Shown here: positions 1-64,000 of the stretch, piece after piece | How the letters are laid out: every line of letters begins with the position of its first letter | Position numbering within the stretch: position 1 is the stretch's first letter | Virus record (IMG/VR): IMGVR_UViG_3300014206_000007 | Location: 128,001 to 192,000 of that record | Length of the DNA: 64,000 nt | Direction: 5' to 3' (one strand) | From: a virus | Lineage: Duplodnaviria; Caudoviricetes | Notes under the pieces: model-generated | Database searches by the model: none | The model's input: only the letters and a program-made list of their open reading frames with translations | Told to the model about the DNA's origin: nothing | Position numbers and translations under genes: made by a program

Positions 1-391
1 TACCACGGTTATTTTTCTTCAATGCCGCCTGATAGAATCCAACTAATTCATTTCTCAAACGATACTGTATTTTTGCTAAACGCTCTACAGTTTTTTCATC
101 ATCTTCTCTATTTGGATCTGATGATATTTTAATTGTGTCAATTACGCTATCGATTACATCAATTGCGTGCTGAATCTCATCTTCATCTCTTCTAATAATG
201 CTGATTGTTTTCTGGCATTGTCTGCAGATGTATTTTGGAGCTTCTCCCGGTTCAGTTTTTATTCTTACTAAATCTACTTCTCCATTTTTCTTAGTATGAA
301 AGCATTGTGATTTCAAGCTTTCTCTTAATTTGGTTAGGTCTCTCTCTTGTTTTGAAACCTGTTCAACTTCTTTTTTAATACTATTGCCCAT
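1..391 (-). CDS. Hypothetical protein with possible Zn-binding motif (partial, runs off the window edge)
   Basis: Not in the ORF track. Hand translation from ATG at 391 behind AAGGAGG gives MGNSIKKEVEQVSKQERDLTKLRESLKSQCFHTKK...YICRQCQKT..., open to base 1, with CxH...CxxC. Confidence 0.75.
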   Translation of the reverse strand, partial: MGNSIKKEVEQVSKQERDLTKLRESLKSQCFHTKKNGEVDLVRIKTEPGEAPKYICRQCQKTISIIRRDEDEIQHAIDVIDSVIDTIKISSDPNREDDEKTVERLAKIQYRLRNELVGFYQAALKKNNRG

Positions 392-510
392 TATGTTTCC
401 TCCTTAAAATTCTTATTATTCTAATTAAGAATAAAGTTCTAGTAATTATAAAATTATATACGAGAAATTATTCCTTAAATACTTAATAATAATATATTGT
501 TATATTTTTA

Positions 511-801
511 TTATTCTTCTAGAAATGTAATCTTCTTTTTATGTTGCTGTGCATATATGAGTTCATCAATTGAATCACTTCCGAAATATTTATCTACATT
601 TATAAAATGTACTTCATCTGCCATATCAATTTTTTGCTTATGTATTTTCATTAAAAGATCTTTGTCGATTAATTCTTCATCAGTATTTTCAAAAAATATT
701 GGCATTAAAACTAAGTTACCTTCCAATGATAGTTTCTCATAAATCTCTTGAAATTTATCCTTAAATTTAATACTTCCACATAATACAATGATTTTAAACA
801 T
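511..801 (-). CDS. Nucleoside-deoxyribosyltransferase-like / DUF4406-like small Rossmann-fold protein
   Basis: IVLCGS start, HKQKIDMADEV and ELIYAQQHKKKITFLE follow the pattern of this phage family. GGAGG RBS. Confidence 0.5.
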   Translation of the reverse strand: MFKIIVLCGSIKFKDKFQEIYEKLSLEGNLVLMPIFFENTDEELIDKDLLMKIHKQKIDMADEVHFINVDKYFGSDSIDELIYAQQHKKKITFLEE

Positions 802-861
802 ATCTCATCCTCCTTTTTTATTACTTAAATAATATATATTCAATTTATAAAGACAAAATAA

Positions 862-905
862 AAATTAAAGATAAATATAAGAATTCTTATATTTATCTTT
901 AATTA
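862..905. terminator. Inverted repeat, probable intrinsic terminator
   Basis: aattaaagataaatataagaa / ttcttatatttatctttaatt palindrome just after the stop of 909..1295, with an A-tract on its left (U-tract on the - strand). Confidence 0.7.
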
Positions 906-908
906 TCA

Positions 909-1295
909 TTATAAAAACAACATTGGATCTGGTCCATATTTCGTAAACCCATCATTCATCATTCCTATTGATTGAAGACAGTCAGTTCTATATAAAGTGA
1001 AATATTCTATTTCTTTTTGATTACTTCTCTTTTTATTATTAACTTTAACAAAATCAACATTTCCAATAGTAATTAAACTTATATCTGTTATTTTTGGGCT
1101 AGCTTGATATCCTACGAAAATATGTTTATTATTATCAAATACTAATATAAATATATTCGATCGATATAATTCGATTATTCCATTTAATTTTTCGTTTGTC
1201 ATAGATCCATCTGTATATACTACTGTATTATAAGTAGATGTCTCATCATTATAACTCGTATTTTCATTATAATTTTTAGTAATAATTTCACTCAT
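909..1295 (-). CDS. Hypothetical protein, tandem paralog of 1310..1603 with an extra N-terminal Tyr/Asn module
   Basis: Shares KVNNKKRSNQKEIEYFTLY and the rest of the core with the upstream ORF. Confidence 0.8.
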   Translation of the reverse strand: MSEIITKNYNENTSYNDETSTYNTVVYTDGSMTNEKLNGIIELYRSNIFILVFDNNKHIFVGYQASPKITDISLITIGNVDFVKVNNKKRSNQKEIEYFTLYRTDCLQSIGMMNDGFTKYGPDPMLFL

Positions 1296-1309
1296 AATAG
1301 CATCTCCTT

Positions 1310-1603
1310 TTATATAAATAATAATGGATCTACACCATAATGTTCAAAGCCATCTTCCATTATTCCAATAGATTGAATACAATCAGTGAGATATAAAGTG
1401 AAGTATTCTATTTCTTTTTGATTACTTCTCTTTTTATTGTTAACCTTAATGAAGTCAGCCCCTGCAATTGTTACTAAACTAATATCTGTCATTTTGGGTG
1501 AACTATTATATCCAATCAAAATTTTCTTATTATTGTCCAATATAATTGCAAAAATGCGGCTACCATACATAGTAATCAATTCTTGTAAATCTACATTGTT
1601 CAT
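1310..1603 (-). CDS. Hypothetical protein (paralog of 909..1295)
   Basis: AAGGAG RBS and high identity to its neighbour. Confidence 0.8.
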   Translation of the reverse strand: MNNVDLQELITMYGSRIFAIILDNNKKILIGYNSSPKMTDISLVTIAGADFIKVNNKKRSNQKEIEYFTLYLTDCIQSIGIMEDGFEHYGVDPLLFI

Positions 1604-1624
1604 TTATAGTCTCTCCTTTTCTTT

Positions 1625-2092
1625 TTAATAGATTGCTTTGTAAATCTTATTCATCAAGTCTCTTTCAATTGCTTGATGTGCTTGAATTGCCTTTGATATA
1701 TTATCGTCCTTTGATGTCTCTTTTATGGCCTCTCCTATTGTTACTACAAGGCCACTAAGTGACTGTGAATATTTCATATTAATAGAACTAATATCAACTA
1801 ATTGGCTTAAACTCTTCTCTATTTTGCCCATATCAATTGTCTCCTCTATTTTTTCTACTTGCGTTTTTAAGTTTTCCATATCTTGCTTAATTGATTGAAT
1901 ACTTTCATCTCGCTTCTTCTCATTATTTGCCCTCTCTTCAGCGATTTTAGCATCATATTTTTTTTGGAGCTCATTATTTGCTTTATCTTCTTTCTGCCTT
2001 TTACTCGCTCTAAACGAGATAATTGCAAGAATTATTGGAGTTAGTATTTGTATAAAAGTCATAAAATAATTAAATATAAGATCAAATTTCAT
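1625..2092 (-). CDS. N-terminally membrane-anchored coiled-coil protein, holin-adjacent
   Basis: One N-terminal TM segment, then a charged coiled coil. GGAGG RBS and an upstream AACA-N6-TA motif. Confidence 0.6.
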   Translation of the reverse strand: MKFDLIFNYFMTFIQILTPIILAIISFRASKRQKEDKANNELQKKYDAKIAEERANNEKKRDESIQSIKQDMENLKTQVEKIEETIDMGKIEKSLSQLVDISSINMKYSQSLSGLVVTIGEAIKETSKDDNISKAIQAHQAIERDLMNKIYKAIY

Positions 2093-2131
2093 ACCATAGG
2101 TAACCTCCGTTTCATATAATTATATAATCTT

Positions 2132-2143
2132 TATATGAATGTT
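2132..2143 (-). promoter_or_regulatory. Late-type phage promoter AACA-N6-TA
   Basis: AACA-TTCATA-TA upstream of 2092. Confidence 0.6.
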
Positions 2144-2165
2144 CATTTTAAACTCATTTAATATA

Positions 2166-2210
2166 TAAAAGTCAAGATAGGATTTTTCTTCCTATCTTGA
2201 CTTTTATTTT
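2166..2210. terminator. Intrinsic terminator
   Basis: ataaaagtcaagatagga / tcctatcttgacttttat inverted repeat after the holin stop. Confidence 0.8.
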
Positions 2211-2213
2211 TGT

Positions 2214-2516
2214 TTATTCTTTTAGTTTTTCTGCTTGTTTAAGCAACTGATCAACATAAACAGATGCTCCGGCACATAGAACGCCTTGAGTTATTGCTAC
2301 AAATATAGCAAGGAAAATTTCTTGAGTATTTACTATGGAAGTTGTTGCAAATACATATACTGCTGCTACTACAATTCCAAGCACACCTAGTATTATTGGG
2401 ATGTATTCATCCTTTATTGATTGCAAAGCTTTAAGCCAGTTACCAATAAAATATAATACTATTGCTACTACGATTAGTTCTGGTTTTAAAAATTCGTTTA
2501 GTAAAGTAAAGTCCAT
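2214..2516 (-). CDS. Phage holin (clostridial Hol44 / Phage_holin_5_2-like)
   Basis: Three TM segments with PELIVVAIVLYFIG..LK, YIPIILGVLG and AITQGVLCAGASVY..QL.KQ signature. Confidence 0.85.
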   Translation of the reverse strand: MDFTLLNEFLKPELIVVAIVLYFIGNWLKALQSIKDEYIPIILGVLGIVVAAVYVFATTSIVNTQEIFLAIFVAITQGVLCAGASVYVDQLLKQAEKLKE

Positions 2517-2543
2517 AACGTAAATTCCTCCTTTTAAAATAAT

Positions 2544-2555
2544 TACCTTAATGTT
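2544..2555 (-). promoter_or_regulatory. Late-type phage promoter AACA-N6-TA
   Basis: AACA-TTAAGG-TA upstream of the holin. Confidence 0.6.
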
Positions 2556-2563
2556 TATTGGCT

Positions 2564-5500
2564 CTAAATTAATTCCAATGCATTTTCACTATTTACTAAT
2601 ACAGTATTTAATGAACTTTCATCAGCAATAAATTTTTCGCTAATTTTAGTAATTAATGTATTAAAGTCCTCAGTAACATCAGCAACTTGAATTGGAACGC
2701 CTCCGAGAGCTAATATTTTGCCATTTCCTTCAACAACACTATCTATCTCCATTGTCTTAACTGGAAGAGTCTTCCAAGTAACTCCATCTATCGATATTAA
2801 TAATTCATCTTGACCAATTGGTCCCATAAATCTACCATTTGCTCGAATAAAAGGCTTAGGATAACCTTGCGTTGGACACAGTTCTTCCTTCCAATTAACA
2901 CCATCGGCAGATATTAGTACTTTACCAGTATATTCAGTAAGTGCAAATAAACCATCTCCATATGCAATAGTCATGAATCCTCCGCCCTCTTTAATAAATG
3001 CCTTTGTCCATGTAATCCCATCTAATGATTTATAAACCTTACCACCATATGGCCAAGTAATATCATCCAACGAACCCTCGGCTACTGCAAGGAACATACC
3101 ATTTCCATATTTTATATCATATATATAATCATCAAGCGCTTCCTCTGTTACGCCTAATCCAGTTTCAACCCATGTTGCACCGTTATCTGTAGATGAGTAT
3201 ATATATTCACCTACTATTACAAAGACCCCAGCTGCAAATGTTGTTGCCCAAAATCTTCTTGAAGTATCTGCGAGAGATTTATCAATCCATGTTACGCAAT
3301 TATCCGTAGATATAAATATTTTTCCACTAGTTCCAGTTACAACATAAACTCCGTTTCCATATGATATATCATATAATGACCCAGCAATTGTAATTGGATG
3401 TGTTTCCCATGTAATACCATCTGCTGATAAATGCACAACTCCATTAGCTGGATATGCACTAGTAAGTATAGTAAATTTACCATTTAGAAATTTTGCTGAG
3501 GTTATATAAGCCGAAGTTTCTAACCCAACTGTTGGATATGGTGGAGTTACTATACCAATACTATCCTTTTCAATTAAATCAATAATATTTTCTGAATCGC
3601 TAATTGTATTATATATTTTACTTACTAATTCATTAGCTCCGCCGTCATTAATATAAAAATGTATTATATACAGTCCATATGAATCGACTATATTATAAAT
3701 CCCATCATGATATGTTAAAAAATATGCATCTCCATCCCTAGTTTCAAACGAATAATGTTTCCAATTGTCTCCATCGCTTGATACACTAATTACTATTTCA
3801 AGATTTTCCAAGCATGAACTCACAAGAACAAATCGCCCATCCGCATATATTGGATCTCGTGTATATAATTCTTTTTCAGTAGCCACTCGTCTTTCAGTCC
3901 ATGTAATTCCATCGGTGGATGTTATTAAATGTAAATAATAAGTATTTGTGCTGTCATTTTCTATTTTAACAATCATCCATTTTCCATTCCCATATGTCAC
4001 ACCCATCATCCATCCAGCAATTATTTCTATATCAGTGATAACAGTAATATTTGCTGTTCGATCAGTCCAAGTTACTCCATCTGGAGATGTGATAAGCGTA
4101 TCATTATTGTCACCTAGAGCTACATATAATCCATTACCATATCCGATATACCAATAATCATCAACTACAGGAGCGATGTGCAATGTCCATGTTATTCCAT
4201 CAGGAGATGTCCATATAGAAGAGGCATCAGCAACCATTACGAATTGCCCATTATCGTAAATTATATCTCTTAAACTTTCTCCAAAATAATAATTTGGAAC
4301 TTCCCATGTTTTTCCATCATCAAATGATATCATCATAAATCTATTCAGAGTAAGGAAAATTTTTATAGTTCCATTTGTAACCCAACGTTGATATGGAACA
4401 TCTACACTCATTCCATATATCCATTTATCTCCTAAATATGATGCAATAGTCAGTCCTGAGCCATAAGTTACAAAAACTCCATTACCATAAACTGGTCCTT
4501 GACGATCGGAAATAATGTAAAAATTGGTTTCGGATGTCCTTATTGTTTTTTTCCACGTAATCCCATCTGAAGATGTCAATATAACATTAGTACCACTAAT
4601 TAAAAAGATATTATTATCATAAATTATATCATATAAAACATCAGTACAACCATCTGAATCTCTAACTGTCCATGTAATTCCATCTGGAGATGATATGATT
4701 TTACCACCATCACCAATTGCCACAAATAAATTATTTGCATATATTACACTTCGTAAATAAGTCGATGTAATAGTTTGTTGACTCCATGTAATTCCATCAA
4801 TAGACCTCGATACAACATTCGAACCAACTGTCACAAATAAATTATTTTCATAAATTATATCAAATAAACTAGCTGATGTAAATGTTGCCCATGTAATACA
4901 ATCCGATGAATAATAAATTGGTTTCTCACTTGATATTGCGAAAAATATACCATTTAGAAATTTTATTTTTATAAAATCGACTGTTATTGGAGCAGTACTG
5001 TTTCGTATAGTCCATGCAACTAAATCTGGTGAAGTGAAAATACTTCCATCATCTCCGCAAACTACATATAGATTATTTCCATATACAATTCCAGTTAATT
5101 GGGTAGATGATCCAATAGTTGCTTTTAAAGTCCAATTAATTAAATCTGGAGAAGTCAGAATTCTTTTAGTACTATCTAATATTATATATAATCCATCAAC
5201 ATAAATTATTTCTTTTGGAAATACATCTAAATCATAATAATGATCACTATCGAGCATATTCCAATTAAATCCATCAGTCGATACATAGATTGACCCATAT
5301 CCAAAAATTATAAATTTTCCATTAAAATACTTAATTTTTATAAAACTATATGAACCTTCTATTGCTTTATAAGCTGTAAACCCATCTACAGTAAGCATTT
5401 GATCATATTCAATTATTTTACTGTCAGTTGTATTTTTAATTGGTAATTCAATATTATTTATATTATTTTCAGTTTCAGTTTTTGTATATAAATCAGTTAT

Positions 5501-8500
5501 TCCATATCCAGCTATAGAGGTTGGATGACCAACTACCCCACTAAAATCAACTTCAGTTGCTTCTGGGTTTTCAGAGAATTTCCTATATCCGGCTTCAATT
5601 GATAGTTTAGTATCATCAATTACTCTATACCACTCATTAACAACTGGGTCAGCCGAGTACACATGAACTGAATCACCATTTTGCACTTGAGTTTTAGTTA
5701 AAGCTAATCTAGCAGCATTTGATACTACTGTATGTACTCTATCAAATACTTCTGCAGGTAATCTAGCAATATCAATAATACCGGAAGTTACATCCGCTGT
5801 ATCTAATTGAACGTTACCATCTTTAATATGTTGATGAGTTAATGCAGCTTTAGCATTCCAGTATGTTTTAATATCCTGATTTGATGTGGATACTAATATA
5901 CTATTATACATTAATACAAGTAGCATATCATTTTCTTTTATAATTGAATAAGGAAGAGTAGCACTTGGCAATTTAGTTAATTCCCAGGTAATCCCATCTA
6001 CGGATGTTGCTAAAATTCCTGACTCTAATTCCCAATCATCACTATATGCTTCAAATACTGCATAAAATTTATCATTAAAATAAATATCATGGCCATATAA
6101 TCTTGGCCAATCAGTAAATGTTATAGGTATTGTCTGCCATGCAATAAGATCGGTTGATACCGAAATATTATTTTCTTTTATCAAAACATACTTTCCATTT
6201 CCATATGCTACGGCATTTATTAAAATTGGTGACTGCGATACTATAGTATTCCAATTAATTCCATCAACTGATGTATATGACTTATTGGTCACTGAGTCCA
6301 TAACCGTAAACATACCATTTGCAAATATCATTTCACCGATATAAGCTAGAGTAATTGCAGTTATTTTAGTCCATGTGATTTTATCAGATGAAATATACAT
6401 ATTATTATATCCACCAGCTAAATAAATTCCATTCCCATATAAAATATGTGATAAAGATTCGGGTACTCCAATATAATTTTGAGTCCACGTAATTGCATCT
6501 GTCGAAGATATTACTAGACCATTATTGCCAACTGCCACAAACATTCCATTTGCAAATATAATTTCGGCCATGCCAGTTCCTGCTCCAGTAACATGTGATG
6601 TCCATGTATGCCCATCTACTGATCGTATTATATCTTGAGGAGAGAAGACTCCAGCATATATACCATTACCATAGCAAATATCCCAAATGGTGGTTTGCCC
6701 AGCGGCAAGTGCCACTGTTTCCCATAATTCACCTGCGTTAGTTACTGAATGAACTACTGAATTAGCTTTATGAAGTTCAACATTATTGTTTAGAGCAGCT
6801 ATACCATCAGATAATCCAGTTAAGTTTAATCCATCAATTTTGCCATCAGTATAAGTTTTATTATCCGATTTCATAATATCGGTCTTTTGAGTAAGTTCAG
6901 TAGTACTCAATTTACCATTAAATGCCGTCTTTTCCTCAGCTGTTAAATGCGCCACTGTATTTATATTATGCACATTAAAAATGTCATTATAATTACTTCC
7001 AGTTACATTAAATAAATAAAACCCAGTAGCATCTTTATAAAGAAAATATATTACATTATTGATAAAAAATACTGATTCAGGAACTAACCCTGTTAATTCG
7101 AGTTCGATTATTTTTAATGTATCTAGATTATTCGATGTAAAATATCTTAATTGCCCATTAGCTGTTATATCATAAAATAATCCAGTAGTGTATTTAGTGA
7201 ATTTTTCTACTAAATTAATATCAGATAGTTGCCACACTTCCCCATCATTACTAGAAATAGTATAACCAGGATTTTCCTCAGTGTACGTAAAAAATGTATC
7301 GTTTCCAAATAATAAAAACTTCCATTTTCCTGTATATGGAAAAGTTTTTATAGACCAATCTTTTAAATTTCCTGATTTATAATAATATGAAGAACCCTCA
7401 CTATTATATCCAGTTAAATAATAATATCCTTTTGCATATATTAAATCATTAATAGCAAAATATAATATTGAGTCATTATATGATGTACTTGCTAATGTTG
7501 ATTCTTTAGTATTATATATTACACCACCCTCAGCATCAGTTGCATTATATACTATCACATTATTATTAAATGCAACTGGGTCTACATCTTCAAATATTAA
7601 ATTAAAAGTGTCAAAAACTTTAAAATCGTTAGTCTTAATTAATTTTATTGGAACTCCTGTATCATTAGCACTTATAAAAAATACCTCGTTATTAATACTT
7701 TTACTAAATATTATATTCGGCAAATCAGTTACTTCATCCCATGATAGATCTGACTCATCCAATTTATATACCTTATTACTACTTATAATAATAAGTTTGC
7801 CGTCCATATAATCCGGATTTTCTGAACTATATAAAAATTTCGAATACTCAGTAACTGGAAATGATAGATCTTGAGATAAATTCCATTGTTTTGTATTATC
7901 TGATAAATAGGTTATATTTTTACTCATCAATCTCAATGAAAATCCATCATTTCTTCTACCTAATACATAACATTTTCCCTTTCCCAATGCAATAGATGCT
8001 GTCGTTATTTCTAATTCAGTAAATATTTTAGTAGTTGTATTAATAACCGCATTAGCGACTGCATCACTACTAATCATAATAGTATCTTTATTTAATTCAC
8101 TTTTTAAATATTCCATTATATCAATTCGGCGATTATTAACATCATATACTGTTGAATCCATATAATTACTAGAATGGACCGGTACCCAATTAGTACCGTC
8201 ATATTTTACTAATAATGACTCAATATCGTCTTTCAGCCATAATGTATTTGTAGTAGGATATGGAGGAGCCGTTGCTCCTTTATAAATAGTTACACCATCA
8301 TTAAAGAAATTCCATTCTCCATCAAATAAATTGGTTGATGTATTAAAATTACGCTGATATGTATCAGAGCCAACTATTATCATTTGTACTAAATCACTAT
8401 TAATCGTTGTAACCTTTAATGTTACTGGACTAATAATCTTATTATCAATACCATTTATATAGTGGTGAACTATATAATTTCCAGGTGTAATTATTGTATT

Positions 8501-8632
8501 TAAATCGACTGGTAGTTCAGCCGTGCTATCTATAACGTCCCAACCAAATACATTTTCGCCAGGTGTCAGTGTCAATAAGATTTCAATTGCTTTATCGAAA
8601 TCTTCTTTTTTGTGTATAGAAATATAATCCAT
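2564..8632 (-). CDS. Large tail fibre / receptor-binding protein with multiple beta-propeller (S-x-DG-x-x-W) blocks
   Basis: Dozens of YGNG..FV.VG..G....S.DGITW blades in several blocks, separated by fibre-like linkers (HLTAEEK, P.SIAGYGITD). Confidence 0.8.
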   Translation of the reverse strand: MDYISIHKKEDFDKAIEILLTLTPGENVFGWDVIDSTAELPVDLNTIITPGNYIVHHYINGIDNKIISPVTLKVTTINSDLVQMIIVGSDTYQRNFNTSTNLFDGEWNFFNDGVTIYKGATAPPYPTTNTLWLKDDIESLLVKYDGTNWVPVHSSNYMDSTVYDVNNRRIDIMEYLKSELNKDTIMISSDAVANAVINTTTKIFTELEITTASIALGKGKCYVLGRRNDGFSLRLMSKNITYLSDNTKQWNLSQDLSFPVTEYSKFLYSSENPDYMDGKLIIISSNKVYKLDESDLSWDEVTDLPNIIFSKSINNEVFFISANDTGVPIKLIKTNDFKVFDTFNLIFEDVDPVAFNNNVIVYNATDAEGGVIYNTKESTLASTSYNDSILYFAINDLIYAKGYYYLTGYNSEGSSYYYKSGNLKDWSIKTFPYTGKWKFLLFGNDTFFTYTEENPGYTISSNDGEVWQLSDINLVEKFTKYTTGLFYDITANGQLRYFTSNNLDTLKIIELELTGLVPESVFFINNVIYFLYKDATGFYLFNVTGSNYNDIFNVHNINTVAHLTAEEKTAFNGKLSTTELTQKTDIMKSDNKTYTDGKIDGLNLTGLSDGIAALNNNVELHKANSVVHSVTNAGELWETVALAAGQTTIWDICYGNGIYAGVFSPQDIIRSVDGHTWTSHVTGAGTGMAEIIFANGMFVAVGNNGLVISSTDAITWTQNYIGVPESLSHILYGNGIYLAGGYNNMYISSDKITWTKITAITLAYIGEMIFANGMFTVMDSVTNKSYTSVDGINWNTIVSQSPILINAVAYGNGKYVLIKENNISVSTDLIAWQTIPITFTDWPRLYGHDIYFNDKFYAVFEAYSDDWELESGILATSVDGITWELTKLPSATLPYSIIKENDMLLVLMYNSILVSTSNQDIKTYWNAKAALTHQHIKDGNVQLDTADVTSGIIDIARLPAEVFDRVHTVVSNAARLALTKTQVQNGDSVHVYSADPVVNEWYRVIDDTKLSIEAGYRKFSENPEATEVDFSGVVGHPTSIAGYGITDLYTKTETENNINNIELPIKNTTDSKIIEYDQMLTVDGFTAYKAIEGSYSFIKIKYFNGKFIIFGYGSIYVSTDGFNWNMLDSDHYYDLDVFPKEIIYVDGLYIILDSTKRILTSPDLINWTLKATIGSSTQLTGIVYGNNLYVVCGDDGSIFTSPDLVAWTIRNSTAPITVDFIKIKFLNGIFFAISSEKPIYYSSDCITWATFTSASLFDIIYENNLFVTVGSNVVSRSIDGITWSQQTITSTYLRSVIYANNLFVAIGDGGKIISSPDGITWTVRDSDGCTDVLYDIIYDNNIFLISGTNVILTSSDGITWKKTIRTSETNFYIISDRQGPVYGNGVFVTYGSGLTIASYLGDKWIYGMSVDVPYQRWVTNGTIKIFLTLNRFMMISFDDGKTWEVPNYYFGESLRDIIYDNGQFVMVADASSIWTSPDGITWTLHIAPVVDDYWYIGYGNGLYVALGDNNDTLITSPDGVTWTDRTANITVITDIEIIAGWMMGVTYGNGKWMIVKIENDSTNTYYLHLITSTDGITWTERRVATEKELYTRDPIYADGRFVLVSSCLENLEIVISVSSDGDNWKHYSFETRDGDAYFLTYHDGIYNIVDSYGLYIIHFYINDGGANELVSKIYNTISDSENIIDLIEKDSIGIVTPPYPTVGLETSAYITSAKFLNGKFTILTSAYPANGVVHLSADGITWETHPITIAGSLYDISYGNGVYVVTGTSGKIFISTDNCVTWIDKSLADTSRRFWATTFAAGVFVIVGEYIYSSTDNGATWVETGLGVTEEALDDYIYDIKYGNGMFLAVAEGSLDDITWPYGGKVYKSLDGITWTKAFIKEGGGFMTIAYGDGLFALTEYTGKVLISADGVNWKEELCPTQGYPKPFIRANGRFMGPIGQDELLISIDGVTWKTLPVKTMEIDSVVEGNGKILALGGVPIQVADVTEDFNTLITKISEKFIADESSLNTVLVNSENALELI

Positions 8633-8679
8633 ATTATATCATTTCCTCTCTTTCTTAGTTTTAACTTACATTAAAGTAT

Positions 8680-8691
8680 TACGAGGTTGTT
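8680..8691 (-). promoter_or_regulatory. Late-type phage promoter AACA-N6-TA
   Basis: AACA-ACCTCG-TA upstream of the tail fibre gene. Confidence 0.6.
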
Positions 8692-8709
8692 TTTTGATAT
8701 AAAACCGTA

Positions 8710-8954
8710 GAAAAAAATAAAAAAAAGAATCTTGAATATTGTCATAAGTAGATAAGGGTAAAACGTTGATTGATGTCTTTATCGCTCATAAATTTTTCCT
8801 ACCAAAAAGAATTTGCGATTTAAACCCAACCAAATTTTCCTAGACATTTTCAAGATTCTATAATAATAAGTATTGGAATACTTTTTATAAGGAGACTAGT
8901 CACTGCTAAGTGTAAGTCTCAGTCCAAATTACTTGTTAAACCTCATATTATTAC
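8710..8954 (-). ncRNA. Putative structured ncRNA (two long interrupted hairpins)
   Basis: No ORF. TATATATTAT motif at 8961-8970 points into it. Stems GUAAUAAU/AUUAUUAU, UUGGA/UCCAA, GAGACU/AGUCUC, AGAAUCUUGAA/UUCAAGAUUCU and AUCGC/GCGAU, ending in a long U-tract. Confidence 0.6.
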
Positions 8955-8960
8955 ACTAAA

Positions 8961-8970
8961 ATAATATATA
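8961..8970 (-). promoter_or_regulatory. Early-type phage promoter motif TATATATTAT
   Basis: The same motif (at least ATATATTAT) recurs, oriented toward downstream genes, at 489, 829, 11037, 14768, 17828, 27816 and 50161 (-) and at 36352, 55091, 56501 and 57962 (+). Confidence 0.65.
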
Positions 8971-8976
8971 TTTATT

Positions 8977-9279
8977 TTAATTGATTATACTCCATATTAT
9001 TAGTATTATATTCGATATCGCTGATAATCTAAATAATGTTAAATATAAATTATATTGTGATTCAACAGTTTTGAATCGGTGAAGTAAATCTTCAGTTGTA
9101 CATTCATCACATGAATATACATCCATTCCCATATTATAATAATCTTTTCCAAGAATAGGAATTATAAGATTCTCTCTAAAATATTTCCTAAGATTTTCAT
9201 ACTGCATTAGGCGAATATTTTTAGTCACAATCTCCTCTTCTTCATCCTCTTCATCGAATATTACTTTTTCATTTTCCAT
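8977..9279 (-). CDS. Hypothetical protein with C-terminal TM segment
   Basis: Overlaps the RNase H stop. GGAGG RBS. Confidence 0.7.
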   Translation of the reverse strand: MENEKVIFDEEDEEEEIVTKNIRLMQYENLRKYFRENLIIPILGKDYYNMGMDVYSCDECTTEDLLHRFKTVESQYNLYLTLFRLSAISNIILIIWSIIN

Positions 9280-9772
9280 TTTTACCTCCCGATAAATGAT
9301 GCTTTGATTTCTTCTTTTTAGGATTACCTAAAAGATTCTTTACATCTACTCCTATTAGACAGGATTCTTTGGCAAGTTGGTCAACTAAATCATTATAGTA
9401 TACTCCAGAATGAGATTTGACTTTACAAAAATGAATGTCCATTTTAGTTTTATAAAAGTCATAATCTTCTTTATATTTGGTAGTATATTGATTGTTACAC
9501 TTCCATCCACCTAATGCCCATTCACTAATTCCTGTATAATCATAGTATATATTTATTTTTTTTATACTATTTTCATATGCATATTTCATTGCCTCAGTGG
9601 AAGATAATATCTCTCCACCAACATTTCGCATATTACAATATCCTGGGTCAGTTACAAATCCTGACCGTTTTTCTATCAATTCTTCATTATGAATCAAAAT
9701 AACGCCATATGCACACATATGCAGTTTCTTATTATACGATCCATCGACATACGCATCAATTTCTTCATACAT
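9269..9772 (-). CDS. rnhA: Ribonuclease HI
   Basis: YVDGS, RNVGGEI, IYYDYTGI and KVKSHSG..YNDLVDQLAK carry the RNase HI catalytic motifs. Confidence 0.92.
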   Translation of the reverse strand: MYEEIDAYVDGSYNKKLHMCAYGVILIHNEELIEKRSGFVTDPGYCNMRNVGGEILSSTEAMKYAYENSIKKINIYYDYTGISEWALGGWKCNNQYTTKYKEDYDFYKTKMDIHFCKVKSHSGVYYNDLVDQLAKESCLIGVDVKNLLGNPKKKKSKHHLSGGKNGK

Positions 9773-9791
9773 TTATATTCCTCCTTTATTT

Positions 9792-10958
9792 TTACATATA
9801 TTTAACTATAGTTATTGATTTTTTTGCTCTGGATACTGCAGTATAACTAGCCTTTCTATTTAAGTCTTTATCCCAGAAAAATTCATCTATGAATAATACA
9901 TTATCGGCTTCAGAGCCTTGTGATAGATGACTAGTGATAGCATAACCATATTCAAACTTATTAAAATTACTCATACCATATTCATTTCTTTCATTAAACT
10001 CTAGTCTGATATACTTATAGTCTAATTCAACATCTTCAAATACTTCAGTATCTAGAAAGTCTGGTCTAAAATCAATTGATAGATATCCCTTATATAAAGA
10101 ACTTTTATCAATAGATTCAACATAACCAATTAATCCGTTAGTTAGAAAGAATTGTCCAATATAATGATCTCTATTATTTTGACGACATATAAGTTTATCT
10201 CCAATAACAGGGTCTATTGATGTTCGGTGTAGAACATCTTCCCTTATCTTGCGATTTAACATCTCTCTTGTCTTATTTTTCTTGCAAATTATCATATCAT
10301 AATCAGTTAAAAGCGACTTATCGATTGAATGATAATCAATTACTCTTGATGCCCCATATGTCCCAGTTCTTATTGGTTCACCTTTTAATATCATTTGAGT
10401 AAACATTACTATTGGGTCATTTTCTTTTTGTCGCATTAATTGAGTCAATATGAAATCAGGTTTTAACATTACCGATGAGATTCCAAATACTGGTGGCAAT
10501 TGATTTATATCACCAATGAAAACTACTGGAATACCAAATGATAAAATCAAATCTTTCATCTTATCATTTACCATTGTAGCTTCATCAATAATAATCAATT
10601 TTAAATTTGGGTCTAATTTATCTTTTAATGCAAATTTTAATCTAATTTTTGGTTTTTCCGTCGAATTTGCTGGAGGATTAATTACCTCTGGATAGACATT
10701 GTATATTAAAGAATGAATAGTTGATGCTCTCAACCCCTTTCTTAATAATACTAAAACGGCTTTTCCTACATAAGCTGCAGTAATAAACTCATCTTCTTTT
10801 AATTTTAATTCATCTATAAGAGCATTTATTACTGTAGTTTTTCCAGTACCAGGGGCACCGGAATATGCAAAATATGGCTTTACTCTTTTAAAATACCATG
10901 ATTTTAATTTTTGAATCAGTATTTTTTGCTCATCGGTTAAAATTATATCTGGTTCCAA
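9792..10958 (-). CDS. SF1B helicase, Dda/RecD-like
   Basis: GAPGTGKT, IIDEATMV, GDINQLPPV, LTQLMRQ, YAITSHLSQGSE, YTAVSRAK. Confidence 0.92.
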   Translation of the reverse strand: MEPDIILTDEQKILIQKLKSWYFKRVKPYFAYSGAPGTGKTTVINALIDELKLKEDEFITAAYVGKAVLVLLRKGLRASTIHSLIYNVYPEVINPPANSTEKPKIRLKFALKDKLDPNLKLIIIDEATMVNDKMKDLILSFGIPVVFIGDINQLPPVFGISSVMLKPDFILTQLMRQKENDPIVMFTQMILKGEPIRTGTYGASRVIDYHSIDKSLLTDYDMIICKKNKTREMLNRKIREDVLHRTSIDPVIGDKLICRQNNRDHYIGQFFLTNGLIGYVESIDKSSLYKGYLSIDFRPDFLDTEVFEDVELDYKYIRLEFNERNEYGMSNFNKFEYGYAITSHLSQGSEADNVLFIDEFFWDKDLNRKASYTAVSRAKKSITIVKYM

Positions 10959-11070
10959 TCATATCACATCCTTACTCTATTTTATTATGCTCTTTATAAT
11001 TTAGATTTTATTATAGTAGAACCTTTTATTAATATAATAATATATAATGCAAAATGAGGTGAGGTGTTTT

Positions 11071-11454
11071 ATGAATATATTTAATCCTTCAAACATAGAA
11101 AAATGGGAACTTGGTGATACTGAAATTGGTAGAATTTGTATATCCCCAAGAGTATATGCAAATAGTAATTTACAGTTAAATATACCAAAGTTAATGCCAT
11201 TAATTCCGTTAGGAAGACCAAAAGTAACTAACATTTCTCTCTCAAATAGTTGTTATGCAAATGCTAATAATATAGCAATATCAAGAACTATTGGGACACA
11301 GAATTTTATTACTGTATCGCATCAAGCAAATAGATCATTTAGTAATGAATATTTGTCATATGGAGATACTGTATTAGTCGAGGTTCATAATAAGAACCCT
11401 GATACTATATTTTTATCTACAAAAATAGATAGTTCGTACAATTTATATGACTAG
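11071..11454 (+). CDS. Hypothetical virion protein (possibly baseplate OB-fold)
   Basis: Start moved to ATG 11071 behind GAGGTG. Lies next to a gp53-like gene. Fold assignment is weak. Confidence 0.45.
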   Translation: MNIFNPSNIEKWELGDTEIGRICISPRVYANSNLQLNIPKLMPLIPLGRPKVTNISLSNSCYANANNIAISRTIGTQNFITVSHQANRSFSNEYLSYGDTVLVEVHNKNPDTIFLSTKIDSSYNLYD

Positions 11455-11465
11455 GAGGTTGGTCT

Positions 11466-11903
11466 ATGATGCAAATGGGAAAGGAGTACACTATTGAAGA
11501 GTTTATCAAGGAATATAACCAAGAAACTATCAATTATGGTACTCTGCACTTAAAAGAAGTATTTCAAAAAGATGATGGCAACTTAAGCATTTTAAGTTCA
11601 GAATCAGTACTAAGCAATTATGATGATGAATTAAAAAAATATGTAGTTACATTGACATTAACCGATAGCGAATTTAATAAGTTTCAATATAATCCAAAAT
11701 TTTTATCTTTTGAATTATATAATACTACTGAACTATGGTTTATGTTATTACATGCTAATGAATTATATTATTCTGGGCAATTTGATATAAACCCAATAAA
11801 GGTATATTCATCCGATATCGTCAATATAATTGATAGAATACTAAATCTAGAAAAGCAATATATTGATTTAAATAGAGAGGACGTAAGTGCTCAACTAGGA
11901 TAA
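11466..11903 (+). CDS. Baseplate wedge protein, T4 gp53/LysM-like
   Basis: YNPKFLSFELYNTTELWFMLLHAN resembles the gp53-family P..LS..LY....LW...L.AN motif. Confidence 0.7.
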   Translation: MMQMGKEYTIEEFIKEYNQETINYGTLHLKEVFQKDDGNLSILSSESVLSNYDDELKKYVVTLTLTDSEFNKFQYNPKFLSFELYNTTELWFMLLHANELYYSGQFDINPIKVYSSDIVNIIDRILNLEKQYIDLNREDVSAQLG

Positions 11904-11936
11904 AAAAAGAACTATGCACAATGCATAGTTCTTTTT
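11903..11936. terminator. Bidirectional terminator between convergent genes
   Basis: aaaaagaactatgca / tgcatagttcttttt. Confidence 0.85.
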
Positions 11937-11946
11937 ATTTCTTATA

Positions 11947-13605
11947 TTATGCACTCTTTAATAATCCAGTCATTTCAATTGACTTTAATACTGAATTATT
12001 TCCAGTTGCATTCATTTTTGTTACTTTAGGTCTTGATACAGAGCCATCTTTTAATTCTTTTTCAGCTATTGACTCTAAATCACTTGCCAATGATATAACT
12101 GATACTGGCTTATCTTTATCGACATCAACTGCTAATCTTATATTCTTTTCATTTACGAATGGATGATTAAAATAATCCACTGATATTGGGTCTTTCTTAC
12201 CTCTAATTTTCAATCGTTTAAATGTTAAGAATAAATTATTTGTTGATTTTTGCAATTCAAGATTTATTAAACCTACCCAGTCAGATTCTTCGATTAAATC
12301 CCAACATACTCCAACCGATGATGTTCCTATGAATTGAGCAACATCTTGTTTATTATCTCTCATTGCGGCATCTATAATAGAATTCCCCTCTCTATTAATC
12401 TGCATCGCTGTTATTACTGGTATTTCAAAGAATTGTGCTAATGATTTTAATTCTTTAGAAGCATATGATATTCTAATTCTTTCCTCACCATTATTATCAT
12501 GAGTTGACTCTATTCTTTTAATATAGTCTAATAGTACACATATTACTTCTTTACCAACATCTTCCAATTCTTTTATTACTGTATAGATATATGAAGTATT
12601 AATCTCTAAATTAGCAAAGTATCTTATTTCAATATCAATACCTGTATAATCATTAAACATGAATTTTCCATTTTCTTGTAGTATCTTAACTACGTCTTCC
12701 GGAGTTTTGTCATACAATTCATCATTTACTTCACTATACATATCATACAGTCTAAGCACTGTTTCCTCTATAGAGTTTTCCATAGTTATAAATAATATCG
12801 TTTTTCTCATTCCATTTTCGAATGGTTTTATCTGCGGGTTATAAAGTCTTATCTGGTCCGCAATATTTAATAGTGTTCCAGATTTAAACTTACCCGTTCC
12901 CCCTAATATAGTATATAGTCTTCCAGATTGAAATCCGGGGGATAGTATTGCGTTTAGTTGCCTAATTCCAGTTTGTAATATGGATGATGGTCTTTTTGCT
13001 TTATCAACGATTATTCTCATTAAATCTTCGAAATTATCGTTTGAAAAGTTAAATGACCTTAATAATCCATTTCCAATTGCTGAATTTTGAATATTTACTA
13101 ATAAATTACTTAATTTTCCTTTTAATTCGTTCATAACCGCAAAATATGATACTTGATTTGGGTTATCGAGTTTTTCTAATAATTCTATAATTGCATCTTT
13201 TTCTTTAAATACGTATAAATATTGCAACCTTTCATTGATTGCTTTTGATATAAATTCTGTTTCAGATTTACTTAATTGATTAGGGGTTAAAGATACTGAT
13301 TTTAATATTTCCTCAAACCCCTGATTGTTATTTAATATGAATGAAATGATTACATTTTCATCCTTCAAATTATTTACAACTGTTGCTTCACAAAGTGATT
13401 TAACTAGTTTTACTTTATCCTGTATATCAGGACTATAATTATATGCCTCTGCATCGACATATTTCATCAATTTATTTAAATTTATTAATTGATTATTTGA
13501 AATAAATTCACATCTTATATATTTAATTAACGAATTTAACATCGCTATATCAAATTTTATATTAATAGTATCGCTATTTTCGGTACGACGTTTGACTTTC
13601 GGCAT
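11947..13605 (-). CDS. dnaB: Replicative DnaB-like (SF4) helicase
   Basis: TGIRQLN, GGTGKFKS Walker A, FITMEN, LDYIKR, LKSLAQ..IPVITAMQINR. Confidence 0.9.
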   Translation of the reverse strand: MPKVKRRTENSDTINIKFDIAMLNSLIKYIRCEFISNNQLINLNKLMKYVDAEAYNYSPDIQDKVKLVKSLCEATVVNNLKDENVIISFILNNNQGFEEILKSVSLTPNQLSKSETEFISKAINERLQYLYVFKEKDAIIELLEKLDNPNQVSYFAVMNELKGKLSNLLVNIQNSAIGNGLLRSFNFSNDNFEDLMRIIVDKAKRPSSILQTGIRQLNAILSPGFQSGRLYTILGGTGKFKSGTLLNIADQIRLYNPQIKPFENGMRKTILFITMENSIEETVLRLYDMYSEVNDELYDKTPEDVVKILQENGKFMFNDYTGIDIEIRYFANLEINTSYIYTVIKELEDVGKEVICVLLDYIKRIESTHDNNGEERIRISYASKELKSLAQFFEIPVITAMQINREGNSIIDAAMRDNKQDVAQFIGTSSVGVCWDLIEESDWVGLINLELQKSTNNLFLTFKRLKIRGKKDPISVDYFNHPFVNEKNIRLAVDVDKDKPVSVISLASDLESIAEKELKDGSVSRPKVTKMNATGNNSVLKSIEMTGLLKSA

Positions 13606-13655
13606 TTGTCCCCCTCCTCCAAATTATGATTGTATTTCTCCTATTTTTAATAAGT

Positions 13656-13667
13656 TATCCGACTGTT
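13656..13667 (-). promoter_or_regulatory. Late-type phage promoter AACA-N6-TA
   Basis: AACA-GTCGGA-TA upstream of dnaB. Confidence 0.55.
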
Positions 13668-13693
13668 TTAAATCAATTTTTTTCTAGAAATAG

Positions 13694-14287
13694 TTACTGC
13701 TCTATGTTTTTATAGAGCAGTAATAAATCTGGATTAATTTCATTAATAACTGCCATAACTCTCGGAGATAATTTCTCAAAATATACACAAACGTTTGAAT
13801 CTCTTTTAATTGCTTCAAGAATCAAATCATCTGGAGGATTATTAATATATTTAATACAAGCAGGATTCTCATTGATAAGATTTTTAATATAATCATATCG
13901 AAGATCCTTAAATTCGAAATTTTGTAATAAAGATGGATCTGCACTAAATGCTTTTTCTTTAAGTCCTTCGTCCAGTATTTCCTCTGGAACATACATAATT
14001 GACTTAGGACAATTATTGGTGGCTATATATGCCATTTTTCTAGTAATTTTTATGTCAGTAAACTTTTTTCTTATGTATTTTAAATTATGCCCATCAATAC
14101 CAAGAGCAAACTCACACATCTGTTCAGATGGTGCTTTCATATGTTTAAAAATTCCAGGTTCTCTTTCGATACAAAACTTCCATACATCATCATCAATATA
14201 TTTATTTTTGAATAATAGTATAGCAGTCGGGTCATCGACTAACAAGTTTAAAACTTTGTATTTCATTGATTCATTATTCTCAATCAT
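13694..14287 (-). CDS. Helical-repeat protein (DUF4116-like)
   Basis: Repeats of the type A...D...LKYI / NP.CIKYI.NP. Confidence 0.55.
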   Translation of the reverse strand: MIENNESMKYKVLNLLVDDPTAILLFKNKYIDDDVWKFCIEREPGIFKHMKAPSEQMCEFALGIDGHNLKYIRKKFTDIKITRKMAYIATNNCPKSIMYVPEEILDEGLKEKAFSADPSLLQNFEFKDLRYDYIKNLINENPACIKYINNPPDDLILEAIKRDSNVCVYFEKLSPRVMAVINEINPDLLLLYKNIEQ

Positions 14288-14302
14288 ACATTTCCCGCCC
14301 CT

Positions 14303-14728
14303 TTATTTTAGTTTACATACTAATATCTCAATATCAGTATCACCAAACACTTTAAAAATTAAAAGTTTTACTTTATCCCAATCTAGTTTATCTAAATTAG
14401 ATGCGATTGTTGGCATTGCTATCTTATTAATACTACTTATGACACATATATCTCTCATAAATATTAGTGCTTTTTCTACACTTTGATAAGTCGGTTTATC
14501 GTAATATCTTGCTTTAGTTATTAAATTTATTATTCTTTTTACTCGAATGCATACAGGATGCTTTCGAGTTTCTATTGGATATTGTAATAATGTTTCTCTT
14601 ACATGAAAACGTGATTCTATTGAGGCAGCTATTCCTGCACCCATTGCACAATCACTACTTATACAATGGGCTATATAATATGATTGGTCCACTGTAAATA
14701 TATCTTTTTTAATTTCACTAAATTTCAC
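14303..14728 (-). CDS. Macrodomain ADP-ribosyl hydrolase, TARG1/Poa1/DarG-like
   Basis: DIF, IAHCISSDCAMGAGIA, NLITK..Y.KPTY, IAMP.IAS.LDKLDW. The start is GTG. Confidence 0.88.
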   Translation of the reverse strand: MKFSEIKKDIFTVDQSYYIAHCISSDCAMGAGIAASIESRFHVRETLLQYPIETRKHPVCIRVKRIINLITKARYYDKPTYQSVEKALIFMRDICVISSINKIAMPTIASNLDKLDWDKVKLLIFKVFGDTDIEILVCKLK

Positions 14729-14844
14729 AACGTCATCTCCTATTTTCTTATTTTAATCGTCATGTAAATAATATATATCTAATTGTCGGCTCTAACTTTT
14801 TTTTATAAAATGCATAAAAAAAGAAGACAATCATTGTCTTCTTT

Positions 14845-15999
14845 TTATGTTATATATTTATTGACTACTTTTTGAATTTTATCAATTGGAATTTCCTTAT
14901 TCTTATATTCCAAAATGAATTTTTGAATTACTTCTGCTTTACTTAATGATTTATCAAAAATAAATTCATATTTATTTTTTACTTCAGTATTTCTCTTTTT
15001 CTTTTCATCTTTTTTATTTGACTTAAGCTTATTCTTAGTTACAATTTTTACAGATTTATTATTAATAAAATATTGTTTGATTGACATAATGAATGTATCA
15101 TTAATATCTTTTTCATCTGTAATATTAATTACAACACGGATCTTTTGCTTTTTGTCTTTACTAATTTCATGGTCAATATTTTTAATAAATGCAGTATAAT
15201 CTTGAATTATAGTATACATATGTGTATCGATATTATATGTTATATAATCCATCGCAAATTCATTTTTAATCTTTTTATAAAAATATTTATTTGTATCTGT
15301 ATCAATTTGAATAAATCCAAATCCTTTACTTTGCATTTCATTAAACGACCATCTATCATAACTTCCTATATAAATTAATGAATCTAATTCGGTTCCATCA
15401 TGCCAGTGCCCTGCAACCATAGGGCCTTGAATTATTTTAGACCAGAAATTGTATTCATAAATTATACTCTTCATTGAAGTTTCTTCTGATAATTGCACAA
15501 CTATATCAGGCAATACAATATCAAAACTTCCATGAAAGAATCCGATATTAGGAAACTTCAATAAATTATCGATATATTTTACCTTATAGTCTTTTGCATT
15601 AATATTTTCATCAGGACAGTATAAACACTTTAATTCAGGAAGAGTTTCTTCATAAGTATTAACATTGAATATTTTAAAGAATCCAGATTCATCTTCTAGC
15701 TCTCTAAATGATTCAAGCTGCTCATTATCATGCTCTTTTGTCCCTTTTATTACTCTGATCTTTTTAACCCCATTCTGCTTAGCAGTGGAGTATAATCTAT
15801 TCATCCATTGTATCGCACTGATTGCAGATTGACTATTGAGTGGAAGTTGCGAGTGGAAATAATCCCCTAATATAACAACTAAATCAATATTTCTATATCT
15901 TTGTAAAAATATCAAAAATAATTCTAGATTTTCATATTGTAATTGAGGTTCCATTACTCCGTAATGTACATCGGCTAAAGTAAGAATATTATATTTCAA
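14845..15999 (-). CDS. sbcD: SbcD/Mre11-like metallophosphoesterase nuclease
   Basis: ADVHYG, LGDYFH, GTKEHD, FHG and GHWH motifs. Confidence 0.85.
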   Translation of the reverse strand: MKYNILTLADVHYGVMEPQLQYENLELFLIFLQRYRNIDLVVILGDYFHSQLPLNSQSAISAIQWMNRLYSTAKQNGVKKIRVIKGTKEHDNEQLESFRELEDESGFFKIFNVNTYEETLPELKCLYCPDENINAKDYKVKYIDNLLKFPNIGFFHGSFDIVLPDIVVQLSEETSMKSIIYEYNFWSKIIQGPMVAGHWHDGTELDSLIYIGSYDRWSFNEMQSKGFGFIQIDTDTNKYFYKKIKNEFAMDYITYNIDTHMYTIIQDYTAFIKNIDHEISKDKKQKIRVVINITDEKDINDTFIMSIKQYFINNKSVKIVTKNKLKSNKKDEKKKRNTEVKNKYEFIFDKSLSKAEVIQKFILEYKNKEIPIDKIQKVVNKYIT

Positions 16000-16080
16000 A
16001 TGTCTACCTCCTTATATAAAATCGGAATATACGAACTTAATATAATGTAAGATCGTATATTCAATTTTAAGTTGTAATAA

Positions 16081-16461
16081 TTAAAAGCCTATTGTAATTG
16101 ATTTCTTTTCAGCTGAATTAGAGTCAAAAGCATTATCATATGTTATCTCTCTGACTAATGTTATAAAATTAGGAATATTAACCATTTCAGTCTCTGCTGA
16201 GACATATGTTATTAAAATAGCATAAGCCGATTCCTCGGAATAAATTTCTAGTATAAAATGATCAGTAAGATCAAAAAGTTTATCGTAATAATCAAAACAA
16301 TATACTTGCTTTTGTGATAATTTATCAACATCTATTATATCTTCCCAACAACAATTCTTTTTTATACATTCTTTAATTAGATCTACCCAATAACAGTTCT
16401 TTTTGATATATTCAATATCAGGCATCATTATAAGAAATTTTCTTTCAAATATAGGGTTCAT
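16081..16461 (-). CDS. Degenerate CYTH-like protein
   Basis: N-terminal FERKFLI and C-terminal IP.FI..VREIT.D..F.. resemble the ends of a CYTH domain. Confidence 0.45.
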   Translation of the reverse strand: MNPIFERKFLIMMPDIEYIKKNCYWVDLIKECIKKNCCWEDIIDVDKLSQKQVYCFDYYDKLFDLTDHFILEIYSEESAYAILITYVSAETEMVNIPNFITLVREITYDNAFDSNSAEKKSITIGF

Positions 16462-17759
16462 CGTTTCTCCTCTTTCACTTTTTTAGTAAGTGCTATAAAT
16501 GCATAATTTTGGGTTTCGTTTATTAGTTCGATATTATATCTTTTAAAAGTTTCTTCTTTAGAAATAATATTTATAGCATCAGTAAAATTCTTATCTGGAT
16601 CATAGACATATCCAAAATATTTAAGCTTGCTAAACGGATTCATTGATTTATAAATATTAATTATATTATCTTTTTTAAACTTACTCTTTAAAAATCTTGC
16701 TATTTTTCTATCTTTATTCTTTACATTGTCTGGCAATTTCGTTTTAGAAAATAGACAAAGTGTATTTAAGAATGAATAACTACTCATTACTTGCCCAATA
16801 TTTGATCGTATTATATCAAAATCATGAGCGCATTCACGATGAATACAATATTCATGATAAAAATATCTAACAATCTCTTCTGGTAAGCATGGATTTTTAT
16901 CATCTTTTTCTATTACCAGTTTAGATGTTGATACATAGTCTATTTTTAAATTGTCAATTTTATTTATTTTATAATATGCATGTATAGTTAAATTATACTT
17001 TATTGAAGGAAGTGCATCATCGATAGTATCTTTAATTTTTGATAAATATTCAATTGCAGCTTCTGCTGTCATATTGCCATCAAATTCCTCATATTCATCA
17101 TCATACTCCTCTTCTTCATCATCAAATCCGTCATATAAACTATTCTCATACACAGGTGTCTTTGTAACAAAAAATACTGAATCAAATTCAACTTTAATCA
17201 TTTGAGTTGGATTTATTTCGGCATTAAATTTTGCTTCAATTGGAAGCATTATTGCATCATATATATTATCACCACTAATAATCTGTGGGCTTGCTCCAAT
17301 TAAACTTAGATTAACCGCATATACATTATTTTCAATATAATTAGTTTCCATATTAAAATCGCCATAGATTTTATAATATTTAATTAAATATGGATATTGA
17401 ATTCCATTTATTGTGATTGGATAGAAATCAGAACTACTAATTTCATTTTTTAAATCCTGTATCGAATCTGATACAGTGACTTCGTCAATAATAGTTAATT
17501 CTATTACCATTTTATAAGTTTTTGCCTCTTCGGTTACTAGATATCCATTAATCTTAGTAATCCCTTTATTTAAAAATAATGATAAATTAAATCTCGTTTT
17601 ATCATTATATATTATTTCGTTAATAAAATCTGATGGATCAATTTTCTTATTTGGATAAACCTCGTAAATCATTTTATCAAATGTATGTCCTTGATATTTA
17701 AATATAAAATTATTATACGCAATATCAGTTATTATAGATTTTTCATTCATGATATCCAC
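16458..17759 (-). CDS. Hypothetical protein with internal acidic tract
   Basis: 433-aa ORF with GGGGAG RBS. Confidence 0.75.
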   Translation of the reverse strand: MDIMNEKSIITDIAYNNFIFKYQGHTFDKMIYEVYPNKKIDPSDFINEIIYNDKTRFNLSLFLNKGITKINGYLVTEEAKTYKMVIELTIIDEVTVSDSIQDLKNEISSSDFYPITINGIQYPYLIKYYKIYGDFNMETNYIENNVYAVNLSLIGASPQIISGDNIYDAIMLPIEAKFNAEINPTQMIKVEFDSVFFVTKTPVYENSLYDGFDDEEEEYDDEYEEFDGNMTAEAAIEYLSKIKDTIDDALPSIKYNLTIHAYYKINKIDNLKIDYVSTSKLVIEKDDKNPCLPEEIVRYFYHEYCIHRECAHDFDIIRSNIGQVMSSYSFLNTLCLFSKTKLPDNVKNKDRKIARFLKSKFKKDNIINIYKSMNPFSKLKYFGYVYDPDKNFTDAINIISKEETFKRYNIELINETQNYAFIALTKKVKEEKR

Positions 17760-17855
17760 ACTCCCCTAATAAAAATGATTGATATTTAATTATTATAAAG
17801 TTTACAATTTTTTAATATTATATAAATATAATATATAATTAAAGAGGTGAAGTAA

Positions 17856-18509
17856 TTGCATATTTATGAACTAGATGGTGAAAAGTACCCATCCGTTACA
17901 ACTATTTTAAAGATTATTTCTGGTAATCCAGAATTAATGAAGTGGGCAAATTACATGGGATTTAAAAGAAAGGATATAACAAAAGTTCTTGAAGAAAGTG
18001 CATCGTTCGGTACACTGGTACATTCTAATTTACAAGCAATTGTAGATCCAAATGCCCCAATTCCTATTAAACCAAAGGATGCATTAGAAGCATATTCATT
18101 AAATAAAATAACTAGTCATTTTAATAAATATTTTAAGGATATACATTACACTACAATTTTTAGTGAAAAGACTATAATATCACCCGAACTTGGATATGCT
18201 GGAACATTAGACTGGCTTGTTAAAATTAAAGATATGACAGTTCTACTTGATTTCAAAACTTCGAAGATGCCAAGACCAAGTATGTATCTACAATTGGGCG
18301 GATACTACAATCTGTTAAAAACTCTGGGTATTGATGCTGATATAGCAGCAATCATTATAATCAATGAAAAAGGATGTGCTTTACATCCAATATCCAAAGA
18401 TGCCATTATATATAATGGAAGACTTTTTAATTTACTATTTAATTTCTATAAAGAATGGAGTGGTGAAATAGAACCAGACTATAAACTCATACCATATTTC
18501 TTTGGTTAA
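17856..18509 (+). CDS. PD-(D/E)XK exonuclease (Cas4/RecB-like phage family)
   Basis: YPSVTTIL, GT.VH, YAGTLD..., LLDFKTS and QLGGY motifs. Confidence 0.85.
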   Translation: MHIYELDGEKYPSVTTILKIISGNPELMKWANYMGFKRKDITKVLEESASFGTLVHSNLQAIVDPNAPIPIKPKDALEAYSLNKITSHFNKYFKDIHYTTIFSEKTIISPELGYAGTLDWLVKIKDMTVLLDFKTSKMPRPSMYLQLGGYYNLLKTLGIDADIAAIIIINEKGCALHPISKDAIIYNGRLFNLLFNFYKEWSGEIEPDYKLIPYFFG

Positions 18510-18510
18510 A

Positions 18511-18522
18511 AACAATGGGATA
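18511..18522 (+). promoter_or_regulatory. Late-type phage promoter AACA-N6-TA
   Basis: AACA-ATGGGA-TA upstream of 18552. Confidence 0.6.
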
Positions 18523-18551
18523 AATTAATAAATGAATTCAAATAAAATTAA

Positions 18552-19562
18552 ATGAAAGGTAGTGAATATATAATGAGAACATTTACAGAATCTGATATAT
18601 TCGAATATTTAGATAAAGGAAATGTGCTACAGAATAAGATGTTTAAGATATTATCAGGTGAATCCGATGTAATAATCTTAAATAATAAATTGGAATCTGA
18701 TATTAAATCTATGCTTAAAATTTTCAAGGAACCGATTACATTAAAAACTGTTAATGCAATTAATTCTGGTGAAATTTTATTAGTAAAATTACCAATTGAT
18801 GTAAATTTACCAGAATGCTTACCATACATTAAGCATAGAAAAGATAACAAGGAAAGAATTATAGTTAATGTAACTAAATACGTTACTGAGGTTAAGGATA
18901 GAGAAACTGGAGATGTTGATTATAGTATTGACATAAAGAAATTATATTCTCTCTGTGTTCCAGGATACTTATATCTAAAATTATTTGATAAAGCATATAC
19001 TCCTTCTCCAGATGCTATGAAAATTTCAGCAATTATGTGGGCTAGAATGTTCAATAAGGTTCTTATAAGAACTATTGGTCTTACTACTAATAAAGAAAGA
19101 TATGAAGCATTTATGTATTTTGGAATAAAATTCTTCTTAAAATACTATTTGAATGCATCAGATATGGTAGTTGAGAATATTTCTAATGGATATCTAGTTA
19201 ATGGAAAAGGATATCTCATTGATTATATGGAAAATAAGGTAAAAGATTTAAATCTAGATCCTTACAAATCATTCTCTGATTTCTGTGCTACACTTTTCAA
19301 TAATGAAGTAAGTAATATAAAAGGGGTAAAGATTAATAATCTAGAAGAAAAAATTAATCTAAGTTTCTATTTAAGAAAATTCATTGATATGTATAACATA
19401 TCAGCAACTATGGCATTATCAAGTTATCCATTCTTCATATTTACTGTATTTTCAGCATTTAATTGGGCTAACATATGCAATGACAGAGCATTTGAAGATA
19501 TCGTATATTATGACAAGAAAGATATGCCTAAGTTATTAGTAGCATTATATAAAGATTTATAA
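18552..19562 (+). CDS. Hypothetical protein, probably late/virion
   Basis: 336-aa ORF with an upstream late-type motif and a downstream terminator. Confidence 0.75.
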   Translation: MKGSEYIMRTFTESDIFEYLDKGNVLQNKMFKILSGESDVIILNNKLESDIKSMLKIFKEPITLKTVNAINSGEILLVKLPIDVNLPECLPYIKHRKDNKERIIVNVTKYVTEVKDRETGDVDYSIDIKKLYSLCVPGYLYLKLFDKAYTPSPDAMKISAIMWARMFNKVLIRTIGLTTNKERYEAFMYFGIKFFLKYYLNASDMVVENISNGYLVNGKGYLIDYMENKVKDLNLDPYKSFSDFCATLFNNEVSNIKGVKINNLEEKINLSFYLRKFIDMYNISATMALSSYPFFIFTVFSAFNWANICNDRAFEDIVYYDKKDMPKLLVALYKDL

Positions 19563-19619
19563 TAATAAATAAAGACTATGCATACACATAGTCTTTATTT
19601 TAATTTTTAGGAGGGATAA

Positions 19620-19838
19620 ATGGATAATAATATAATAAGCATTGATGCATTATATGAAGATAGAGATAATGAGGATTTAGATAACCTTATTGAAGAAGGT
19701 ATAATCATGACAAAAAATATGATTGATCATGTAAGGACTGCTGCATTAGATAATAATAGTGTAGAGACAAAGAGGAAATATTTAGTAAAAATAGTTGAAC
19801 TAAATGAATCCTTATTAGATATGCTTGAAAAAGAATAA
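19620..19838 (+). CDS. Hypothetical protein
   Basis: AGGAGG RBS. Confidence 0.7.
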   Translation: MDNNIISIDALYEDRDNEDLDNLIEEGIIMTKNMIDHVRTAALDNNSVETKRKYLVKIVELNESLLDMLEKE

Positions 19839-19873
19839 AAAATAGGAGGATATAAAAGTATCCTCCTATTTTT
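19837..19873 (+). terminator. Intrinsic terminator
   Basis: aaaataggaggata / tatcctcctatttt. Confidence 0.8.
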
Positions 19874-19892
19874 ACCACGAATTAATACAAAA

Positions 19893-19904
19893 AACAATCT
19901 CATA
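19893..19904 (+). promoter_or_regulatory. Late-type phage promoter AACA-N6-TA
   Basis: AACA-ATCTCA-TA upstream of 19942. Confidence 0.6.
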
Positions 19905-19941
19905 ATCAATATACATATACCGAAAGAAAGGGGTAGTTATT

Positions 19942-22845
19942 ATGACTAAAGCTCAATTATATTTTTTTAATAACTTATATAATGATAAAATAATTAATGA
20001 GTCTATATATGAATTTAAAAACATGACATATCAAAGAGCAATGGAATCGCAATTATCAATTATTAATTTTCCAGAAATATCATTTCCACTATATAAATTT
20101 AAAGTGGATGCAATTTTAAATAGTAAATATGATTTACCCATAGGATCTCGAACTCATATAATAGATAGAGATATAATGCCATATTATAATAAAAAAGCAT
20201 TTATTAATAAATATGGTTATAATAAAATAATACCCATTAATCAAATTGCTATAGATTATAAAACCTTTAATCATCGAATAATGGTTGTTCGTGGAGATAA
20301 TTTACTCATGGATGTATCATTTATTGCATTAAAATCGGGAGGTACGATTATATGTCGCCCACCTAGAATTATTGATGATCCATATCATTTAGATGATGAC
20401 TATATTGATGAAAAATATGAAAATGATTCTATTATATATAATGGAGAAATGTCTTATAATATGATTGATGATTATGATAGTATATATAATAATATACCAT
20501 TATGTGATGTACGTATTATACTTGAACCACAATCAGATTATTATTATATTAATAAACCTAAGCTTAGTTTAATATCAAATAATAGAATTCCAATAAATCA
20601 ATTTAATAAGGTAGAAATATCACGTTTAAAAAAAAATAATAGCTATTCAATGTATTATACATTTAGGGATAATTTTAAAAATTTAGCACGGACAACTGTT
20701 ACAATAGTTAATATTGATGGATCTTTATATTTTGAATTACCCCCTACATTTATAGACATACTAACAAATATTTCATCATTAATCGAAATTCATATTTTCC
20801 ATGATTATAAAAAAATAAGTGGAATATTTTATGAACCGAATAAAATTAATTCTAGTATATATTATCAACTACCTTTTATTAAAAATCCAAGCCCATTTCA
20901 AAATATACGTATTTCTTATTATAATAAAATAAGTGGCATAAAAAATATGAGCTATCCATTATCGATTACTGGAGAAGTTGCTAATAAAACATATCCAACA
21001 TTATATCCAAATATATATGATTTAACTAATGTAACATATAAAGATGAATATGGGTATTATATTGAATGGTATGAAGATTTTCAGGATAATGCAAATATAT
21101 CATTTGATAATAATCTTAAAGATTATATGGAGTATAAGGGTACTAATTATGCTTCCATGTTAGTAAATCAATTAGGCCCAAAATCATTATTAGAATATGA
21201 GCCATCTAAAACGGTTGATTATAAATTTAATGATTATATTAATGAAAAATATAATAATGATTCAATAACTTATAATGAAGATATGTATTATAATACAACA
21301 GATGATTTTGATAATATTCGCGAATATAATTTAGCAAAAATTAATGAATTATTGTCAGATAATTCCTTGCGATTTAATTTATTTTTTGAAAAATTTTATG
21401 AAATTAATAAAAAATATATTCATATTTCTACTAATGGGATTATTGAACCAGAAATAATGAGTAGAAGTATTAATAATAATTCGGACCATATATCAAATCC
21501 TTTACATTTATATAGTTTTAATGAGCCTCATACTTTTATTAAATTTACCAATTCAGTAAACTCAAATAGACCAACTCAAGTATTTATTGATGGAAAAAGA
21601 TTTATCCCGACACATATTTATACAAACATGCATATTACTTATGTATATTTACCTAAATCAAAAATTAAAAAAGGTACATCTATAATAATTGATATGGCAT
21701 TAATAAGGATGAATAATAAAAAGGAATCTTCGATTATATTCAGTAAAATTAATGAAAAATTGCCTTTCCCGAGACCATTGAATAGGGAATATGTAGAGAG
21801 TAATGATAATAATGATATTATATTCTATGATGAAGAATCATTAGAATATAATAATGGAATATCATATAATATGGTTGACGATTATAATAGCAAATACAAT
21901 AATCTATTACCAGTTAAAAAAATATCATTTGAAAAAGTTTCTAGTAAAGATTTATTATTCTATAATACATCGACATTTGAATATATTCCATCAAATATTA
22001 TAAAATTTGCAATATGTATTCATAATGATGGAATACTTAATCTAGATATTAATGATATTTTAATTGAAGATGAAAAAATATATATTCCAGCGCCAACAGA
22101 AGGATTTTTTTATGAAATAAATGCGGATAATTTACTAATATATACTGAAAATATAGATTTTATAAATATGGAAATTGGTATTACTAATACAAATAATTAT
22201 AGATATACTATACTTTCAAATGTTACCATTAATAGCGAAATAATATTAGAGGATTTTAGAGAAGATCCATCATCAAAAAGAATACGAGTTTACTATGGAG
22301 GATTTTTATTAAATCCAAACCAATATATTTATACACCTTCTAAAAAATATGGAGAGAATGCTATTATAAAATTAACAGATTTACCACTAGTTTCAAATCC
22401 AACTGTAATAGTAGAATATATTCCATATTTAGAAAAACATATAATTGGTAATTTTGATGATGCAAAATATACATCAATAGTTAAATATTCGGCGAATAAT
22501 GAAAATGATATTATTGATATATCTGATGCATTAATAGAACATGAAATGACTTATCCTATTAATATAAAAAATACAAAATTTTATCAAAATGGAAGAAGAA
22601 TACCTAGTTATAGAATAGAACAACTTCGTGCTAATAATATATTTAAAATAAATGGAATTTCAACAGATTTTTATGAAAATGATTCTATTATATATAATGG
22701 AGAAATGTCTTATAATATGATTGATGATTATGATAGTATATATAATAATATACCATTATTTAATCCAAATCAAGTAAATATTAGAATTGATACTGTTGAA
22801 AATGATACTGCGCCATATTTTTTTGAATCATATTCCATTATTTAA
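19942..22845 (+). CDS. Large putative baseplate/structural protein with four Tyr/Asn-rich inserts
   Basis: Beta-rich, with VFIDGKR and FYQNGRR-type motifs, a late-type promoter and a repeated Y..DS..YN...SYN module. Confidence 0.65.
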   Translation: MTKAQLYFFNNLYNDKIINESIYEFKNMTYQRAMESQLSIINFPEISFPLYKFKVDAILNSKYDLPIGSRTHIIDRDIMPYYNKKAFINKYGYNKIIPINQIAIDYKTFNHRIMVVRGDNLLMDVSFIALKSGGTIICRPPRIIDDPYHLDDDYIDEKYENDSIIYNGEMSYNMIDDYDSIYNNIPLCDVRIILEPQSDYYYINKPKLSLISNNRIPINQFNKVEISRLKKNNSYSMYYTFRDNFKNLARTTVTIVNIDGSLYFELPPTFIDILTNISSLIEIHIFHDYKKISGIFYEPNKINSSIYYQLPFIKNPSPFQNIRISYYNKISGIKNMSYPLSITGEVANKTYPTLYPNIYDLTNVTYKDEYGYYIEWYEDFQDNANISFDNNLKDYMEYKGTNYASMLVNQLGPKSLLEYEPSKTVDYKFNDYINEKYNNDSITYNEDMYYNTTDDFDNIREYNLAKINELLSDNSLRFNLFFEKFYEINKKYIHISTNGIIEPEIMSRSINNNSDHISNPLHLYSFNEPHTFIKFTNSVNSNRPTQVFIDGKRFIPTHIYTNMHITYVYLPKSKIKKGTSIIIDMALIRMNNKKESSIIFSKINEKLPFPRPLNREYVESNDNNDIIFYDEESLEYNNGISYNMVDDYNSKYNNLLPVKKISFEKVSSKDLLFYNTSTFEYIPSNIIKFAICIHNDGILNLDINDILIEDEKIYIPAPTEGFFYEINADNLLIYTENIDFINMEIGITNTNNYRYTILSNVTINSEIILEDFREDPSSKRIRVYYGGFLLNPNQYIYTPSKKYGENAIIKLTDLPLVSNPTVIVEYIPYLEKHIIGNFDDAKYTSIVKYSANNENDIIDISDALIEHEMTYPINIKNTKFYQNGRRIPSYRIEQLRANNIFKINGISTDFYENDSIIYNGEMSYNMIDDYDSIYNNIPLFNPNQVNIRIDTVENDTAPYFFESYSII
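20416..20503 (+). repeat. 88-bp perfect direct repeat, copy 1 (copy 2 at 22672..22759)
   Basis: tatgaaaatgattctatt...aatataccattat is identical at both sites and encodes YENDSIIYNGEMSYNMIDDYDSIYNNIPL. Confidence 0.95.
22672..22759 (+). repeat. 88-bp perfect direct repeat, copy 2
   Basis: Identical to 20416..20503. Confidence 0.95.
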
Positions 22846-22850
22846 AGGAG

Positions 22851-23837
22851 ATGAAAAAAATGAATACGATATTTTTAATTAATAGTATAATGAAAGAGGA
22901 TTCCAATTTTGTTGATTATATGAATTTAAAAAATATTATAGTCGATAATATTGATAATATTCCCGGTACTAATGATTATTTAACAAAAATAAAATATATA
23001 AATGGAATTTATTTTATTTTTGGTACTAATGGTAGAATATACCGTTCAACGGATACAAAATTATGGACTAAATGTAATGTTAATATTTTAAATGAGATAT
23101 ATGATATTATATATGCAAAAAATATATATATTATAATAGGTAGTGGAGGAAAAATTGTAACTTCTCCAGATGCTGTTTTATGGACAATGCGAATTAGTGG
23201 GGTAACTAATACATTACAAAGTATAACATTTGGAAATAATAGGTTTATCATCGTTGGTTCCCCTAAAGTTATATTAAGTTCTAATGATGGAATTACGTGG
23301 ACATCTATTACATTCCCCGAAATAAATCCAGTTAATGGAAATGTAACCACTGCAAAAATTATTTATAATGGTACTGAATTTTTATTATTTATAAGTGTAT
23401 TATTCGATGATGTGAGGATGGTATCAAATATATTCTATAGTGCCACGGGCTCAATTTATACCAAAATTAATAATTTTCCAAATAATATATTAATCTCAAA
23501 TGTTTTATGCCAAGATAATATAGTTATAGTAAGCTCCAATACTAATGTATATAAAATAATAAATAGAATATTTTATAAAATATTAACAGATGTATCTACA
23601 ATATTATCAATTAATTATTCAGAAGGACTATTTTTAGTTGGAGTAAAAAATAAAGTATCTATAATTTTTGAAAATGATTTATTACAAATTCCTGCATCAA
23701 TAAGTGATTATTATACAATACATGTTGGTTCTTCAATTAGCAATAGGGATATATATGGTGGGTTAATAGTTAATAAAAAATTAATATTATTAGATAAATC
23801 TGGGTATATTTTACGGGTTCCGATTTATTATAAATAA
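22851..23837 (+). CDS. Single beta-propeller protein related to the tail-fibre blades
   Basis: GSGGKIVTSPDAVLWT matches GDGGKIISSPDGITWT of the tail fibre. Also SSNDGITWT. Confidence 0.7.
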   Translation: MKKMNTIFLINSIMKEDSNFVDYMNLKNIIVDNIDNIPGTNDYLTKIKYINGIYFIFGTNGRIYRSTDTKLWTKCNVNILNEIYDIIYAKNIYIIIGSGGKIVTSPDAVLWTMRISGVTNTLQSITFGNNRFIIVGSPKVILSSNDGITWTSITFPEINPVNGNVTTAKIIYNGTEFLLFISVLFDDVRMVSNIFYSATGSIYTKINNFPNNILISNVLCQDNIVIVSSNTNVYKIINRIFYKILTDVSTILSINYSEGLFLVGVKNKVSIIFENDLLQIPASISDYYTIHVGSSISNRDIYGGLIVNKKLILLDKSGYILRVPIYYK

Positions 23838-23873
23838 AAAATAAGAGTATGAGCAATTACGCTCATACTCTTA

Positions 23874-24629
23874 TTAAATTTTATAAGTATTACTTTTTAA
23901 TCCCAAGAATATATCAGTATACAAATTTTGATTATTATTTATCTTTGTCAATAAATCATTTGTATATTCAATAATCTCAGTGTTAGAAATATCAATATTA
24001 TGTGTTAGATTATTCAATCGTCCTTTTATGCCAGAAATTATTTCAGCATAAGTATAGTCAATTGGCGGATTATCAATTAATTCATATAACATCGGCTCTT
24101 TTAATTTAGCTATATAATTTCTTCTGTTATTAAGATTGAATTTTTCTTCTATGGCTCTAGCAAAATTAAAAAATTCTCTAAAATATGTAGTGAATAATTT
24201 AACTACTGAGACAGAGTTTACTAAAACTTCCTCAAAAACATACTCATTATCTTTAATAACTGGTCTAAATAATACTTTATCAGTATTCTTAACTGTAATA
24301 CTATCTTTTATTAAATGCTTAAATGTATTATATTCAGATTCATTCTTAGGTAAAATATCATCTGTTAATTTATTAATATAATCTTCACTATTTCGGCAAA
24401 GTCCATGCAATCTTTCTAAATACCCTAAGTATTTGCCATCAATATCTTGTATCAGTTCTCTAATTTTAGGTATGTTAGTTCTATACTCTTCATCAGGAAT
24501 ATTGAGAACAAAATCACCTGCTTCTAGTATTTTGATATTAAGAGTATTTACCATTTCTCTAATATCAGTAATATCATCCATTGCATTATCATAATAATGA
24601 TGTAATGGTTTATCTAAATTATTTAACAT
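23874..24629 (-). CDS. Hypothetical protein
   Basis: AAGGAGG RBS. Bidirectional terminator at about 23840-23874. Confidence 0.75.
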   Translation of the reverse strand: MLNNLDKPLHHYYDNAMDDITDIREMVNTLNIKILEAGDFVLNIPDEEYRTNIPKIRELIQDIDGKYLGYLERLHGLCRNSEDYINKLTDDILPKNESEYNTFKHLIKDSITVKNTDKVLFRPVIKDNEYVFEEVLVNSVSVVKLFTTYFREFFNFARAIEEKFNLNNRRNYIAKLKEPMLYELIDNPPIDYTYAEIISGIKGRLNNLTHNIDISNTEIIEYTNDLLTKINNNQNLYTDIFLGLKSNTYKI

Positions 24630-24733
24630 ATAAAAAATACCTCCTTAATTTTAGTTTATTATAATGAATAATGATTAAATATCATCTTAATCAAATTGTT
24701 TTTGATAAGGTGATATTTAATCATTTATATGTC

Positions 24734-25717
24734 TTACAATAGTTCTATTGATATGTCTTTTAATGCATCGGAATCATAATTTTCTCTGTTAGATTTTTTC
24801 AAATCTTCTTTTGCATCTTTATTATTTTTAAGAATCTTAGTTTCTATAAAATTAGAAACTGCTTCCATTTTATCTAAGAATTTCTTTTGTTTTTCAACTG
24901 CTAAACTGCCATTATCGCCAGACATTTCAATTGATGTTCTAAGGAATTCTGATGGTGCTTTTAATGACTCATTAAATTTAGTTACTGATGCATAATATAG
25001 GTATATCAATCCTCTTATTACAAATAAGAAACTGATAAGTGATAATACTACTAGTGGACCAGTAGTTAATGTTCCACCTGTTACAAAACCAAGTAAGCCG
25101 GAGCCATCCTTTTTAAACTGTGACATTAATTTAGCCCATTCACCCTTATCATAACTCTTAGTGAAGTCTTTAACATATTTTATTACAAGTAAATCTTGCT
25201 TTCGGTTTCCTCTGAATTTAAATTCAGTATTTTGTACATTTTTCAGGTAATCAACATATGTTACTATACATATATTAATCATATCAACTAATGCCATTAC
25301 TAGCAAGTTGTATGAAAGTTGAATTACTGTAATGTCGAATTTAAAACCAAATTCAAAATCACTTCTATTAGTTATTAAAATATTGTGAATTCTTTGAGCG
25401 AGCTCAAGTTCTTCGACTTTTCTATCACTGAATAGCTGTCTTAAACTATCCAAAGATTTACCAATTACATCATATCCATCATATGCGGTAACATTACCCT
25501 TACTATCTGGTATTTTACCGAAATCAATGTTTGATTTATAAATGATATCATTATATAGTTGCTGTATTAGTTTACTTTTTCCCGCAGAACTTAGGGATGC
25601 TTCTTTTACAACTTCCATATATTTTAATCTATCTCTATTAGGTTGATCGATACGTAAATCAATAAAATGATTTAATATATCGGTATTAGATTCTAATAAT
25701 ATTCTAAAATCGTTCAT
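24734..25717 (-). CDS. Putative virion (inner head/ejection) protein with hydrophobic segments
   Basis: Late operon. GG-rich hydrophobic stretch and candidate x-x-E processing sites. Confidence 0.55.
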   Translation of the reverse strand: MNDFRILLESNTDILNHFIDLRIDQPNRDRLKYMEVVKEASLSSAGKSKLIQQLYNDIIYKSNIDFGKIPDSKGNVTAYDGYDVIGKSLDSLRQLFSDRKVEELELAQRIHNILITNRSDFEFGFKFDITVIQLSYNLLVMALVDMINICIVTYVDYLKNVQNTEFKFRGNRKQDLLVIKYVKDFTKSYDKGEWAKLMSQFKKDGSGLLGFVTGGTLTTGPLVVLSLISFLFVIRGLIYLYYASVTKFNESLKAPSEFLRTSIEMSGDNGSLAVEKQKKFLDKMEAVSNFIETKILKNNKDAKEDLKKSNRENYDSDALKDISIELL

Positions 25718-25733
25718 CTATTTTTCCTCCCTT

Positions 25734-27050
25734 TTAAATTCTACCCATAAGTTTCATGACTTCTTTCATGTTCGTTAAGTCAACTTCTTTATTATTAGAA
25801 GTCTTCAAAGAACTAAGAGAAACAGATGTGAACTCATTAGTACCATCTTCGTCAAATAACATAGATAATATTTTAGTCTCAGTATCATAAATCCCAAATC
25901 CTAATAAGTAATATTTACTTATCAATTTAAGGGCATTATAAACTTCTGATAAGTTAACTCCGCCCAATTCAGCAATTTGCTCTACTTCATAATTAGTAAT
26001 AATTGCTGTTGTATGAGGAAGTACTCCATTTTTGAAAAACTTAGTTACATTATTAATAGCTTTTCTTCTTTTTAATGCTTTTATCCATCTAAGAGAATCT
26101 TTAGATGTAGAAGTTGCCATTTCTTTTATTTCTGTAGCATTAAATACAAAGTCTCTTAAAAACTTATATTCGCCTTTAGTCCATTTGATAAATTTGAATA
26201 TTCCATAAGAGTCTTTAGATGCTTCAACCATATTAGCAACCATTAAATCAGATCTAATGGCTCTAATCATTGTTTTAACGCCAATTACAACATTCTGAAC
26301 TATCTGACCCTGACCCTCACCATGTAAAACGAATTGGGCATTAATCATTGTAGGTTCAAGAGCTGTAGTTTTATCATTCTTGATAACCGATGGTGCATCA
26401 ATAGGATATTTATGATCTTTATTTACTCCAGTAAATTCATGATCCCTTAAATCCTCATTGTATTTTAGGTTAACTCTTTTCATTGTGTCATATGTTTTAG
26501 TGCCCTGAATCTTTTTAACTAATTCACTTCTATCATCAGAAGCTTCTTTAGCAATTTGAATCTTTTCTTTTAGAGCAGTTTTAGTTCTCTCATAAGGTTT
26601 ATAAATATCATTAACCTTACTAGTATTTACTTGCTCTTCAATAATATCCCAGCACGCTGTTCCTAATCCAAGTGGTTGATTGGAATTGTTTAATATATTC
26701 GCTGATTCGAATACCATGTTAGTTGCAGCTTTTATATTTGCCGGAATATCTTTATTATTATGGAAGGTTGTTAAATAGGATTGTAGATTTTCATATTTAT
26801 CGAGTGGTACTGAACCTCTCAATGAAAATACGGATACTAACAATGATGCATATTGACGTTCTAATGCTTTTGCCAATATTGTTACATCATCAGTATCTAT
26901 TGATGAGCTTACTAGTAGTGGGAATTGAAATATAGAGTCTTGAGCCATTCTAGTCAAACTATTTCTCCCAGTTGAAGCTTTTATAAATTGTGCTATCTTT
27001 GTAGAATTTCGTATTACTTTAGACATATTTTGGTCTATTTTGATTTCCAT
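25734..27050 (-). CDS. Putative virion structural protein
   Basis: Downstream of AACA-N6-TA at 27099..27110. Contains VFES and AKEAS motifs. Confidence 0.55.
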   Translation of the reverse strand: MEIKIDQNMSKVIRNSTKIAQFIKASTGRNSLTRMAQDSIFQFPLLVSSSIDTDDVTILAKALERQYASLLVSVFSLRGSVPLDKYENLQSYLTTFHNNKDIPANIKAATNMVFESANILNNSNQPLGLGTACWDIIEEQVNTSKVNDIYKPYERTKTALKEKIQIAKEASDDRSELVKKIQGTKTYDTMKRVNLKYNEDLRDHEFTGVNKDHKYPIDAPSVIKNDKTTALEPTMINAQFVLHGEGQGQIVQNVVIGVKTMIRAIRSDLMVANMVEASKDSYGIFKFIKWTKGEYKFLRDFVFNATEIKEMATSTSKDSLRWIKALKRRKAINNVTKFFKNGVLPHTTAIITNYEVEQIAELGGVNLSEVYNALKLISKYYLLGFGIYDTETKILSMLFDEDGTNEFTSVSLSSLKTSNNKEVDLTNMKEVMKLMGRI

Positions 27051-27098
27051 ATTAAAAATCTCCTTTCATAGAATAATATGATTAATATTACAAATATT

Positions 27099-27110
27099 TA
27101 TTTTAATGTT
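27099..27110 (-). promoter_or_regulatory. Late-type phage promoter AACA-N6-TA
   Basis: AACA-TTAAAA-TA. Confidence 0.55.
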
Positions 27111-27177
27111 CCCGATGCATATAACCTTAATAAAAAAAAATAAAGCTCTATGAAAGCAGCTTTATTTTTGTACTCTA

Positions 27178-27735
27178 TTAATATGCAGGTGAATTCCAAA
27201 CTCTCCATAATGTCATATCATCTACATTATTATCTTTTATTCTTTCCATTCTGTCTACTTCTCTCATGTCTCTTGCAAATTTATCTAAATCGTCAGTGAG
27301 TGTACTATAATAATAATCTCCATCCTCAGTAAACGTCGGAACGATTGTATTAATTCTTTGATTAATTTTTTCTAATTCCGCGATGTCTGCCTTTGATAAC
27401 TTTCTAAAAGCTTTTTTACGACCTTTTTTGGGACCTTTGTCGAATGCTCTATTGATTTCATCAAATAAAGGAGATAATTGTTTTCTATTCTCTTTATCTG
27501 CATAATTAAGAGCTAATGCTCTATCAACGGTACTCATATTACTTTTGGTTTTCCAAGCACGTCTTTTTTCGATAAGATTGGATACTAATATATATCCAGT
27601 ATATGCTGATACTCCTACGAATACTGCGGCTTTAGCAACGTTTTCTATATTGGCTGATGCGATAACTGTTATAGCTTGTGCAGCCTTTTTTAGTATAAAG
27701 CTTCCTGCAGCCATTAAAAATGAACTTACTGTCAT
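27178..27735 (-). CDS. Hypothetical membrane protein (early-type promoter)
   Basis: Ala-rich hydrophobic N-terminus, GGAGGTG RBS and TATATATTAT at 27816. Confidence 0.7.
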   Translation of the reverse strand: MTVSSFLMAAGSFILKKAAQAITVIASANIENVAKAAVFVGVSAYTGYILVSNLIEKRRAWKTKSNMSTVDRALALNYADKENRKQLSPLFDEINRAFDKGPKKGRKKAFRKLSKADIAELEKINQRINTIVPTFTEDGDYYYSTLTDDLDKFARDMREVDRMERIKDNNVDDMTLWRVWNSPAY

Positions 27736-27962
27736 TATTTTTCACCTCCATATATTAGCGCTTTTAATAGTCTTAGCAAGGTAGGATTACCAAAAATCAT
27801 ATTTTATACACCTAAATAATATATAATTAAAATTATCCATGATAAATTTTTAATTAACTTTTTGCATCAGTTTATAACCCCCAGAACAAATTTCGTAATT
27901 AAATGCATATTAAATGAATAAATAAAACTTAAAATTTATAGAAAGTTGGTGAAAAAATAGAT

Positions 27963-28928
27963 ATGGGATATCAACCAGTAAGTTATTTGTCCTATCGAAA
28001 TGGGCAAGATAACGATGAAAGAGTTCACATAGATGGAAATTTGCAACCGCCATCATTCCAAAGCATGTATCAAAATTTTGATCGCTTTTATTCAATATAT
28101 CCCGATACAGAATTGGTTGATTTAAAACAATACATTTTTTTAGTTCGACCCGAACTAAATGTTTTGTCAGAATCCAATCCAAACGTAGTTAGCGAAACAT
28201 GTTCGAAGGATAATTGGATGAAGCTAATGGCAAAAGATAATAATATAATGATGAGGCATCTTACAACTGCATTAGACCCAAATCATGATTTTATGACATT
28301 TTTAGTTGGAAGAACCGAATCATTACAGATACCAGATTATAGTCTAAAAAATTATAGTATAAGTCAACCATATACAAATTTCTTGATGCCATATGCAACA
28401 AATGCAATTGAGTCAAGAACAGGAGGAACATTTGATATTATTTTTAGAGAAGATAATAAACTTCGTGTTAATAAATTATTTTATACATGGATGTATTATA
28501 TAGATGCGGTTAATAGAGATATCTTTACACCAAAATATAAGTATATCATATATAATAAATTTGATTATGTTACTAGTGTATACCATTTTGTATGTGCCCC
28601 TGATGGGGAAACCATATTATGGTGGAGTAAGTATACAGGATGTATACCAATAAATGTACCAAATAGTAACTTGAGTTTTAATCTTAGAGGTCAAGCAGAT
28701 AATAAAATATCAGTATCATTTGCATACTTCTTACATGAAGCAATGACTCCAGATATTTTAGCGGACTTTAATCAAAATTCAAGAGCAAGCATGAATCAAT
28801 ATGTTCCGACATATGATGAATATTCACATGGTTCTGGAAACGCCTTAGTTGGGGCTCCATTTATATATAGAAAAGATTCAGAAGCATATCAATATTATCT
28901 AAGATGGAGAAGACCTAGACAATTTTAA
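27963..28928 (+). CDS. Putative tail-tube-initiator / baseplate protein (tail-tube fold)
   Basis: Pattern F.I.F.ED....V..LF..W...I, KYTG..P and V.F.Y is typical of tail-tube-fold proteins. Precedes the baseplate wedge gene. Confidence 0.5.
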   Translation: MGYQPVSYLSYRNGQDNDERVHIDGNLQPPSFQSMYQNFDRFYSIYPDTELVDLKQYIFLVRPELNVLSESNPNVVSETCSKDNWMKLMAKDNNIMMRHLTTALDPNHDFMTFLVGRTESLQIPDYSLKNYSISQPYTNFLMPYATNAIESRTGGTFDIIFREDNKLRVNKLFYTWMYYIDAVNRDIFTPKYKYIIYNKFDYVTSVYHFVCAPDGETILWWSKYTGCIPINVPNSNLSFNLRGQADNKISVSFAYFLHEAMTPDILADFNQNSRASMNQYVPTYDEYSHGSGNALVGAPFIYRKDSEAYQYYLRWRRPRQF

Positions 28929-28956
28929 AAAATAATATAAAGGAGGTATAGTTATT

Positions 28957-31896
28957 ATGGACTATAGTAATTTATCAGAAATTAAAAAATATTGGCTTGA
29001 AGAAATTGCACCAAACTATTTTGATATGGAAAATACAAATAATTACCAAGTTGGTATATTTGGCTATATAAATGAAATAATTGGAAATACTGCTGAAGAT
29101 TCATTCAATGCTATCAATATAGCAAGAAGAGAATTCTATCCAGTAACCGCTCAATATAAGCAGTCCTTATATAAAATGGCTGCAACACAAAAAATTGATT
29201 TACCATTAACAACTCCAGCATCTTCTAAAGCAATTCTAATATTCAAAGAAGATGAAATAGTGAGTAATGGTACTTATAATAATGGAGTCTATACATGTGT
29301 AATTGATAGTAGTTTACAAATTATGGCAGGAGATATTCCATTCCTTTTGGACTATCCAATAGTTATAATTTCTAAAAGAGAAGGAAATAAGTGGATACAC
29401 ACATCTCACTATCAAATTGATATAGAAAACTCTTTAAGTAATAACCCAAACCGTTATATCATGAATAAAACAATTATCCAGAGTGGGGTAAGATATGTTT
29501 TATTATCGGTATCATTAAAGCAACTTTCACTTGAATCGATGTCTCAATTGGTAGTGAAAGATAATATAGTTAATACAGTAACAATGGATTTTAGATTTAG
29601 TGGAAATTTAGCTAACTTCGAAGTTTTTTATCGTGAAGTAACTGGCTCTACTAATGATATCCAATTAAAGAAAGTTTTAAAGGGTGGCTCAGCACCACCT
29701 AATCCATTCTGTTATTATGAAATCGTCGATCCAAATATAATAAGATTGACATTTAAGAAGAATGTATATTTCAATCCTGCATTTAATTCAGAAATTATAT
29801 TAAATGCATATACATCTCTAGGAGATGCAGGAAACTTTGAAGTATTTAAAGATGCATTAACATGTACTGCAAAATCAGAAAAATACCCTTATAATAATAA
29901 GATGATTATTACTGGTAAAATTAATGGTAGTAGTAGAGGTGGAGTTAATGCTGTCGTAGATGAAGAATTTAGAAAATTAATTACTGATGCATATAGCACC
30001 AATAATACAATTACTACATCTAATGATTTACAAATTTACTTTGATAAAGTTGCCAGAATTAATCAAGATGCACAAAAAACTAAAGTTCTTTTTAGGAAGA
30101 AACGTGATGATGCATTGGTTAGATTATATGGTGCATATATTTTATTAAAAGACACATATAATAATATTGTGCCTACAAATACCGTCGACCTTAATTTATG
30201 GAAGAATGATATAAGTCCAGCTGGTCCTGACTCATCTAATCGTATATTTATAAAACCAGGAACACTTTTTGAATATGAAACAGGAGTGTTTACTGCAAAA
30301 AAGGTAAGCGATTTAACAATAGTTGATGATTTAAATGTGTATGATGATAATAGTAGATTTATTTTCTCAAATCCATTTCTTATCGCACTCACATTAGACC
30401 CTAATGTAGTTGGTTACTACTTAAACTCAATCAATTCAATTAAACCAATTGAATATAAATATGTAAATGATAATACACTAAATCAGTTTATTGGAAGTAA
30501 TCTTAAATTCTACAGAAATGCATTGATAGGAGAAAATTTCTATAAAATTTCAATGACAATTTCGCCAGCATCAGAAATTGATCCGGCTACTATTGTAACG
30601 GTTAATTCTCCAGCAGAGGTCGCTAATGTCATTAGAGCTCCAAAAAATGGAATATTATTAAATATTCAATATGAAACTGATGGAGTTTATGCTAATTTCT
30701 TATATGACGATGCAACTACTCAGAAAATTCAAGTAAATAATATCGTTAAAAAGAATATCGTTTCTGGAGCATTTGAATATGTTACTGGATATGATATCCA
30801 AATTGAAGCATCTAAAAGATTTATACAAAATGATATCCTTGCAATAAAAAAAGATACCGATCTTGGTAGAGTAAGAATTGGGTTAGACTTTAAAAATATT
30901 TTATATGACAATCTCTATTATATTCCATTTACTATTGAGAACTATGATGCCAATTTAAATAGTTATGATATTGCGGCATATATATCAACTGACGATACCC
31001 TTACTCTCGAAGCACATTTATTAATTGAACATGGGATTATTAATAACACTGGTATAGAGAATGACAATATTACAATTCCAATGAACCAATTGGATGCTGA
31101 AATACATGTCTTCTTCAATAACTATGATACTAACTATTCCCATCAATATGACGGATTTGACTATTTTAGAAGTTATACGTTAACTAATACTTATAGCCTA
31201 GATGGTACTGAAGAAAATTATAAAGTATCATTAATTCAGCAAATTGATTTTATCCGTAGCACAATGACATTTACAGATAATCTCGAAGACCCAACTAATT
31301 TTGGAATCGTGTTAAAAGAAGTACCAGTATCTAAAGCTAACTGGTGTAAATCAATATCGAATTTTAGATATCTAATCGATAATATTTATGATAACTATCT
31401 AAAATTATCAGATACATATTACACATTAGAAAATAACTATGGTATTGACTTAAAATTCTTTAATACTTACGGTAAATCAAGATTCTTTAATGTTGGTCTT
31501 AAAAATATTACTAGTGTATTGGATAGTGTCAACTGCTCATTTAGTTTTGGAGTTTACTTGACTTCATTAACCTCACCAAATGTATTTTTAACTGAATTTA
31601 GACAATTTGTAAAAGACTATATAGAATCAATTAATTCAGTGAGTGTTTCCGGACAATCATTGTATATAATGAATCTTATTACTAGTCTGAAAATGAAGTT
31701 TTCTGAAATTGGTTATATTGAATACTATGGTCTTAATAGCTATAGCCACGAAGCACAAAAAATTGAAGGATTATCGAATGCTCAAATTGTAGCTTCGGGA
31801 ATAACTGACTATATTCCTGAATTTATTAATATACATTCAGTTCAAGAAGGCGCTGAGATGGTTCCGCAAATTAATATACTATTACTTGATTCATAA
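28957..31896 (+). CDS. Baseplate wedge protein (gp6/J-like)
   Basis: TAQ...SLYKMA, YTSLG..GNF, S.GG and T.NDL motifs typical of gp6-like wedges. Confidence 0.7.
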   Translation: MDYSNLSEIKKYWLEEIAPNYFDMENTNNYQVGIFGYINEIIGNTAEDSFNAINIARREFYPVTAQYKQSLYKMAATQKIDLPLTTPASSKAILIFKEDEIVSNGTYNNGVYTCVIDSSLQIMAGDIPFLLDYPIVIISKREGNKWIHTSHYQIDIENSLSNNPNRYIMNKTIIQSGVRYVLLSVSLKQLSLESMSQLVVKDNIVNTVTMDFRFSGNLANFEVFYREVTGSTNDIQLKKVLKGGSAPPNPFCYYEIVDPNIIRLTFKKNVYFNPAFNSEIILNAYTSLGDAGNFEVFKDALTCTAKSEKYPYNNKMIITGKINGSSRGGVNAVVDEEFRKLITDAYSTNNTITTSNDLQIYFDKVARINQDAQKTKVLFRKKRDDALVRLYGAYILLKDTYNNIVPTNTVDLNLWKNDISPAGPDSSNRIFIKPGTLFEYETGVFTAKKVSDLTIVDDLNVYDDNSRFIFSNPFLIALTLDPNVVGYYLNSINSIKPIEYKYVNDNTLNQFIGSNLKFYRNALIGENFYKISMTISPASEIDPATIVTVNSPAEVANVIRAPKNGILLNIQYETDGVYANFLYDDATTQKIQVNNIVKKNIVSGAFEYVTGYDIQIEASKRFIQNDILAIKKDTDLGRVRIGLDFKNILYDNLYYIPFTIENYDANLNSYDIAAYISTDDTLTLEAHLLIEHGIINNTGIENDNITIPMNQLDAEIHVFFNNYDTNYSHQYDGFDYFRSYTLTNTYSLDGTEENYKVSLIQQIDFIRSTMTFTDNLEDPTNFGIVLKEVPVSKANWCKSISNFRYLIDNIYDNYLKLSDTYYTLENNYGIDLKFFNTYGKSRFFNVGLKNITSVLDSVNCSFSFGVYLTSLTSPNVFLTEFRQFVKDYIESINSVSVSGQSLYIMNLITSLKMKFSEIGYIEYYGLNSYSHEAQKIEGLSNAQIVASGITDYIPEFINIHSVQEGAEMVPQINILLLDS

Positions 31897-31948
31897 AATT
31901 ATTGGAGAGATAAAATTCTCTCCAATATTTACTTTATTTATATACGAA

Positions 31949-31960
31949 AACAGACTAATA
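31949..31960 (+). promoter_or_regulatory. Late-type phage promoter AACA-N6-TA
   Basis: AACA-GACTAA-TA. Confidence 0.6.
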
Positions 31961-31986
31961 AAAATAAAATATTTTAATCGAAAGGT

Positions 31987-33573
31987 GTGAAAATTTTTAT
32001 GATGATAAATAAAGCAATATTAGAAAATAAGCTCCAAGATAAATTTAATAATTTAACTCTTCATTCAATAATCAATGAAGCATTCCTTGGTGGTTTATTA
32101 TTTGGAAAGACCGAATTAACTAGAGAACAAACTCTTGACTTAAGCAAATATTCATATAAAGTTCTAGAATCTGTTGGTGGATTTAAGGCATTGGAATATG
32201 CAATGGAAAATGAAAACCAACTAGATAGATTGGTACTATTATCAAAAATTTATGATGTTTGTACTGAGTCATCTGCATCCATGGCAAAATACCATGTAAA
32301 AGCTAATGAAGCTGCTACTACTGAAAAAGGTTTACAAGAAATTGTAGATAAAGCAACTTTCACAAAAGAAGAATATGCAAAGTTTATAAAAAATGCTAAG
32401 AGTATTGATATCGACTATATCTCCAAGATAATCAAAGATAAAGTAATTAAAGTTATCAATGATGAACGTGAAGAATATGAGAAAAATGAACAGTTAGAAA
32501 AAGAAATAATCGATACTGTTAAAGATGAAAATTCTACAGAAAATGATGATGCAACATTAGAAAGCTATTTAGATATAGTATTAGATAAATCTTTTATAAG
32601 AGAACCTATATCATTATTTTCTAAACTACAAGATATTGCAATTGAGAATTTGATGCATTCAGATATGTCTCTATTGCTAAAGGCTAATACTGAGATTCCA
32701 ATGAATGTTATTAACACTGTAACATTTGAAGAATCACTGGATACATTATCAAGAAATAATGTTAAAAATCCACTTCAAGCTCTAGAAAGTGCTTGTGTAT
32801 CATTAAATAATGATAAAACTGATATAGAAAAAGCTAAAGTTTTTGAGCTATCAACTATATCATCAATCGTTATTTATACTGCATTAGAAACTTTGAATAC
32901 TTTTAATCTATATACTCCATCTAAGGATGAAATTAGAAAAGTCTTAGAATGTGAAAATTCTTATGACGAAAGTCTAGATTTATCCATCAATAATGTTAGT
33001 AATATTATTAAGAGTAAACTATCCGAAATTCAAAATAAATGTCTAGATAATAACTGCATGAATCAGAAAGAAATGATTAAAACGAATGTTGAATTAGAAA
33101 AATATCGTGAGATCATATATAAGTTTATAGAAAATGAAAAATATGCTGATGCAGTTCAGACATTATGTAATGAAATAAGTAATACAATTGAACTTATCGG
33201 AATAAAATTGAAAAAACTTGCTACTGTAAAGGTAGCTCCAACTAAATTATCATCTTTTGAGAAAAGAGAAAAAGAAACCTTTATTAGCGAATTGAATAAG
33301 ATTGCAAGACAATTGACAGCAAAACCTAATGTAGGTGAACTTAAAATAAATCTAAACCCAGAAAATGAAAATCCAGTATTCTTAAATATTGAATTTAAAG
33401 AGCCTAGTGGTGTTAAGGTTGATCAGACTAATATCCCTATTAGACATAGACCAGCATTTGGTTCTGTTATAGAATATATTAAAGAATCAGTATCAACATC
33501 CAAGCTATCAACTAATGATAACTTAAGAATTTATATCTATGATATAAATACTGGCAGTCGTACAAATTTATAA
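31987..33573 (+). CDS. Putative virion head protein with many A/S-x-E candidate protease sites
   Basis: ALE, AME, ANE, AIE and ALES motifs. Late-type promoter. Confidence 0.55.
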   Translation: MKIFMMINKAILENKLQDKFNNLTLHSIINEAFLGGLLFGKTELTREQTLDLSKYSYKVLESVGGFKALEYAMENENQLDRLVLLSKIYDVCTESSASMAKYHVKANEAATTEKGLQEIVDKATFTKEEYAKFIKNAKSIDIDYISKIIKDKVIKVINDEREEYEKNEQLEKEIIDTVKDENSTENDDATLESYLDIVLDKSFIREPISLFSKLQDIAIENLMHSDMSLLLKANTEIPMNVINTVTFEESLDTLSRNNVKNPLQALESACVSLNNDKTDIEKAKVFELSTISSIVIYTALETLNTFNLYTPSKDEIRKVLECENSYDESLDLSINNVSNIIKSKLSEIQNKCLDNNCMNQKEMIKTNVELEKYREIIYKFIENEKYADAVQTLCNEISNTIELIGIKLKKLATVKVAPTKLSSFEKREKETFISELNKIARQLTAKPNVGELKINLNPENENPVFLNIEFKEPSGVKVDQTNIPIRHRPAFGSVIEYIKESVSTSKLSTNDNLRIYIYDINTGSRTNL

Positions 33574-33577
33574 AAGA

Positions 33578-33622
33578 TAAAAAGTATATAGTAATCGAAT
33601 GATTACTATATACTTTATTTTT
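33578..33622. terminator. Bidirectional terminator
   Basis: aaagtatatagtaatc / gattactatatacttt between convergent genes. Confidence 0.85.
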
Positions 33623-33623
33623 A

Positions 33624-33854
33624 TTATTTATCTAGTTCTTTAATCATAACATCGTTTCCCATCTGGGATGTAAATATATATAAATCCATAACTCCAGAGC
33701 TTTTTATTTGCTTTTCTTTTAATTTATTAATTATATTAGAGCGTACTTCACTCTCTTTGCTATTTTCTATCATGTAAAACTTATCATCTTTTTTAGATTT
33801 CGAATATAGCTCTAATAATACTTCAGCAATTAATGATTCTTTTTGTATCGCCAT
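33624..33854 (-). CDS. Hypothetical protein
   Basis: Start moved to MAIQKES behind AAAGGGAG. Confidence 0.65.
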   Translation of the reverse strand: MAIQKESLIAEVLLELYSKSKKDDKFYMIENSKESEVRSNIINKLKEKQIKSSGVMDLYIFTSQMGNDVMIKELDK

Positions 33855-33888
33855 AAAAAAACATCTCCCTTTATATAGATTATTAAAT

Positions 33889-34518
33889 TTATGTGGCATA
33901 TTCATATTCAACAGTATCCAAAATTAGATTTTTATATGCCGTTGAATTTTCAACTTTCCGTTTATTAAATTTACAATCAAAGCCGTCTTGGTATTCTAGG
34001 AATAATTCTACTCTTGGTTTAATTGAAAAGTATTTTTCAACAGTTCCAATTTGAATGATATTATCATTAATTAATAAAATACCTTGTAGCATATCTGAAT
34101 ATGCTTTACCTAAATTATCCCAATCAGGATCTTGTATTGGACAAATAATTCCTTTTTCAGCTAAATATAGCTCTGTATTTGTCATTGATGATGGAGATAA
34201 TTGATATGTTTTAACTAATAATTTAGTTCGAGTAAATATGACTCCTAAATCGTCAATATATTCTTTTATGATTTTTTTATTTTGCTGCGCTCCTTTAACA
34301 TAAAAATGCTTTGATTTAAATTGATACCTTGGTCTTGGAGTAGGTTTAGGTATTATTGGTAAAAGTATATTAATCTTTTTCCATTCTAGTTTATTAATTC
34401 GATTTTCCTCCTCCATGATCTTATCTTTATTTAAGTTTAAGTTATTTTCCAAATAAATTAATATTTCCTCTTTTATATTTGAAAGATGTCCGAACTTTTC
34501 TTCATATTCTTTATCCAT
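33889..34518 (-). CDS. rusA: RusA-like Holliday junction resolvase
   Basis: PKPTPRPR, PDWDNLGK..SDML, NDNII and KYFSIKPRVE. Confidence 0.85.
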   Translation of the reverse strand: MDKEYEEKFGHLSNIKEEILIYLENNLNLNKDKIMEEENRINKLEWKKINILLPIIPKPTPRPRYQFKSKHFYVKGAQQNKKIIKEYIDDLGVIFTRTKLLVKTYQLSPSSMTNTELYLAEKGIICPIQDPDWDNLGKAYSDMLQGILLINDNIIQIGTVEKYFSIKPRVELFLEYQDGFDCKFNKRKVENSTAYKNLILDTVEYEYAT

Positions 34519-34528
34519 AAAAATGCTC

Positions 34529-36265
34529 CTATCGATTTTGTATTTGGAATATTTTACTTAATGCATTTGATAAGCTATCAGTAATTCCCCTAAATTCATT
34601 AGCCGGAATATCAGTAAATTTATTTTTGATGGCTGCTGTAGCAATATCAATTTTTGCATTTAAATTATTCATCTTTAAATCAACTCCACATAATGTACCT
34701 AGATATTCAACTAACGCAGTATTCTGCAATGCCAAGAATGGTTTTGCTGTTGACGATACCATTAGCTGTGAATATAATGGAGTTATATCAAAAGTTACTT
34801 CAAATTCCGTTGGAATTCCATGTACTGTCCATGATGTATTGTCTGGGCCACCTCTAACAATATTCATATTTGTGATTATTGCTAAGTCTGAATTAAACCA
34901 TCCTTTTTGGAAGGCTCTTACAATAAATGGATAGGTGTACATATTATTCGATAGTTGCTTTGGTAAGGATAAAGCTAATAAGTGCATTATTGGAACCATG
35001 CATCTTAAGAAAATAGATAATTTATTACCATATAATGATGTAAATTTCAAACTACATGACATAGATTTTGAATAATTTACACCATCAACCATTTGTGGAA
35101 ATACTAATCTTCCACCTTTAAAATAGTTTTTAGTTAAACCCATAAAACTCTTTATAAATCCATCGTTTTCTGATCCATTAAAAATTGATTGTAAATCATT
35201 TTCTAACGCTGAATCAGTTATTGAACCTATTGGTCCGCCGAATAAGAATTCAAGATTTCTGGCTACGCTATTTAAAGATGAATTGTTAATAATTTCTTCC
35301 AATTGTGATGCTGTAGTATCGGTAGATATATTTTCATTAACACTAGTACCTTGATTTGTTACAAAGAAGTGCACATATGAATTATCTCCAACAGCACTAC
35401 TTACTAATCTATCATAAGCACCTTTCATATCACCAAATACTGAATTTGAATTAGTAGCTGATGCCTTTTCAGGCTCTAACCAATAATCATAATTAAAGTT
35501 TTTAAGTTTCTGTGTTCCATATGGAATTTTCTCATCACCGATTCCCATTAATATAGCCATCATTCTACATAAGTAGTTAACTACATTCATATATTCTTTT
35601 CGGTTTTGTTTAAATTCATACAATTTACCATTTAATACGTTACTATCATTATCACTTAAAATCTTAGATTTTAATGCTGAATCTCCAGTTGTTATTCCTA
35701 ATACTCTTTCATAGAATGCATTTTTCTGGTCTTTTGAAAAACCTGGTAAATAGTTAACCGTCCCAGGGCATAATGATAGTATACTAGGATTCGATAACAT
35801 TGAATTTGCAAAAGCTCTTCCAACACCAGGTGTAATGTCATTGATATATTGAATATCGACATTCATATTAAATTGTGGTGGACATCCAAAAGCTCTTATA
35901 TATCTATAAAACAATGTTTTGTATCCTGCCGTATTGACAGTTGTTTCAACAATAGTTTTACCAGTATCATCTATTGTATCATAATTTTCACTATAATCAA
36001 TTTGATCTGGTTCTGCATATCCATATGCAGGTGGTTGAGATGTTGATGGAGGTGGAGTGCTTTCAGTAACTTTTGTTAGATAAACTCCAGAACACCACCC
36101 ATTAACGGGAGATGTAATATGTATCCATCCATTTTTCGTTTCATTATTTTCACTTCGTAATGTAGTATTATACGGGAATGCTGAACCTGCAAGTCCATAA
36201 GAAACTCCTGGTCCAGACCTTATATTTAATGCGCCACTGGCGTTTACTTTATATACAGTACTCAT
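34529..36265 (-). CDS. Baseplate/tail protein with N-terminal SH3b cell-wall-binding domain
   Basis: YKVNASGALNIRSGPG..Y...NGWIHI...GWCSG.YL (SH3b), a Pro/Thr linker, then a tail-associated domain. Lies downstream of the tape-measure gene. Confidence 0.7.
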   Translation of the reverse strand: MSTVYKVNASGALNIRSGPGVSYGLAGSAFPYNTTLRSENNETKNGWIHITSPVNGWCSGVYLTKVTESTPPPSTSQPPAYGYAEPDQIDYSENYDTIDDTGKTIVETTVNTAGYKTLFYRYIRAFGCPPQFNMNVDIQYINDITPGVGRAFANSMLSNPSILSLCPGTVNYLPGFSKDQKNAFYERVLGITTGDSALKSKILSDNDSNVLNGKLYEFKQNRKEYMNVVNYLCRMMAILMGIGDEKIPYGTQKLKNFNYDYWLEPEKASATNSNSVFGDMKGAYDRLVSSAVGDNSYVHFFVTNQGTSVNENISTDTTASQLEEIINNSSLNSVARNLEFLFGGPIGSITDSALENDLQSIFNGSENDGFIKSFMGLTKNYFKGGRLVFPQMVDGVNYSKSMSCSLKFTSLYGNKLSIFLRCMVPIMHLLALSLPKQLSNNMYTYPFIVRAFQKGWFNSDLAIITNMNIVRGGPDNTSWTVHGIPTEFEVTFDITPLYSQLMVSSTAKPFLALQNTALVEYLGTLCGVDLKMNNLNAKIDIATAAIKNKFTDIPANEFRGITDSLSNALSKIFQIQNR

Positions 36266-36367
36266 TTATTTCAACTCCTTTTTACTTAAGAATATTAATA
36301 ACTTTGTTAATGCTTATTTAGAGTATTAACAGTATCTTATTAAATTGTAAATATATATTATTTTAGT

Positions 36368-36542
36368 AAGAAATAAAATAACACCCCCCTTCACCCCTCG
36401 TAATAGGTAAAAGCAGGCGCAGTAAATAAGCCTAAACAAATTTCCGTTTGGAGTTCCTATTCTCCTCCTTACTATTATAGTCCTAATACCGATAGGTCAT
36501 AATAGATTTAAAAAGAGATTGCATATGCAATCTCTTTTTTTT
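36368..36542 (+). ncRNA. Putative sRNA with C-rich anti-Shine-Dalgarno tracts
   Basis: TATATATTAT at 36352-36361 and terminator aaaagagattgca/tgcaatctctttt plus U-tract at 36511-36542. No ORF. Stems AAUAGG/CCUAUU, AGGC/GCCU and CUAUUAU/AUAAUAG. Confidence 0.55.
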
Positions 36543-36548
36543 GTTATC

Positions 36549-39500
36549 TTATCTACCTCGTGCAATAAGTTCATGAATTTCTCTTAATGAGAACTGACTC
36601 TTATCTGAAGTTGATTGTTTATTATTAGCTATAATAATTGGTTTTGCTCCCTTAACGGATTTATTATTGTTAAATTCACCATATACAATTGGTGCTTTAT
36701 CTGGTTTATCTCTCATAAATTCAATTCCATCTTTAACTACATCAATTAAAAGATTCAATTTATCTTCAACGCCAGTAGTATTAACTGCGATATCCAACTT
36801 ATTGATTAAGTCTTCTTTTCTCAGTCTTCTACTCTGATATGCATCTCCATATAAAACATCTTCATCTTTATCCTTGACACGATTCATAGATGTTATATTG
36901 AATTTATTACTCTTATCTGCTTTAAGCAGATTTTCTTTATCTTTATCTGATATTAATGCTCCATATCCTTCGATAATAGAATTAATGTCATAATTTGCTG
37001 GGTTAATGTCTGAACCATATTTCTGATTAGCTCTTACTTCATAATGTAAATGGTTACCAGTACTTTCACCAGTCGTTCCAACATATCCTATTATTTGTCC
37101 TTTAGATACTGAGCTATTTTCTGGTATAGGTGATTTAGAATTCATATGGGCAAATAGATGATGATACCCAATATTATCTTTTATCAAAAGTTTATTACCA
37201 TAACTATTATCATAGCCATTTAAAATTACTCTTCCACTTACTGGTGTTGGTATTGGAGTTCCACCGGATGCTCCAAAATCTATTCCAGTATGTTTACTAT
37301 ATTTTCCAGTAATTGGGTGTTTCCTCATACCATAATCACTGGTTAATCTTCCTCCTAATGTCTTACTGAACCAATTTTTTATTGATGTATTAGTATTCAT
37401 CAATGGCTTAGCCTTATTGGAAATATCAGTAGGTACTTTAGTTCCAGAGGAATTAGTGTTAGTTGCTTTATTTGCTTCTCTAGACGCCAAAACCATTTGT
37501 TTAGCATCAGAATAAGAAACATTATTTAATTTCATTTGCATTTTGGCTTCTTCGATTATTGCTAGATTATCAATGATACTAGCTGCACCAGATAAATTAC
37601 CATCTGGTCCGCCTTCACCATAAGTGATTCCCATATTAAATCCAGCACTTCTTCTTGGACCATATTGCATTATATCGTATTTAGATAGATTTGATGATTC
37701 TATTATTTTATTTAACTTACTAGAATATTTACTATCTGTCGCATATCCAGCCGTTTGTAGAGCAGATGTTGCCACTCTATAATTCTTAGTACTTCTTACA
37801 GCAGAATATCTTGGACTATTCATTAATTTTGCATAGTCTAATATAGAATCCTCAATTGAATCATAATCTCTAAATTTTGCTATTGTGGAATATGTGTTGC
37901 CATATCCATCTTCTTCTTTTGTCAATTTTTCTTGAACTTTTCCAGTCCATCCTGAGCCCGCTTTGATTCCAAATATATTATTACCAATAGAACTTTTACC
38001 CCAGCCAGTTTCTAATATAGCTTGTGCAATCAATACTGATGGTAGAATGCCATATTTATCTTTAGCTTTTAATGCTCCAGGCAAAATTTTATCAATAAAT
38101 TTTGAAGAATCTTTACTGCCAGAATCATCGATTATTGCATCGATATTTATATTTCCGTCTTCGTCTATATACATCCCATTATCATTGAATATTCTAGTGT
38201 ATGTAGCTCCACCTAATAAACTATCAATCCAATGTGTTCCAATTGATCCAACTTTACTAAGAATATCAGCGAGTCCGCTTAATCCTGATAATAAACTACT
38301 CTTAGGTTTTTGAGTTGGCTCAGTAGTATTAAATTGAGCTTGATTTTCAATAACCTTTTCGTCTTTATAACTTTTAGCAGAATCCCATATTGATAATGCA
38401 GGTAATGATGGTTGGTTTGGAGTTGATTTGTTTTTATTTGGTAATTGTGCGTTAAGAAAATCCATAGTTGATGGTAATTTTGGTAGACTAGTTTTATATG
38501 GAGCGCCAGGTCCATAATTAACTTTATCTTTACTATATGACCATCCGTTAGTCATATCCTGTTGAATATTATCTGAATTATATGATTTAATTCTTCCATC
38601 AAGTGGATCTTGTATCATAACATTACCGTTTGAATCTATTCCAGTAACTGCAACTACATGACCTGCCTTTGTAAATGGCGAGTCCATTTTACCATTACTC
38701 TTTCCTGATAATATTACCGGATTTCCACTTTTTATATTTTGAATTAAATTATTTTTTGATACTTTTGATGATTGAAGTCCTAATTTCCTTGCACCCTCAG
38801 TAAATAAATCTTCTTTACTACCACCTTTAGCAATATATCCACTATCTTTTGCTAGTTTCGCAACAGTTAATGGGTCGATATCACGATTAGTTGTATTAGA
38901 TGCTACATATGATAATGCAGTAGGACCACATCCTCCAGTATTCATTGTACTTCTTTTTCCATTAGGCAATGTACCTAATGAATAGTTAGCCCATCGTGGA
39001 TCGGATTGTGAAGGTCCATAGGATATATTATCTTTCTTATTAGCCATTTGACCATTGCCATAAAGATAATCAAGTCTTCCACTTCCAATATTACCACCAG
39101 ATGGTGTTTTAAATGCTTCTTTTACCGATGATCCAAAATTCTTTAATCCGTTCCATGACTTAGTTGCCCATGATGGATTTTTCAAATCTTGGTAAGCTTT
39201 AGTCGATAAGTTTGTGCTATTAGATGAATTATAGTTTGCGGTTTCTGTATCAAGAATCTGTTGGTTAGCTTTTAATTCCTTAACCATATCAGCACTACTA
39301 ACACCGTTTATTTTTGATAACTTTTCATATACAGTAGTTGCCATATCAAGTTTCAAATCATTTTTACTAATCTCAGAAGTTACCTCAAGTAGTATATCAA
39401 ATATTGGTCCGATACCTAAACCGAGAATAGTTTTAAATGTAGATGAAATAGCAATCATTAACCAGTCAACACTGTCTTCACCAACTCCAAATAATTTATC

Positions 39501-48062: not shown

Positions 48063-49475
48063 TTACTCCTCATTATCTGATGGAGAAGCAGATGTATGAA
48101 TATCTACCTCAGCATTACCTTTCAATTCCACTTCACTTGATACTCCGCCAATATAAACAGCTCCGGTTTCGATATTCACTGCTGGTTCTTTAGGAGCTCT
48201 TGGACGCCTTGGTTGAGAATTTATCATTGAAATCATTTGTTCTCTTGTATACGGTCCATCGTCTTCGATTATTTCATAATCACTTGGCATAAATGGACCA
48301 TCTTCCTGATTTACTCTTTTAAGAGTTTCTTCATACTGCGGTCTTCTGCTATCAGCATAAAATTCTTCTTCTTCATCGTCATCTTCTTCAACAGTTGCTT
48401 CGCTAATAAATTTGACAATCTTATCCTGATCTTCAGCTAAACGAGATATAACTCTTTCCATAGTACCCATACTTTTCTTTAAATTAGTAAGTTCTCTTTG
48501 AGTTTTATCATCGCATATTACGGGTGCTACTGGAGTTCTTGTTGGTGCGGGAGCTTTCATATCTGATACTTTTCTATTTTTTAGATAGTTTTCAATTACG
48601 TAAGCATCTGATTGATTTATTCCAGTTTGTGTATTTGCTACCTGTTGTACAAATGATGCTAATTTTGAATAATTGTCACTCATAATATCTAGACGGCTAA
48701 TGATATCATCTTTATCATAACGATCTAAATCATCGTCATCATCATCTTCGTCGTCCTCGTCATCATCATCGTAAAACTCATCATCGTCATCTATAAATCG
48801 AGGTGAAGGTTTTACCTTTTTTTTTGACTTTTTTGATAAATGTTTTTCCATGTATGATGATAATTCGTCATCATCGTCCTCGTCATCATCATAAAAATCA
48901 TAGTCTTTGCTTAACGCCTTTGAAATAAATATATCGTCGTCATCGTCATCATAGAAACCGCCGCCGATTCCATTGTATTTACGATTTACCAAACTATTTA
49001 AAGCTGAATATTTCTTCTTATATTGTTTTTTCCTTGAGACAATATTCAATTGCTTTCTAAGTTTCTTGATTGCATCCTTATAAAGTTCTTTGATATATTC
49101 GTATTCTTTCAATTGATCTTTGTCTTTTTTCTTACCCTTTTTCTGAGCTTTCTTGAAGTTTCTTTCAAGTTCAGTAATTCTAGCATCAATCTGCACAAGT
49201 TCATCTATGCTTGAATAAATACTAGGAGTATTTGTCATTTTGATTAATTGATCAATTCCGAAATCTACAAATAATGCCAGATGCTCTTTATTGCTTCTGC
49301 AATCATTTATTCTTGATACAAGATGCTTATATCCATAAACATCATAAATTACATTATCCACATTCTCAATGTAGATAAGTTGACCATATGAATCTATTAC
49401 TAGATTCTTAATCTTTTTCATAATGAACTTAATCATTACTATAGATTTTTCTGTTATATCATTTTTATTGATCAT
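48063..49475 (-). CDS. Hypothetical protein with basic coiled coil and poly-Asp tracts
   Basis: 470-aa ORF with low-complexity acidic runs. Confidence 0.8.
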   Translation of the reverse strand: MINKNDITEKSIVMIKFIMKKIKNLVIDSYGQLIYIENVDNVIYDVYGYKHLVSRINDCRSNKEHLALFVDFGIDQLIKMTNTPSIYSSIDELVQIDARITELERNFKKAQKKGKKKDKDQLKEYEYIKELYKDAIKKLRKQLNIVSRKKQYKKKYSALNSLVNRKYNGIGGGFYDDDDDDIFISKALSKDYDFYDDDEDDDDELSSYMEKHLSKKSKKKVKPSPRFIDDDDEFYDDDDEDDEDDDDDDLDRYDKDDIISRLDIMSDNYSKLASFVQQVANTQTGINQSDAYVIENYLKNRKVSDMKAPAPTRTPVAPVICDDKTQRELTNLKKSMGTMERVISRLAEDQDKIVKFISEATVEEDDDEEEEFYADSRRPQYEETLKRVNQEDGPFMPSDYEIIEDDGPYTREQMISMINSQPRRPRAPKEPAVNIETGAVYIGGVSSEVELKGNAEVDIHTSASPSDNEE

Positions 49476-49505
49476 ATCTTATTTCACATCCTTTTTTAGT
49501 TTAAT

Positions 49506-50006
49506 TTAAAAATCATCATCGTCGTCATCGTCAAAGTCGTCGGCATCTTCATCAAATAATTCTTCTTCATCTTCTTCTTCCAAATCAAAATTATCGATAG
49601 TTGGAGATAGATTTTCAAGATCAGCATCAGACCAGCCAGTTTCTTCTTCAATAACTCTTATTAATGTCTTATACAAGAATTCGTCAATTGTACTTAATTT
49701 CAATGTAAGTACTTTTTCAATTATGTCATCTTTGCGATTCTGAAGTTTCCATTTTAATGAATCTGGAGCACTTTCGAGTATCTTGTCATATGCTTTCTTG
49801 AGATACTGCTCGTCGAAATAGTTAATAGGATTGTATCCTAGGGTCTTATCATAAACTTCGCCCATCTCACTTCTATCATCTGATGGATTCATAAGTTTTA
49901 ATAGATAATCAACATCTCTTTCAGACTCTGCTGTAACAGTTCTCATTAGGTAATCCCAAAAAGGTCTACCTTTCAATTGATCTAAACTCTTCATTTTGTC
50001 TAGCAT
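49506..50006 (-). CDS. Hypothetical protein with very acidic C-terminal tail
   Basis: Start moved to MLDKMK behind GAAGGGAG. Ends ...DDDDDDF. Confidence 0.75.
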   Translation of the reverse strand: MLDKMKSLDQLKGRPFWDYLMRTVTAESERDVDYLLKLMNPSDDRSEMGEVYDKTLGYNPINYFDEQYLKKAYDKILESAPDSLKWKLQNRKDDIIEKVLTLKLSTIDEFLYKTLIRVIEEETGWSDADLENLSPTIDNFDLEEEDEEELFDEDADDFDDDDDDDF

Positions 50007-50243
50007 ATTTTTTATTTCTCCCTTCAAAATTTTAATAAATTTGTGTTAGTTGTTACATATATCATTGTATAAATATGATTTTTTATTTACTAATACTATA
50101 CAGATTCTAGTCCGCTACGAATATTCTAAAACCTGCTCGTTTTACCCTTTATCTGTAGTAATAATATATATCTATTTTTGATAATAAATAATGATTTTTC
50201 TCTATAAAATGAGATAAAAAGACATATAATTTTTATATACAAA

Positions 50244-50255
50244 AACATTCTGTTA
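50244..50255 (+). promoter_or_regulatory. Late-type phage promoter AACA-N6-TA
   Basis: AACA-TTCTGT-TA upstream of the RNAP gene. Confidence 0.6.
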
Positions 50256-50301
50256 ATTATAGGTAAAGATAATATTAAAATAATTAAGGATGGTGATATA
50301 A

Positions 50302-53300
50302 ATGCTTTACGATCAAATCGTACCAATGCGATTATATAATAATCAAACAAAATTACTACTACCTCGTGGGGATAAAGTAGGGTTTTTTAATGCAATATTT
50401 ATGCTATCAAAAAATCAAAATTTTACATTAAATATAATGAATACAGAGTTTTTTGGAGATAGGGAATCATATTATAAATACTATTATATCGAATCGATAT
50501 ATAAGACAAAAATCGGTCCAAAGAATGTCATCCAAAATAAAAAGAAAGAAGTTATTGATAACTTCACAGCTATGAAATTTGCGGATCATATAAAATTCGT
50601 TCCGTATAGTTCAAGAAAAACGCATTTTTCAAAAGGTTTTAATACGATAATTGACTTAGGAAAATGGCATGAATTATTTTTCCAATACATAATTAAAACT
50701 ACTCCTAAGTTTGTATGTGAAAGTTACATTAATTACTTAATGTCAAGAGTAAATGAATCATTCTTCAATGAATATGAAAAAGTTCTTTTCATTGATTTAT
50801 ATGATTGGATTGGTAATACTAAAGAAGGAGAAAAGGCAATAAAAATTAGTTCTAAATCTCTAGATAACCCAATAAATATTATACTATATACATTATATAA
50901 ATTTCCAGAGTTAGTTTTAACTTTAGGTAAATTAGATGTTATAATAGCCGATTCTAAATCTAATCAGTTTTTAAAGATTCCAAGTTCTAAATTGAATAAA
51001 CTTAATATTCAGAAAATAAAAACATTATTAACACAATTTGATGGACTGGAATTTATTGAAGAAGAGTTAGAAGCTCAAATTGACCCAAATACCGCATCTG
51101 TTAATAAAATAGTAAATAAAATTATACCAACTTCTTCTAAAGATGAGATTGAAAAAAGAAAAATGAATATTATTAATTCATTAAAGCATAATCTTGTAGG
51201 AGATATTGATGATATTTCTGATGAAGTTATTGATGACCAGCATAATACTGATTCAATAAAACTCGAAGATGATGATGAAGATCAATTAATAACTAAGACG
51301 GCAAATGATTACCTTGATGAGAATCAAGAATTATTATCTGGTGTAGATGATAAAGATGTATTGAAAGAACTTGAAGAGTTCATCAAGAAAAGAGTTTATG
51401 TAGCAAAAATACTTCCAACTAAATCTCCAAAAGAAATGGAACGAATTCAAGAGCTTCAAGATATACAGAAAAGTGTAATTGGATTACCATCTTTTGAAGA
51501 TTTAAAAAGCAAAATGGTTGATGAAACAGATTTTTCAGATTTTGTTACTACGGCAAATCCTAACATAGTAAAATCATCATATGTTAATTTCGATAAAAAC
51601 TATAACCAAAAGAAATTAGAAAAGGATATAGATAATTCCGTCGGAATATTAAGTAGAGCTATGCATGGTATTTACATTACTGATAAAACTGAAGAAGATG
51701 CATCAGACCAATTGAATTTGAAGAAGACAGTAACTTACTCATTAGAAGATGAACGTGGAAAGAAAATGGCTCTTAAATTTGATATTCCTATAATATTAGA
51801 AGATAAATATCTTTATATTAACGGATCAAAAAAGACCATTCAACATCAGCTAATTTTAAAACCTTTAGTTAAAACTTCTCCAAATACAGTTCAGATAGTT
51901 TCATTCTACAATAAAATCTTTATTGAAAGAAAGGGTGATACAGAATTAATTGCTTCATCTTTGAAAAAGTTTTTATTGAAAAATTCAGAAGAATTTAAAC
52001 TTAAATTTGGAAATGCATTAGTTAAAAATAATGAATATCGAACTTCACTTGAATTCGATATATTAGCAAAAAATATATATAGCTTTACAATTGGCCAAAA
52101 TGTATTTATTACAGATATAAATGACCTCCATTCTATATTAACTAAAAATAATATTCCATTTGATAAAATAGACCAAAAGAAATATTTTATTACTGGGTAT
52201 AATAAAAAGACAAAAGAAGTCTTATATATTGACAAGAAAACTGACTATAGTGAGCACATTATGTCATTTATGTCAGACTCAGATAAGAGCCAATTAGCAA
52301 ATCAAAAAGTTGGTAAGAGACTTATGTATGCTCAATGTACAATAATGGAAAAACATATTCCACTAATATTATTTATGTTATTCTGTGATGGTTTTAAATC
52401 AGTTATGGAAAAATCAAATGTTGAATATAAAATAATTGATAAAAATGAAGCAGAAAAATATGATAAATTTGTATATGGAGTAACTCAATTAGCTGATAAA
52501 GCTATATTATGGAAAAGATATCCATTACAAAATTCATTATTGATGAATGGATTGCAACCTCTTCAAATGGAATTATATTCATCAGAAGAGCTAGAAAGTA
52601 AAGAAACTTATATCTATTTATTATCACAATATTATGCATATGCAAATATGGCATTTAACTTAGATCAGTATAAAGACTTTATGATTGATGATGTTACTAA
52701 AGAAATTTTAATGGACTTCAATCTCCCAACTGATTTAGTATCACTATTGGCATATTCAGCAACATTATTGTCTGATAATGAGTATATACCAGAAAATGAT
52801 TTAAATAATATGAGAATTCGTAGCAATGAATTAATACCTTTCCATATTTATAATACAGTAGTAAAAGCATATAATTCTTATAGAAAGACACAACATAAAA
52901 AGAATCCTACTAAAATATCAGTTAAGCAAGATGCTGTTATTTCAGCAATAATGGAATCAAAATTAATTGAAGAGCATTCTGTTTTAAATCCTGTCTTGGA
53001 ATTAGAGAAAAATAGAGCAGTTACTTATAAAGGAGATAGAGGTATTAACTTAGAGAAAGCTATGACAATTTCAAAGCGTGGTTATGATGAGTCTATGCTT
53101 GGAATATTAGGTATATCTACTAGTACCGATGCAAACGTTGGTATTGTAAGACAGTTAACATTAGAGCCTAATATAACTTCAACTAGAGGATATATTCAAA
53201 CCACTGGTTTAAAAAATGTTGATAAATTAAATTCCGCTAATCTATTAACACCTGCTGAATTATTGACTCCTCTTGGAGTCCAACATGATGACCCAACGCG

Positions 53301-54495
53301 TACATCAATGGCATATAAGCAATCAAAATATATGCTCATGATTGAAGATTCAGACCCTGTTATGATTGGTAATAAAGTAGAATCAATTGTTCCATATCAT
53401 ATGTCAGATGAATTTACTATTGTCTCAGACGATAATGGTAAAGTTATTGATGTTGATAATGGACTAATAGTTATCCAATATAACAATGGAGCATATAAAA
53501 CTATTGATACTAATCCACAAGTTAAGAAAAATTCATCTTCAGGTTTCTATGTTAAGAATACATTAACATGTGAATTAAAACTGAATGATAAAGTAAAAAA
53601 AGGCCAAATATTGGCATATAATAAAAATGCATTTAAACGAGGTTTCGATAACGATGATGTATCAATGAATTTAGGAGCATTAGCTAAAGTAGCATGTGTT
53701 CCAAACTGGGATATATTTGAAGATAGTAAACCTATAACAAAATCATTATCTGAAAGAATGGCATCTGTTATGCTTTCTGAAAAAGAAGTAGCTTTAAGCA
53801 AAAATTCATATGTAGACTTTATGGTTAATATCGGTGACCATGTAAATACTGGAGACGTATTAATAAAATTTGATAGTGCTCATGATGACCCATTTGCTGC
53901 CGCTTTTCTAGATGCAATAAGAGAAGACCAGAAAGAAGATATAATTGCAGATAATATTACAACTATAGCATCAAAATTTACAGGTGTAGTTGCAGATATC
54001 AAAATATACTGCACAGTTGACCCAAATGAACTAAGTCCATCATTAGAGAAAATCGTAAAATCATATTATCGTAGAGTAAATAAGAAAATTAATATACTAG
54101 ATAAATATTCTAATGAAGGAGATAGTAGTTATTATAAGAGTGGTAATTTAATAACTGAAGTTCCAGAAAAGATTACCCCAAATATACAAGGAAAGATAAG
54201 AGGAACAAAAGTTGATGAAGGAGTATTAGTTGTATTCTACATTGAATATAAGGATTTAATGAGTAAAGGAGATAAATCATGTTCTGAATTTGCATTGAAA
54301 GGTATAGTATCTCATGTAATTGAGGAAGGATTAGAACCTTATTCTGAATTTAGACCTGAGGAAGAAATATCTACATTTGTAGCTCCTTTGGCAGTATCAG
54401 CAAGAAAGACTCCGTCATTATTTTTAGCAATGTTTGGTAATAAACTTCTTATTGAAGCTAAGAATCAGTTAAGAGAAATTTATTACGAAGAATAG
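50302..54495 (+). CDS. Phage multisubunit RNA polymerase beta subunit (N-terminal/major part, probably virion RNAP, phiKZ gp178-like)
   Basis: YLYINGSKK, TSTDANVGIVRQL, QHDDPTRTSMAYKQ, DIFEDS, GDKSCSEFALKGIVS and APLAVSARK align with the RpoB motifs. It ends before the RpoB C-terminal region. Confidence 0.92.
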   Translation: MLYDQIVPMRLYNNQTKLLLPRGDKVGFFNAIFMLSKNQNFTLNIMNTEFFGDRESYYKYYYIESIYKTKIGPKNVIQNKKKEVIDNFTAMKFADHIKFVPYSSRKTHFSKGFNTIIDLGKWHELFFQYIIKTTPKFVCESYINYLMSRVNESFFNEYEKVLFIDLYDWIGNTKEGEKAIKISSKSLDNPINIILYTLYKFPELVLTLGKLDVIIADSKSNQFLKIPSSKLNKLNIQKIKTLLTQFDGLEFIEEELEAQIDPNTASVNKIVNKIIPTSSKDEIEKRKMNIINSLKHNLVGDIDDISDEVIDDQHNTDSIKLEDDDEDQLITKTANDYLDENQELLSGVDDKDVLKELEEFIKKRVYVAKILPTKSPKEMERIQELQDIQKSVIGLPSFEDLKSKMVDETDFSDFVTTANPNIVKSSYVNFDKNYNQKKLEKDIDNSVGILSRAMHGIYITDKTEEDASDQLNLKKTVTYSLEDERGKKMALKFDIPIILEDKYLYINGSKKTIQHQLILKPLVKTSPNTVQIVSFYNKIFIERKGDTELIASSLKKFLLKNSEEFKLKFGNALVKNNEYRTSLEFDILAKNIYSFTIGQNVFITDINDLHSILTKNNIPFDKIDQKKYFITGYNKKTKEVLYIDKKTDYSEHIMSFMSDSDKSQLANQKVGKRLMYAQCTIMEKHIPLILFMLFCDGFKSVMEKSNVEYKIIDKNEAEKYDKFVYGVTQLADKAILWKRYPLQNSLLMNGLQPLQMELYSSEELESKETYIYLLSQYYAYANMAFNLDQYKDFMIDDVTKEILMDFNLPTDLVSLLAYSATLLSDNEYIPENDLNNMRIRSNELIPFHIYNTVVKAYNSYRKTQHKKNPTKISVKQDAVISAIMESKLIEEHSVLNPVLELEKNRAVTYKGDRGINLEKAMTISKRGYDESMLGILGISTSTDANVGIVRQLTLEPNITSTRGYIQTTGLKNVDKLNSANLLTPAELLTPLGVQHDDPTRTSMAYKQSKYMLMIEDSDPVMIGNKVESIVPYHMSDEFTIVSDDNGKVIDVDNGLIVIQYNNGAYKTIDTNPQVKKNSSSGFYVKNTLTCELKLNDKVKKGQILAYNKNAFKRGFDNDDVSMNLGALAKVACVPNWDIFEDSKPITKSLSERMASVMLSEKEVALSKNSYVDFMVNIGDHVNTGDVLIKFDSAHDDPFAAAFLDAIREDQKEDIIADNITTIASKFTGVVADIKIYCTVDPNELSPSLEKIVKSYYRRVNKKINILDKYSNEGDSSYYKSGNLITEVPEKITPNIQGKIRGTKVDEGVLVVFYIEYKDLMSKGDKSCSEFALKGIVSHVIEEGLEPYSEFRPEEEISTFVAPLAVSARKTPSLFLAMFGNKLLIEAKNQLREIYYEE

Positions 54496-54496
54496 A

Positions 54497-54538
54497 AAAG
54501 AATGGATATTGTAGAAAAAATCTACAATATCCATTCTT
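54497..54538. terminator. Bidirectional terminator
   Basis: aagaatggatattgtaga / tctacaatatccattctt. Confidence 0.9.
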
Positions 54539-54674
54539 GATTTATTTAAAGACCTCGACTTGTTATAATAAACATTCAGGTTGGGAGTGTATCCGTTTTA
54601 ATAATAATATAAATAAAAGATATTATTTTAAAAAGCGCGAATACTCATATGCTTTATTATAAGTCGAGATCATT
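54497..54674 (-). ncRNA. Putative about 180-nt rod-shaped ncRNA, convergent with the RNAP gene
   Basis: AACA-TAAGAA-TA at 54674..54685. Rod 54551-54671 with GAUCUCGACUU/AAGUCGAGGUC, AUAAUAAA/UUUAUUAU, GAGU/ACUC, AUUCG/CGGAU and AAUAAUAU/AUAUUAUU. Confidence 0.6.
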
Positions 54675-55131
54675 ATTCTTATGTTATGTAAAATTTTACA
54701 AAAATATTCAAAATATGCTATAATTCATTTTGCTCGATATTTAATAGTCAAAAAATAGTAAAAAAAATCAATCGAAATTTTAATGATATATTTATTATAT
54801 AAATAAATTTAGTATAATTTAAATAAAAAATAAAAAATTTAATATAAGAAATAATATAAAAGATTTTTGTAATTAAGTATAAATATTTAACAGTATATGA
54901 TATCTAAAATAAATTAAAATGAAAAATTGTAATAACATAATATGTTTTATATGTAAAAAGAATAATATAAATAAATTAAGAAATAATTAGAAAAAATAAT
55001 ATCCTTAATAAAAAATAAATATATCTTTGATGTATTAAAGTCGGAATTTTTCTTTTTTCCTATCTCCCTTCAAATAAAAACTTTTAAATAATATATTATA
55101 ATTATAGTATATTAAATAAAGGAGAGATAAT

Positions 55132-55398
55132 ATGAAAAAAATAATAAATATGAGAGAATTAAGAAAAGATAAAACTCTTGAGGATATGAAAGATTTATTT
55201 AAATATAATCAAGAAAAAACTTTTAACTCATTAGGACAATTAATAAAGATATCTGATAATTATGGTGGAGAAGTTAATTATGAGTATGATTCCAATGGCA
55301 ACAATATTAAAATTGAATATCATACAGGAAAAATAATTCTAATGACTTATGATGAAAATAATGTAATGATATCTAAAAAAGAAATATTGAAGGAGTAA
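55132..55398 (+). CDS. Small YD-repeat-like protein
   Basis: FNSLGQLI, YEYDSNGN and TYDENN repeats. AAGGAG RBS. Confidence 0.65.
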   Translation: MKKIINMRELRKDKTLEDMKDLFKYNQEKTFNSLGQLIKISDNYGGEVNYEYDSNGNNIKIEYHTGKIILMTYDENNVMISKKEILKE

Positions 55399-55614
55399 TA
55401 AAATGATTAAAGAAATAATTATGGTATTTATTTCATTTGGAATTGCATTATCAATTGTAAATAAATCAATATTTTTTATTCATAATACCCAATTATAATT
55501 AATATTATATATCTTATCATGCTTAATCATGGGAATAGAAATATACATGTTAAAATATATCTGGAAATACATACTTATTTTATTAAAAAATATGAAAGAA
55601 TAGAGGATAAATTA

Positions 55615-55872
55615 ATGGCAGGTCTAACTAAATTAGATATAATAAAATTATATCTTACCCATCTGATATCATTATTTATAGCTTCATTAATAATCGAAAT
55701 AATTGAAACTCGTTCATTTGGCTTTTTACATTATGGCTTATCTCAATGGAAATTATTATTATTTGTATGCATAATGTGGTCAGCTATATCAACAATGATT
55801 GTTATTTCATTTCGTAGCATTAAAAAAGAACTTAAAGATATTAAAGAAATTGATAAAAAAATAAATAAATAA
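55615..55872 (+). CDS. Two-TM membrane protein
   Basis: Start moved to MAGLTKLD behind GAGGA. Confidence 0.65.
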   Translation: MAGLTKLDIIKLYLTHLISLFIASLIIEIIETRSFGFLHYGLSQWKLLLFVCIMWSAISTMIVISFRSIKKELKDIKEIDKKINK

Positions 55873-55893
55873 TTTTATAAATGGAGGATTTAT

Positions 55894-56154
55894 ATGAATA
55901 ATAAAGTTATAATTTACAGTGGACCAGTATGTGCATTCTGTGCATCATTAAAGGATTATCTAGAAAATAGAGATATCCCTTATGAAGAAAAAGATACAAG
56001 TGACCCAGTTAATAAGAAAGAATTAATAAGTATGGGATACATGGGTGTCCCAGTAATAAAATTTGGTGAAGAAGTTCATCAAGGCTTTAGTAATAAAGAA
56101 GATAGGGAATGGGTGCAGGAACATATCGTCAATGCAATAAATGGAGGCAAATAA
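55894..56154 (+). CDS. Glutaredoxin / NrdH-like redoxin
   Basis: VIIYS.P.CAFC, YL....IPYEEKD, GVPVI, GF. Confidence 0.88.
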   Translation: MNNKVIIYSGPVCAFCASLKDYLENRDIPYEEKDTSDPVNKKELISMGYMGVPVIKFGEEVHQGFSNKEDREWVQEHIVNAINGGK

Positions 56155-56156
56155 TA

Positions 56157-56429
56157 ATGAATATTAATGAAATTGCAGGAAAGGATCTAGATGAAAGATA
56201 TATAAATCTTGTAAAGAAAAGAGAATGCTTTAAGAAATTAAAAGAATCTAAAAAGGAACTAACTCGTTATTCCACATTTGTATGCCCAAGAACTCATAAG
56301 ATATTCTCAGTAGTAAATAAGAAGGATATAGATACTGAATTTGAATTAATATCATTATGTGATAGGGAATGCAATTTAGATAGTAAAGATTTGAATCTTC
56401 AGAAACCACCAGATATTTATAGGTACTAA
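56157..56429 (+). CDS. Hypothetical protein
   Basis: Start moved to MNINEIAG behind GGAGG. Confidence 0.65.
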   Translation: MNINEIAGKDLDERYINLVKKRECFKKLKESKKELTRYSTFVCPRTHKIFSVVNKKDIDTEFELISLCDRECNLDSKDLNLQKPPDIYRY

Positions 56430-56552
56430 AATAACATATAAAAAAAGATAATAGAAAAATATTATCTTTTTTTATAAAACGTTTTATGATATAATTTACG
56501 TATATATTATTTTAGTATAAATATAATAAAAATTATTCTATGGAGGTTTAAA

Positions 56553-56957
56553 ATGAGTTTAGGAGATATACTTGGTGGAATGCTTTATGTTGCAGGTGCA
56601 ATGGCTGCACAAGAAGTGGAAAATGAAAAATCTAATAGAGAGATAGAAAAAATAAATGTTGCTCTTAGAGAAGAATTTGGAAATAAAAATATTGTAGATA
56701 TACTAAATGGATATCTATCTAGTAGTCAAAAAGAGTTGTTATTAAAAGCATTAGAAGCACATGAAATATATCCAGCACAGACTAAGGATATTATGAATGA
56801 TATTGATGCTGGTTGGACTGCTGACGATATTGCAAAATTTGACAAAAAATATTATTTATATTCAAACGATCCCGATTATATAGCTAGTATATTATCTCAT
56901 ATACCTAGATATAAAACATTTGCAAGATATAAAGCTTATAAAAAATTAGGAATTTAA
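56553..56957 (+). CDS. Hypothetical protein (early-type promoter)
   Basis: GGAGG RBS and TATATATTAT at 56501. Confidence 0.75.
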   Translation: MSLGDILGGMLYVAGAMAAQEVENEKSNREIEKINVALREEFGNKNIVDILNGYLSSSQKELLLKALEAHEIYPAQTKDIMNDIDAGWTADDIAKFDKKYYLYSNDPDYIASILSHIPRYKTFARYKAYKKLGI

Positions 56958-56985
56958 TAATATTCTATGGAGGAATAGAAAATGA
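56955..56985 (+). repeat. 31-bp intergenic RBS module, copy 1
   Basis: taataatattctatggaggaatagaaaatga, identical at 57461..57491, with a partial copy at about 56534. Confidence 0.9.
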
Positions 56986-57452
56986 TAATAAAAAAATATA
57001 CTGGACATATGCATCGAAATAGCCCATATGAAACAGATAGTGATTGTGGAAATTGTGACGGAGCAAGATGCGAGAATTGTATTATTAAATTCGTTAGTAC
57101 TGAAACTAACAAAGTATGTGATACAATAGACGAAAGCAAAGAAAATGAAAAAGCTTTCAAAATGTTAGTACATGATTTATCATCTTATAATATAGCATTT
57201 TTTATTAAGGATGATAAACTTTATTGCATAACTATAGATGGTAAAAAAGATGCTATATTATGCAATGAAGAATCACCATTATATCAAGAGTATCTTGATA
57301 TAACGAAACAAAAAGTTACACGTTATACCGAATGTAAGTGTGTTGATAAAGATGATGTCAATAATCAATGTTCTAAATATGGCTGTGATGATAGCTCTTG
57401 CTACATTGAAATGAAGCGTGGTAAAAGAACAGAGAAAAAGTGGTATATGTAA
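56982..57452 (+). CDS. Cys-rich hypothetical protein
   Basis: CGNCDGARCENC and a C-terminal Cys cluster. Confidence 0.75.
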   Translation: MIIKKYTGHMHRNSPYETDSDCGNCDGARCENCIIKFVSTETNKVCDTIDESKENEKAFKMLVHDLSSYNIAFFIKDDKLYCITIDGKKDAILCNEESPLYQEYLDITKQKVTRYTECKCVDKDDVNNQCSKYGCDDSSCYIEMKRGKRTEKKWYM

Positions 57453-57460
57453 TTCAAATA

Positions 57461-57491
57461 TAATAATATTCTATGGAGGAATAGAAAATGA
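57461..57491 (+). repeat. 31-bp intergenic RBS module, copy 2
   Basis: Identical to 56955..56985. Confidence 0.9.
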
Positions 57492-57928
57492 GAAAATATG
57501 AAAGTTTATCTTTGCAGATTACAAAAATAATGGAAGCATTACAAACTGATAATATGATCGCAAATGATCATAATAAGGATTTATATAAAGTTGAAGAAAT
57601 AGTCTTATTATCCAATGGATACATTGGTGCATTATTAGCAGATTATGCAATGTATTGCATCAATAAAATTTATATTGGTAGAGATGGTAAGCCACGTATT
57701 TCTCAATCTTCAGTTGGTCCTGTTATTGAATCTAAGTTAGATTTACTTTCTGGTAAATTTAATTGGTCACAACATAAAGAGTATTGTCCTATATTAAAAA
57801 AATGGCATATTAACGGAACAGTAGAAACGTATGCTCCAAATGACATGGTAGAAGAGGCAATGGTCTATATTGAAAATGAATTAAAAGAAGCATTAAGTGA
57901 TTATGACGGAGAATTCGTTATAATCTAG
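57488..57928 (+). CDS. Hypothetical protein
   Basis: GGAGG RBS, followed by terminator agaagcaga/tctgcttct plus T-tract. Confidence 0.75.
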   Translation: MRKYESLSLQITKIMEALQTDNMIANDHNKDLYKVEEIVLLSNGYIGALLADYAMYCINKIYIGRDGKPRISQSSVGPVIESKLDLLSGKFNWSQHKEYCPILKKWHINGTVETYAPNDMVEEAMVYIENELKEALSDYDGEFVII

Positions 57929-57985
57929 AAGCAGAATAATATCTGCTTCTTTTTTTTCTAGTATATATTATTTTAATATAATAAA

Positions 57986-58549
57986 TTGAAAGGAAATGAT
58001 AATATGAAAATAAAAAATGATGAATATGGGATTACCTATATTGCAAAATATAATGAAAATATAATAGCAATTTCGACAGATAAAGATATAATAAAAGAAT
58101 ATATGAAAAATATTAGAAAATTAAATAAAAATGAATACGATATAGAAGAATTTGAGGCTGATACTTCATATTATTATATTCAATATGAAGATTATGTATT
58201 AACTGAATTTTATTCATTCTTTATTCCATTAATAGATATCAGAATAATCGAAATGGAATATTCTAGTATCGATAAAGATTTGACTAGTTTATTAAATAGA
58301 TTAAAGTATTTCTCATTCTTATTTAATAGAATAGAGGATGATACTACACTTAATCATTCGATAGAACTAATAAAAGATATTGAAAATATTTCAAATAAAA
58401 ATAAAAAGATGGAAAAGTTGAGCAAGGCTCATTATTTAAACCATCCAATTTTATCATGTAATATAAATCAATATTTCAATTTTATTAAGAGATATAAAGA
58501 ATATCAAGATTTAGAAAAAAGATATAAAGAACGATGTTCGCTTGATTAG
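57986..58549 (+). CDS. Hypothetical protein
   Basis: TATATATTAT at 57962. The likely start is ATG 58004. Confidence 0.7.
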   Translation: MKGNDNMKIKNDEYGITYIAKYNENIIAISTDKDIIKEYMKNIRKLNKNEYDIEEFEADTSYYYIQYEDYVLTEFYSFFIPLIDIRIIEMEYSSIDKDLTSLLNRLKYFSFLFNRIEDDTTLNHSIELIKDIENISNKNKKMEKLSKAHYLNHPILSCNINQYFNFIKRYKEYQDLEKRYKERCSLD

Positions 58550-58581
58550 TATATAGTCAAGTTTATCATCGTTCTTTTTTA

Positions 58582-59064
58582 TTATTCTTTTCGTCTAAAC
58601 CTTGATGCTAGTGTTAAAATTCCTTCTGTAAAAACTCGAATATTTTTAGGTGCTTTCCAGTAATTGTCAGATTTTTCATCAACTGACAATTCAAGCATTG
58701 CATTTAAATATTCAACAAATCTATCATATGGCATTCTCGTCATTAATTCTCCAGCTTCCTCGAAGAATAAATCTAATTGATTTTCTCTTTTACAATATCT
58801 GTATCCAGGTAAAGTTCTATCTGAATATAAGTATGGAGTTTCCATGATAATAATATCATTTCCATTTATTTTTGTAGTAAAGATTAGTACATAATCAATT
58901 GGAAGAGTGGAATCGTGATTTAGATTTGCGTATGTCAATGTAAAGTTTGGAAAGCGTTTTTCATATTCGCTTAATAAATCTTTAAATAGTTTTTTCCTAG
59001 GTCCAGGTAGAATATATAACTTCTCCTCTTTAGGAATATTTAATTTTTTATATTTACTAATCAT
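58582..59064 (-). CDS. Hypothetical protein
   Basis: AAGGAG RBS. Confidence 0.7.
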   Translation of the reverse strand: MISKYKKLNIPKEEKLYILPGPRKKLFKDLLSEYEKRFPNFTLTYANLNHDSTLPIDYVLIFTTKINGNDIIIMETPYLYSDRTLPGYRYCKRENQLDLFFEEAGELMTRMPYDRFVEYLNAMLELSVDEKSDNYWKAPKNIRVFTEGILTLASRFRRKE

Positions 59065-59152
59065 ATTTATACACTCCTTTAAATAAATTTTATTATTATA
59101 TTATTGATATAATAATTATAAAATATAAAAATGAAATGAGGTTGAAATCAAA

Positions 59153-60196
59153 ATGAAAAAGATAATCATATTAAATAAAAATAAAAGTGTTGAAATCGTT
59201 AAAGAAAAGAATTTTAAATATGAAAAAAAGATGGAATTTATTCTGATTCCATTAAATAGTTATGAGTTAGATGATGTATTTGTATGTGTAAAGGCAAATA
59301 AGTATATGAATTTTGATAATGCAAAGTTAGAAATAACTTTAGCTAATGCCGTAAATGATATTGATTATGACGATTTTAATAGTATTACACCATTCAATAA
59401 CTTAAATATTACGACATCATCAATAATAGAATTGTATAATTATATTCAATCAATAAATCGTTTAGAGTATCTTAATGACCTACTAAATGCCAATTTAGAA
59501 TGTACTACTCAGCGAGTAATTGATATTTTAACTTTCAAGATTGTATTATATAAGAATAATGAATGTATATTTGAGTATACATTTAAGAGAATTAATGATG
59601 CAGATGACGTTGAATCATTAGAATATGATTTAGGAGTATTGGATTATGGATTTCATGATATATTTAAGGGAATAAAAGATATATATGGTGTGATATCTGA
59701 TGATGTATTTATTAATAAAAATAATAATAAATGGTCATTTAAAGATGATAATTATACTGAATCATTATGTGGCATTATATTGCCTCATACACATACTTTA
59801 TATTTTGTGAGTCCACGTGAGTATTATGAAATAGGAAAAGTGCTTGAGCAGACGATTGTTATAGAACTCAATATGGTTGTTATGGAAGATCAAATAAATA
59901 TTAAAAATTTTCAATCTGTAGATGATGTTGCAGATTTTTTATCATCTGGTAACTGTGAATATTATGATTCGTTTTCACTTTATATAAATCGAGTAATCAT
60001 GTTAGAATATATGATATATGCAAAATTTTTATATTCATCAATAATTTTATCGTATCAAACAGATATCGGTTTAGAAGGATTTAATATAATAACTACAATC
60101 ATAAATGGTAATCAGAAATTTAGTGTAATATTTGATAAAGATACTATTCCACATCATAGTCAATATGAATATATTTTAGAAAGGATGAGAAAATAA
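59153..60196 (+). CDS. Hypothetical protein (probable distant paralog of 60198..61130)
   Basis: Similar N-termini (IILNK...EI.K) and internal KN.NKW motif. Confidence 0.7.
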   Translation: MKKIIILNKNKSVEIVKEKNFKYEKKMEFILIPLNSYELDDVFVCVKANKYMNFDNAKLEITLANAVNDIDYDDFNSITPFNNLNITTSSIIELYNYIQSINRLEYLNDLLNANLECTTQRVIDILTFKIVLYKNNECIFEYTFKRINDADDVESLEYDLGVLDYGFHDIFKGIKDIYGVISDDVFINKNNNKWSFKDDNYTESLCGIILPHTHTLYFVSPREYYEIGKVLEQTIVIELNMVVMEDQINIKNFQSVDDVADFLSSGNCEYYDSFSLYINRVIMLEYMIYAKFLYSSIILSYQTDIGLEGFNIITTIINGNQKFSVIFDKDTIPHHSQYEYILERMRK

Positions 60197-60197
60197 G

Positions 60198-61130
60198 ATG
60201 AATATCATTCTTAACAAAGATGGAACATATGAAATTATTAAAAATGAGGCGAAAATAGAGAGAAGTATTAAAAATGCTAAATATATAATAATCGATATTT
60301 CCACCGCATTAAAAGGCCCAGTGTGTACACTGATTAAGCCAAAATATTTATCTAGTGAAAAAGTTGATTGCCAAATTGATTTATTGCTAATTTATGCGGC
60401 AACTGATTGCCCAGCATCCGACACTTCAACTTTTCACTATAGTTTACCATTAGATAGTATAAATCATCGATACAATATATATCCATTAATGAAACAGATG
60501 ATAGATTTTAATTACTATAAATGTGAATTTGACATTGTAGATACAGAAATAACAATCGATAATATTTCAGTATTATTTGATGGAAAAGTTGCTATAGAAA
60601 TAAATGAAGATATAATGGATGAATACATCGATAAAACCTTTAAGCAATTGAAATTAATAACTAGTGTATTGGAACTTGAAGATGAAAATCATATTATTTT
60701 AAAAAATAATAAATGGTATGCTTCATCAGAGATACCCACGCATTTCGATTATATTCTATATAATATAAAAGGAAATGAAAGTTTATATTTATTGACTGAG
60801 AAGCAGTTTAATAGATTTTGTCTAATCGACTCAGTATCAATAAAAATGTACAGATGTTATGATGATATCACATATCATAAATCAACGACTGATGTTTTTG
60901 AGGATGAAGATAATTATATTACTACAACTGGAATTAGTAATATATTAACTTCATGCCTATACTTCCCTCAATATATCGAATTAGAGAAGAATATATATAA
61001 CAGTAAGATGGCATTGACAATATCAATAGAAACACCTATAAAAATATATAATTTAAAGATAACTGAAAAAGAATTTAATAATAACCCAATCGAATTATTT
61101 AATATCATAAATAAACTTTTACAGTTATAA
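60198..61130 (+). CDS. Hypothetical protein
   Basis: 310-aa ORF coupled to the upstream gene. Confidence 0.7.
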   Translation: MNIILNKDGTYEIIKNEAKIERSIKNAKYIIIDISTALKGPVCTLIKPKYLSSEKVDCQIDLLLIYAATDCPASDTSTFHYSLPLDSINHRYNIYPLMKQMIDFNYYKCEFDIVDTEITIDNISVLFDGKVAIEINEDIMDEYIDKTFKQLKLITSVLELEDENHIILKNNKWYASSEIPTHFDYILYNIKGNESLYLLTEKQFNRFCLIDSVSIKMYRCYDDITYHKSTTDVFEDEDNYITTTGISNILTSCLYFPQYIELEKNIYNSKMALTISIETPIKIYNLKITEKEFNNNPIELFNIINKLLQL

Positions 61131-61176
61131 ACTAACTTAATAAAAATTTCTAATAAATATTGAGAGGACTAATATA

Positions 61177-61332
61177 ATGAAAACAAAAATTGAATTGATG
61201 GAAGAATCAATTGTTAACCAAATTAGTGAACTGGATAATGAATTAGCAAATCCAGAAAATTTTAAAATAAATAAATCGCAAGAGAATGCTACATTTGTAG
61301 AACTTTTAGAAGGGGATGATAAAAATGAGTAA
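61177..61332 (+). CDS. Small acidic hypothetical protein (51 aa)
   Basis: Below the ORF-track cutoff. GAGAGG RBS. MKTKIELMEESIVNQISELDNELANPE... fills the gap and overlaps the next start. Confidence 0.6.
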   Translation: MKTKIELMEESIVNQISELDNELANPENFKINKSQENATFVELLEGDDKNE

Positions 61333-61783
61333 AATATCATGGAATTTGCAAGAAATTAACAAGGAAAACCCAATGGTGGTTTTAATGTTTAAAAAGAATG
61401 ATGATTTAAATAATATCATTCTTGAAACTACTAGTAGTTTCATAAAAAATAGCGTACTCATACTGATTATTGGAATCATAGTTCCAATAATCTTATGGGG
61501 ATGGGCATTAAATAGAGCATTTATAGTTGTATTTTTAGCTGATATGATTATAAACTCGGTATTATTATGGGTAGGTGTAAAAAATTCATATGCAGATGCA
61601 ATATATCGAATGATTTACACTGAAGAATTTAAAACTGTATATGTCAATGAAGAGCAAATCAATGACATAATTGAAAAGATAAACATTCTTAAAGGAAGAA
61701 TACAGCTTTTAAAAGATAAAATGTTATTTGACAATATAGTAGTTTTAATTTTACTATTAACGGCTATATTAAAACTAATTTAA
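61325..61783 (+). CDS. Membrane protein (about 3 TM)
   Basis: Hydrophobic segments. The likely start is MSKISW behind AAGGGG. Confidence 0.7.
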   Translation: MSKISWNLQEINKENPMVVLMFKKNDDLNNIILETTSSFIKNSVLILIIGIIVPIILWGWALNRAFIVVFLADMIINSVLLWVGVKNSYADAIYRMIYTEEFKTVYVNEEQINDIIEKINILKGRIQLLKDKMLFDNIVVLILLLTAILKLI

Positions 61784-61792
61784 GAGGAGAAA

Positions 61793-62083
61793 GTGAAAAT
61801 GCTTATTAAAATATTTAAAAAAATATTTAGAAAAAATAATTCATCAATTTTTGATGAAGATGATGAATTAGAAAGGCCTGCGATTAGAAAAAAATTAGAA
61901 GAAATGAAATTAACCGAAACTGATCGATTTAGAAAAGCAGCAATTACTGTATTATTAGGACCTGCTGATGGCAACATTATATTACAAATGCCAGAAGTAA
62001 TTGATGTAATAGAAAATGATGACCCTGGATTTGAAAAATTAGCTGATACTATATTCATAATAAGAAGAGAGTTGGGAATTTAA
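61793..62083 (+). CDS. Hypothetical protein
   Basis: GAGGAG RBS with GTG start. Confidence 0.7.
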   Translation: MKMLIKIFKKIFRKNNSSIFDEDDELERPAIRKKLEEMKLTETDRFRKAAITVLLGPADGNIILQMPEVIDVIENDDPGFEKLADTIFIIRRELGI

Positions 62084-62103
62084 TTAAAAAGGAGAGAATA
62101 AAA

Positions 62104-62601
62104 ATGTTTAATGAATTTACTAGTAGAAATGCAACTTTACTAAAATTGATTGAAAATGATTATTACAAGAATTCATTTTCAAGTTATTATGTCCCAGATA
62201 TTGAAATAATGGAAGATGGAAGAATTTTCATTAAATCAAGTAAGCCTATAGTGGAAAATAATGTTTCTTCGATAGTTAAATTTATACTTATAAATATTGA
62301 TGGTAAAATAACTCCGGATAGTTCATCGCAATTTATTGAACTATTAAATGGGGGCTATTTAGTTCGACTGGTTGTAAATAGACCAATCATTAAAGAGAAT
62401 ATTCAATTATCATATGTAGTTGATATTAATAATATACCTCTATCAAAAATAGGTAGTACGGTTAATGATCAGATTATATATCAATATGGTTTTGACTCTA
62501 TACCGTTATATTATGGCTCAGAGCAAATTGCCGCTGAAACTGTAAAATTATTATCAAATAATGAAGAGGTATTTAAGAAATTTATTATGCCGATTTTATA
62601 A
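62104..62601 (+). CDS. Hypothetical protein
   Basis: AAGGAG RBS. Confidence 0.7.
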   Translation: MFNEFTSRNATLLKLIENDYYKNSFSSYYVPDIEIMEDGRIFIKSSKPIVENNVSSIVKFILINIDGKITPDSSSQFIELLNGGYLVRLVVNRPIIKENIQLSYVVDINNIPLSKIGSTVNDQIIYQYGFDSIPLYYGSEQIAAETVKLLSNNEEVFKKFIMPIL

Positions 62602-62613
62602 GGAGATTTCGCT

Positions 62614-63384
62614 ATGTTTTATTTAAATAAAGATCGCCCATTTATAATTAATTCAGAAATAATAGAATGGGATATTAAGTCAGCAAATTTATCAATTATA
62701 AAAGAGTATAATTTGCTTTCTGAAGGTAAGATTGAAAAAATTGAAAAAATGGATAAGCAGGATAGAGTAATCTTCGTAGGGAAAGAAATGGCTAAAGATC
62801 CTGCTTTTTCAAAAATACTTGAAGAATCATTCAATTCTATAATAGATAAATTTATAGAATTGAATGATTTAGATAAGAATTATGATGTATTAACAATAAA
62901 GAGAGATGCAGTATTTATTATTAATAAAAAGCCATTAGTAACTAAAATTGGTAATAATATAAATTTTATTCCAAAAAATACTTATACTTCATTTATTTAT
63001 ATTAAGCCATATGAGTTTTATTTTACTAATAATGGCAATATTGAAATAAAAGGTTTATCAAAAAACTTTGAAACTGAAATTAAACCTTTACATGAAAATG
63101 GTATACTTGAATTCTTAAATGACGTAGTTGCAATTGCTGTAAATAGCAATATGAATTTTAAGAAGATGAATACTTATTTGAGCGAATTTGTAACAGCATA
63201 TAAAAACCGAGAATTACCATTTGATTACTATCGTGAATTTAATGCAAGTAGTAAATTTAAGTATGTAATGTATGAAAATGAAATGCTAATGGACAATATT
63301 GATGATTCAATATTGGATAGTATTGATATTCAGTATAATTATATAAATATAATATTACCATTAATACAGCTTATCAATATATAA
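62614..63384 (+). CDS. Split family-B DNA polymerase, catalytic palm fragment (jumbo-phage type)
   Basis: IEWDIKSANLSII (motif A, DxxS), LTIKRDAVF (motif C-like) and IEIKGL. Confidence 0.7.
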   Translation: MFYLNKDRPFIINSEIIEWDIKSANLSIIKEYNLLSEGKIEKIEKMDKQDRVIFVGKEMAKDPAFSKILEESFNSIIDKFIELNDLDKNYDVLTIKRDAVFIINKKPLVTKIGNNINFIPKNTYTSFIYIKPYEFYFTNNGNIEIKGLSKNFETEIKPLHENGILEFLNDVVAIAVNSNMNFKKMNTYLSEFVTAYKNRELPFDYYREFNASSKFKYVMYENEMLMDNIDDSILDSIDIQYNYINIILPLIQLINI

Positions 63385-63405
63385 ATATTTAAAGGTGGGA
63401 CAGAT

Positions 63406-63801
63406 ATGAATGAACCAGTATTAAGTAAAGCACATCCACATGGATATGACCATCGATTTGTGACTATTGACGCAATTTTAGAATTAAAAAAAGCTGCTCA
63501 ATTAGCAGCAAATAAAATCGGTTATCCAGTTTATTTAGTAGGATCAGTATTATATAAAGAAATTCCAAGAGATATTGATATATCTATAATAATGCCATTA
63601 TCAGATTATGAACAAAAGTTTGGACCACTTCCTACTGATCAAGTAAGATATGGTGGCTATTTATTAAAAGTAATTAATATGACATTTGAAGATGTAAAGG
63701 ATTTATACTTTTGCATCGATTATCATTTAGATGTAAAAATATGTCCAGATACATGGTGGCCCGAAAAACCAAAATATTTATTTGCATCACCACAAAAATA
63801 A
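63406..63801 (+). CDS. Minimal nucleotidyltransferase (Pol-beta superfamily)
   Basis: VYLVGSVL....PRDIDI, with a third Asp in LDVKI. Confidence 0.75.
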   Translation: MNEPVLSKAHPHGYDHRFVTIDAILELKKAAQLAANKIGYPVYLVGSVLYKEIPRDIDISIIMPLSDYEQKFGPLPTDQVRYGGYLLKVINMTFEDVKDLYFCIDYHLDVKICPDTWWPEKPKYLFASPQK

Positions 63802-63823
63802 AAAAAAATAGAGAAATGGGGAT

Positions 63824-64000
63824 ATGAAATTGATTAATTTAGCAGGAGTACAAACTTGCGATGATATCATTAAAAAAGAATTAGAACTAGCTGAAATTGA
63901 ACTTGTATCTGTTGGTAAAAGAGAACGAAGTGAAGTACCATCTGAATATATTGGTAAATGTAATAATTTCATACTTAGTAGAGCGTGGTATTATTGGGTT
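63824..64000 (+). CDS. Hypothetical protein (partial)
   Basis: MKLINLAGVQTCDDIIKKELELAEI...SEVP..YIG...F.LSRAWYYWV, open to the window end. Confidence 0.7.
   Translation, partial: MKLINLAGVQTCDDIIKKELELAEIELVSVGKRERSEVPSEYIGKCNNFILSRAWYYWV

What the first reader, a model, noticed from the sequence alone, without database searches (positions are those of the whole stretch)
8710..54685. A phage ncRNA layer: four ORF-free transcription units, each with its own phage promoter and terminator
Seen: four of the largest intergenic gaps each start at one of the two promoter motifs that also precede the protein genes and end in a hairpin plus U-tract. Each contains extensive helices, and in three of them the G-U pairs agree with the promoter direction. 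Two are early-type (8710-8954 - and 36368-36542 +) and two are late-type (46498-47231 - and 54497-54674 -). Inference: this jumbo phage runs a timed programme of structured RNAs that gene callers miss. I do not recognise any of them as tRNA, tmRNA, RNase P, SRP or an intron.
Basis: partly seen in the sequence, partly recalled or inferred. Interest (0 to 1): 0.8.

Follow-up and report, generated by a model that had tools for sequence, protein, structure and literature searches.

The report
Conserved large phage RNA, plus three weaker candidates
Of four gene-free stretches in this giant phage that carry their own phage promoters, one is a roughly 540-740-base RNA whose folded shape is kept in nine related phages and matches no described RNA family, one is a likely small RNA, and two are only plausible.

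Summary
The window is part of a 219,918-bp jumbo phage that uses the two promoter types described for Bacillus phage AR9. The observation largely holds. The four gaps are the largest in the window and have no conserved or ribosome-site-led ORF. Each starts at an exact promoter motif, and three end in canonical terminators. The four units are not equivalent.

- **R3 (46498-47231, minus)** is a real, conserved, structured RNA. Nine syntenic phages keep the same late promoter, two hairpins with invariant AUGGUAU tips and covarying stems (0 of 500 shuffles reach the observed score), a conserved 3' block and two terminators. Rfam has no match.
- **R4 (54497-54674, minus)** is probably a small rod-shaped RNA. 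Support comes from only one close relative.
- **R1 (8710-8954, minus)** is plausible. Its end is non-canonical, and relatives carry comparable early ORF-free units nearby.
- **R2 (36368-36542, plus)** sits in a variable slot, and its body folds no better than shuffled sequence.

No public RNA run was listed, so expression and timing are untested. R3's function is unknown. My best guess is a late protein-binding scaffold or decoy. The same scan had already noted R2, R3 and R4 separately on this same genome, but not on other DNA.

The parts
47253..47320 (-). Terminator hairpin and U-run of the 191-aa gene, immediately upstream of the R3 promoter
   Evidence: Read from the sequence. A terminator occupies the same position in all relatives.
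47231..47242 (-). R3 late promoter AACAAAAAAATA, predicted start at 47231
   Evidence: Exact AACA-N6-TA, rank 40 of 126 genome sites. The motif stands at the same place in eight aligned phages, exact in seven and with N7 spacing in L002, and in L038.
47186..47225 (-). R3 domain H1: extended hairpin with the invariant tip UAUGGUAUA (47208-47200)
   Evidence: 10-bp helix, 87.5% of cells paired, 7 pairs changed on both sides, 0 of 500 shuffles reach the score. z -3.2.
47018..47184 (-). R3 central Y-shaped domain: a long closing stem and two or three hairpins
   Evidence: The same architecture appears in independent MFE folds of eight phages. Pairwise compensatory changes exceed the slid controls. 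MAFFT could not align this part across all phages.
46950..47020 (-). R3 domain H2: extended hairpin with the invariant tip AAUGGUAUU (46993-46985)
   Evidence: 9-bp helix, 95.8% paired, 6 pairs changed on both sides, 7 G-U cells and no A-C cells, 0 of 500 shuffles. The covariance model hits once per phage, at the syntenic site only.
46746..46773 (-). R3 conserved block AUCUAAUCAAUAAAGUUUUGAGGAAAAC
   Evidence: Almost invariant in 6 of the 8 aligned phages and present in L038. Its complement occurs nowhere else in the genome.
46719..46740 (-). R3 internal short hairpin with a U-run (T1), a possible first 3' end
   Evidence: Conserved position with covarying stem. Too weak to be listed by the terminator scan.
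46495..46541 (-). R3 strong terminator (T2): 17-bp stem, 7 G-C pairs, U-run
   Evidence: A terminator stands here in every relative that reaches this point.
46467..46478 (-). Separate late promoter of the 3289-aa tape-measure-like gene (start at 46467)
   Evidence: Rank 9 of 126. It makes R3 a separate transcription unit.
54759..54798 (-). Conserved block with ATATATCATT, an early-like promoter variant about 105 nt upstream of the R4 late motif
   Evidence: 90% identical to L031, against 42-69% in the neighbouring spacer. Recognisable in six phages. The same motif precedes the RNA polymerase beta gene here and in relatives.
54674..54685 (-). R4 late motif AACATAAGAATA, predicted start at 54674
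   Evidence: Exact motif but rank 90 of 126. Conserved in L031.
54551..54671 (-). R4 rod: 9-bp closing helix GAUCUCGAC/GUCGAGGUC and an irregular stem
   Evidence: z -4.7 without the terminator. The arms are 82-85% identical to L031, which is the level of coding sequence. Of 12 variable pairs, 7 stay paired, against 1-3 in the slid controls and 3 on the opposite strand.
54498..54538 (.). Bidirectional terminator shared by R4 and the RNA polymerase beta gene
   Evidence: Listed on both strands. The stem sequence is replaced in L031 but still forms a hairpin.
36352..36368 (+). R2 early promoter TATATATTAT-N6-A (start at 36368). An extra late-type motif lies at 36328-36339.
   Evidence: The early motif is identical in L031. 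The late motif is not conserved there.
36374..36505 (+). R2 body: C-rich 5' tract, conserved CUCCUCC (36460-36472) and a hairpin at 36472-36505
   Evidence: z -1.2, no compensatory support. 83% identical to L031, like the flanking genes. The slot is variable in L033 and L032.
36510..36547 (.). Palindromic terminator shared by R2 and the tape-measure-like gene: 8 U on the plus strand, 5 U on the minus strand
   Evidence: and the sequence itself.
8954..8970 (-). R1 early promoter TATATATTAT-N6-G (start at 8954)
   Evidence: Exact match to the AR9 consensus including G at +1.
8711..8953 (-). R1 body: a 5' domain, then a domain of about 130 nt closed by an 11-bp helix and followed by a U8-A-U7 run
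   Evidence: 3' domain z -3.3. No canonical terminator. The first ~75 nt resemble L036 5662-5979, with a covarying hairpin.

Best explanation
The four units are not one kind of thing.

**R3** is an independently transcribed, non-coding, multi-domain RNA. It runs about 500 nt to the internal U-tailed hairpin and 734 nt to the strong terminator. It is made from an AR9-type late promoter and lies between a highly conserved 191-aa gene and the giant tape-measure-like gene. The sequence comparison shows conserved transcription signals and a conserved fold on the minus strand.

By inference, R3 acts in trans as an RNA-protein scaffold or decoy. Its two hairpins present the same invariant AUGGUAU tip about 180-240 nt apart. 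They would bind two copies or a dimer of one phage or host protein late in infection. No complementary RNA target exists in the phage genome.

**R4** is probably a small rod-shaped RNA of about 125-180 nt that ends at the RNA polymerase gene's bidirectional terminator. It may be made from both an upstream early-like promoter and the late motif.

**R1 and R2** are short early-promoter transcripts in variable slots. They may be regulatory RNAs, with R2 carrying an anti-Shine-Dalgarno CUCCUCC tract. They could equally be untranslated leftovers or leaders.
For: **R3**
- Order and spacing of promoter, H1, H2, conserved block, T1, T2 and the next promoter are the same in nine phages. In these phages the tape-measure protein is only 43-75% identical to the window's where measured.
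- The H1 and H2 stems covary, with 0 of 500 shuffles reaching the score and slid controls far lower.
- In six pairwise comparisons the compensatory double changes on a single-sequence MFE fold number 10, 28, 15, 13, 23 and 19. Slid controls give 1-3, 3-10, 1-5, 2-4, 3-8 and 4-9.
- G-U-mediated single changes are about twice as frequent on the sense strand.
- The minus strand has 31 G-U pairs against 7 on the plus strand, and a 58 kcal/mol difference between strands.
- No ORF is conserved.
- The H2 covariance model hits once per phage, only at the syntenic site, E <= 2.5e-7.
- The conserved motifs have no complement elsewhere in the genome.

**R4:**

**R1:** comparable early ORF-free units sit in L036 and L037 at the equivalent module.

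**R2:** the early promoter and CUCCUCC tract are conserved in L031.

**Promoter classes:**
Against: - No transcript data exist for any unit.
- The protein-binding mechanism for R3 is inference only. The neighbouring 191-aa protein has no recognisable fold.
- Folding z-scores for R3 are similar on both strands. Strand choice therefore rests on G-U pairs and on the direction of promoter and terminators.
- R4 is supported by one relative at 80% identity. Its own G-U count slightly favours the other strand, and more distant phages show no alignable rod.
- The R2 body is not structured beyond chance and shows no compensatory changes. It folds better on the opposite strand.
- R1 lacks a canonical terminator and could be a long early leader of the 2022-aa gene. 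Its overall identity to the L036 unit (49%) is within the shuffled range.
Confidence: 0.6

Rival explanations
1. R3 acts in cis. It is a long structured leader or insulator that tunes transcription into the giant tape-measure-like gene, for example by regulated read-through of T1 and T2, and has no trans function.
For: It lies directly upstream of that gene in every phage, on the same strand, with two terminators of different strength in series.
Against: The gene has its own strong late promoter after T2 (rank 9 of 126), conserved in the relatives. T2 is a 17-bp terminator. A leader would not need 500 nt of conserved architecture with two identical hairpin tips.
Confidence: 0.15
2. The conserved hairpins of R3 act at the DNA level, as a replication origin, packaging site or protein-binding cruciforms, and not as RNA.
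For: Inverted repeats fold on both strands, and folding z-scores are similar on both. Many relatives' contigs break at this gap.
Against: The stems hold G-U pairs that would be A-C mismatches on the other strand: 7 G-U and no A-C cells in H2. MFE pairs are 31 against 7, and G-U-mediated changes are enriched on the sense strand. The unit is framed by a conserved promoter and terminators on the same strand. The contig breaks are explained by the long palindromic terminator just upstream.
Confidence: 0.05
3. R1, R2 and R4 are not functional RNAs. They are by-products: an early leader of the 2022-aa gene (R1), a promoter left over from a lost small gene that runs into a shared terminator (R2), and spurious late initiation before a bidirectional terminator (R4).
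For: R1 has no canonical terminator. The R2 slot holds a 66-aa ORF in L033 and nothing in L032, and the R2 body has z -1.2. The R4 motif ranks 90 of 126, and both terminators are needed by the converging genes anyway.
Against: The R4 arms are conserved at coding level while the neighbouring spacer is not, and variable pairs stay paired. The R2 terminator has the longer U-run on the R2 strand. The R2 body shows no similarity to the L033 ORF. R1-like early ORF-free units recur in two other phages.
Confidence: 0.35

Closest known systems
Large ornate, often phage- or prophage-borne RNAs of unknown function (GOLLD, ROOL; Weinberg et al. 2017, PMC5737381; cryo-EM in PMC12286853)
   Same: R3 is several hundred nucleotides long, multi-domain, non-coding, carried by a phage of Gram-positive-type hosts (strong AGGAGG ribosome sites), supported by covariation, and of unknown function.
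   Different: No Rfam model matches, even at E <= 10. R3 is not next to tRNA genes. It is very AT-rich (22% G+C). It sits in a fixed place in the tail-gene module and is driven by a phage RNA polymerase promoter. Oligomer formation was not tested.
Long non-coding RNAs seen in phage transcriptomes (phage K lncRNAs, PMC9241854; antisense and long-leader transcripts of AR9, PMC5312081)
   Same: They are phage-encoded, abundant or promoter-driven non-coding transcripts without an assigned role. AR9 uses the same two promoter classes.
   Different: Those were found by RNA-seq and lack a conserved-structure analysis. R3 has the structure and conservation but no expression data. No homologue of the flanking 191-aa or 470-aa proteins exists in 50,697 GenBank phage records.
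Protein-sequestering RNAs with repeated hairpin tips (CsrB/RsmZ type); from my own knowledge
   Same: The same short sequence is presented at the tips of separate hairpins in one RNA. This is the logic I propose for the two AUGGUAU tips.
   Different: There are only two sites, and the tip is GGU, not the GGA that CsrA recognises. No partner is known. This is a likeness in logic, not membership.
6S RNA (raised for R4 by another first-reader note)
   Same: An irregular rod of about 120 nt next to an RNA polymerase gene.
   Different: No Rfam 6S match at E <= 10. R4 is shorter than bacterial 6S (about 180 nt, from my own knowledge). A central open-promoter-like bubble was neither shown nor conserved.
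C-rich anti-Shine-Dalgarno sRNAs of Firmicutes (RoxS/RsaE type; from my own knowledge), for R2
   Same: R2 has unpaired C-rich and CUCCUCC tracts complementary to the AGGAGG ribosome sites used by this phage and its presumed host.
   Different: No Rfam match. The fold is not better than chance. It is conserved only in the closest relative, and no target was identified.

Membership tests
AR9-type late (non-virion RNA polymerase) promoter | AACA-N6-TA/G with the last base as the start (PMC5312081) | tested here: met
   Exact motif at R3 (47242-47231) and R4 (54685-54674). The motif is 5.3-fold enriched in intergenic DNA. The R3 motif is conserved in the relatives.
AR9-type late (non-virion RNA polymerase) promoter | Transcription actually starts there late in infection, on uracil-containing DNA | not testable with these tools
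   No RNA run listed. DNA modification is unknown.
AR9-type early (virion RNA polymerase) promoter | AAATATATATTAT-N6-purine at +1 | tested here: met
   R1 is AAATATATATTAT-TTTAGT-G and R2 is AAATATATATTAT-TTTAGT-A.
Intrinsic terminator | Short G+C-containing hairpin directly followed by a U-run | tested here: met
   Met for R2, R3 and R4. Not met for R1, which has only a long-range 11-bp helix before the U-run.
Any Rfam family (including GOLLD, ROOL, 6S, phage pRNA, tmRNA, RNase P, introns) | Covariance-model score at or above the curated threshold | tested here: not met
   No hit at gathering score in the window or in seven related loci. Only chance-level hits at E <= 10 in the four gaps.
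Structured non-coding RNA (general criteria), R3 | Base pairs kept through compensatory changes in relatives, above controls | tested here: met
Structured non-coding RNA (general criteria), R3 | No conserved protein-coding potential | tested here: met
   No ribosome-site-led ORF. The window's 45-aa and 27-aa ORFs are absent from L031.
Structured non-coding RNA (general criteria), R4 | Base pairs kept through compensatory changes in relatives, above controls | tested here: inconclusive
   One relative only: 2 compensatory and 5 one-sided changes among 12 variable pairs.
Structured non-coding RNA (general criteria), R2 | Fold better than shuffled sequence and supported by covariation | tested here: not met
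   z -1.2, and 0 compensatory changes.
Structured non-coding RNA (general criteria), R1 | Fold better than shuffled sequence and supported by covariation | tested here: inconclusive
   3' domain z -3.3, 5' domain z -1.3. One possible covarying hairpin against L036, but overall identity is at chance level.

The most novel reading that the evidence does not exclude
R3 founds a new class of large ornate RNA, specific to an uncultivated clade of AR9-like jumbo phages from landfill, wastewater and digester communities. It is made late beside the tail genes and has a dedicated role in virion or tail assembly or in host takeover. Examples would be a scaffold that binds the conserved 191-aa protein, or an RNA-only assembly like GOLLD and ROOL. 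In this reading R1, R4 and the 430-nt unit in L037 show that such phages carry several unrelated structured RNAs under their own polymerases' promoters.
Probability: 0.25. Interest if true: 0.85.

Novelty: new member of a known kind. Interest (0 to 1): 0.66.

Why it matters
Few large structured bacterial or phage RNAs have been described, and their functions are still largely unknown. R3 adds one with clear covariation, a fixed genomic place and a defined promoter class. That makes it a tractable target for structure probing, cryo-EM and partner searches.

It also shows that jumbo phages with their own multisubunit RNA polymerases can devote whole transcription units to RNA products that gene callers skip. 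The largest 'empty' gap of this genome is in fact its best-conserved non-coding element.

The negative part matters too. An orphan promoter plus a terminator is not enough to call a structured RNA, as R2 shows.

Tried and rejected
- **RNA evidence.** No RNA holder was listed for window 46300-55200.
- **IMG/VR.** No relatives turned up by RNA polymerase beta, by the 191-aa protein profile or by a conserved R3 DNA pattern. The 15 pattern hits, L016-L030, were chance.
- **GenBank phages.** No DNA or protein match for the genes flanking R3. The nearest cultured phages by RNA polymerase beta are Listeria LPJP1, the Staphylococcus S6/MarsHill group and Bacillus Goe21, at about 30-34% identity. The LPJP1 locus is not syntenic and gives no H2 model hit.
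- **R1 relatives.** The 2022-aa neighbour of R1 has no full-length relative, so R1 lacks a close comparison. Searching L031's assembly for the rest of that phage was not possible.
- **The 191-aa protein.** The AlphaFold model was too poor to search with (pLDDT 47), and the Atlas look-up gave nothing usable. 'HU-like' is therefore unsupported.
- **Small-protein reading of R2's minus strand.** A 56-codon open frame follows AAGGAGGAG. I rejected it because it has no start codon and the frame is broken in L031.
- **R2 as a decayed copy of the L033 66-aa gene.** No similarity.
- **Base-pairing targets for R3 motifs in the phage genome.** None found.
- **L004.** It has a G+C-rich gene directly after the 189-aa gene. 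I treated it as a chimeric or unrelated join and left it out.


Full report
**Setting.** The window is bases 128001-192000 of a 219,918-bp virus record with terminal repeats. It is AT-rich (22-33% G+C) and uses strong AGGAGG ribosome sites. It encodes a 1397-aa RNA polymerase beta-like protein. The nearest cultured relatives of that protein are Listeria phage LPJP1, the Staphylococcus S6/MarsHill group and Bacillus phage Goe21, at about 30-34% identity. 'AR9-like, but distant' is therefore a fair description.

**Promoters.** Exact TATATATTAT occurs 47 times in the genome, 37 of them in the 9.3% that is intergenic. Most copies point at a start codon 30-60 nt away. Exact AACA-N6-TA occurs 126 times, 62 intergenic against 11.7 expected, and 55 of those have a same-strand gene start within 200 nt. 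These match the early (AAATATATATTAT-N6-G) and late (AACA-N6-TA/G) consensus determined for AR9 by dRNA-seq and primer extension (PMC5312081). There is also a late-type motif at 36339 and an early-like one at 55081.

**The gaps.** A greedy ORF call gives gaps of 344, 283, 956 and 636 nt. The 956-nt gap is the largest in the genome. No tRNA or tmRNA is present. Rfam gives nothing at curated thresholds and only chance-level hits at E <= 10. No ORF with a ribosome site is convincing.

**Relatives.** Homologues of the 470-aa and tape-measure-like proteins led to syntenic metagenomic contigs: L031 (tape-measure 75% identical), L033, L035, L032, L002/L003, L010, L007 and L038. Their loci are oriented so that the window's minus strand is their plus strand.

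**R3 (46498-47231, minus).** All nine phages keep a gap of 640-985 nt between the 191-aa gene and the giant gene. It always holds the same series of elements:
- the 191-aa gene's terminator, then AACA-N6-TA;
- 22-28 nt on, a hairpin with the invariant tip UAUGGUAUA (H1);
- a Y-shaped domain;
- 180-240 nt on, a second hairpin with the invariant tip AAUGGUAUU (H2);
- a nearly invariant block, UCUAAUCAAUAAAGUUUUGAGGAAA (recognisable in seven of the nine);
- a short U-tailed hairpin (T1);
- about 200 variable nt;
- a strong terminator (T2);
- the giant gene's own late promoter.

Independent MFE folds of eight sequences give the same domain plan.

On MAFFT alignments not fitted to any structure, the H2 helix (9 bp) is 95.8% paired, with 6 pairs changed on both sides. 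The H1 helix (10 bp) is 87.5% paired, with 7 such pairs. In both cases 0 of 500 shuffles reach the covariation score, and sliding the partner by 1-3 columns roughly halves it or worse.

I then took the MFE fold of one sequence and asked how a second sequence's substitutions fare. Compensatory double changes number 10, 28, 15, 13, 23 and 19 in six pairs. Slid controls give 1-3, 3-10, 1-5, 2-4, 3-8 and 4-9.

Strand is settled by wobble pairs. H2 holds 7 G-U cells and no A-C cells. The window's fold has 31 G-U pairs on the minus strand against 7 on the plus strand, and -194 against -136 kcal/mol. One-sided G-U-mediated changes are about twice as common on the sense strand. This also argues against a DNA-level element.

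Folding z-scores for the start-to-T1 part are:

| Phage | z |
|---|---|
| window | -4.6 |
| L031 | -7.3 |
| L033 | -5.9 |
| L002 | -5.6 |
| L007 | -4.6 |
| L032 | -3.9 |
| L035 | -2.7 |
| L010 | -1.4 |

A covariance model of H2 hits once per phage, at the syntenic site only (E <= 2.5e-7), and nowhere else in 265 kb. No ORF is conserved, because the window's 45-aa and 27-aa frames are absent from L031. The conserved motifs have no complement elsewhere in the genome. Antisense regulation of phage mRNAs is therefore unlikely. A protein partner or a host target is the more economical guess.

The upstream 191-aa protein is unusually conserved (55-87% identity in ten phages) and lysine-rich. It has no Pfam or PHROG match and no confident model. 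I name it only as a candidate partner.

**R4 (54497-54674, minus).** Without the terminator the rod has z -4.7, but also -4.4 on the other strand. Identity to L031 varies along the gap:

| Segment | Identity to L031 |
|---|---|
| gap spacer | 42-69% |
| two arms of the rod | 82-85% |
| apical part of the rod | 63% |
| RNA polymerase coding sequence | 80-93% |

Of 12 variable pairs, 2 changed on both sides and 5 through G-U. Controls give 1-3 kept pairs, and the opposite strand gives 3. More distant phages have a late motif and some hairpin in the same place, but nothing alignable.

About 105 nt upstream lies a block with ATATATCATT. It is 90% identical to L031 and recognisable in six phages. 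The same motif precedes the RNA polymerase beta gene here and in relatives. It may be a variant early promoter, in which case R4 would not be purely 'late'. The terminator is bidirectional and also ends the polymerase gene.

**R2 (36368-36542, plus).** Both flanking genes are on the minus strand, so this would be an antisense-oriented early unit. L031 keeps the promoter and a CUCCUCC tract. The body, however, has z -1.2 and folds better on the opposite strand (z -3.1). It shows no compensatory changes.

The slot is variable. L033 has an early promoter driving a 66-aa ORF there, and L032 has only 124 nt with a terminator. The window's R2 is not a decayed copy of that ORF. The shared palindromic terminator has 8 U on the R2 strand and 5 on the other. 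An early anti-Shine-Dalgarno sRNA is possible but unproven.

**R1 (8710-8954, minus).** The promoter is a perfect AR9-type early site with G at +1. The 3' end is not a canonical terminator. Instead an 11-bp helix closes a domain of about 130 nt (z -3.3), followed by U8-A-U7. The downstream 2022-aa gene has its own late promoter (start at 8680) and no relatives.

Two phages carry comparable units in the same module. L036 5662-5979 has an early promoter and about 235 ORF-free nt ending in a small terminator. L037 7222-7791 has an early-like promoter and 430 nt at 45% G+C, with z -6.4 and no Rfam match. The first ~75 nt of R1 and of the L036 unit share flanks and a covarying hairpin, but overall identity is at chance level.

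**Verdict.** The 'timed programme' is untested. R3 is a new RNA family within the known category of large phage-borne structured RNAs.

Noticed in passing
L037:7270-7705 (+): A 430-nt ORF-free stretch at 45% G+C in an otherwise AT-rich relative. It lies between an early-like promoter (ATATATCATTATAGTG) and a terminator, just upstream of that phage's giant fibre-like gene. z is -6.4 and Rfam has no match. It is a separate candidate large RNA.
   Followed up: partly
window 54783-54791 (-) and 50057-50066 (+); L031 5322, L033 6078, L002 9286: The motif ATATATCATT is conserved in the R4 gap of six phages and upstream of the RNA polymerase beta gene. It may be a third promoter class or a variant early one.
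   Followed up: partly
window 47375-47950 (-): A 191-aa lysine-rich protein is 55-87% identical across ten phages, far more conserved than its neighbours. It has no Pfam or PHROG match and a poor AlphaFold model.
   Followed up: partly
L005, L006, L009, L011, L012, L014, L001, L039 (contig ends): Many relatives' contigs stop within 30-150 nt after the 191-aa gene. L039 ends in a long perfect palindrome around that gene's terminator. The pattern looks like assembly fold-back at the hairpin and not a genome end.
   Followed up: partly
genome 75294-75984 (outside the window, 52 kb before its start): The second-largest gap of the genome (691 nt) also carries an orphan late motif (start at 75626) and an early-like motif (start at 75917). 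Further orphan motifs give predicted starts at genome 6142 and at 193062 and 193095.
   Followed up: no
L033:20993-21431 (minus strand of the locus): At the position of R2 this relative has an early promoter driving a 66-aa ORF with its own terminator. The site between the tape-measure-like gene and the 578-aa gene is therefore a variable insertion slot.
   Followed up: yes
L036:956-3364; L002 4697-9147; L008 308-4858: The 388-aa helicase of the window is an 802-aa protein with a LAGLIDADG match in L036, probably an intein. The 1397-aa RNA polymerase beta is split into 991-995 and 387-389 aa in L002 and L008.
   Followed up: no
window 36328-36339 (+): An exact late-type motif lies 29 nt upstream of the R2 early start. 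R2 could therefore be made both early and late in this phage. The motif is broken (AACC) in L031.
   Followed up: yes
L040 (Listeria phage LPJP1) 11973-13025: A 1053-nt unannotated gap lies directly upstream of the RNA polymerase beta gene of this cultured relative.
   Followed up: no

Follow-up and report, generated by a model that had tools for sequence, protein, structure and literature searches.

Does the short stretch of DNA that follows the phage RNA polymerase gene examined here specify an RNA at all, and if so, is that RNA the 6S-like promoter mimic proposed in an initial annotation? The locus lies in a window of 64,000 nt (bases 128001–192000 of a 219,918-bp IMG/VR phage record), which derives from an uncultured jumbo phage. 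The record carries direct terminal repeats, and the genome has a GC content of 28%. To our knowledge, jumbo phages with two RNA polymerases (RNAPs) are known almost wholly by their proteins; a handful of noncoding RNAs (ncRNAs) have been reported from them, none with a known function.

The polymerase gene (50302–54495, plus strand) encodes a protein of 1397 aa that resembles the beta subunit of phage multisubunit RNAPs, and it converges tail to tail on the putative RNA unit, which is on the opposite strand. The protein gave a weak match to the Pfam family RNA_pol_Rpb2_6, and its cultured homologues, which are annotated as RNA polymerase beta and share 31–37% identity with it over the C-terminal 500 aa, come from PBS1/AR9-type jumbo phages of Bacillus, Staphylococcus, Listeria, and Yersinia. 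A late promoter motif is present 58 nt upstream of the beta start (50244–50255, plus strand), and such a motif was found 41–67 nt upstream of beta in all ten loci checked (the window and nine with a readable 5′ region). By analogy with AR9, the beta gene is presumed to be a late gene and to be of the virion type. The beta gene of PBS1 is split by an HNH endonuclease gene. In seven uncultured relatives (L021, L023, L024, L029, L034, L040, and L042), the beta frame runs into a stop shortly after the match begins, and the match found by tblastn covers 1.57–1.98 kb versus 1.35 kb, which suggests the presence of introns or inteins in these beta genes.

The putative unit starts with AACATAAGAATA at 54674–54685 on the minus strand, which corresponds to the AACA-N6-TA core of AR9-type late promoters. 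The late units of AR9 (Lavysh et al. 2017, PMC5312081) share this core, a transcription start site at its last base, and intrinsic terminators; 94 late starts determined by dRNA-seq in AR9 carry AACA-(6N)-TA/G. Because the last A or G of the motif is the mapped start in AR9, the +1 position of the rod RNA is predicted to be the A at 54674. The predicted RNA opens with AAU, and G54671 begins the closing helix of an imperfect rod of 121 nt (54551–54671, minus strand), which was obtained in both the minimum-free-energy (MFE) and the centroid structures. The closing helix consists of 10–11 bp, GAUCUCGACUU paired with AAGUCGAGGUC, including one U·G pair (54662–54671 with 54551–54560/61). Past a 3-nt bulge, a second helix of nine A-U pairs follows. 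The largest internal loop of the rod is strongly one-sided, with 11–13 nt on the 3′ side versus 1–4 nt on the 5′ side, and contains the C-rich segment UCCCAACCUGA (54576–54586), which is unpaired in both structures. The inner helix is GUAUUCG/CGGAUAC, and the rod is capped by an AU-rich hairpin with its loop at 54611–54619.

A single-stranded A/U spacer of 12 nt, UUUAAAUAAAUC (54539–54550), connects the rod with a hairpin that has a perfectly paired stem of 18 bp and a 5-nt loop (54498–54538). This hairpin begins 3 nt past the beta stop codon and has U-rich tails on both strands (54489–54497 for the minus strand), and is thus a predicted bidirectional intrinsic terminator, serving the beta mRNA on the plus strand and the rod RNA on the minus strand. 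Three terminator-like sites were observed against 0.5 expected, and 54498–54538 was called on both strands. The overlap of the rod RNA with the beta mRNA would be about 55 nt, corresponding to the terminator, and would extend into the beta frame by about 5 nt. The initial annotation had described a promoter motif with +1 at 54674, a rod of about 120 nt three nucleotides further on, an 11-bp closing stem with one U-G pair, asymmetric internal loops, and a terminator that also serves the convergent RNAP beta gene, and this description agrees with our results throughout.

The motif AACA-N6-TA occurs 126 times in the genome. Sixty-one of these copies are located in intergenic DNA, which accounts for 9% of the genome, and 51 of the 61 precede a same-strand gene by no more than 120 nt. 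The enrichment in intergenic and upstream positions indicates that the promoter class is real in this genome. The copy at 54685 belongs to the approximately ten intergenic copies with no gene behind them. At 16% GC, chance alone should produce the core motif about once per kb on each strand; the flank score of the 54685 copy (−2.2) falls in the lower fifth of those of true promoters, and 34% of the motif copies within coding regions have flanks that score as well. Within this genome alone, therefore, the 54685 copy is weak evidence of a promoter, and the apparent excess over chance comes from the comparison with relatives. Another orphan late motif, AACAAAAAAATA, was found at 47231–47242 (minus strand), with no gene behind it. 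A further late motif, AACATTTTAGTA, at 76355–76366 (minus strand), is followed by an ATG one nucleotide past the predicted start, and the late mRNA from this motif is apparently leaderless.

The whole predicted RNA of 186 nt folds with an MFE of −53.8 kcal/mol (z = −9.3), and none of 200 shuffled sequences (mean −23.4 kcal/mol) was as good. The rod alone gave −27.3 kcal/mol (z = −5.1). In the plus-strand sense, the rod gave −31.8 kcal/mol, and the whole-rod energy thus does not separate the two strands. The nearly equal folding of the plus strand is consistent with a reading in which no functional RNA is made, and the locus is a DNA palindrome, a back-up plus-strand terminator for beta, or a recombination relic in an AT-rich spacer, with the motif present by chance. 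The chance frequency of the motif and its unremarkable flanks agree with this, as does the high variability of the region 3′ of beta among relatives, in which many contigs end. On the other side, no consistent plus-strand U tract follows the rod, as judged by inspection, and a covariance-model search showed that the element is single-copy in the genome, so that it is not a repeat or a MITE or other mobile element. Additional evidence against this reading was provided by the relatives.

Uncultured relatives of the beta protein number in the hundreds, and the DNA 3′ of beta was fetched from 40-odd contigs, with L007 and L008 left out of the comparison. Four relatives have at least 72% beta identity and enough sequence, namely L002 (88%), L041 (74%), L004 (73%), and L005 (72%), and in each of them the same layout was found 3′ of the orthologous beta gene. 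The shared order is the terminator hairpin after the stop codon, an A/U spacer of 9–13 nt, the 3′ arm, the 5′ arm, and AACA-N6-TA. In each of the four, the motif is located 0–3 nt before the rod, and its N6 segment is different in each. The closed domains are 124 nt in the window, 128 nt in L002, 107 nt in L041, 219 nt in L004, and 112 nt in L005. Despite the same layout, the rod sequences of L041, L004, and L005 cannot be aligned with that of the window. A covariance model derived from the window and L002 matched only these two and the 37-nt end of L003. It gave no match in L041, L004, or L005, and the predicted rods of these three are positional analogues. Among 11 rods, no shared primary-sequence motif, C-rich motifs included, rose above shuffled sequences. 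The retention of the motif at 0–3 nt from a helix in rods that share no sequence argues against a chance occurrence.

The layout with a clamped 5′ end was also found in more distant loci, L046 and L047 (57–58% beta identity) and L039 (49%), with larger closed domains of 251, 321, and 174 nt, respectively. These three units are less certain; possible ORFs of 43–70 codons overlap the structure there and in L010, and the four distant loci may be something else. The clamp was evaluated by asking for a helix of at least 7 bp opened by the first 5 nt of the RNA, with the partner at least 60 nt away. It was present at 9 of 18 motif-defined starts 3′ of orthologous beta genes, versus 114 of 1228 other positions (9.3%) in the same regions. 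Among the late mRNAs of this genome, 5 of 51 had a 5′ clamp versus 14 of 204 shifted controls. The late mRNAs are therefore at a control-like rate, and the clamp is specific to these ORF-free units. In the cultured phages LPJP1, PBS1, and SA1, no such unit was found 3′ of beta, and the next gene begins about 100 nt on. When the region was compared with 50,697 phage records by blastn, no match was obtained. A conserved rod segment, used as an exact pattern against IMG/VR, likewise gave none, and a first-pass search for related loci with a single protein found none.

The structural conservation can be examined at the nucleotide level with two full sequences, those of the window and L002, together with 37 nt of L003; because only two full rods can be aligned, the covariation rests on one sequence pair. 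About 17% of the aligned rod positions differ between the two. RNAalifold gave 44 pairs, with six compensatory changes, three one-sided changes that keep the pair, and no broken pair, and similar counts were obtained when the MFE structure of the window was used. Two compensatory changes were also found in the terminator hairpin of L002. Changes affected 18% of the paired nucleotides and 33% of the unpaired nucleotides, and in the beta genes of the same two phages, which served as a yardstick, 30% of the synonymous third positions and 44% of the fourfold sites differ. The helices are kept and the loops change at approximately the synonymous rate, indicating that the helices are constrained while the loops drift almost neutrally. 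The initial annotation had set structural conservation in relatives beforehand as a test of its proposal, and the recurring layout, with six compensatory and no broken pairs, supports it on this point.

The comparison also discriminates between the strands. The one-sided pair changes are all of the G·U type, to or from G·U, on the minus strand. In eight rods, 1 × 1 A·C mismatches inside helices occurred once in the minus-strand folds versus 10 times in the plus-strand folds, and the covariance model scored 142.9 bits on the minus strand versus 25.2 bits on the plus strand. The A·C counts, the six compensatory changes against no breaks, and the fixed position of the motif leave little probability for the reading without a functional RNA. 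As judged from the sequences, the RNA unit looks real and cleanly delimited, and its shape looks to have been kept by evolution.

No conserved ORF was found in the unit among the close relatives. The longest ORFs on the RNA strand in the five are 16, 42–43, 13, 32, and 2 codons, and the 16-codon frame of the window and the 42–43-codon frame of L002 separate at a 1-nt indel. A small-protein reading was rejected, as neither the 41-aa plus-strand ORF nor the 16-aa minus-strand ORF is kept in L002. An early-promoter-like TATATTAT in the apical 3′ arm was also discarded; its core is present, its flanks are poor, and it is lost in L002. A scan of the region for tRNA and tmRNA found none. The cumulative GC-skew minimum, which would mark a replication origin, is located elsewhere, about 4.5 kb to the left, at a junction of divergent genes, and the origin reading of the rod region was dropped for this reason.

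What kind of RNA, then, might this be? Bacterial 6S RNAs are characterized by a large two-strand central bubble that mimics an open promoter, by binding to the RNAP holoenzyme, and by short product RNAs templated on them. The initial annotation raised the possibility of a promoter mimic that silences a host or phage RNAP late in infection. In this reading, the rod would imitate promoter DNA and sequester the host sigma-A holoenzyme or a phage RNAP; for example, newly made virion RNAP might be kept silent before packaging. Like 6S RNA (RF00013 and related), the predicted RNA is mostly double-stranded, has a stem closing its 5′ and 3′ ends, and is about 185 nt long as a whole. It is encoded by a late-type unit adjoining a late beta gene, of the virion type by analogy with AR9, and selection on shape over loop sequence would suit the protein-binding mode of 6S RNA. 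However, the covariance search with RF00013 that the annotation had recommended gave no support: a cmscan run of both strands of 54000–55300 against the 4227 Rfam families listed no 6S family at E ≤ 10, and in nine relatives no 6S or other Rfam family was obtained at E ≤ 0.1. The only matches were sub-threshold ones of terminator hairpins to miRNA and plastid 3′UTR models. The largest loop is one-sided in the window and L002, which thus lack the two-sided central bubble. The rods of L041 and L005 have larger two-sided internal loops, a point in favor of the 6S-like reading, but the feature is not conserved. A size of about 160–200 nt is kept among 6S RNAs, whereas the closed domains range over 107–321 nt, with a variable internal layout and no shared motif above shuffles. 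Unlike 6S RNA, the predicted RNA also ends in a terminator hairpin of its own, separate from the rod, and by inspection no loop holds a template-strand copy of the late promoter. In addition, PBS1, LPJP1, and SA1, which have the same polymerases, lack the unit after beta. We therefore regard the 6S-like trap as very unlikely. Even less probable, in our view, is the more specific idea that the rod is a functional 6S analogue for a sigma-less phage polymerase, which would keep newly made virion RNAP, or else the enzyme of the host, inactive up to packaging. The phage DNA may contain uracil, in which case the RNA duplex would be chemically near its own promoter DNA.

The C-rich loop raises the possibility of regulation by base pairing in trans. 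Small RNAs with C-rich segments in low-GC Gram-positive bacteria pair with Shine-Dalgarno regions and block translation, and UCCCAACCUGA might act in this way on host or phage mRNAs. Most rods have unpaired segments rich in C and poor in G, the ribosome-binding sites of the phage itself are AAGGAGG-like, and a perfect 9-nt match (AUACACUCC versus GGAGUGUAU) exists at the ribosome-binding site of a conserved gene for a 160-aa protein (58582–59064). However, five of the 11 positions of UCCCAACCUGA differ in L002, so that it has not been kept as a seed, and changes at unpaired positions in general are nearly neutral. The best duplex with the Shine-Dalgarno consensus has −7.3 in the window, equal to the shuffle mean of −7.3, and most relatives are likewise no better than shuffles. 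A target search over all 216 translation-initiation regions gave no outlier; the gene for the 160-aa protein ranked only 11th, and 9-mer matches are expected by chance. The C-rich motifs common to the rods do not exceed shuffles either. With no accessible conserved seed and a duplex energy equal to that of shuffles, the anti-Shine-Dalgarno seed was rejected. The antisense role, one of the two alternatives offered by the initial annotation, is thus disfavored, and we consider base pairing in trans quite unlikely. The second alternative, a sponge, may still apply in the form of an RNA that soaks up a protein.

Another reading places the function at the junction itself, in cis. Convergent late transcription, or the 3′ overlap of about 55 nt with the beta mRNA, would be what matters, either by limiting beta read-through into the early block on the right or by modulating the 3′ end of the beta mRNA in the way that the OOP RNA of lambda acts on cII, and the rod would merely stabilize or inactivate the product. 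The place beside the beta terminator is indeed the most conserved property of the unit, both RNAs necessarily bear complementary terminator hairpins, and the unit is located exactly on the boundary between late and early genes, with early-type promoters at 55092, 56503, and 57964. However, the overlap consists of the terminator only, as for any bidirectional terminator, and a rod of 44 pairs would not acquire compensatory changes through selection for interference alone. Phage synteny can also hold an unrelated gene in place without a functional link. These considerations make a cis role unlikely, although it deserves some weight. The three early-type promoters carry TATATTAT. Between the rod and a gene for a 187-aa protein at 57986, there is a block of about 2.8 kb of small plus-strand ORFs of 86–156 aa (55132–57928). 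In L004, L005, and L041, the rod region is followed by 430–660 nt without ORFs and then by a gene for a protein of about 180 aa that matches the 187-aa gene by position, and the block of 55132–57928 looks like an accessory early-gene insertion.

The reading that we prefer, and to which we assign a probability slightly above even, is that the locus is a single-copy gene for a late, clade-specific ncRNA of about 185 nt with protected ends, which is read by its shape by a protein. The non-virion RNAP of the phage would transcribe the unit late in infection. In low-GC Gram-positive bacteria, decay that depends on the 5′ end requires a few free nucleotides. The predicted RNA has only about three of these before the closing helix and finishes in a terminator hairpin, and should therefore resist decay from both ends and build up. 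Selection acts on the helices but spares the single-stranded sequence; the RNA is therefore most likely recognized by shape, and would serve as a decoy or scaffold that binds protein on its imperfect duplex rather than as a regulator that pairs through a seed. Candidate partners are a host double-strand-specific RNA-binding protein or nuclease, or an RNA polymerase. The combination of a conserved promoter, a buried 5′ end, a duplex, a linker, and a terminator with free loops and length favors a stable late decoy or scaffold for a protein. We infer the shape-read decoy from what is and what is not conserved, and no test points to a partner.

Several known RNAs share parts of this design. The prohead RNA of phi29, an early RNA of a small podovirus, is 120–174 nt long, brings its 5′ and 3′ ends together in a helix, and keeps its structure as its sequence diverges. 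The rod resembles it (RF00044) as a phage RNA with an end-joining helix and a structure that outlasts sequence, and differs in having no Rfam match and no visible pair of complementary loops for ring formation. The OOP RNA of lambda is a short RNA that runs toward the 3′ end of a protein gene and is antisense to it, overlapping the cII frame by about 50 nt. The rod RNA is likewise a short phage RNA aimed at the 3′ end of a gene, whereas its overlap is essentially the shared terminator. Adenovirus VA RNA I is a decoy, read by its shape, of a double-stranded-RNA-binding protein. VA RNA I and the EBERs of Epstein-Barr virus (EBV) resemble the rod as late viral RNAs of about 160 nt that form imperfect rods with a terminal stem joining the ends (PMC7589676). 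They are eukaryotic Pol III transcripts without homology to the rod, and the analogy is one of design only.

Closer precedents exist among jumbo phages. The candidates from phiKZ Grad-seq (PMC8545117) and the small RNAs of 201phi2-1 (PMC11512511) are also small RNAs located between a promoter and a nearby terminator, and they are likewise conserved by position among related phages. They belong to another lineage with other promoters and structures, and are mostly derived from 5′ UTRs, whereas the rod is a free-standing convergent unit. In AR9, some late promoters serve no protein gene and seven drive antisense RNA, and the part of the AR9 report available to us does not mention a stand-alone clamped rod RNA (PMC5312081); in PBS1, LPJP1, and SA1, beta is not followed by an ORF-free gap. 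The rod would represent a new clade-specific family of phage ncRNA, for which the jumbo-phage small RNAs (PMC8545117, PMC11512511) and the AR9 late promoters without mRNA (PMC5312081) provide precedents. The candidate is compact, with a 12-nt promoter and a terminator on either side of a rod of about 120 nt, and is kept across an uncultured AR9-like clade. Its kept helices and free loops may point to a shape-read RNA of the time of virion assembly.

Some minor features were noticed around these units. A near-consensus sigma-70-type promoter (TTTACA, 18 nt, TG-TATAAT; 11 of 12 positions) is present at 54695–54724 on the plus strand, directed away from the rod, and its −10 element is not conserved in L002. 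L032 (7400–7810) and L033 (2870–3334) each have two late-motif units 3′ of beta on the minus strand. Three of these four units form a short 5′ hairpin with UCUAAA(A)UAUAAGA in the loop region, and the L032 unit starting at 7544 has a different loop; the predicted short-hairpin element is a repeated element distinct from the rod. Six of the 12 rod-type late starts, including those of the window (54671–54674), L002, L039, L046, L047, and L033, begin with AAUG, versus TAATG in only 3 of 51 late mRNA promoters. The frames behind these AAUG starts have 3–59 codons and show no conservation, and the AAUG may be an effect of the G-C pair that closes the helix.
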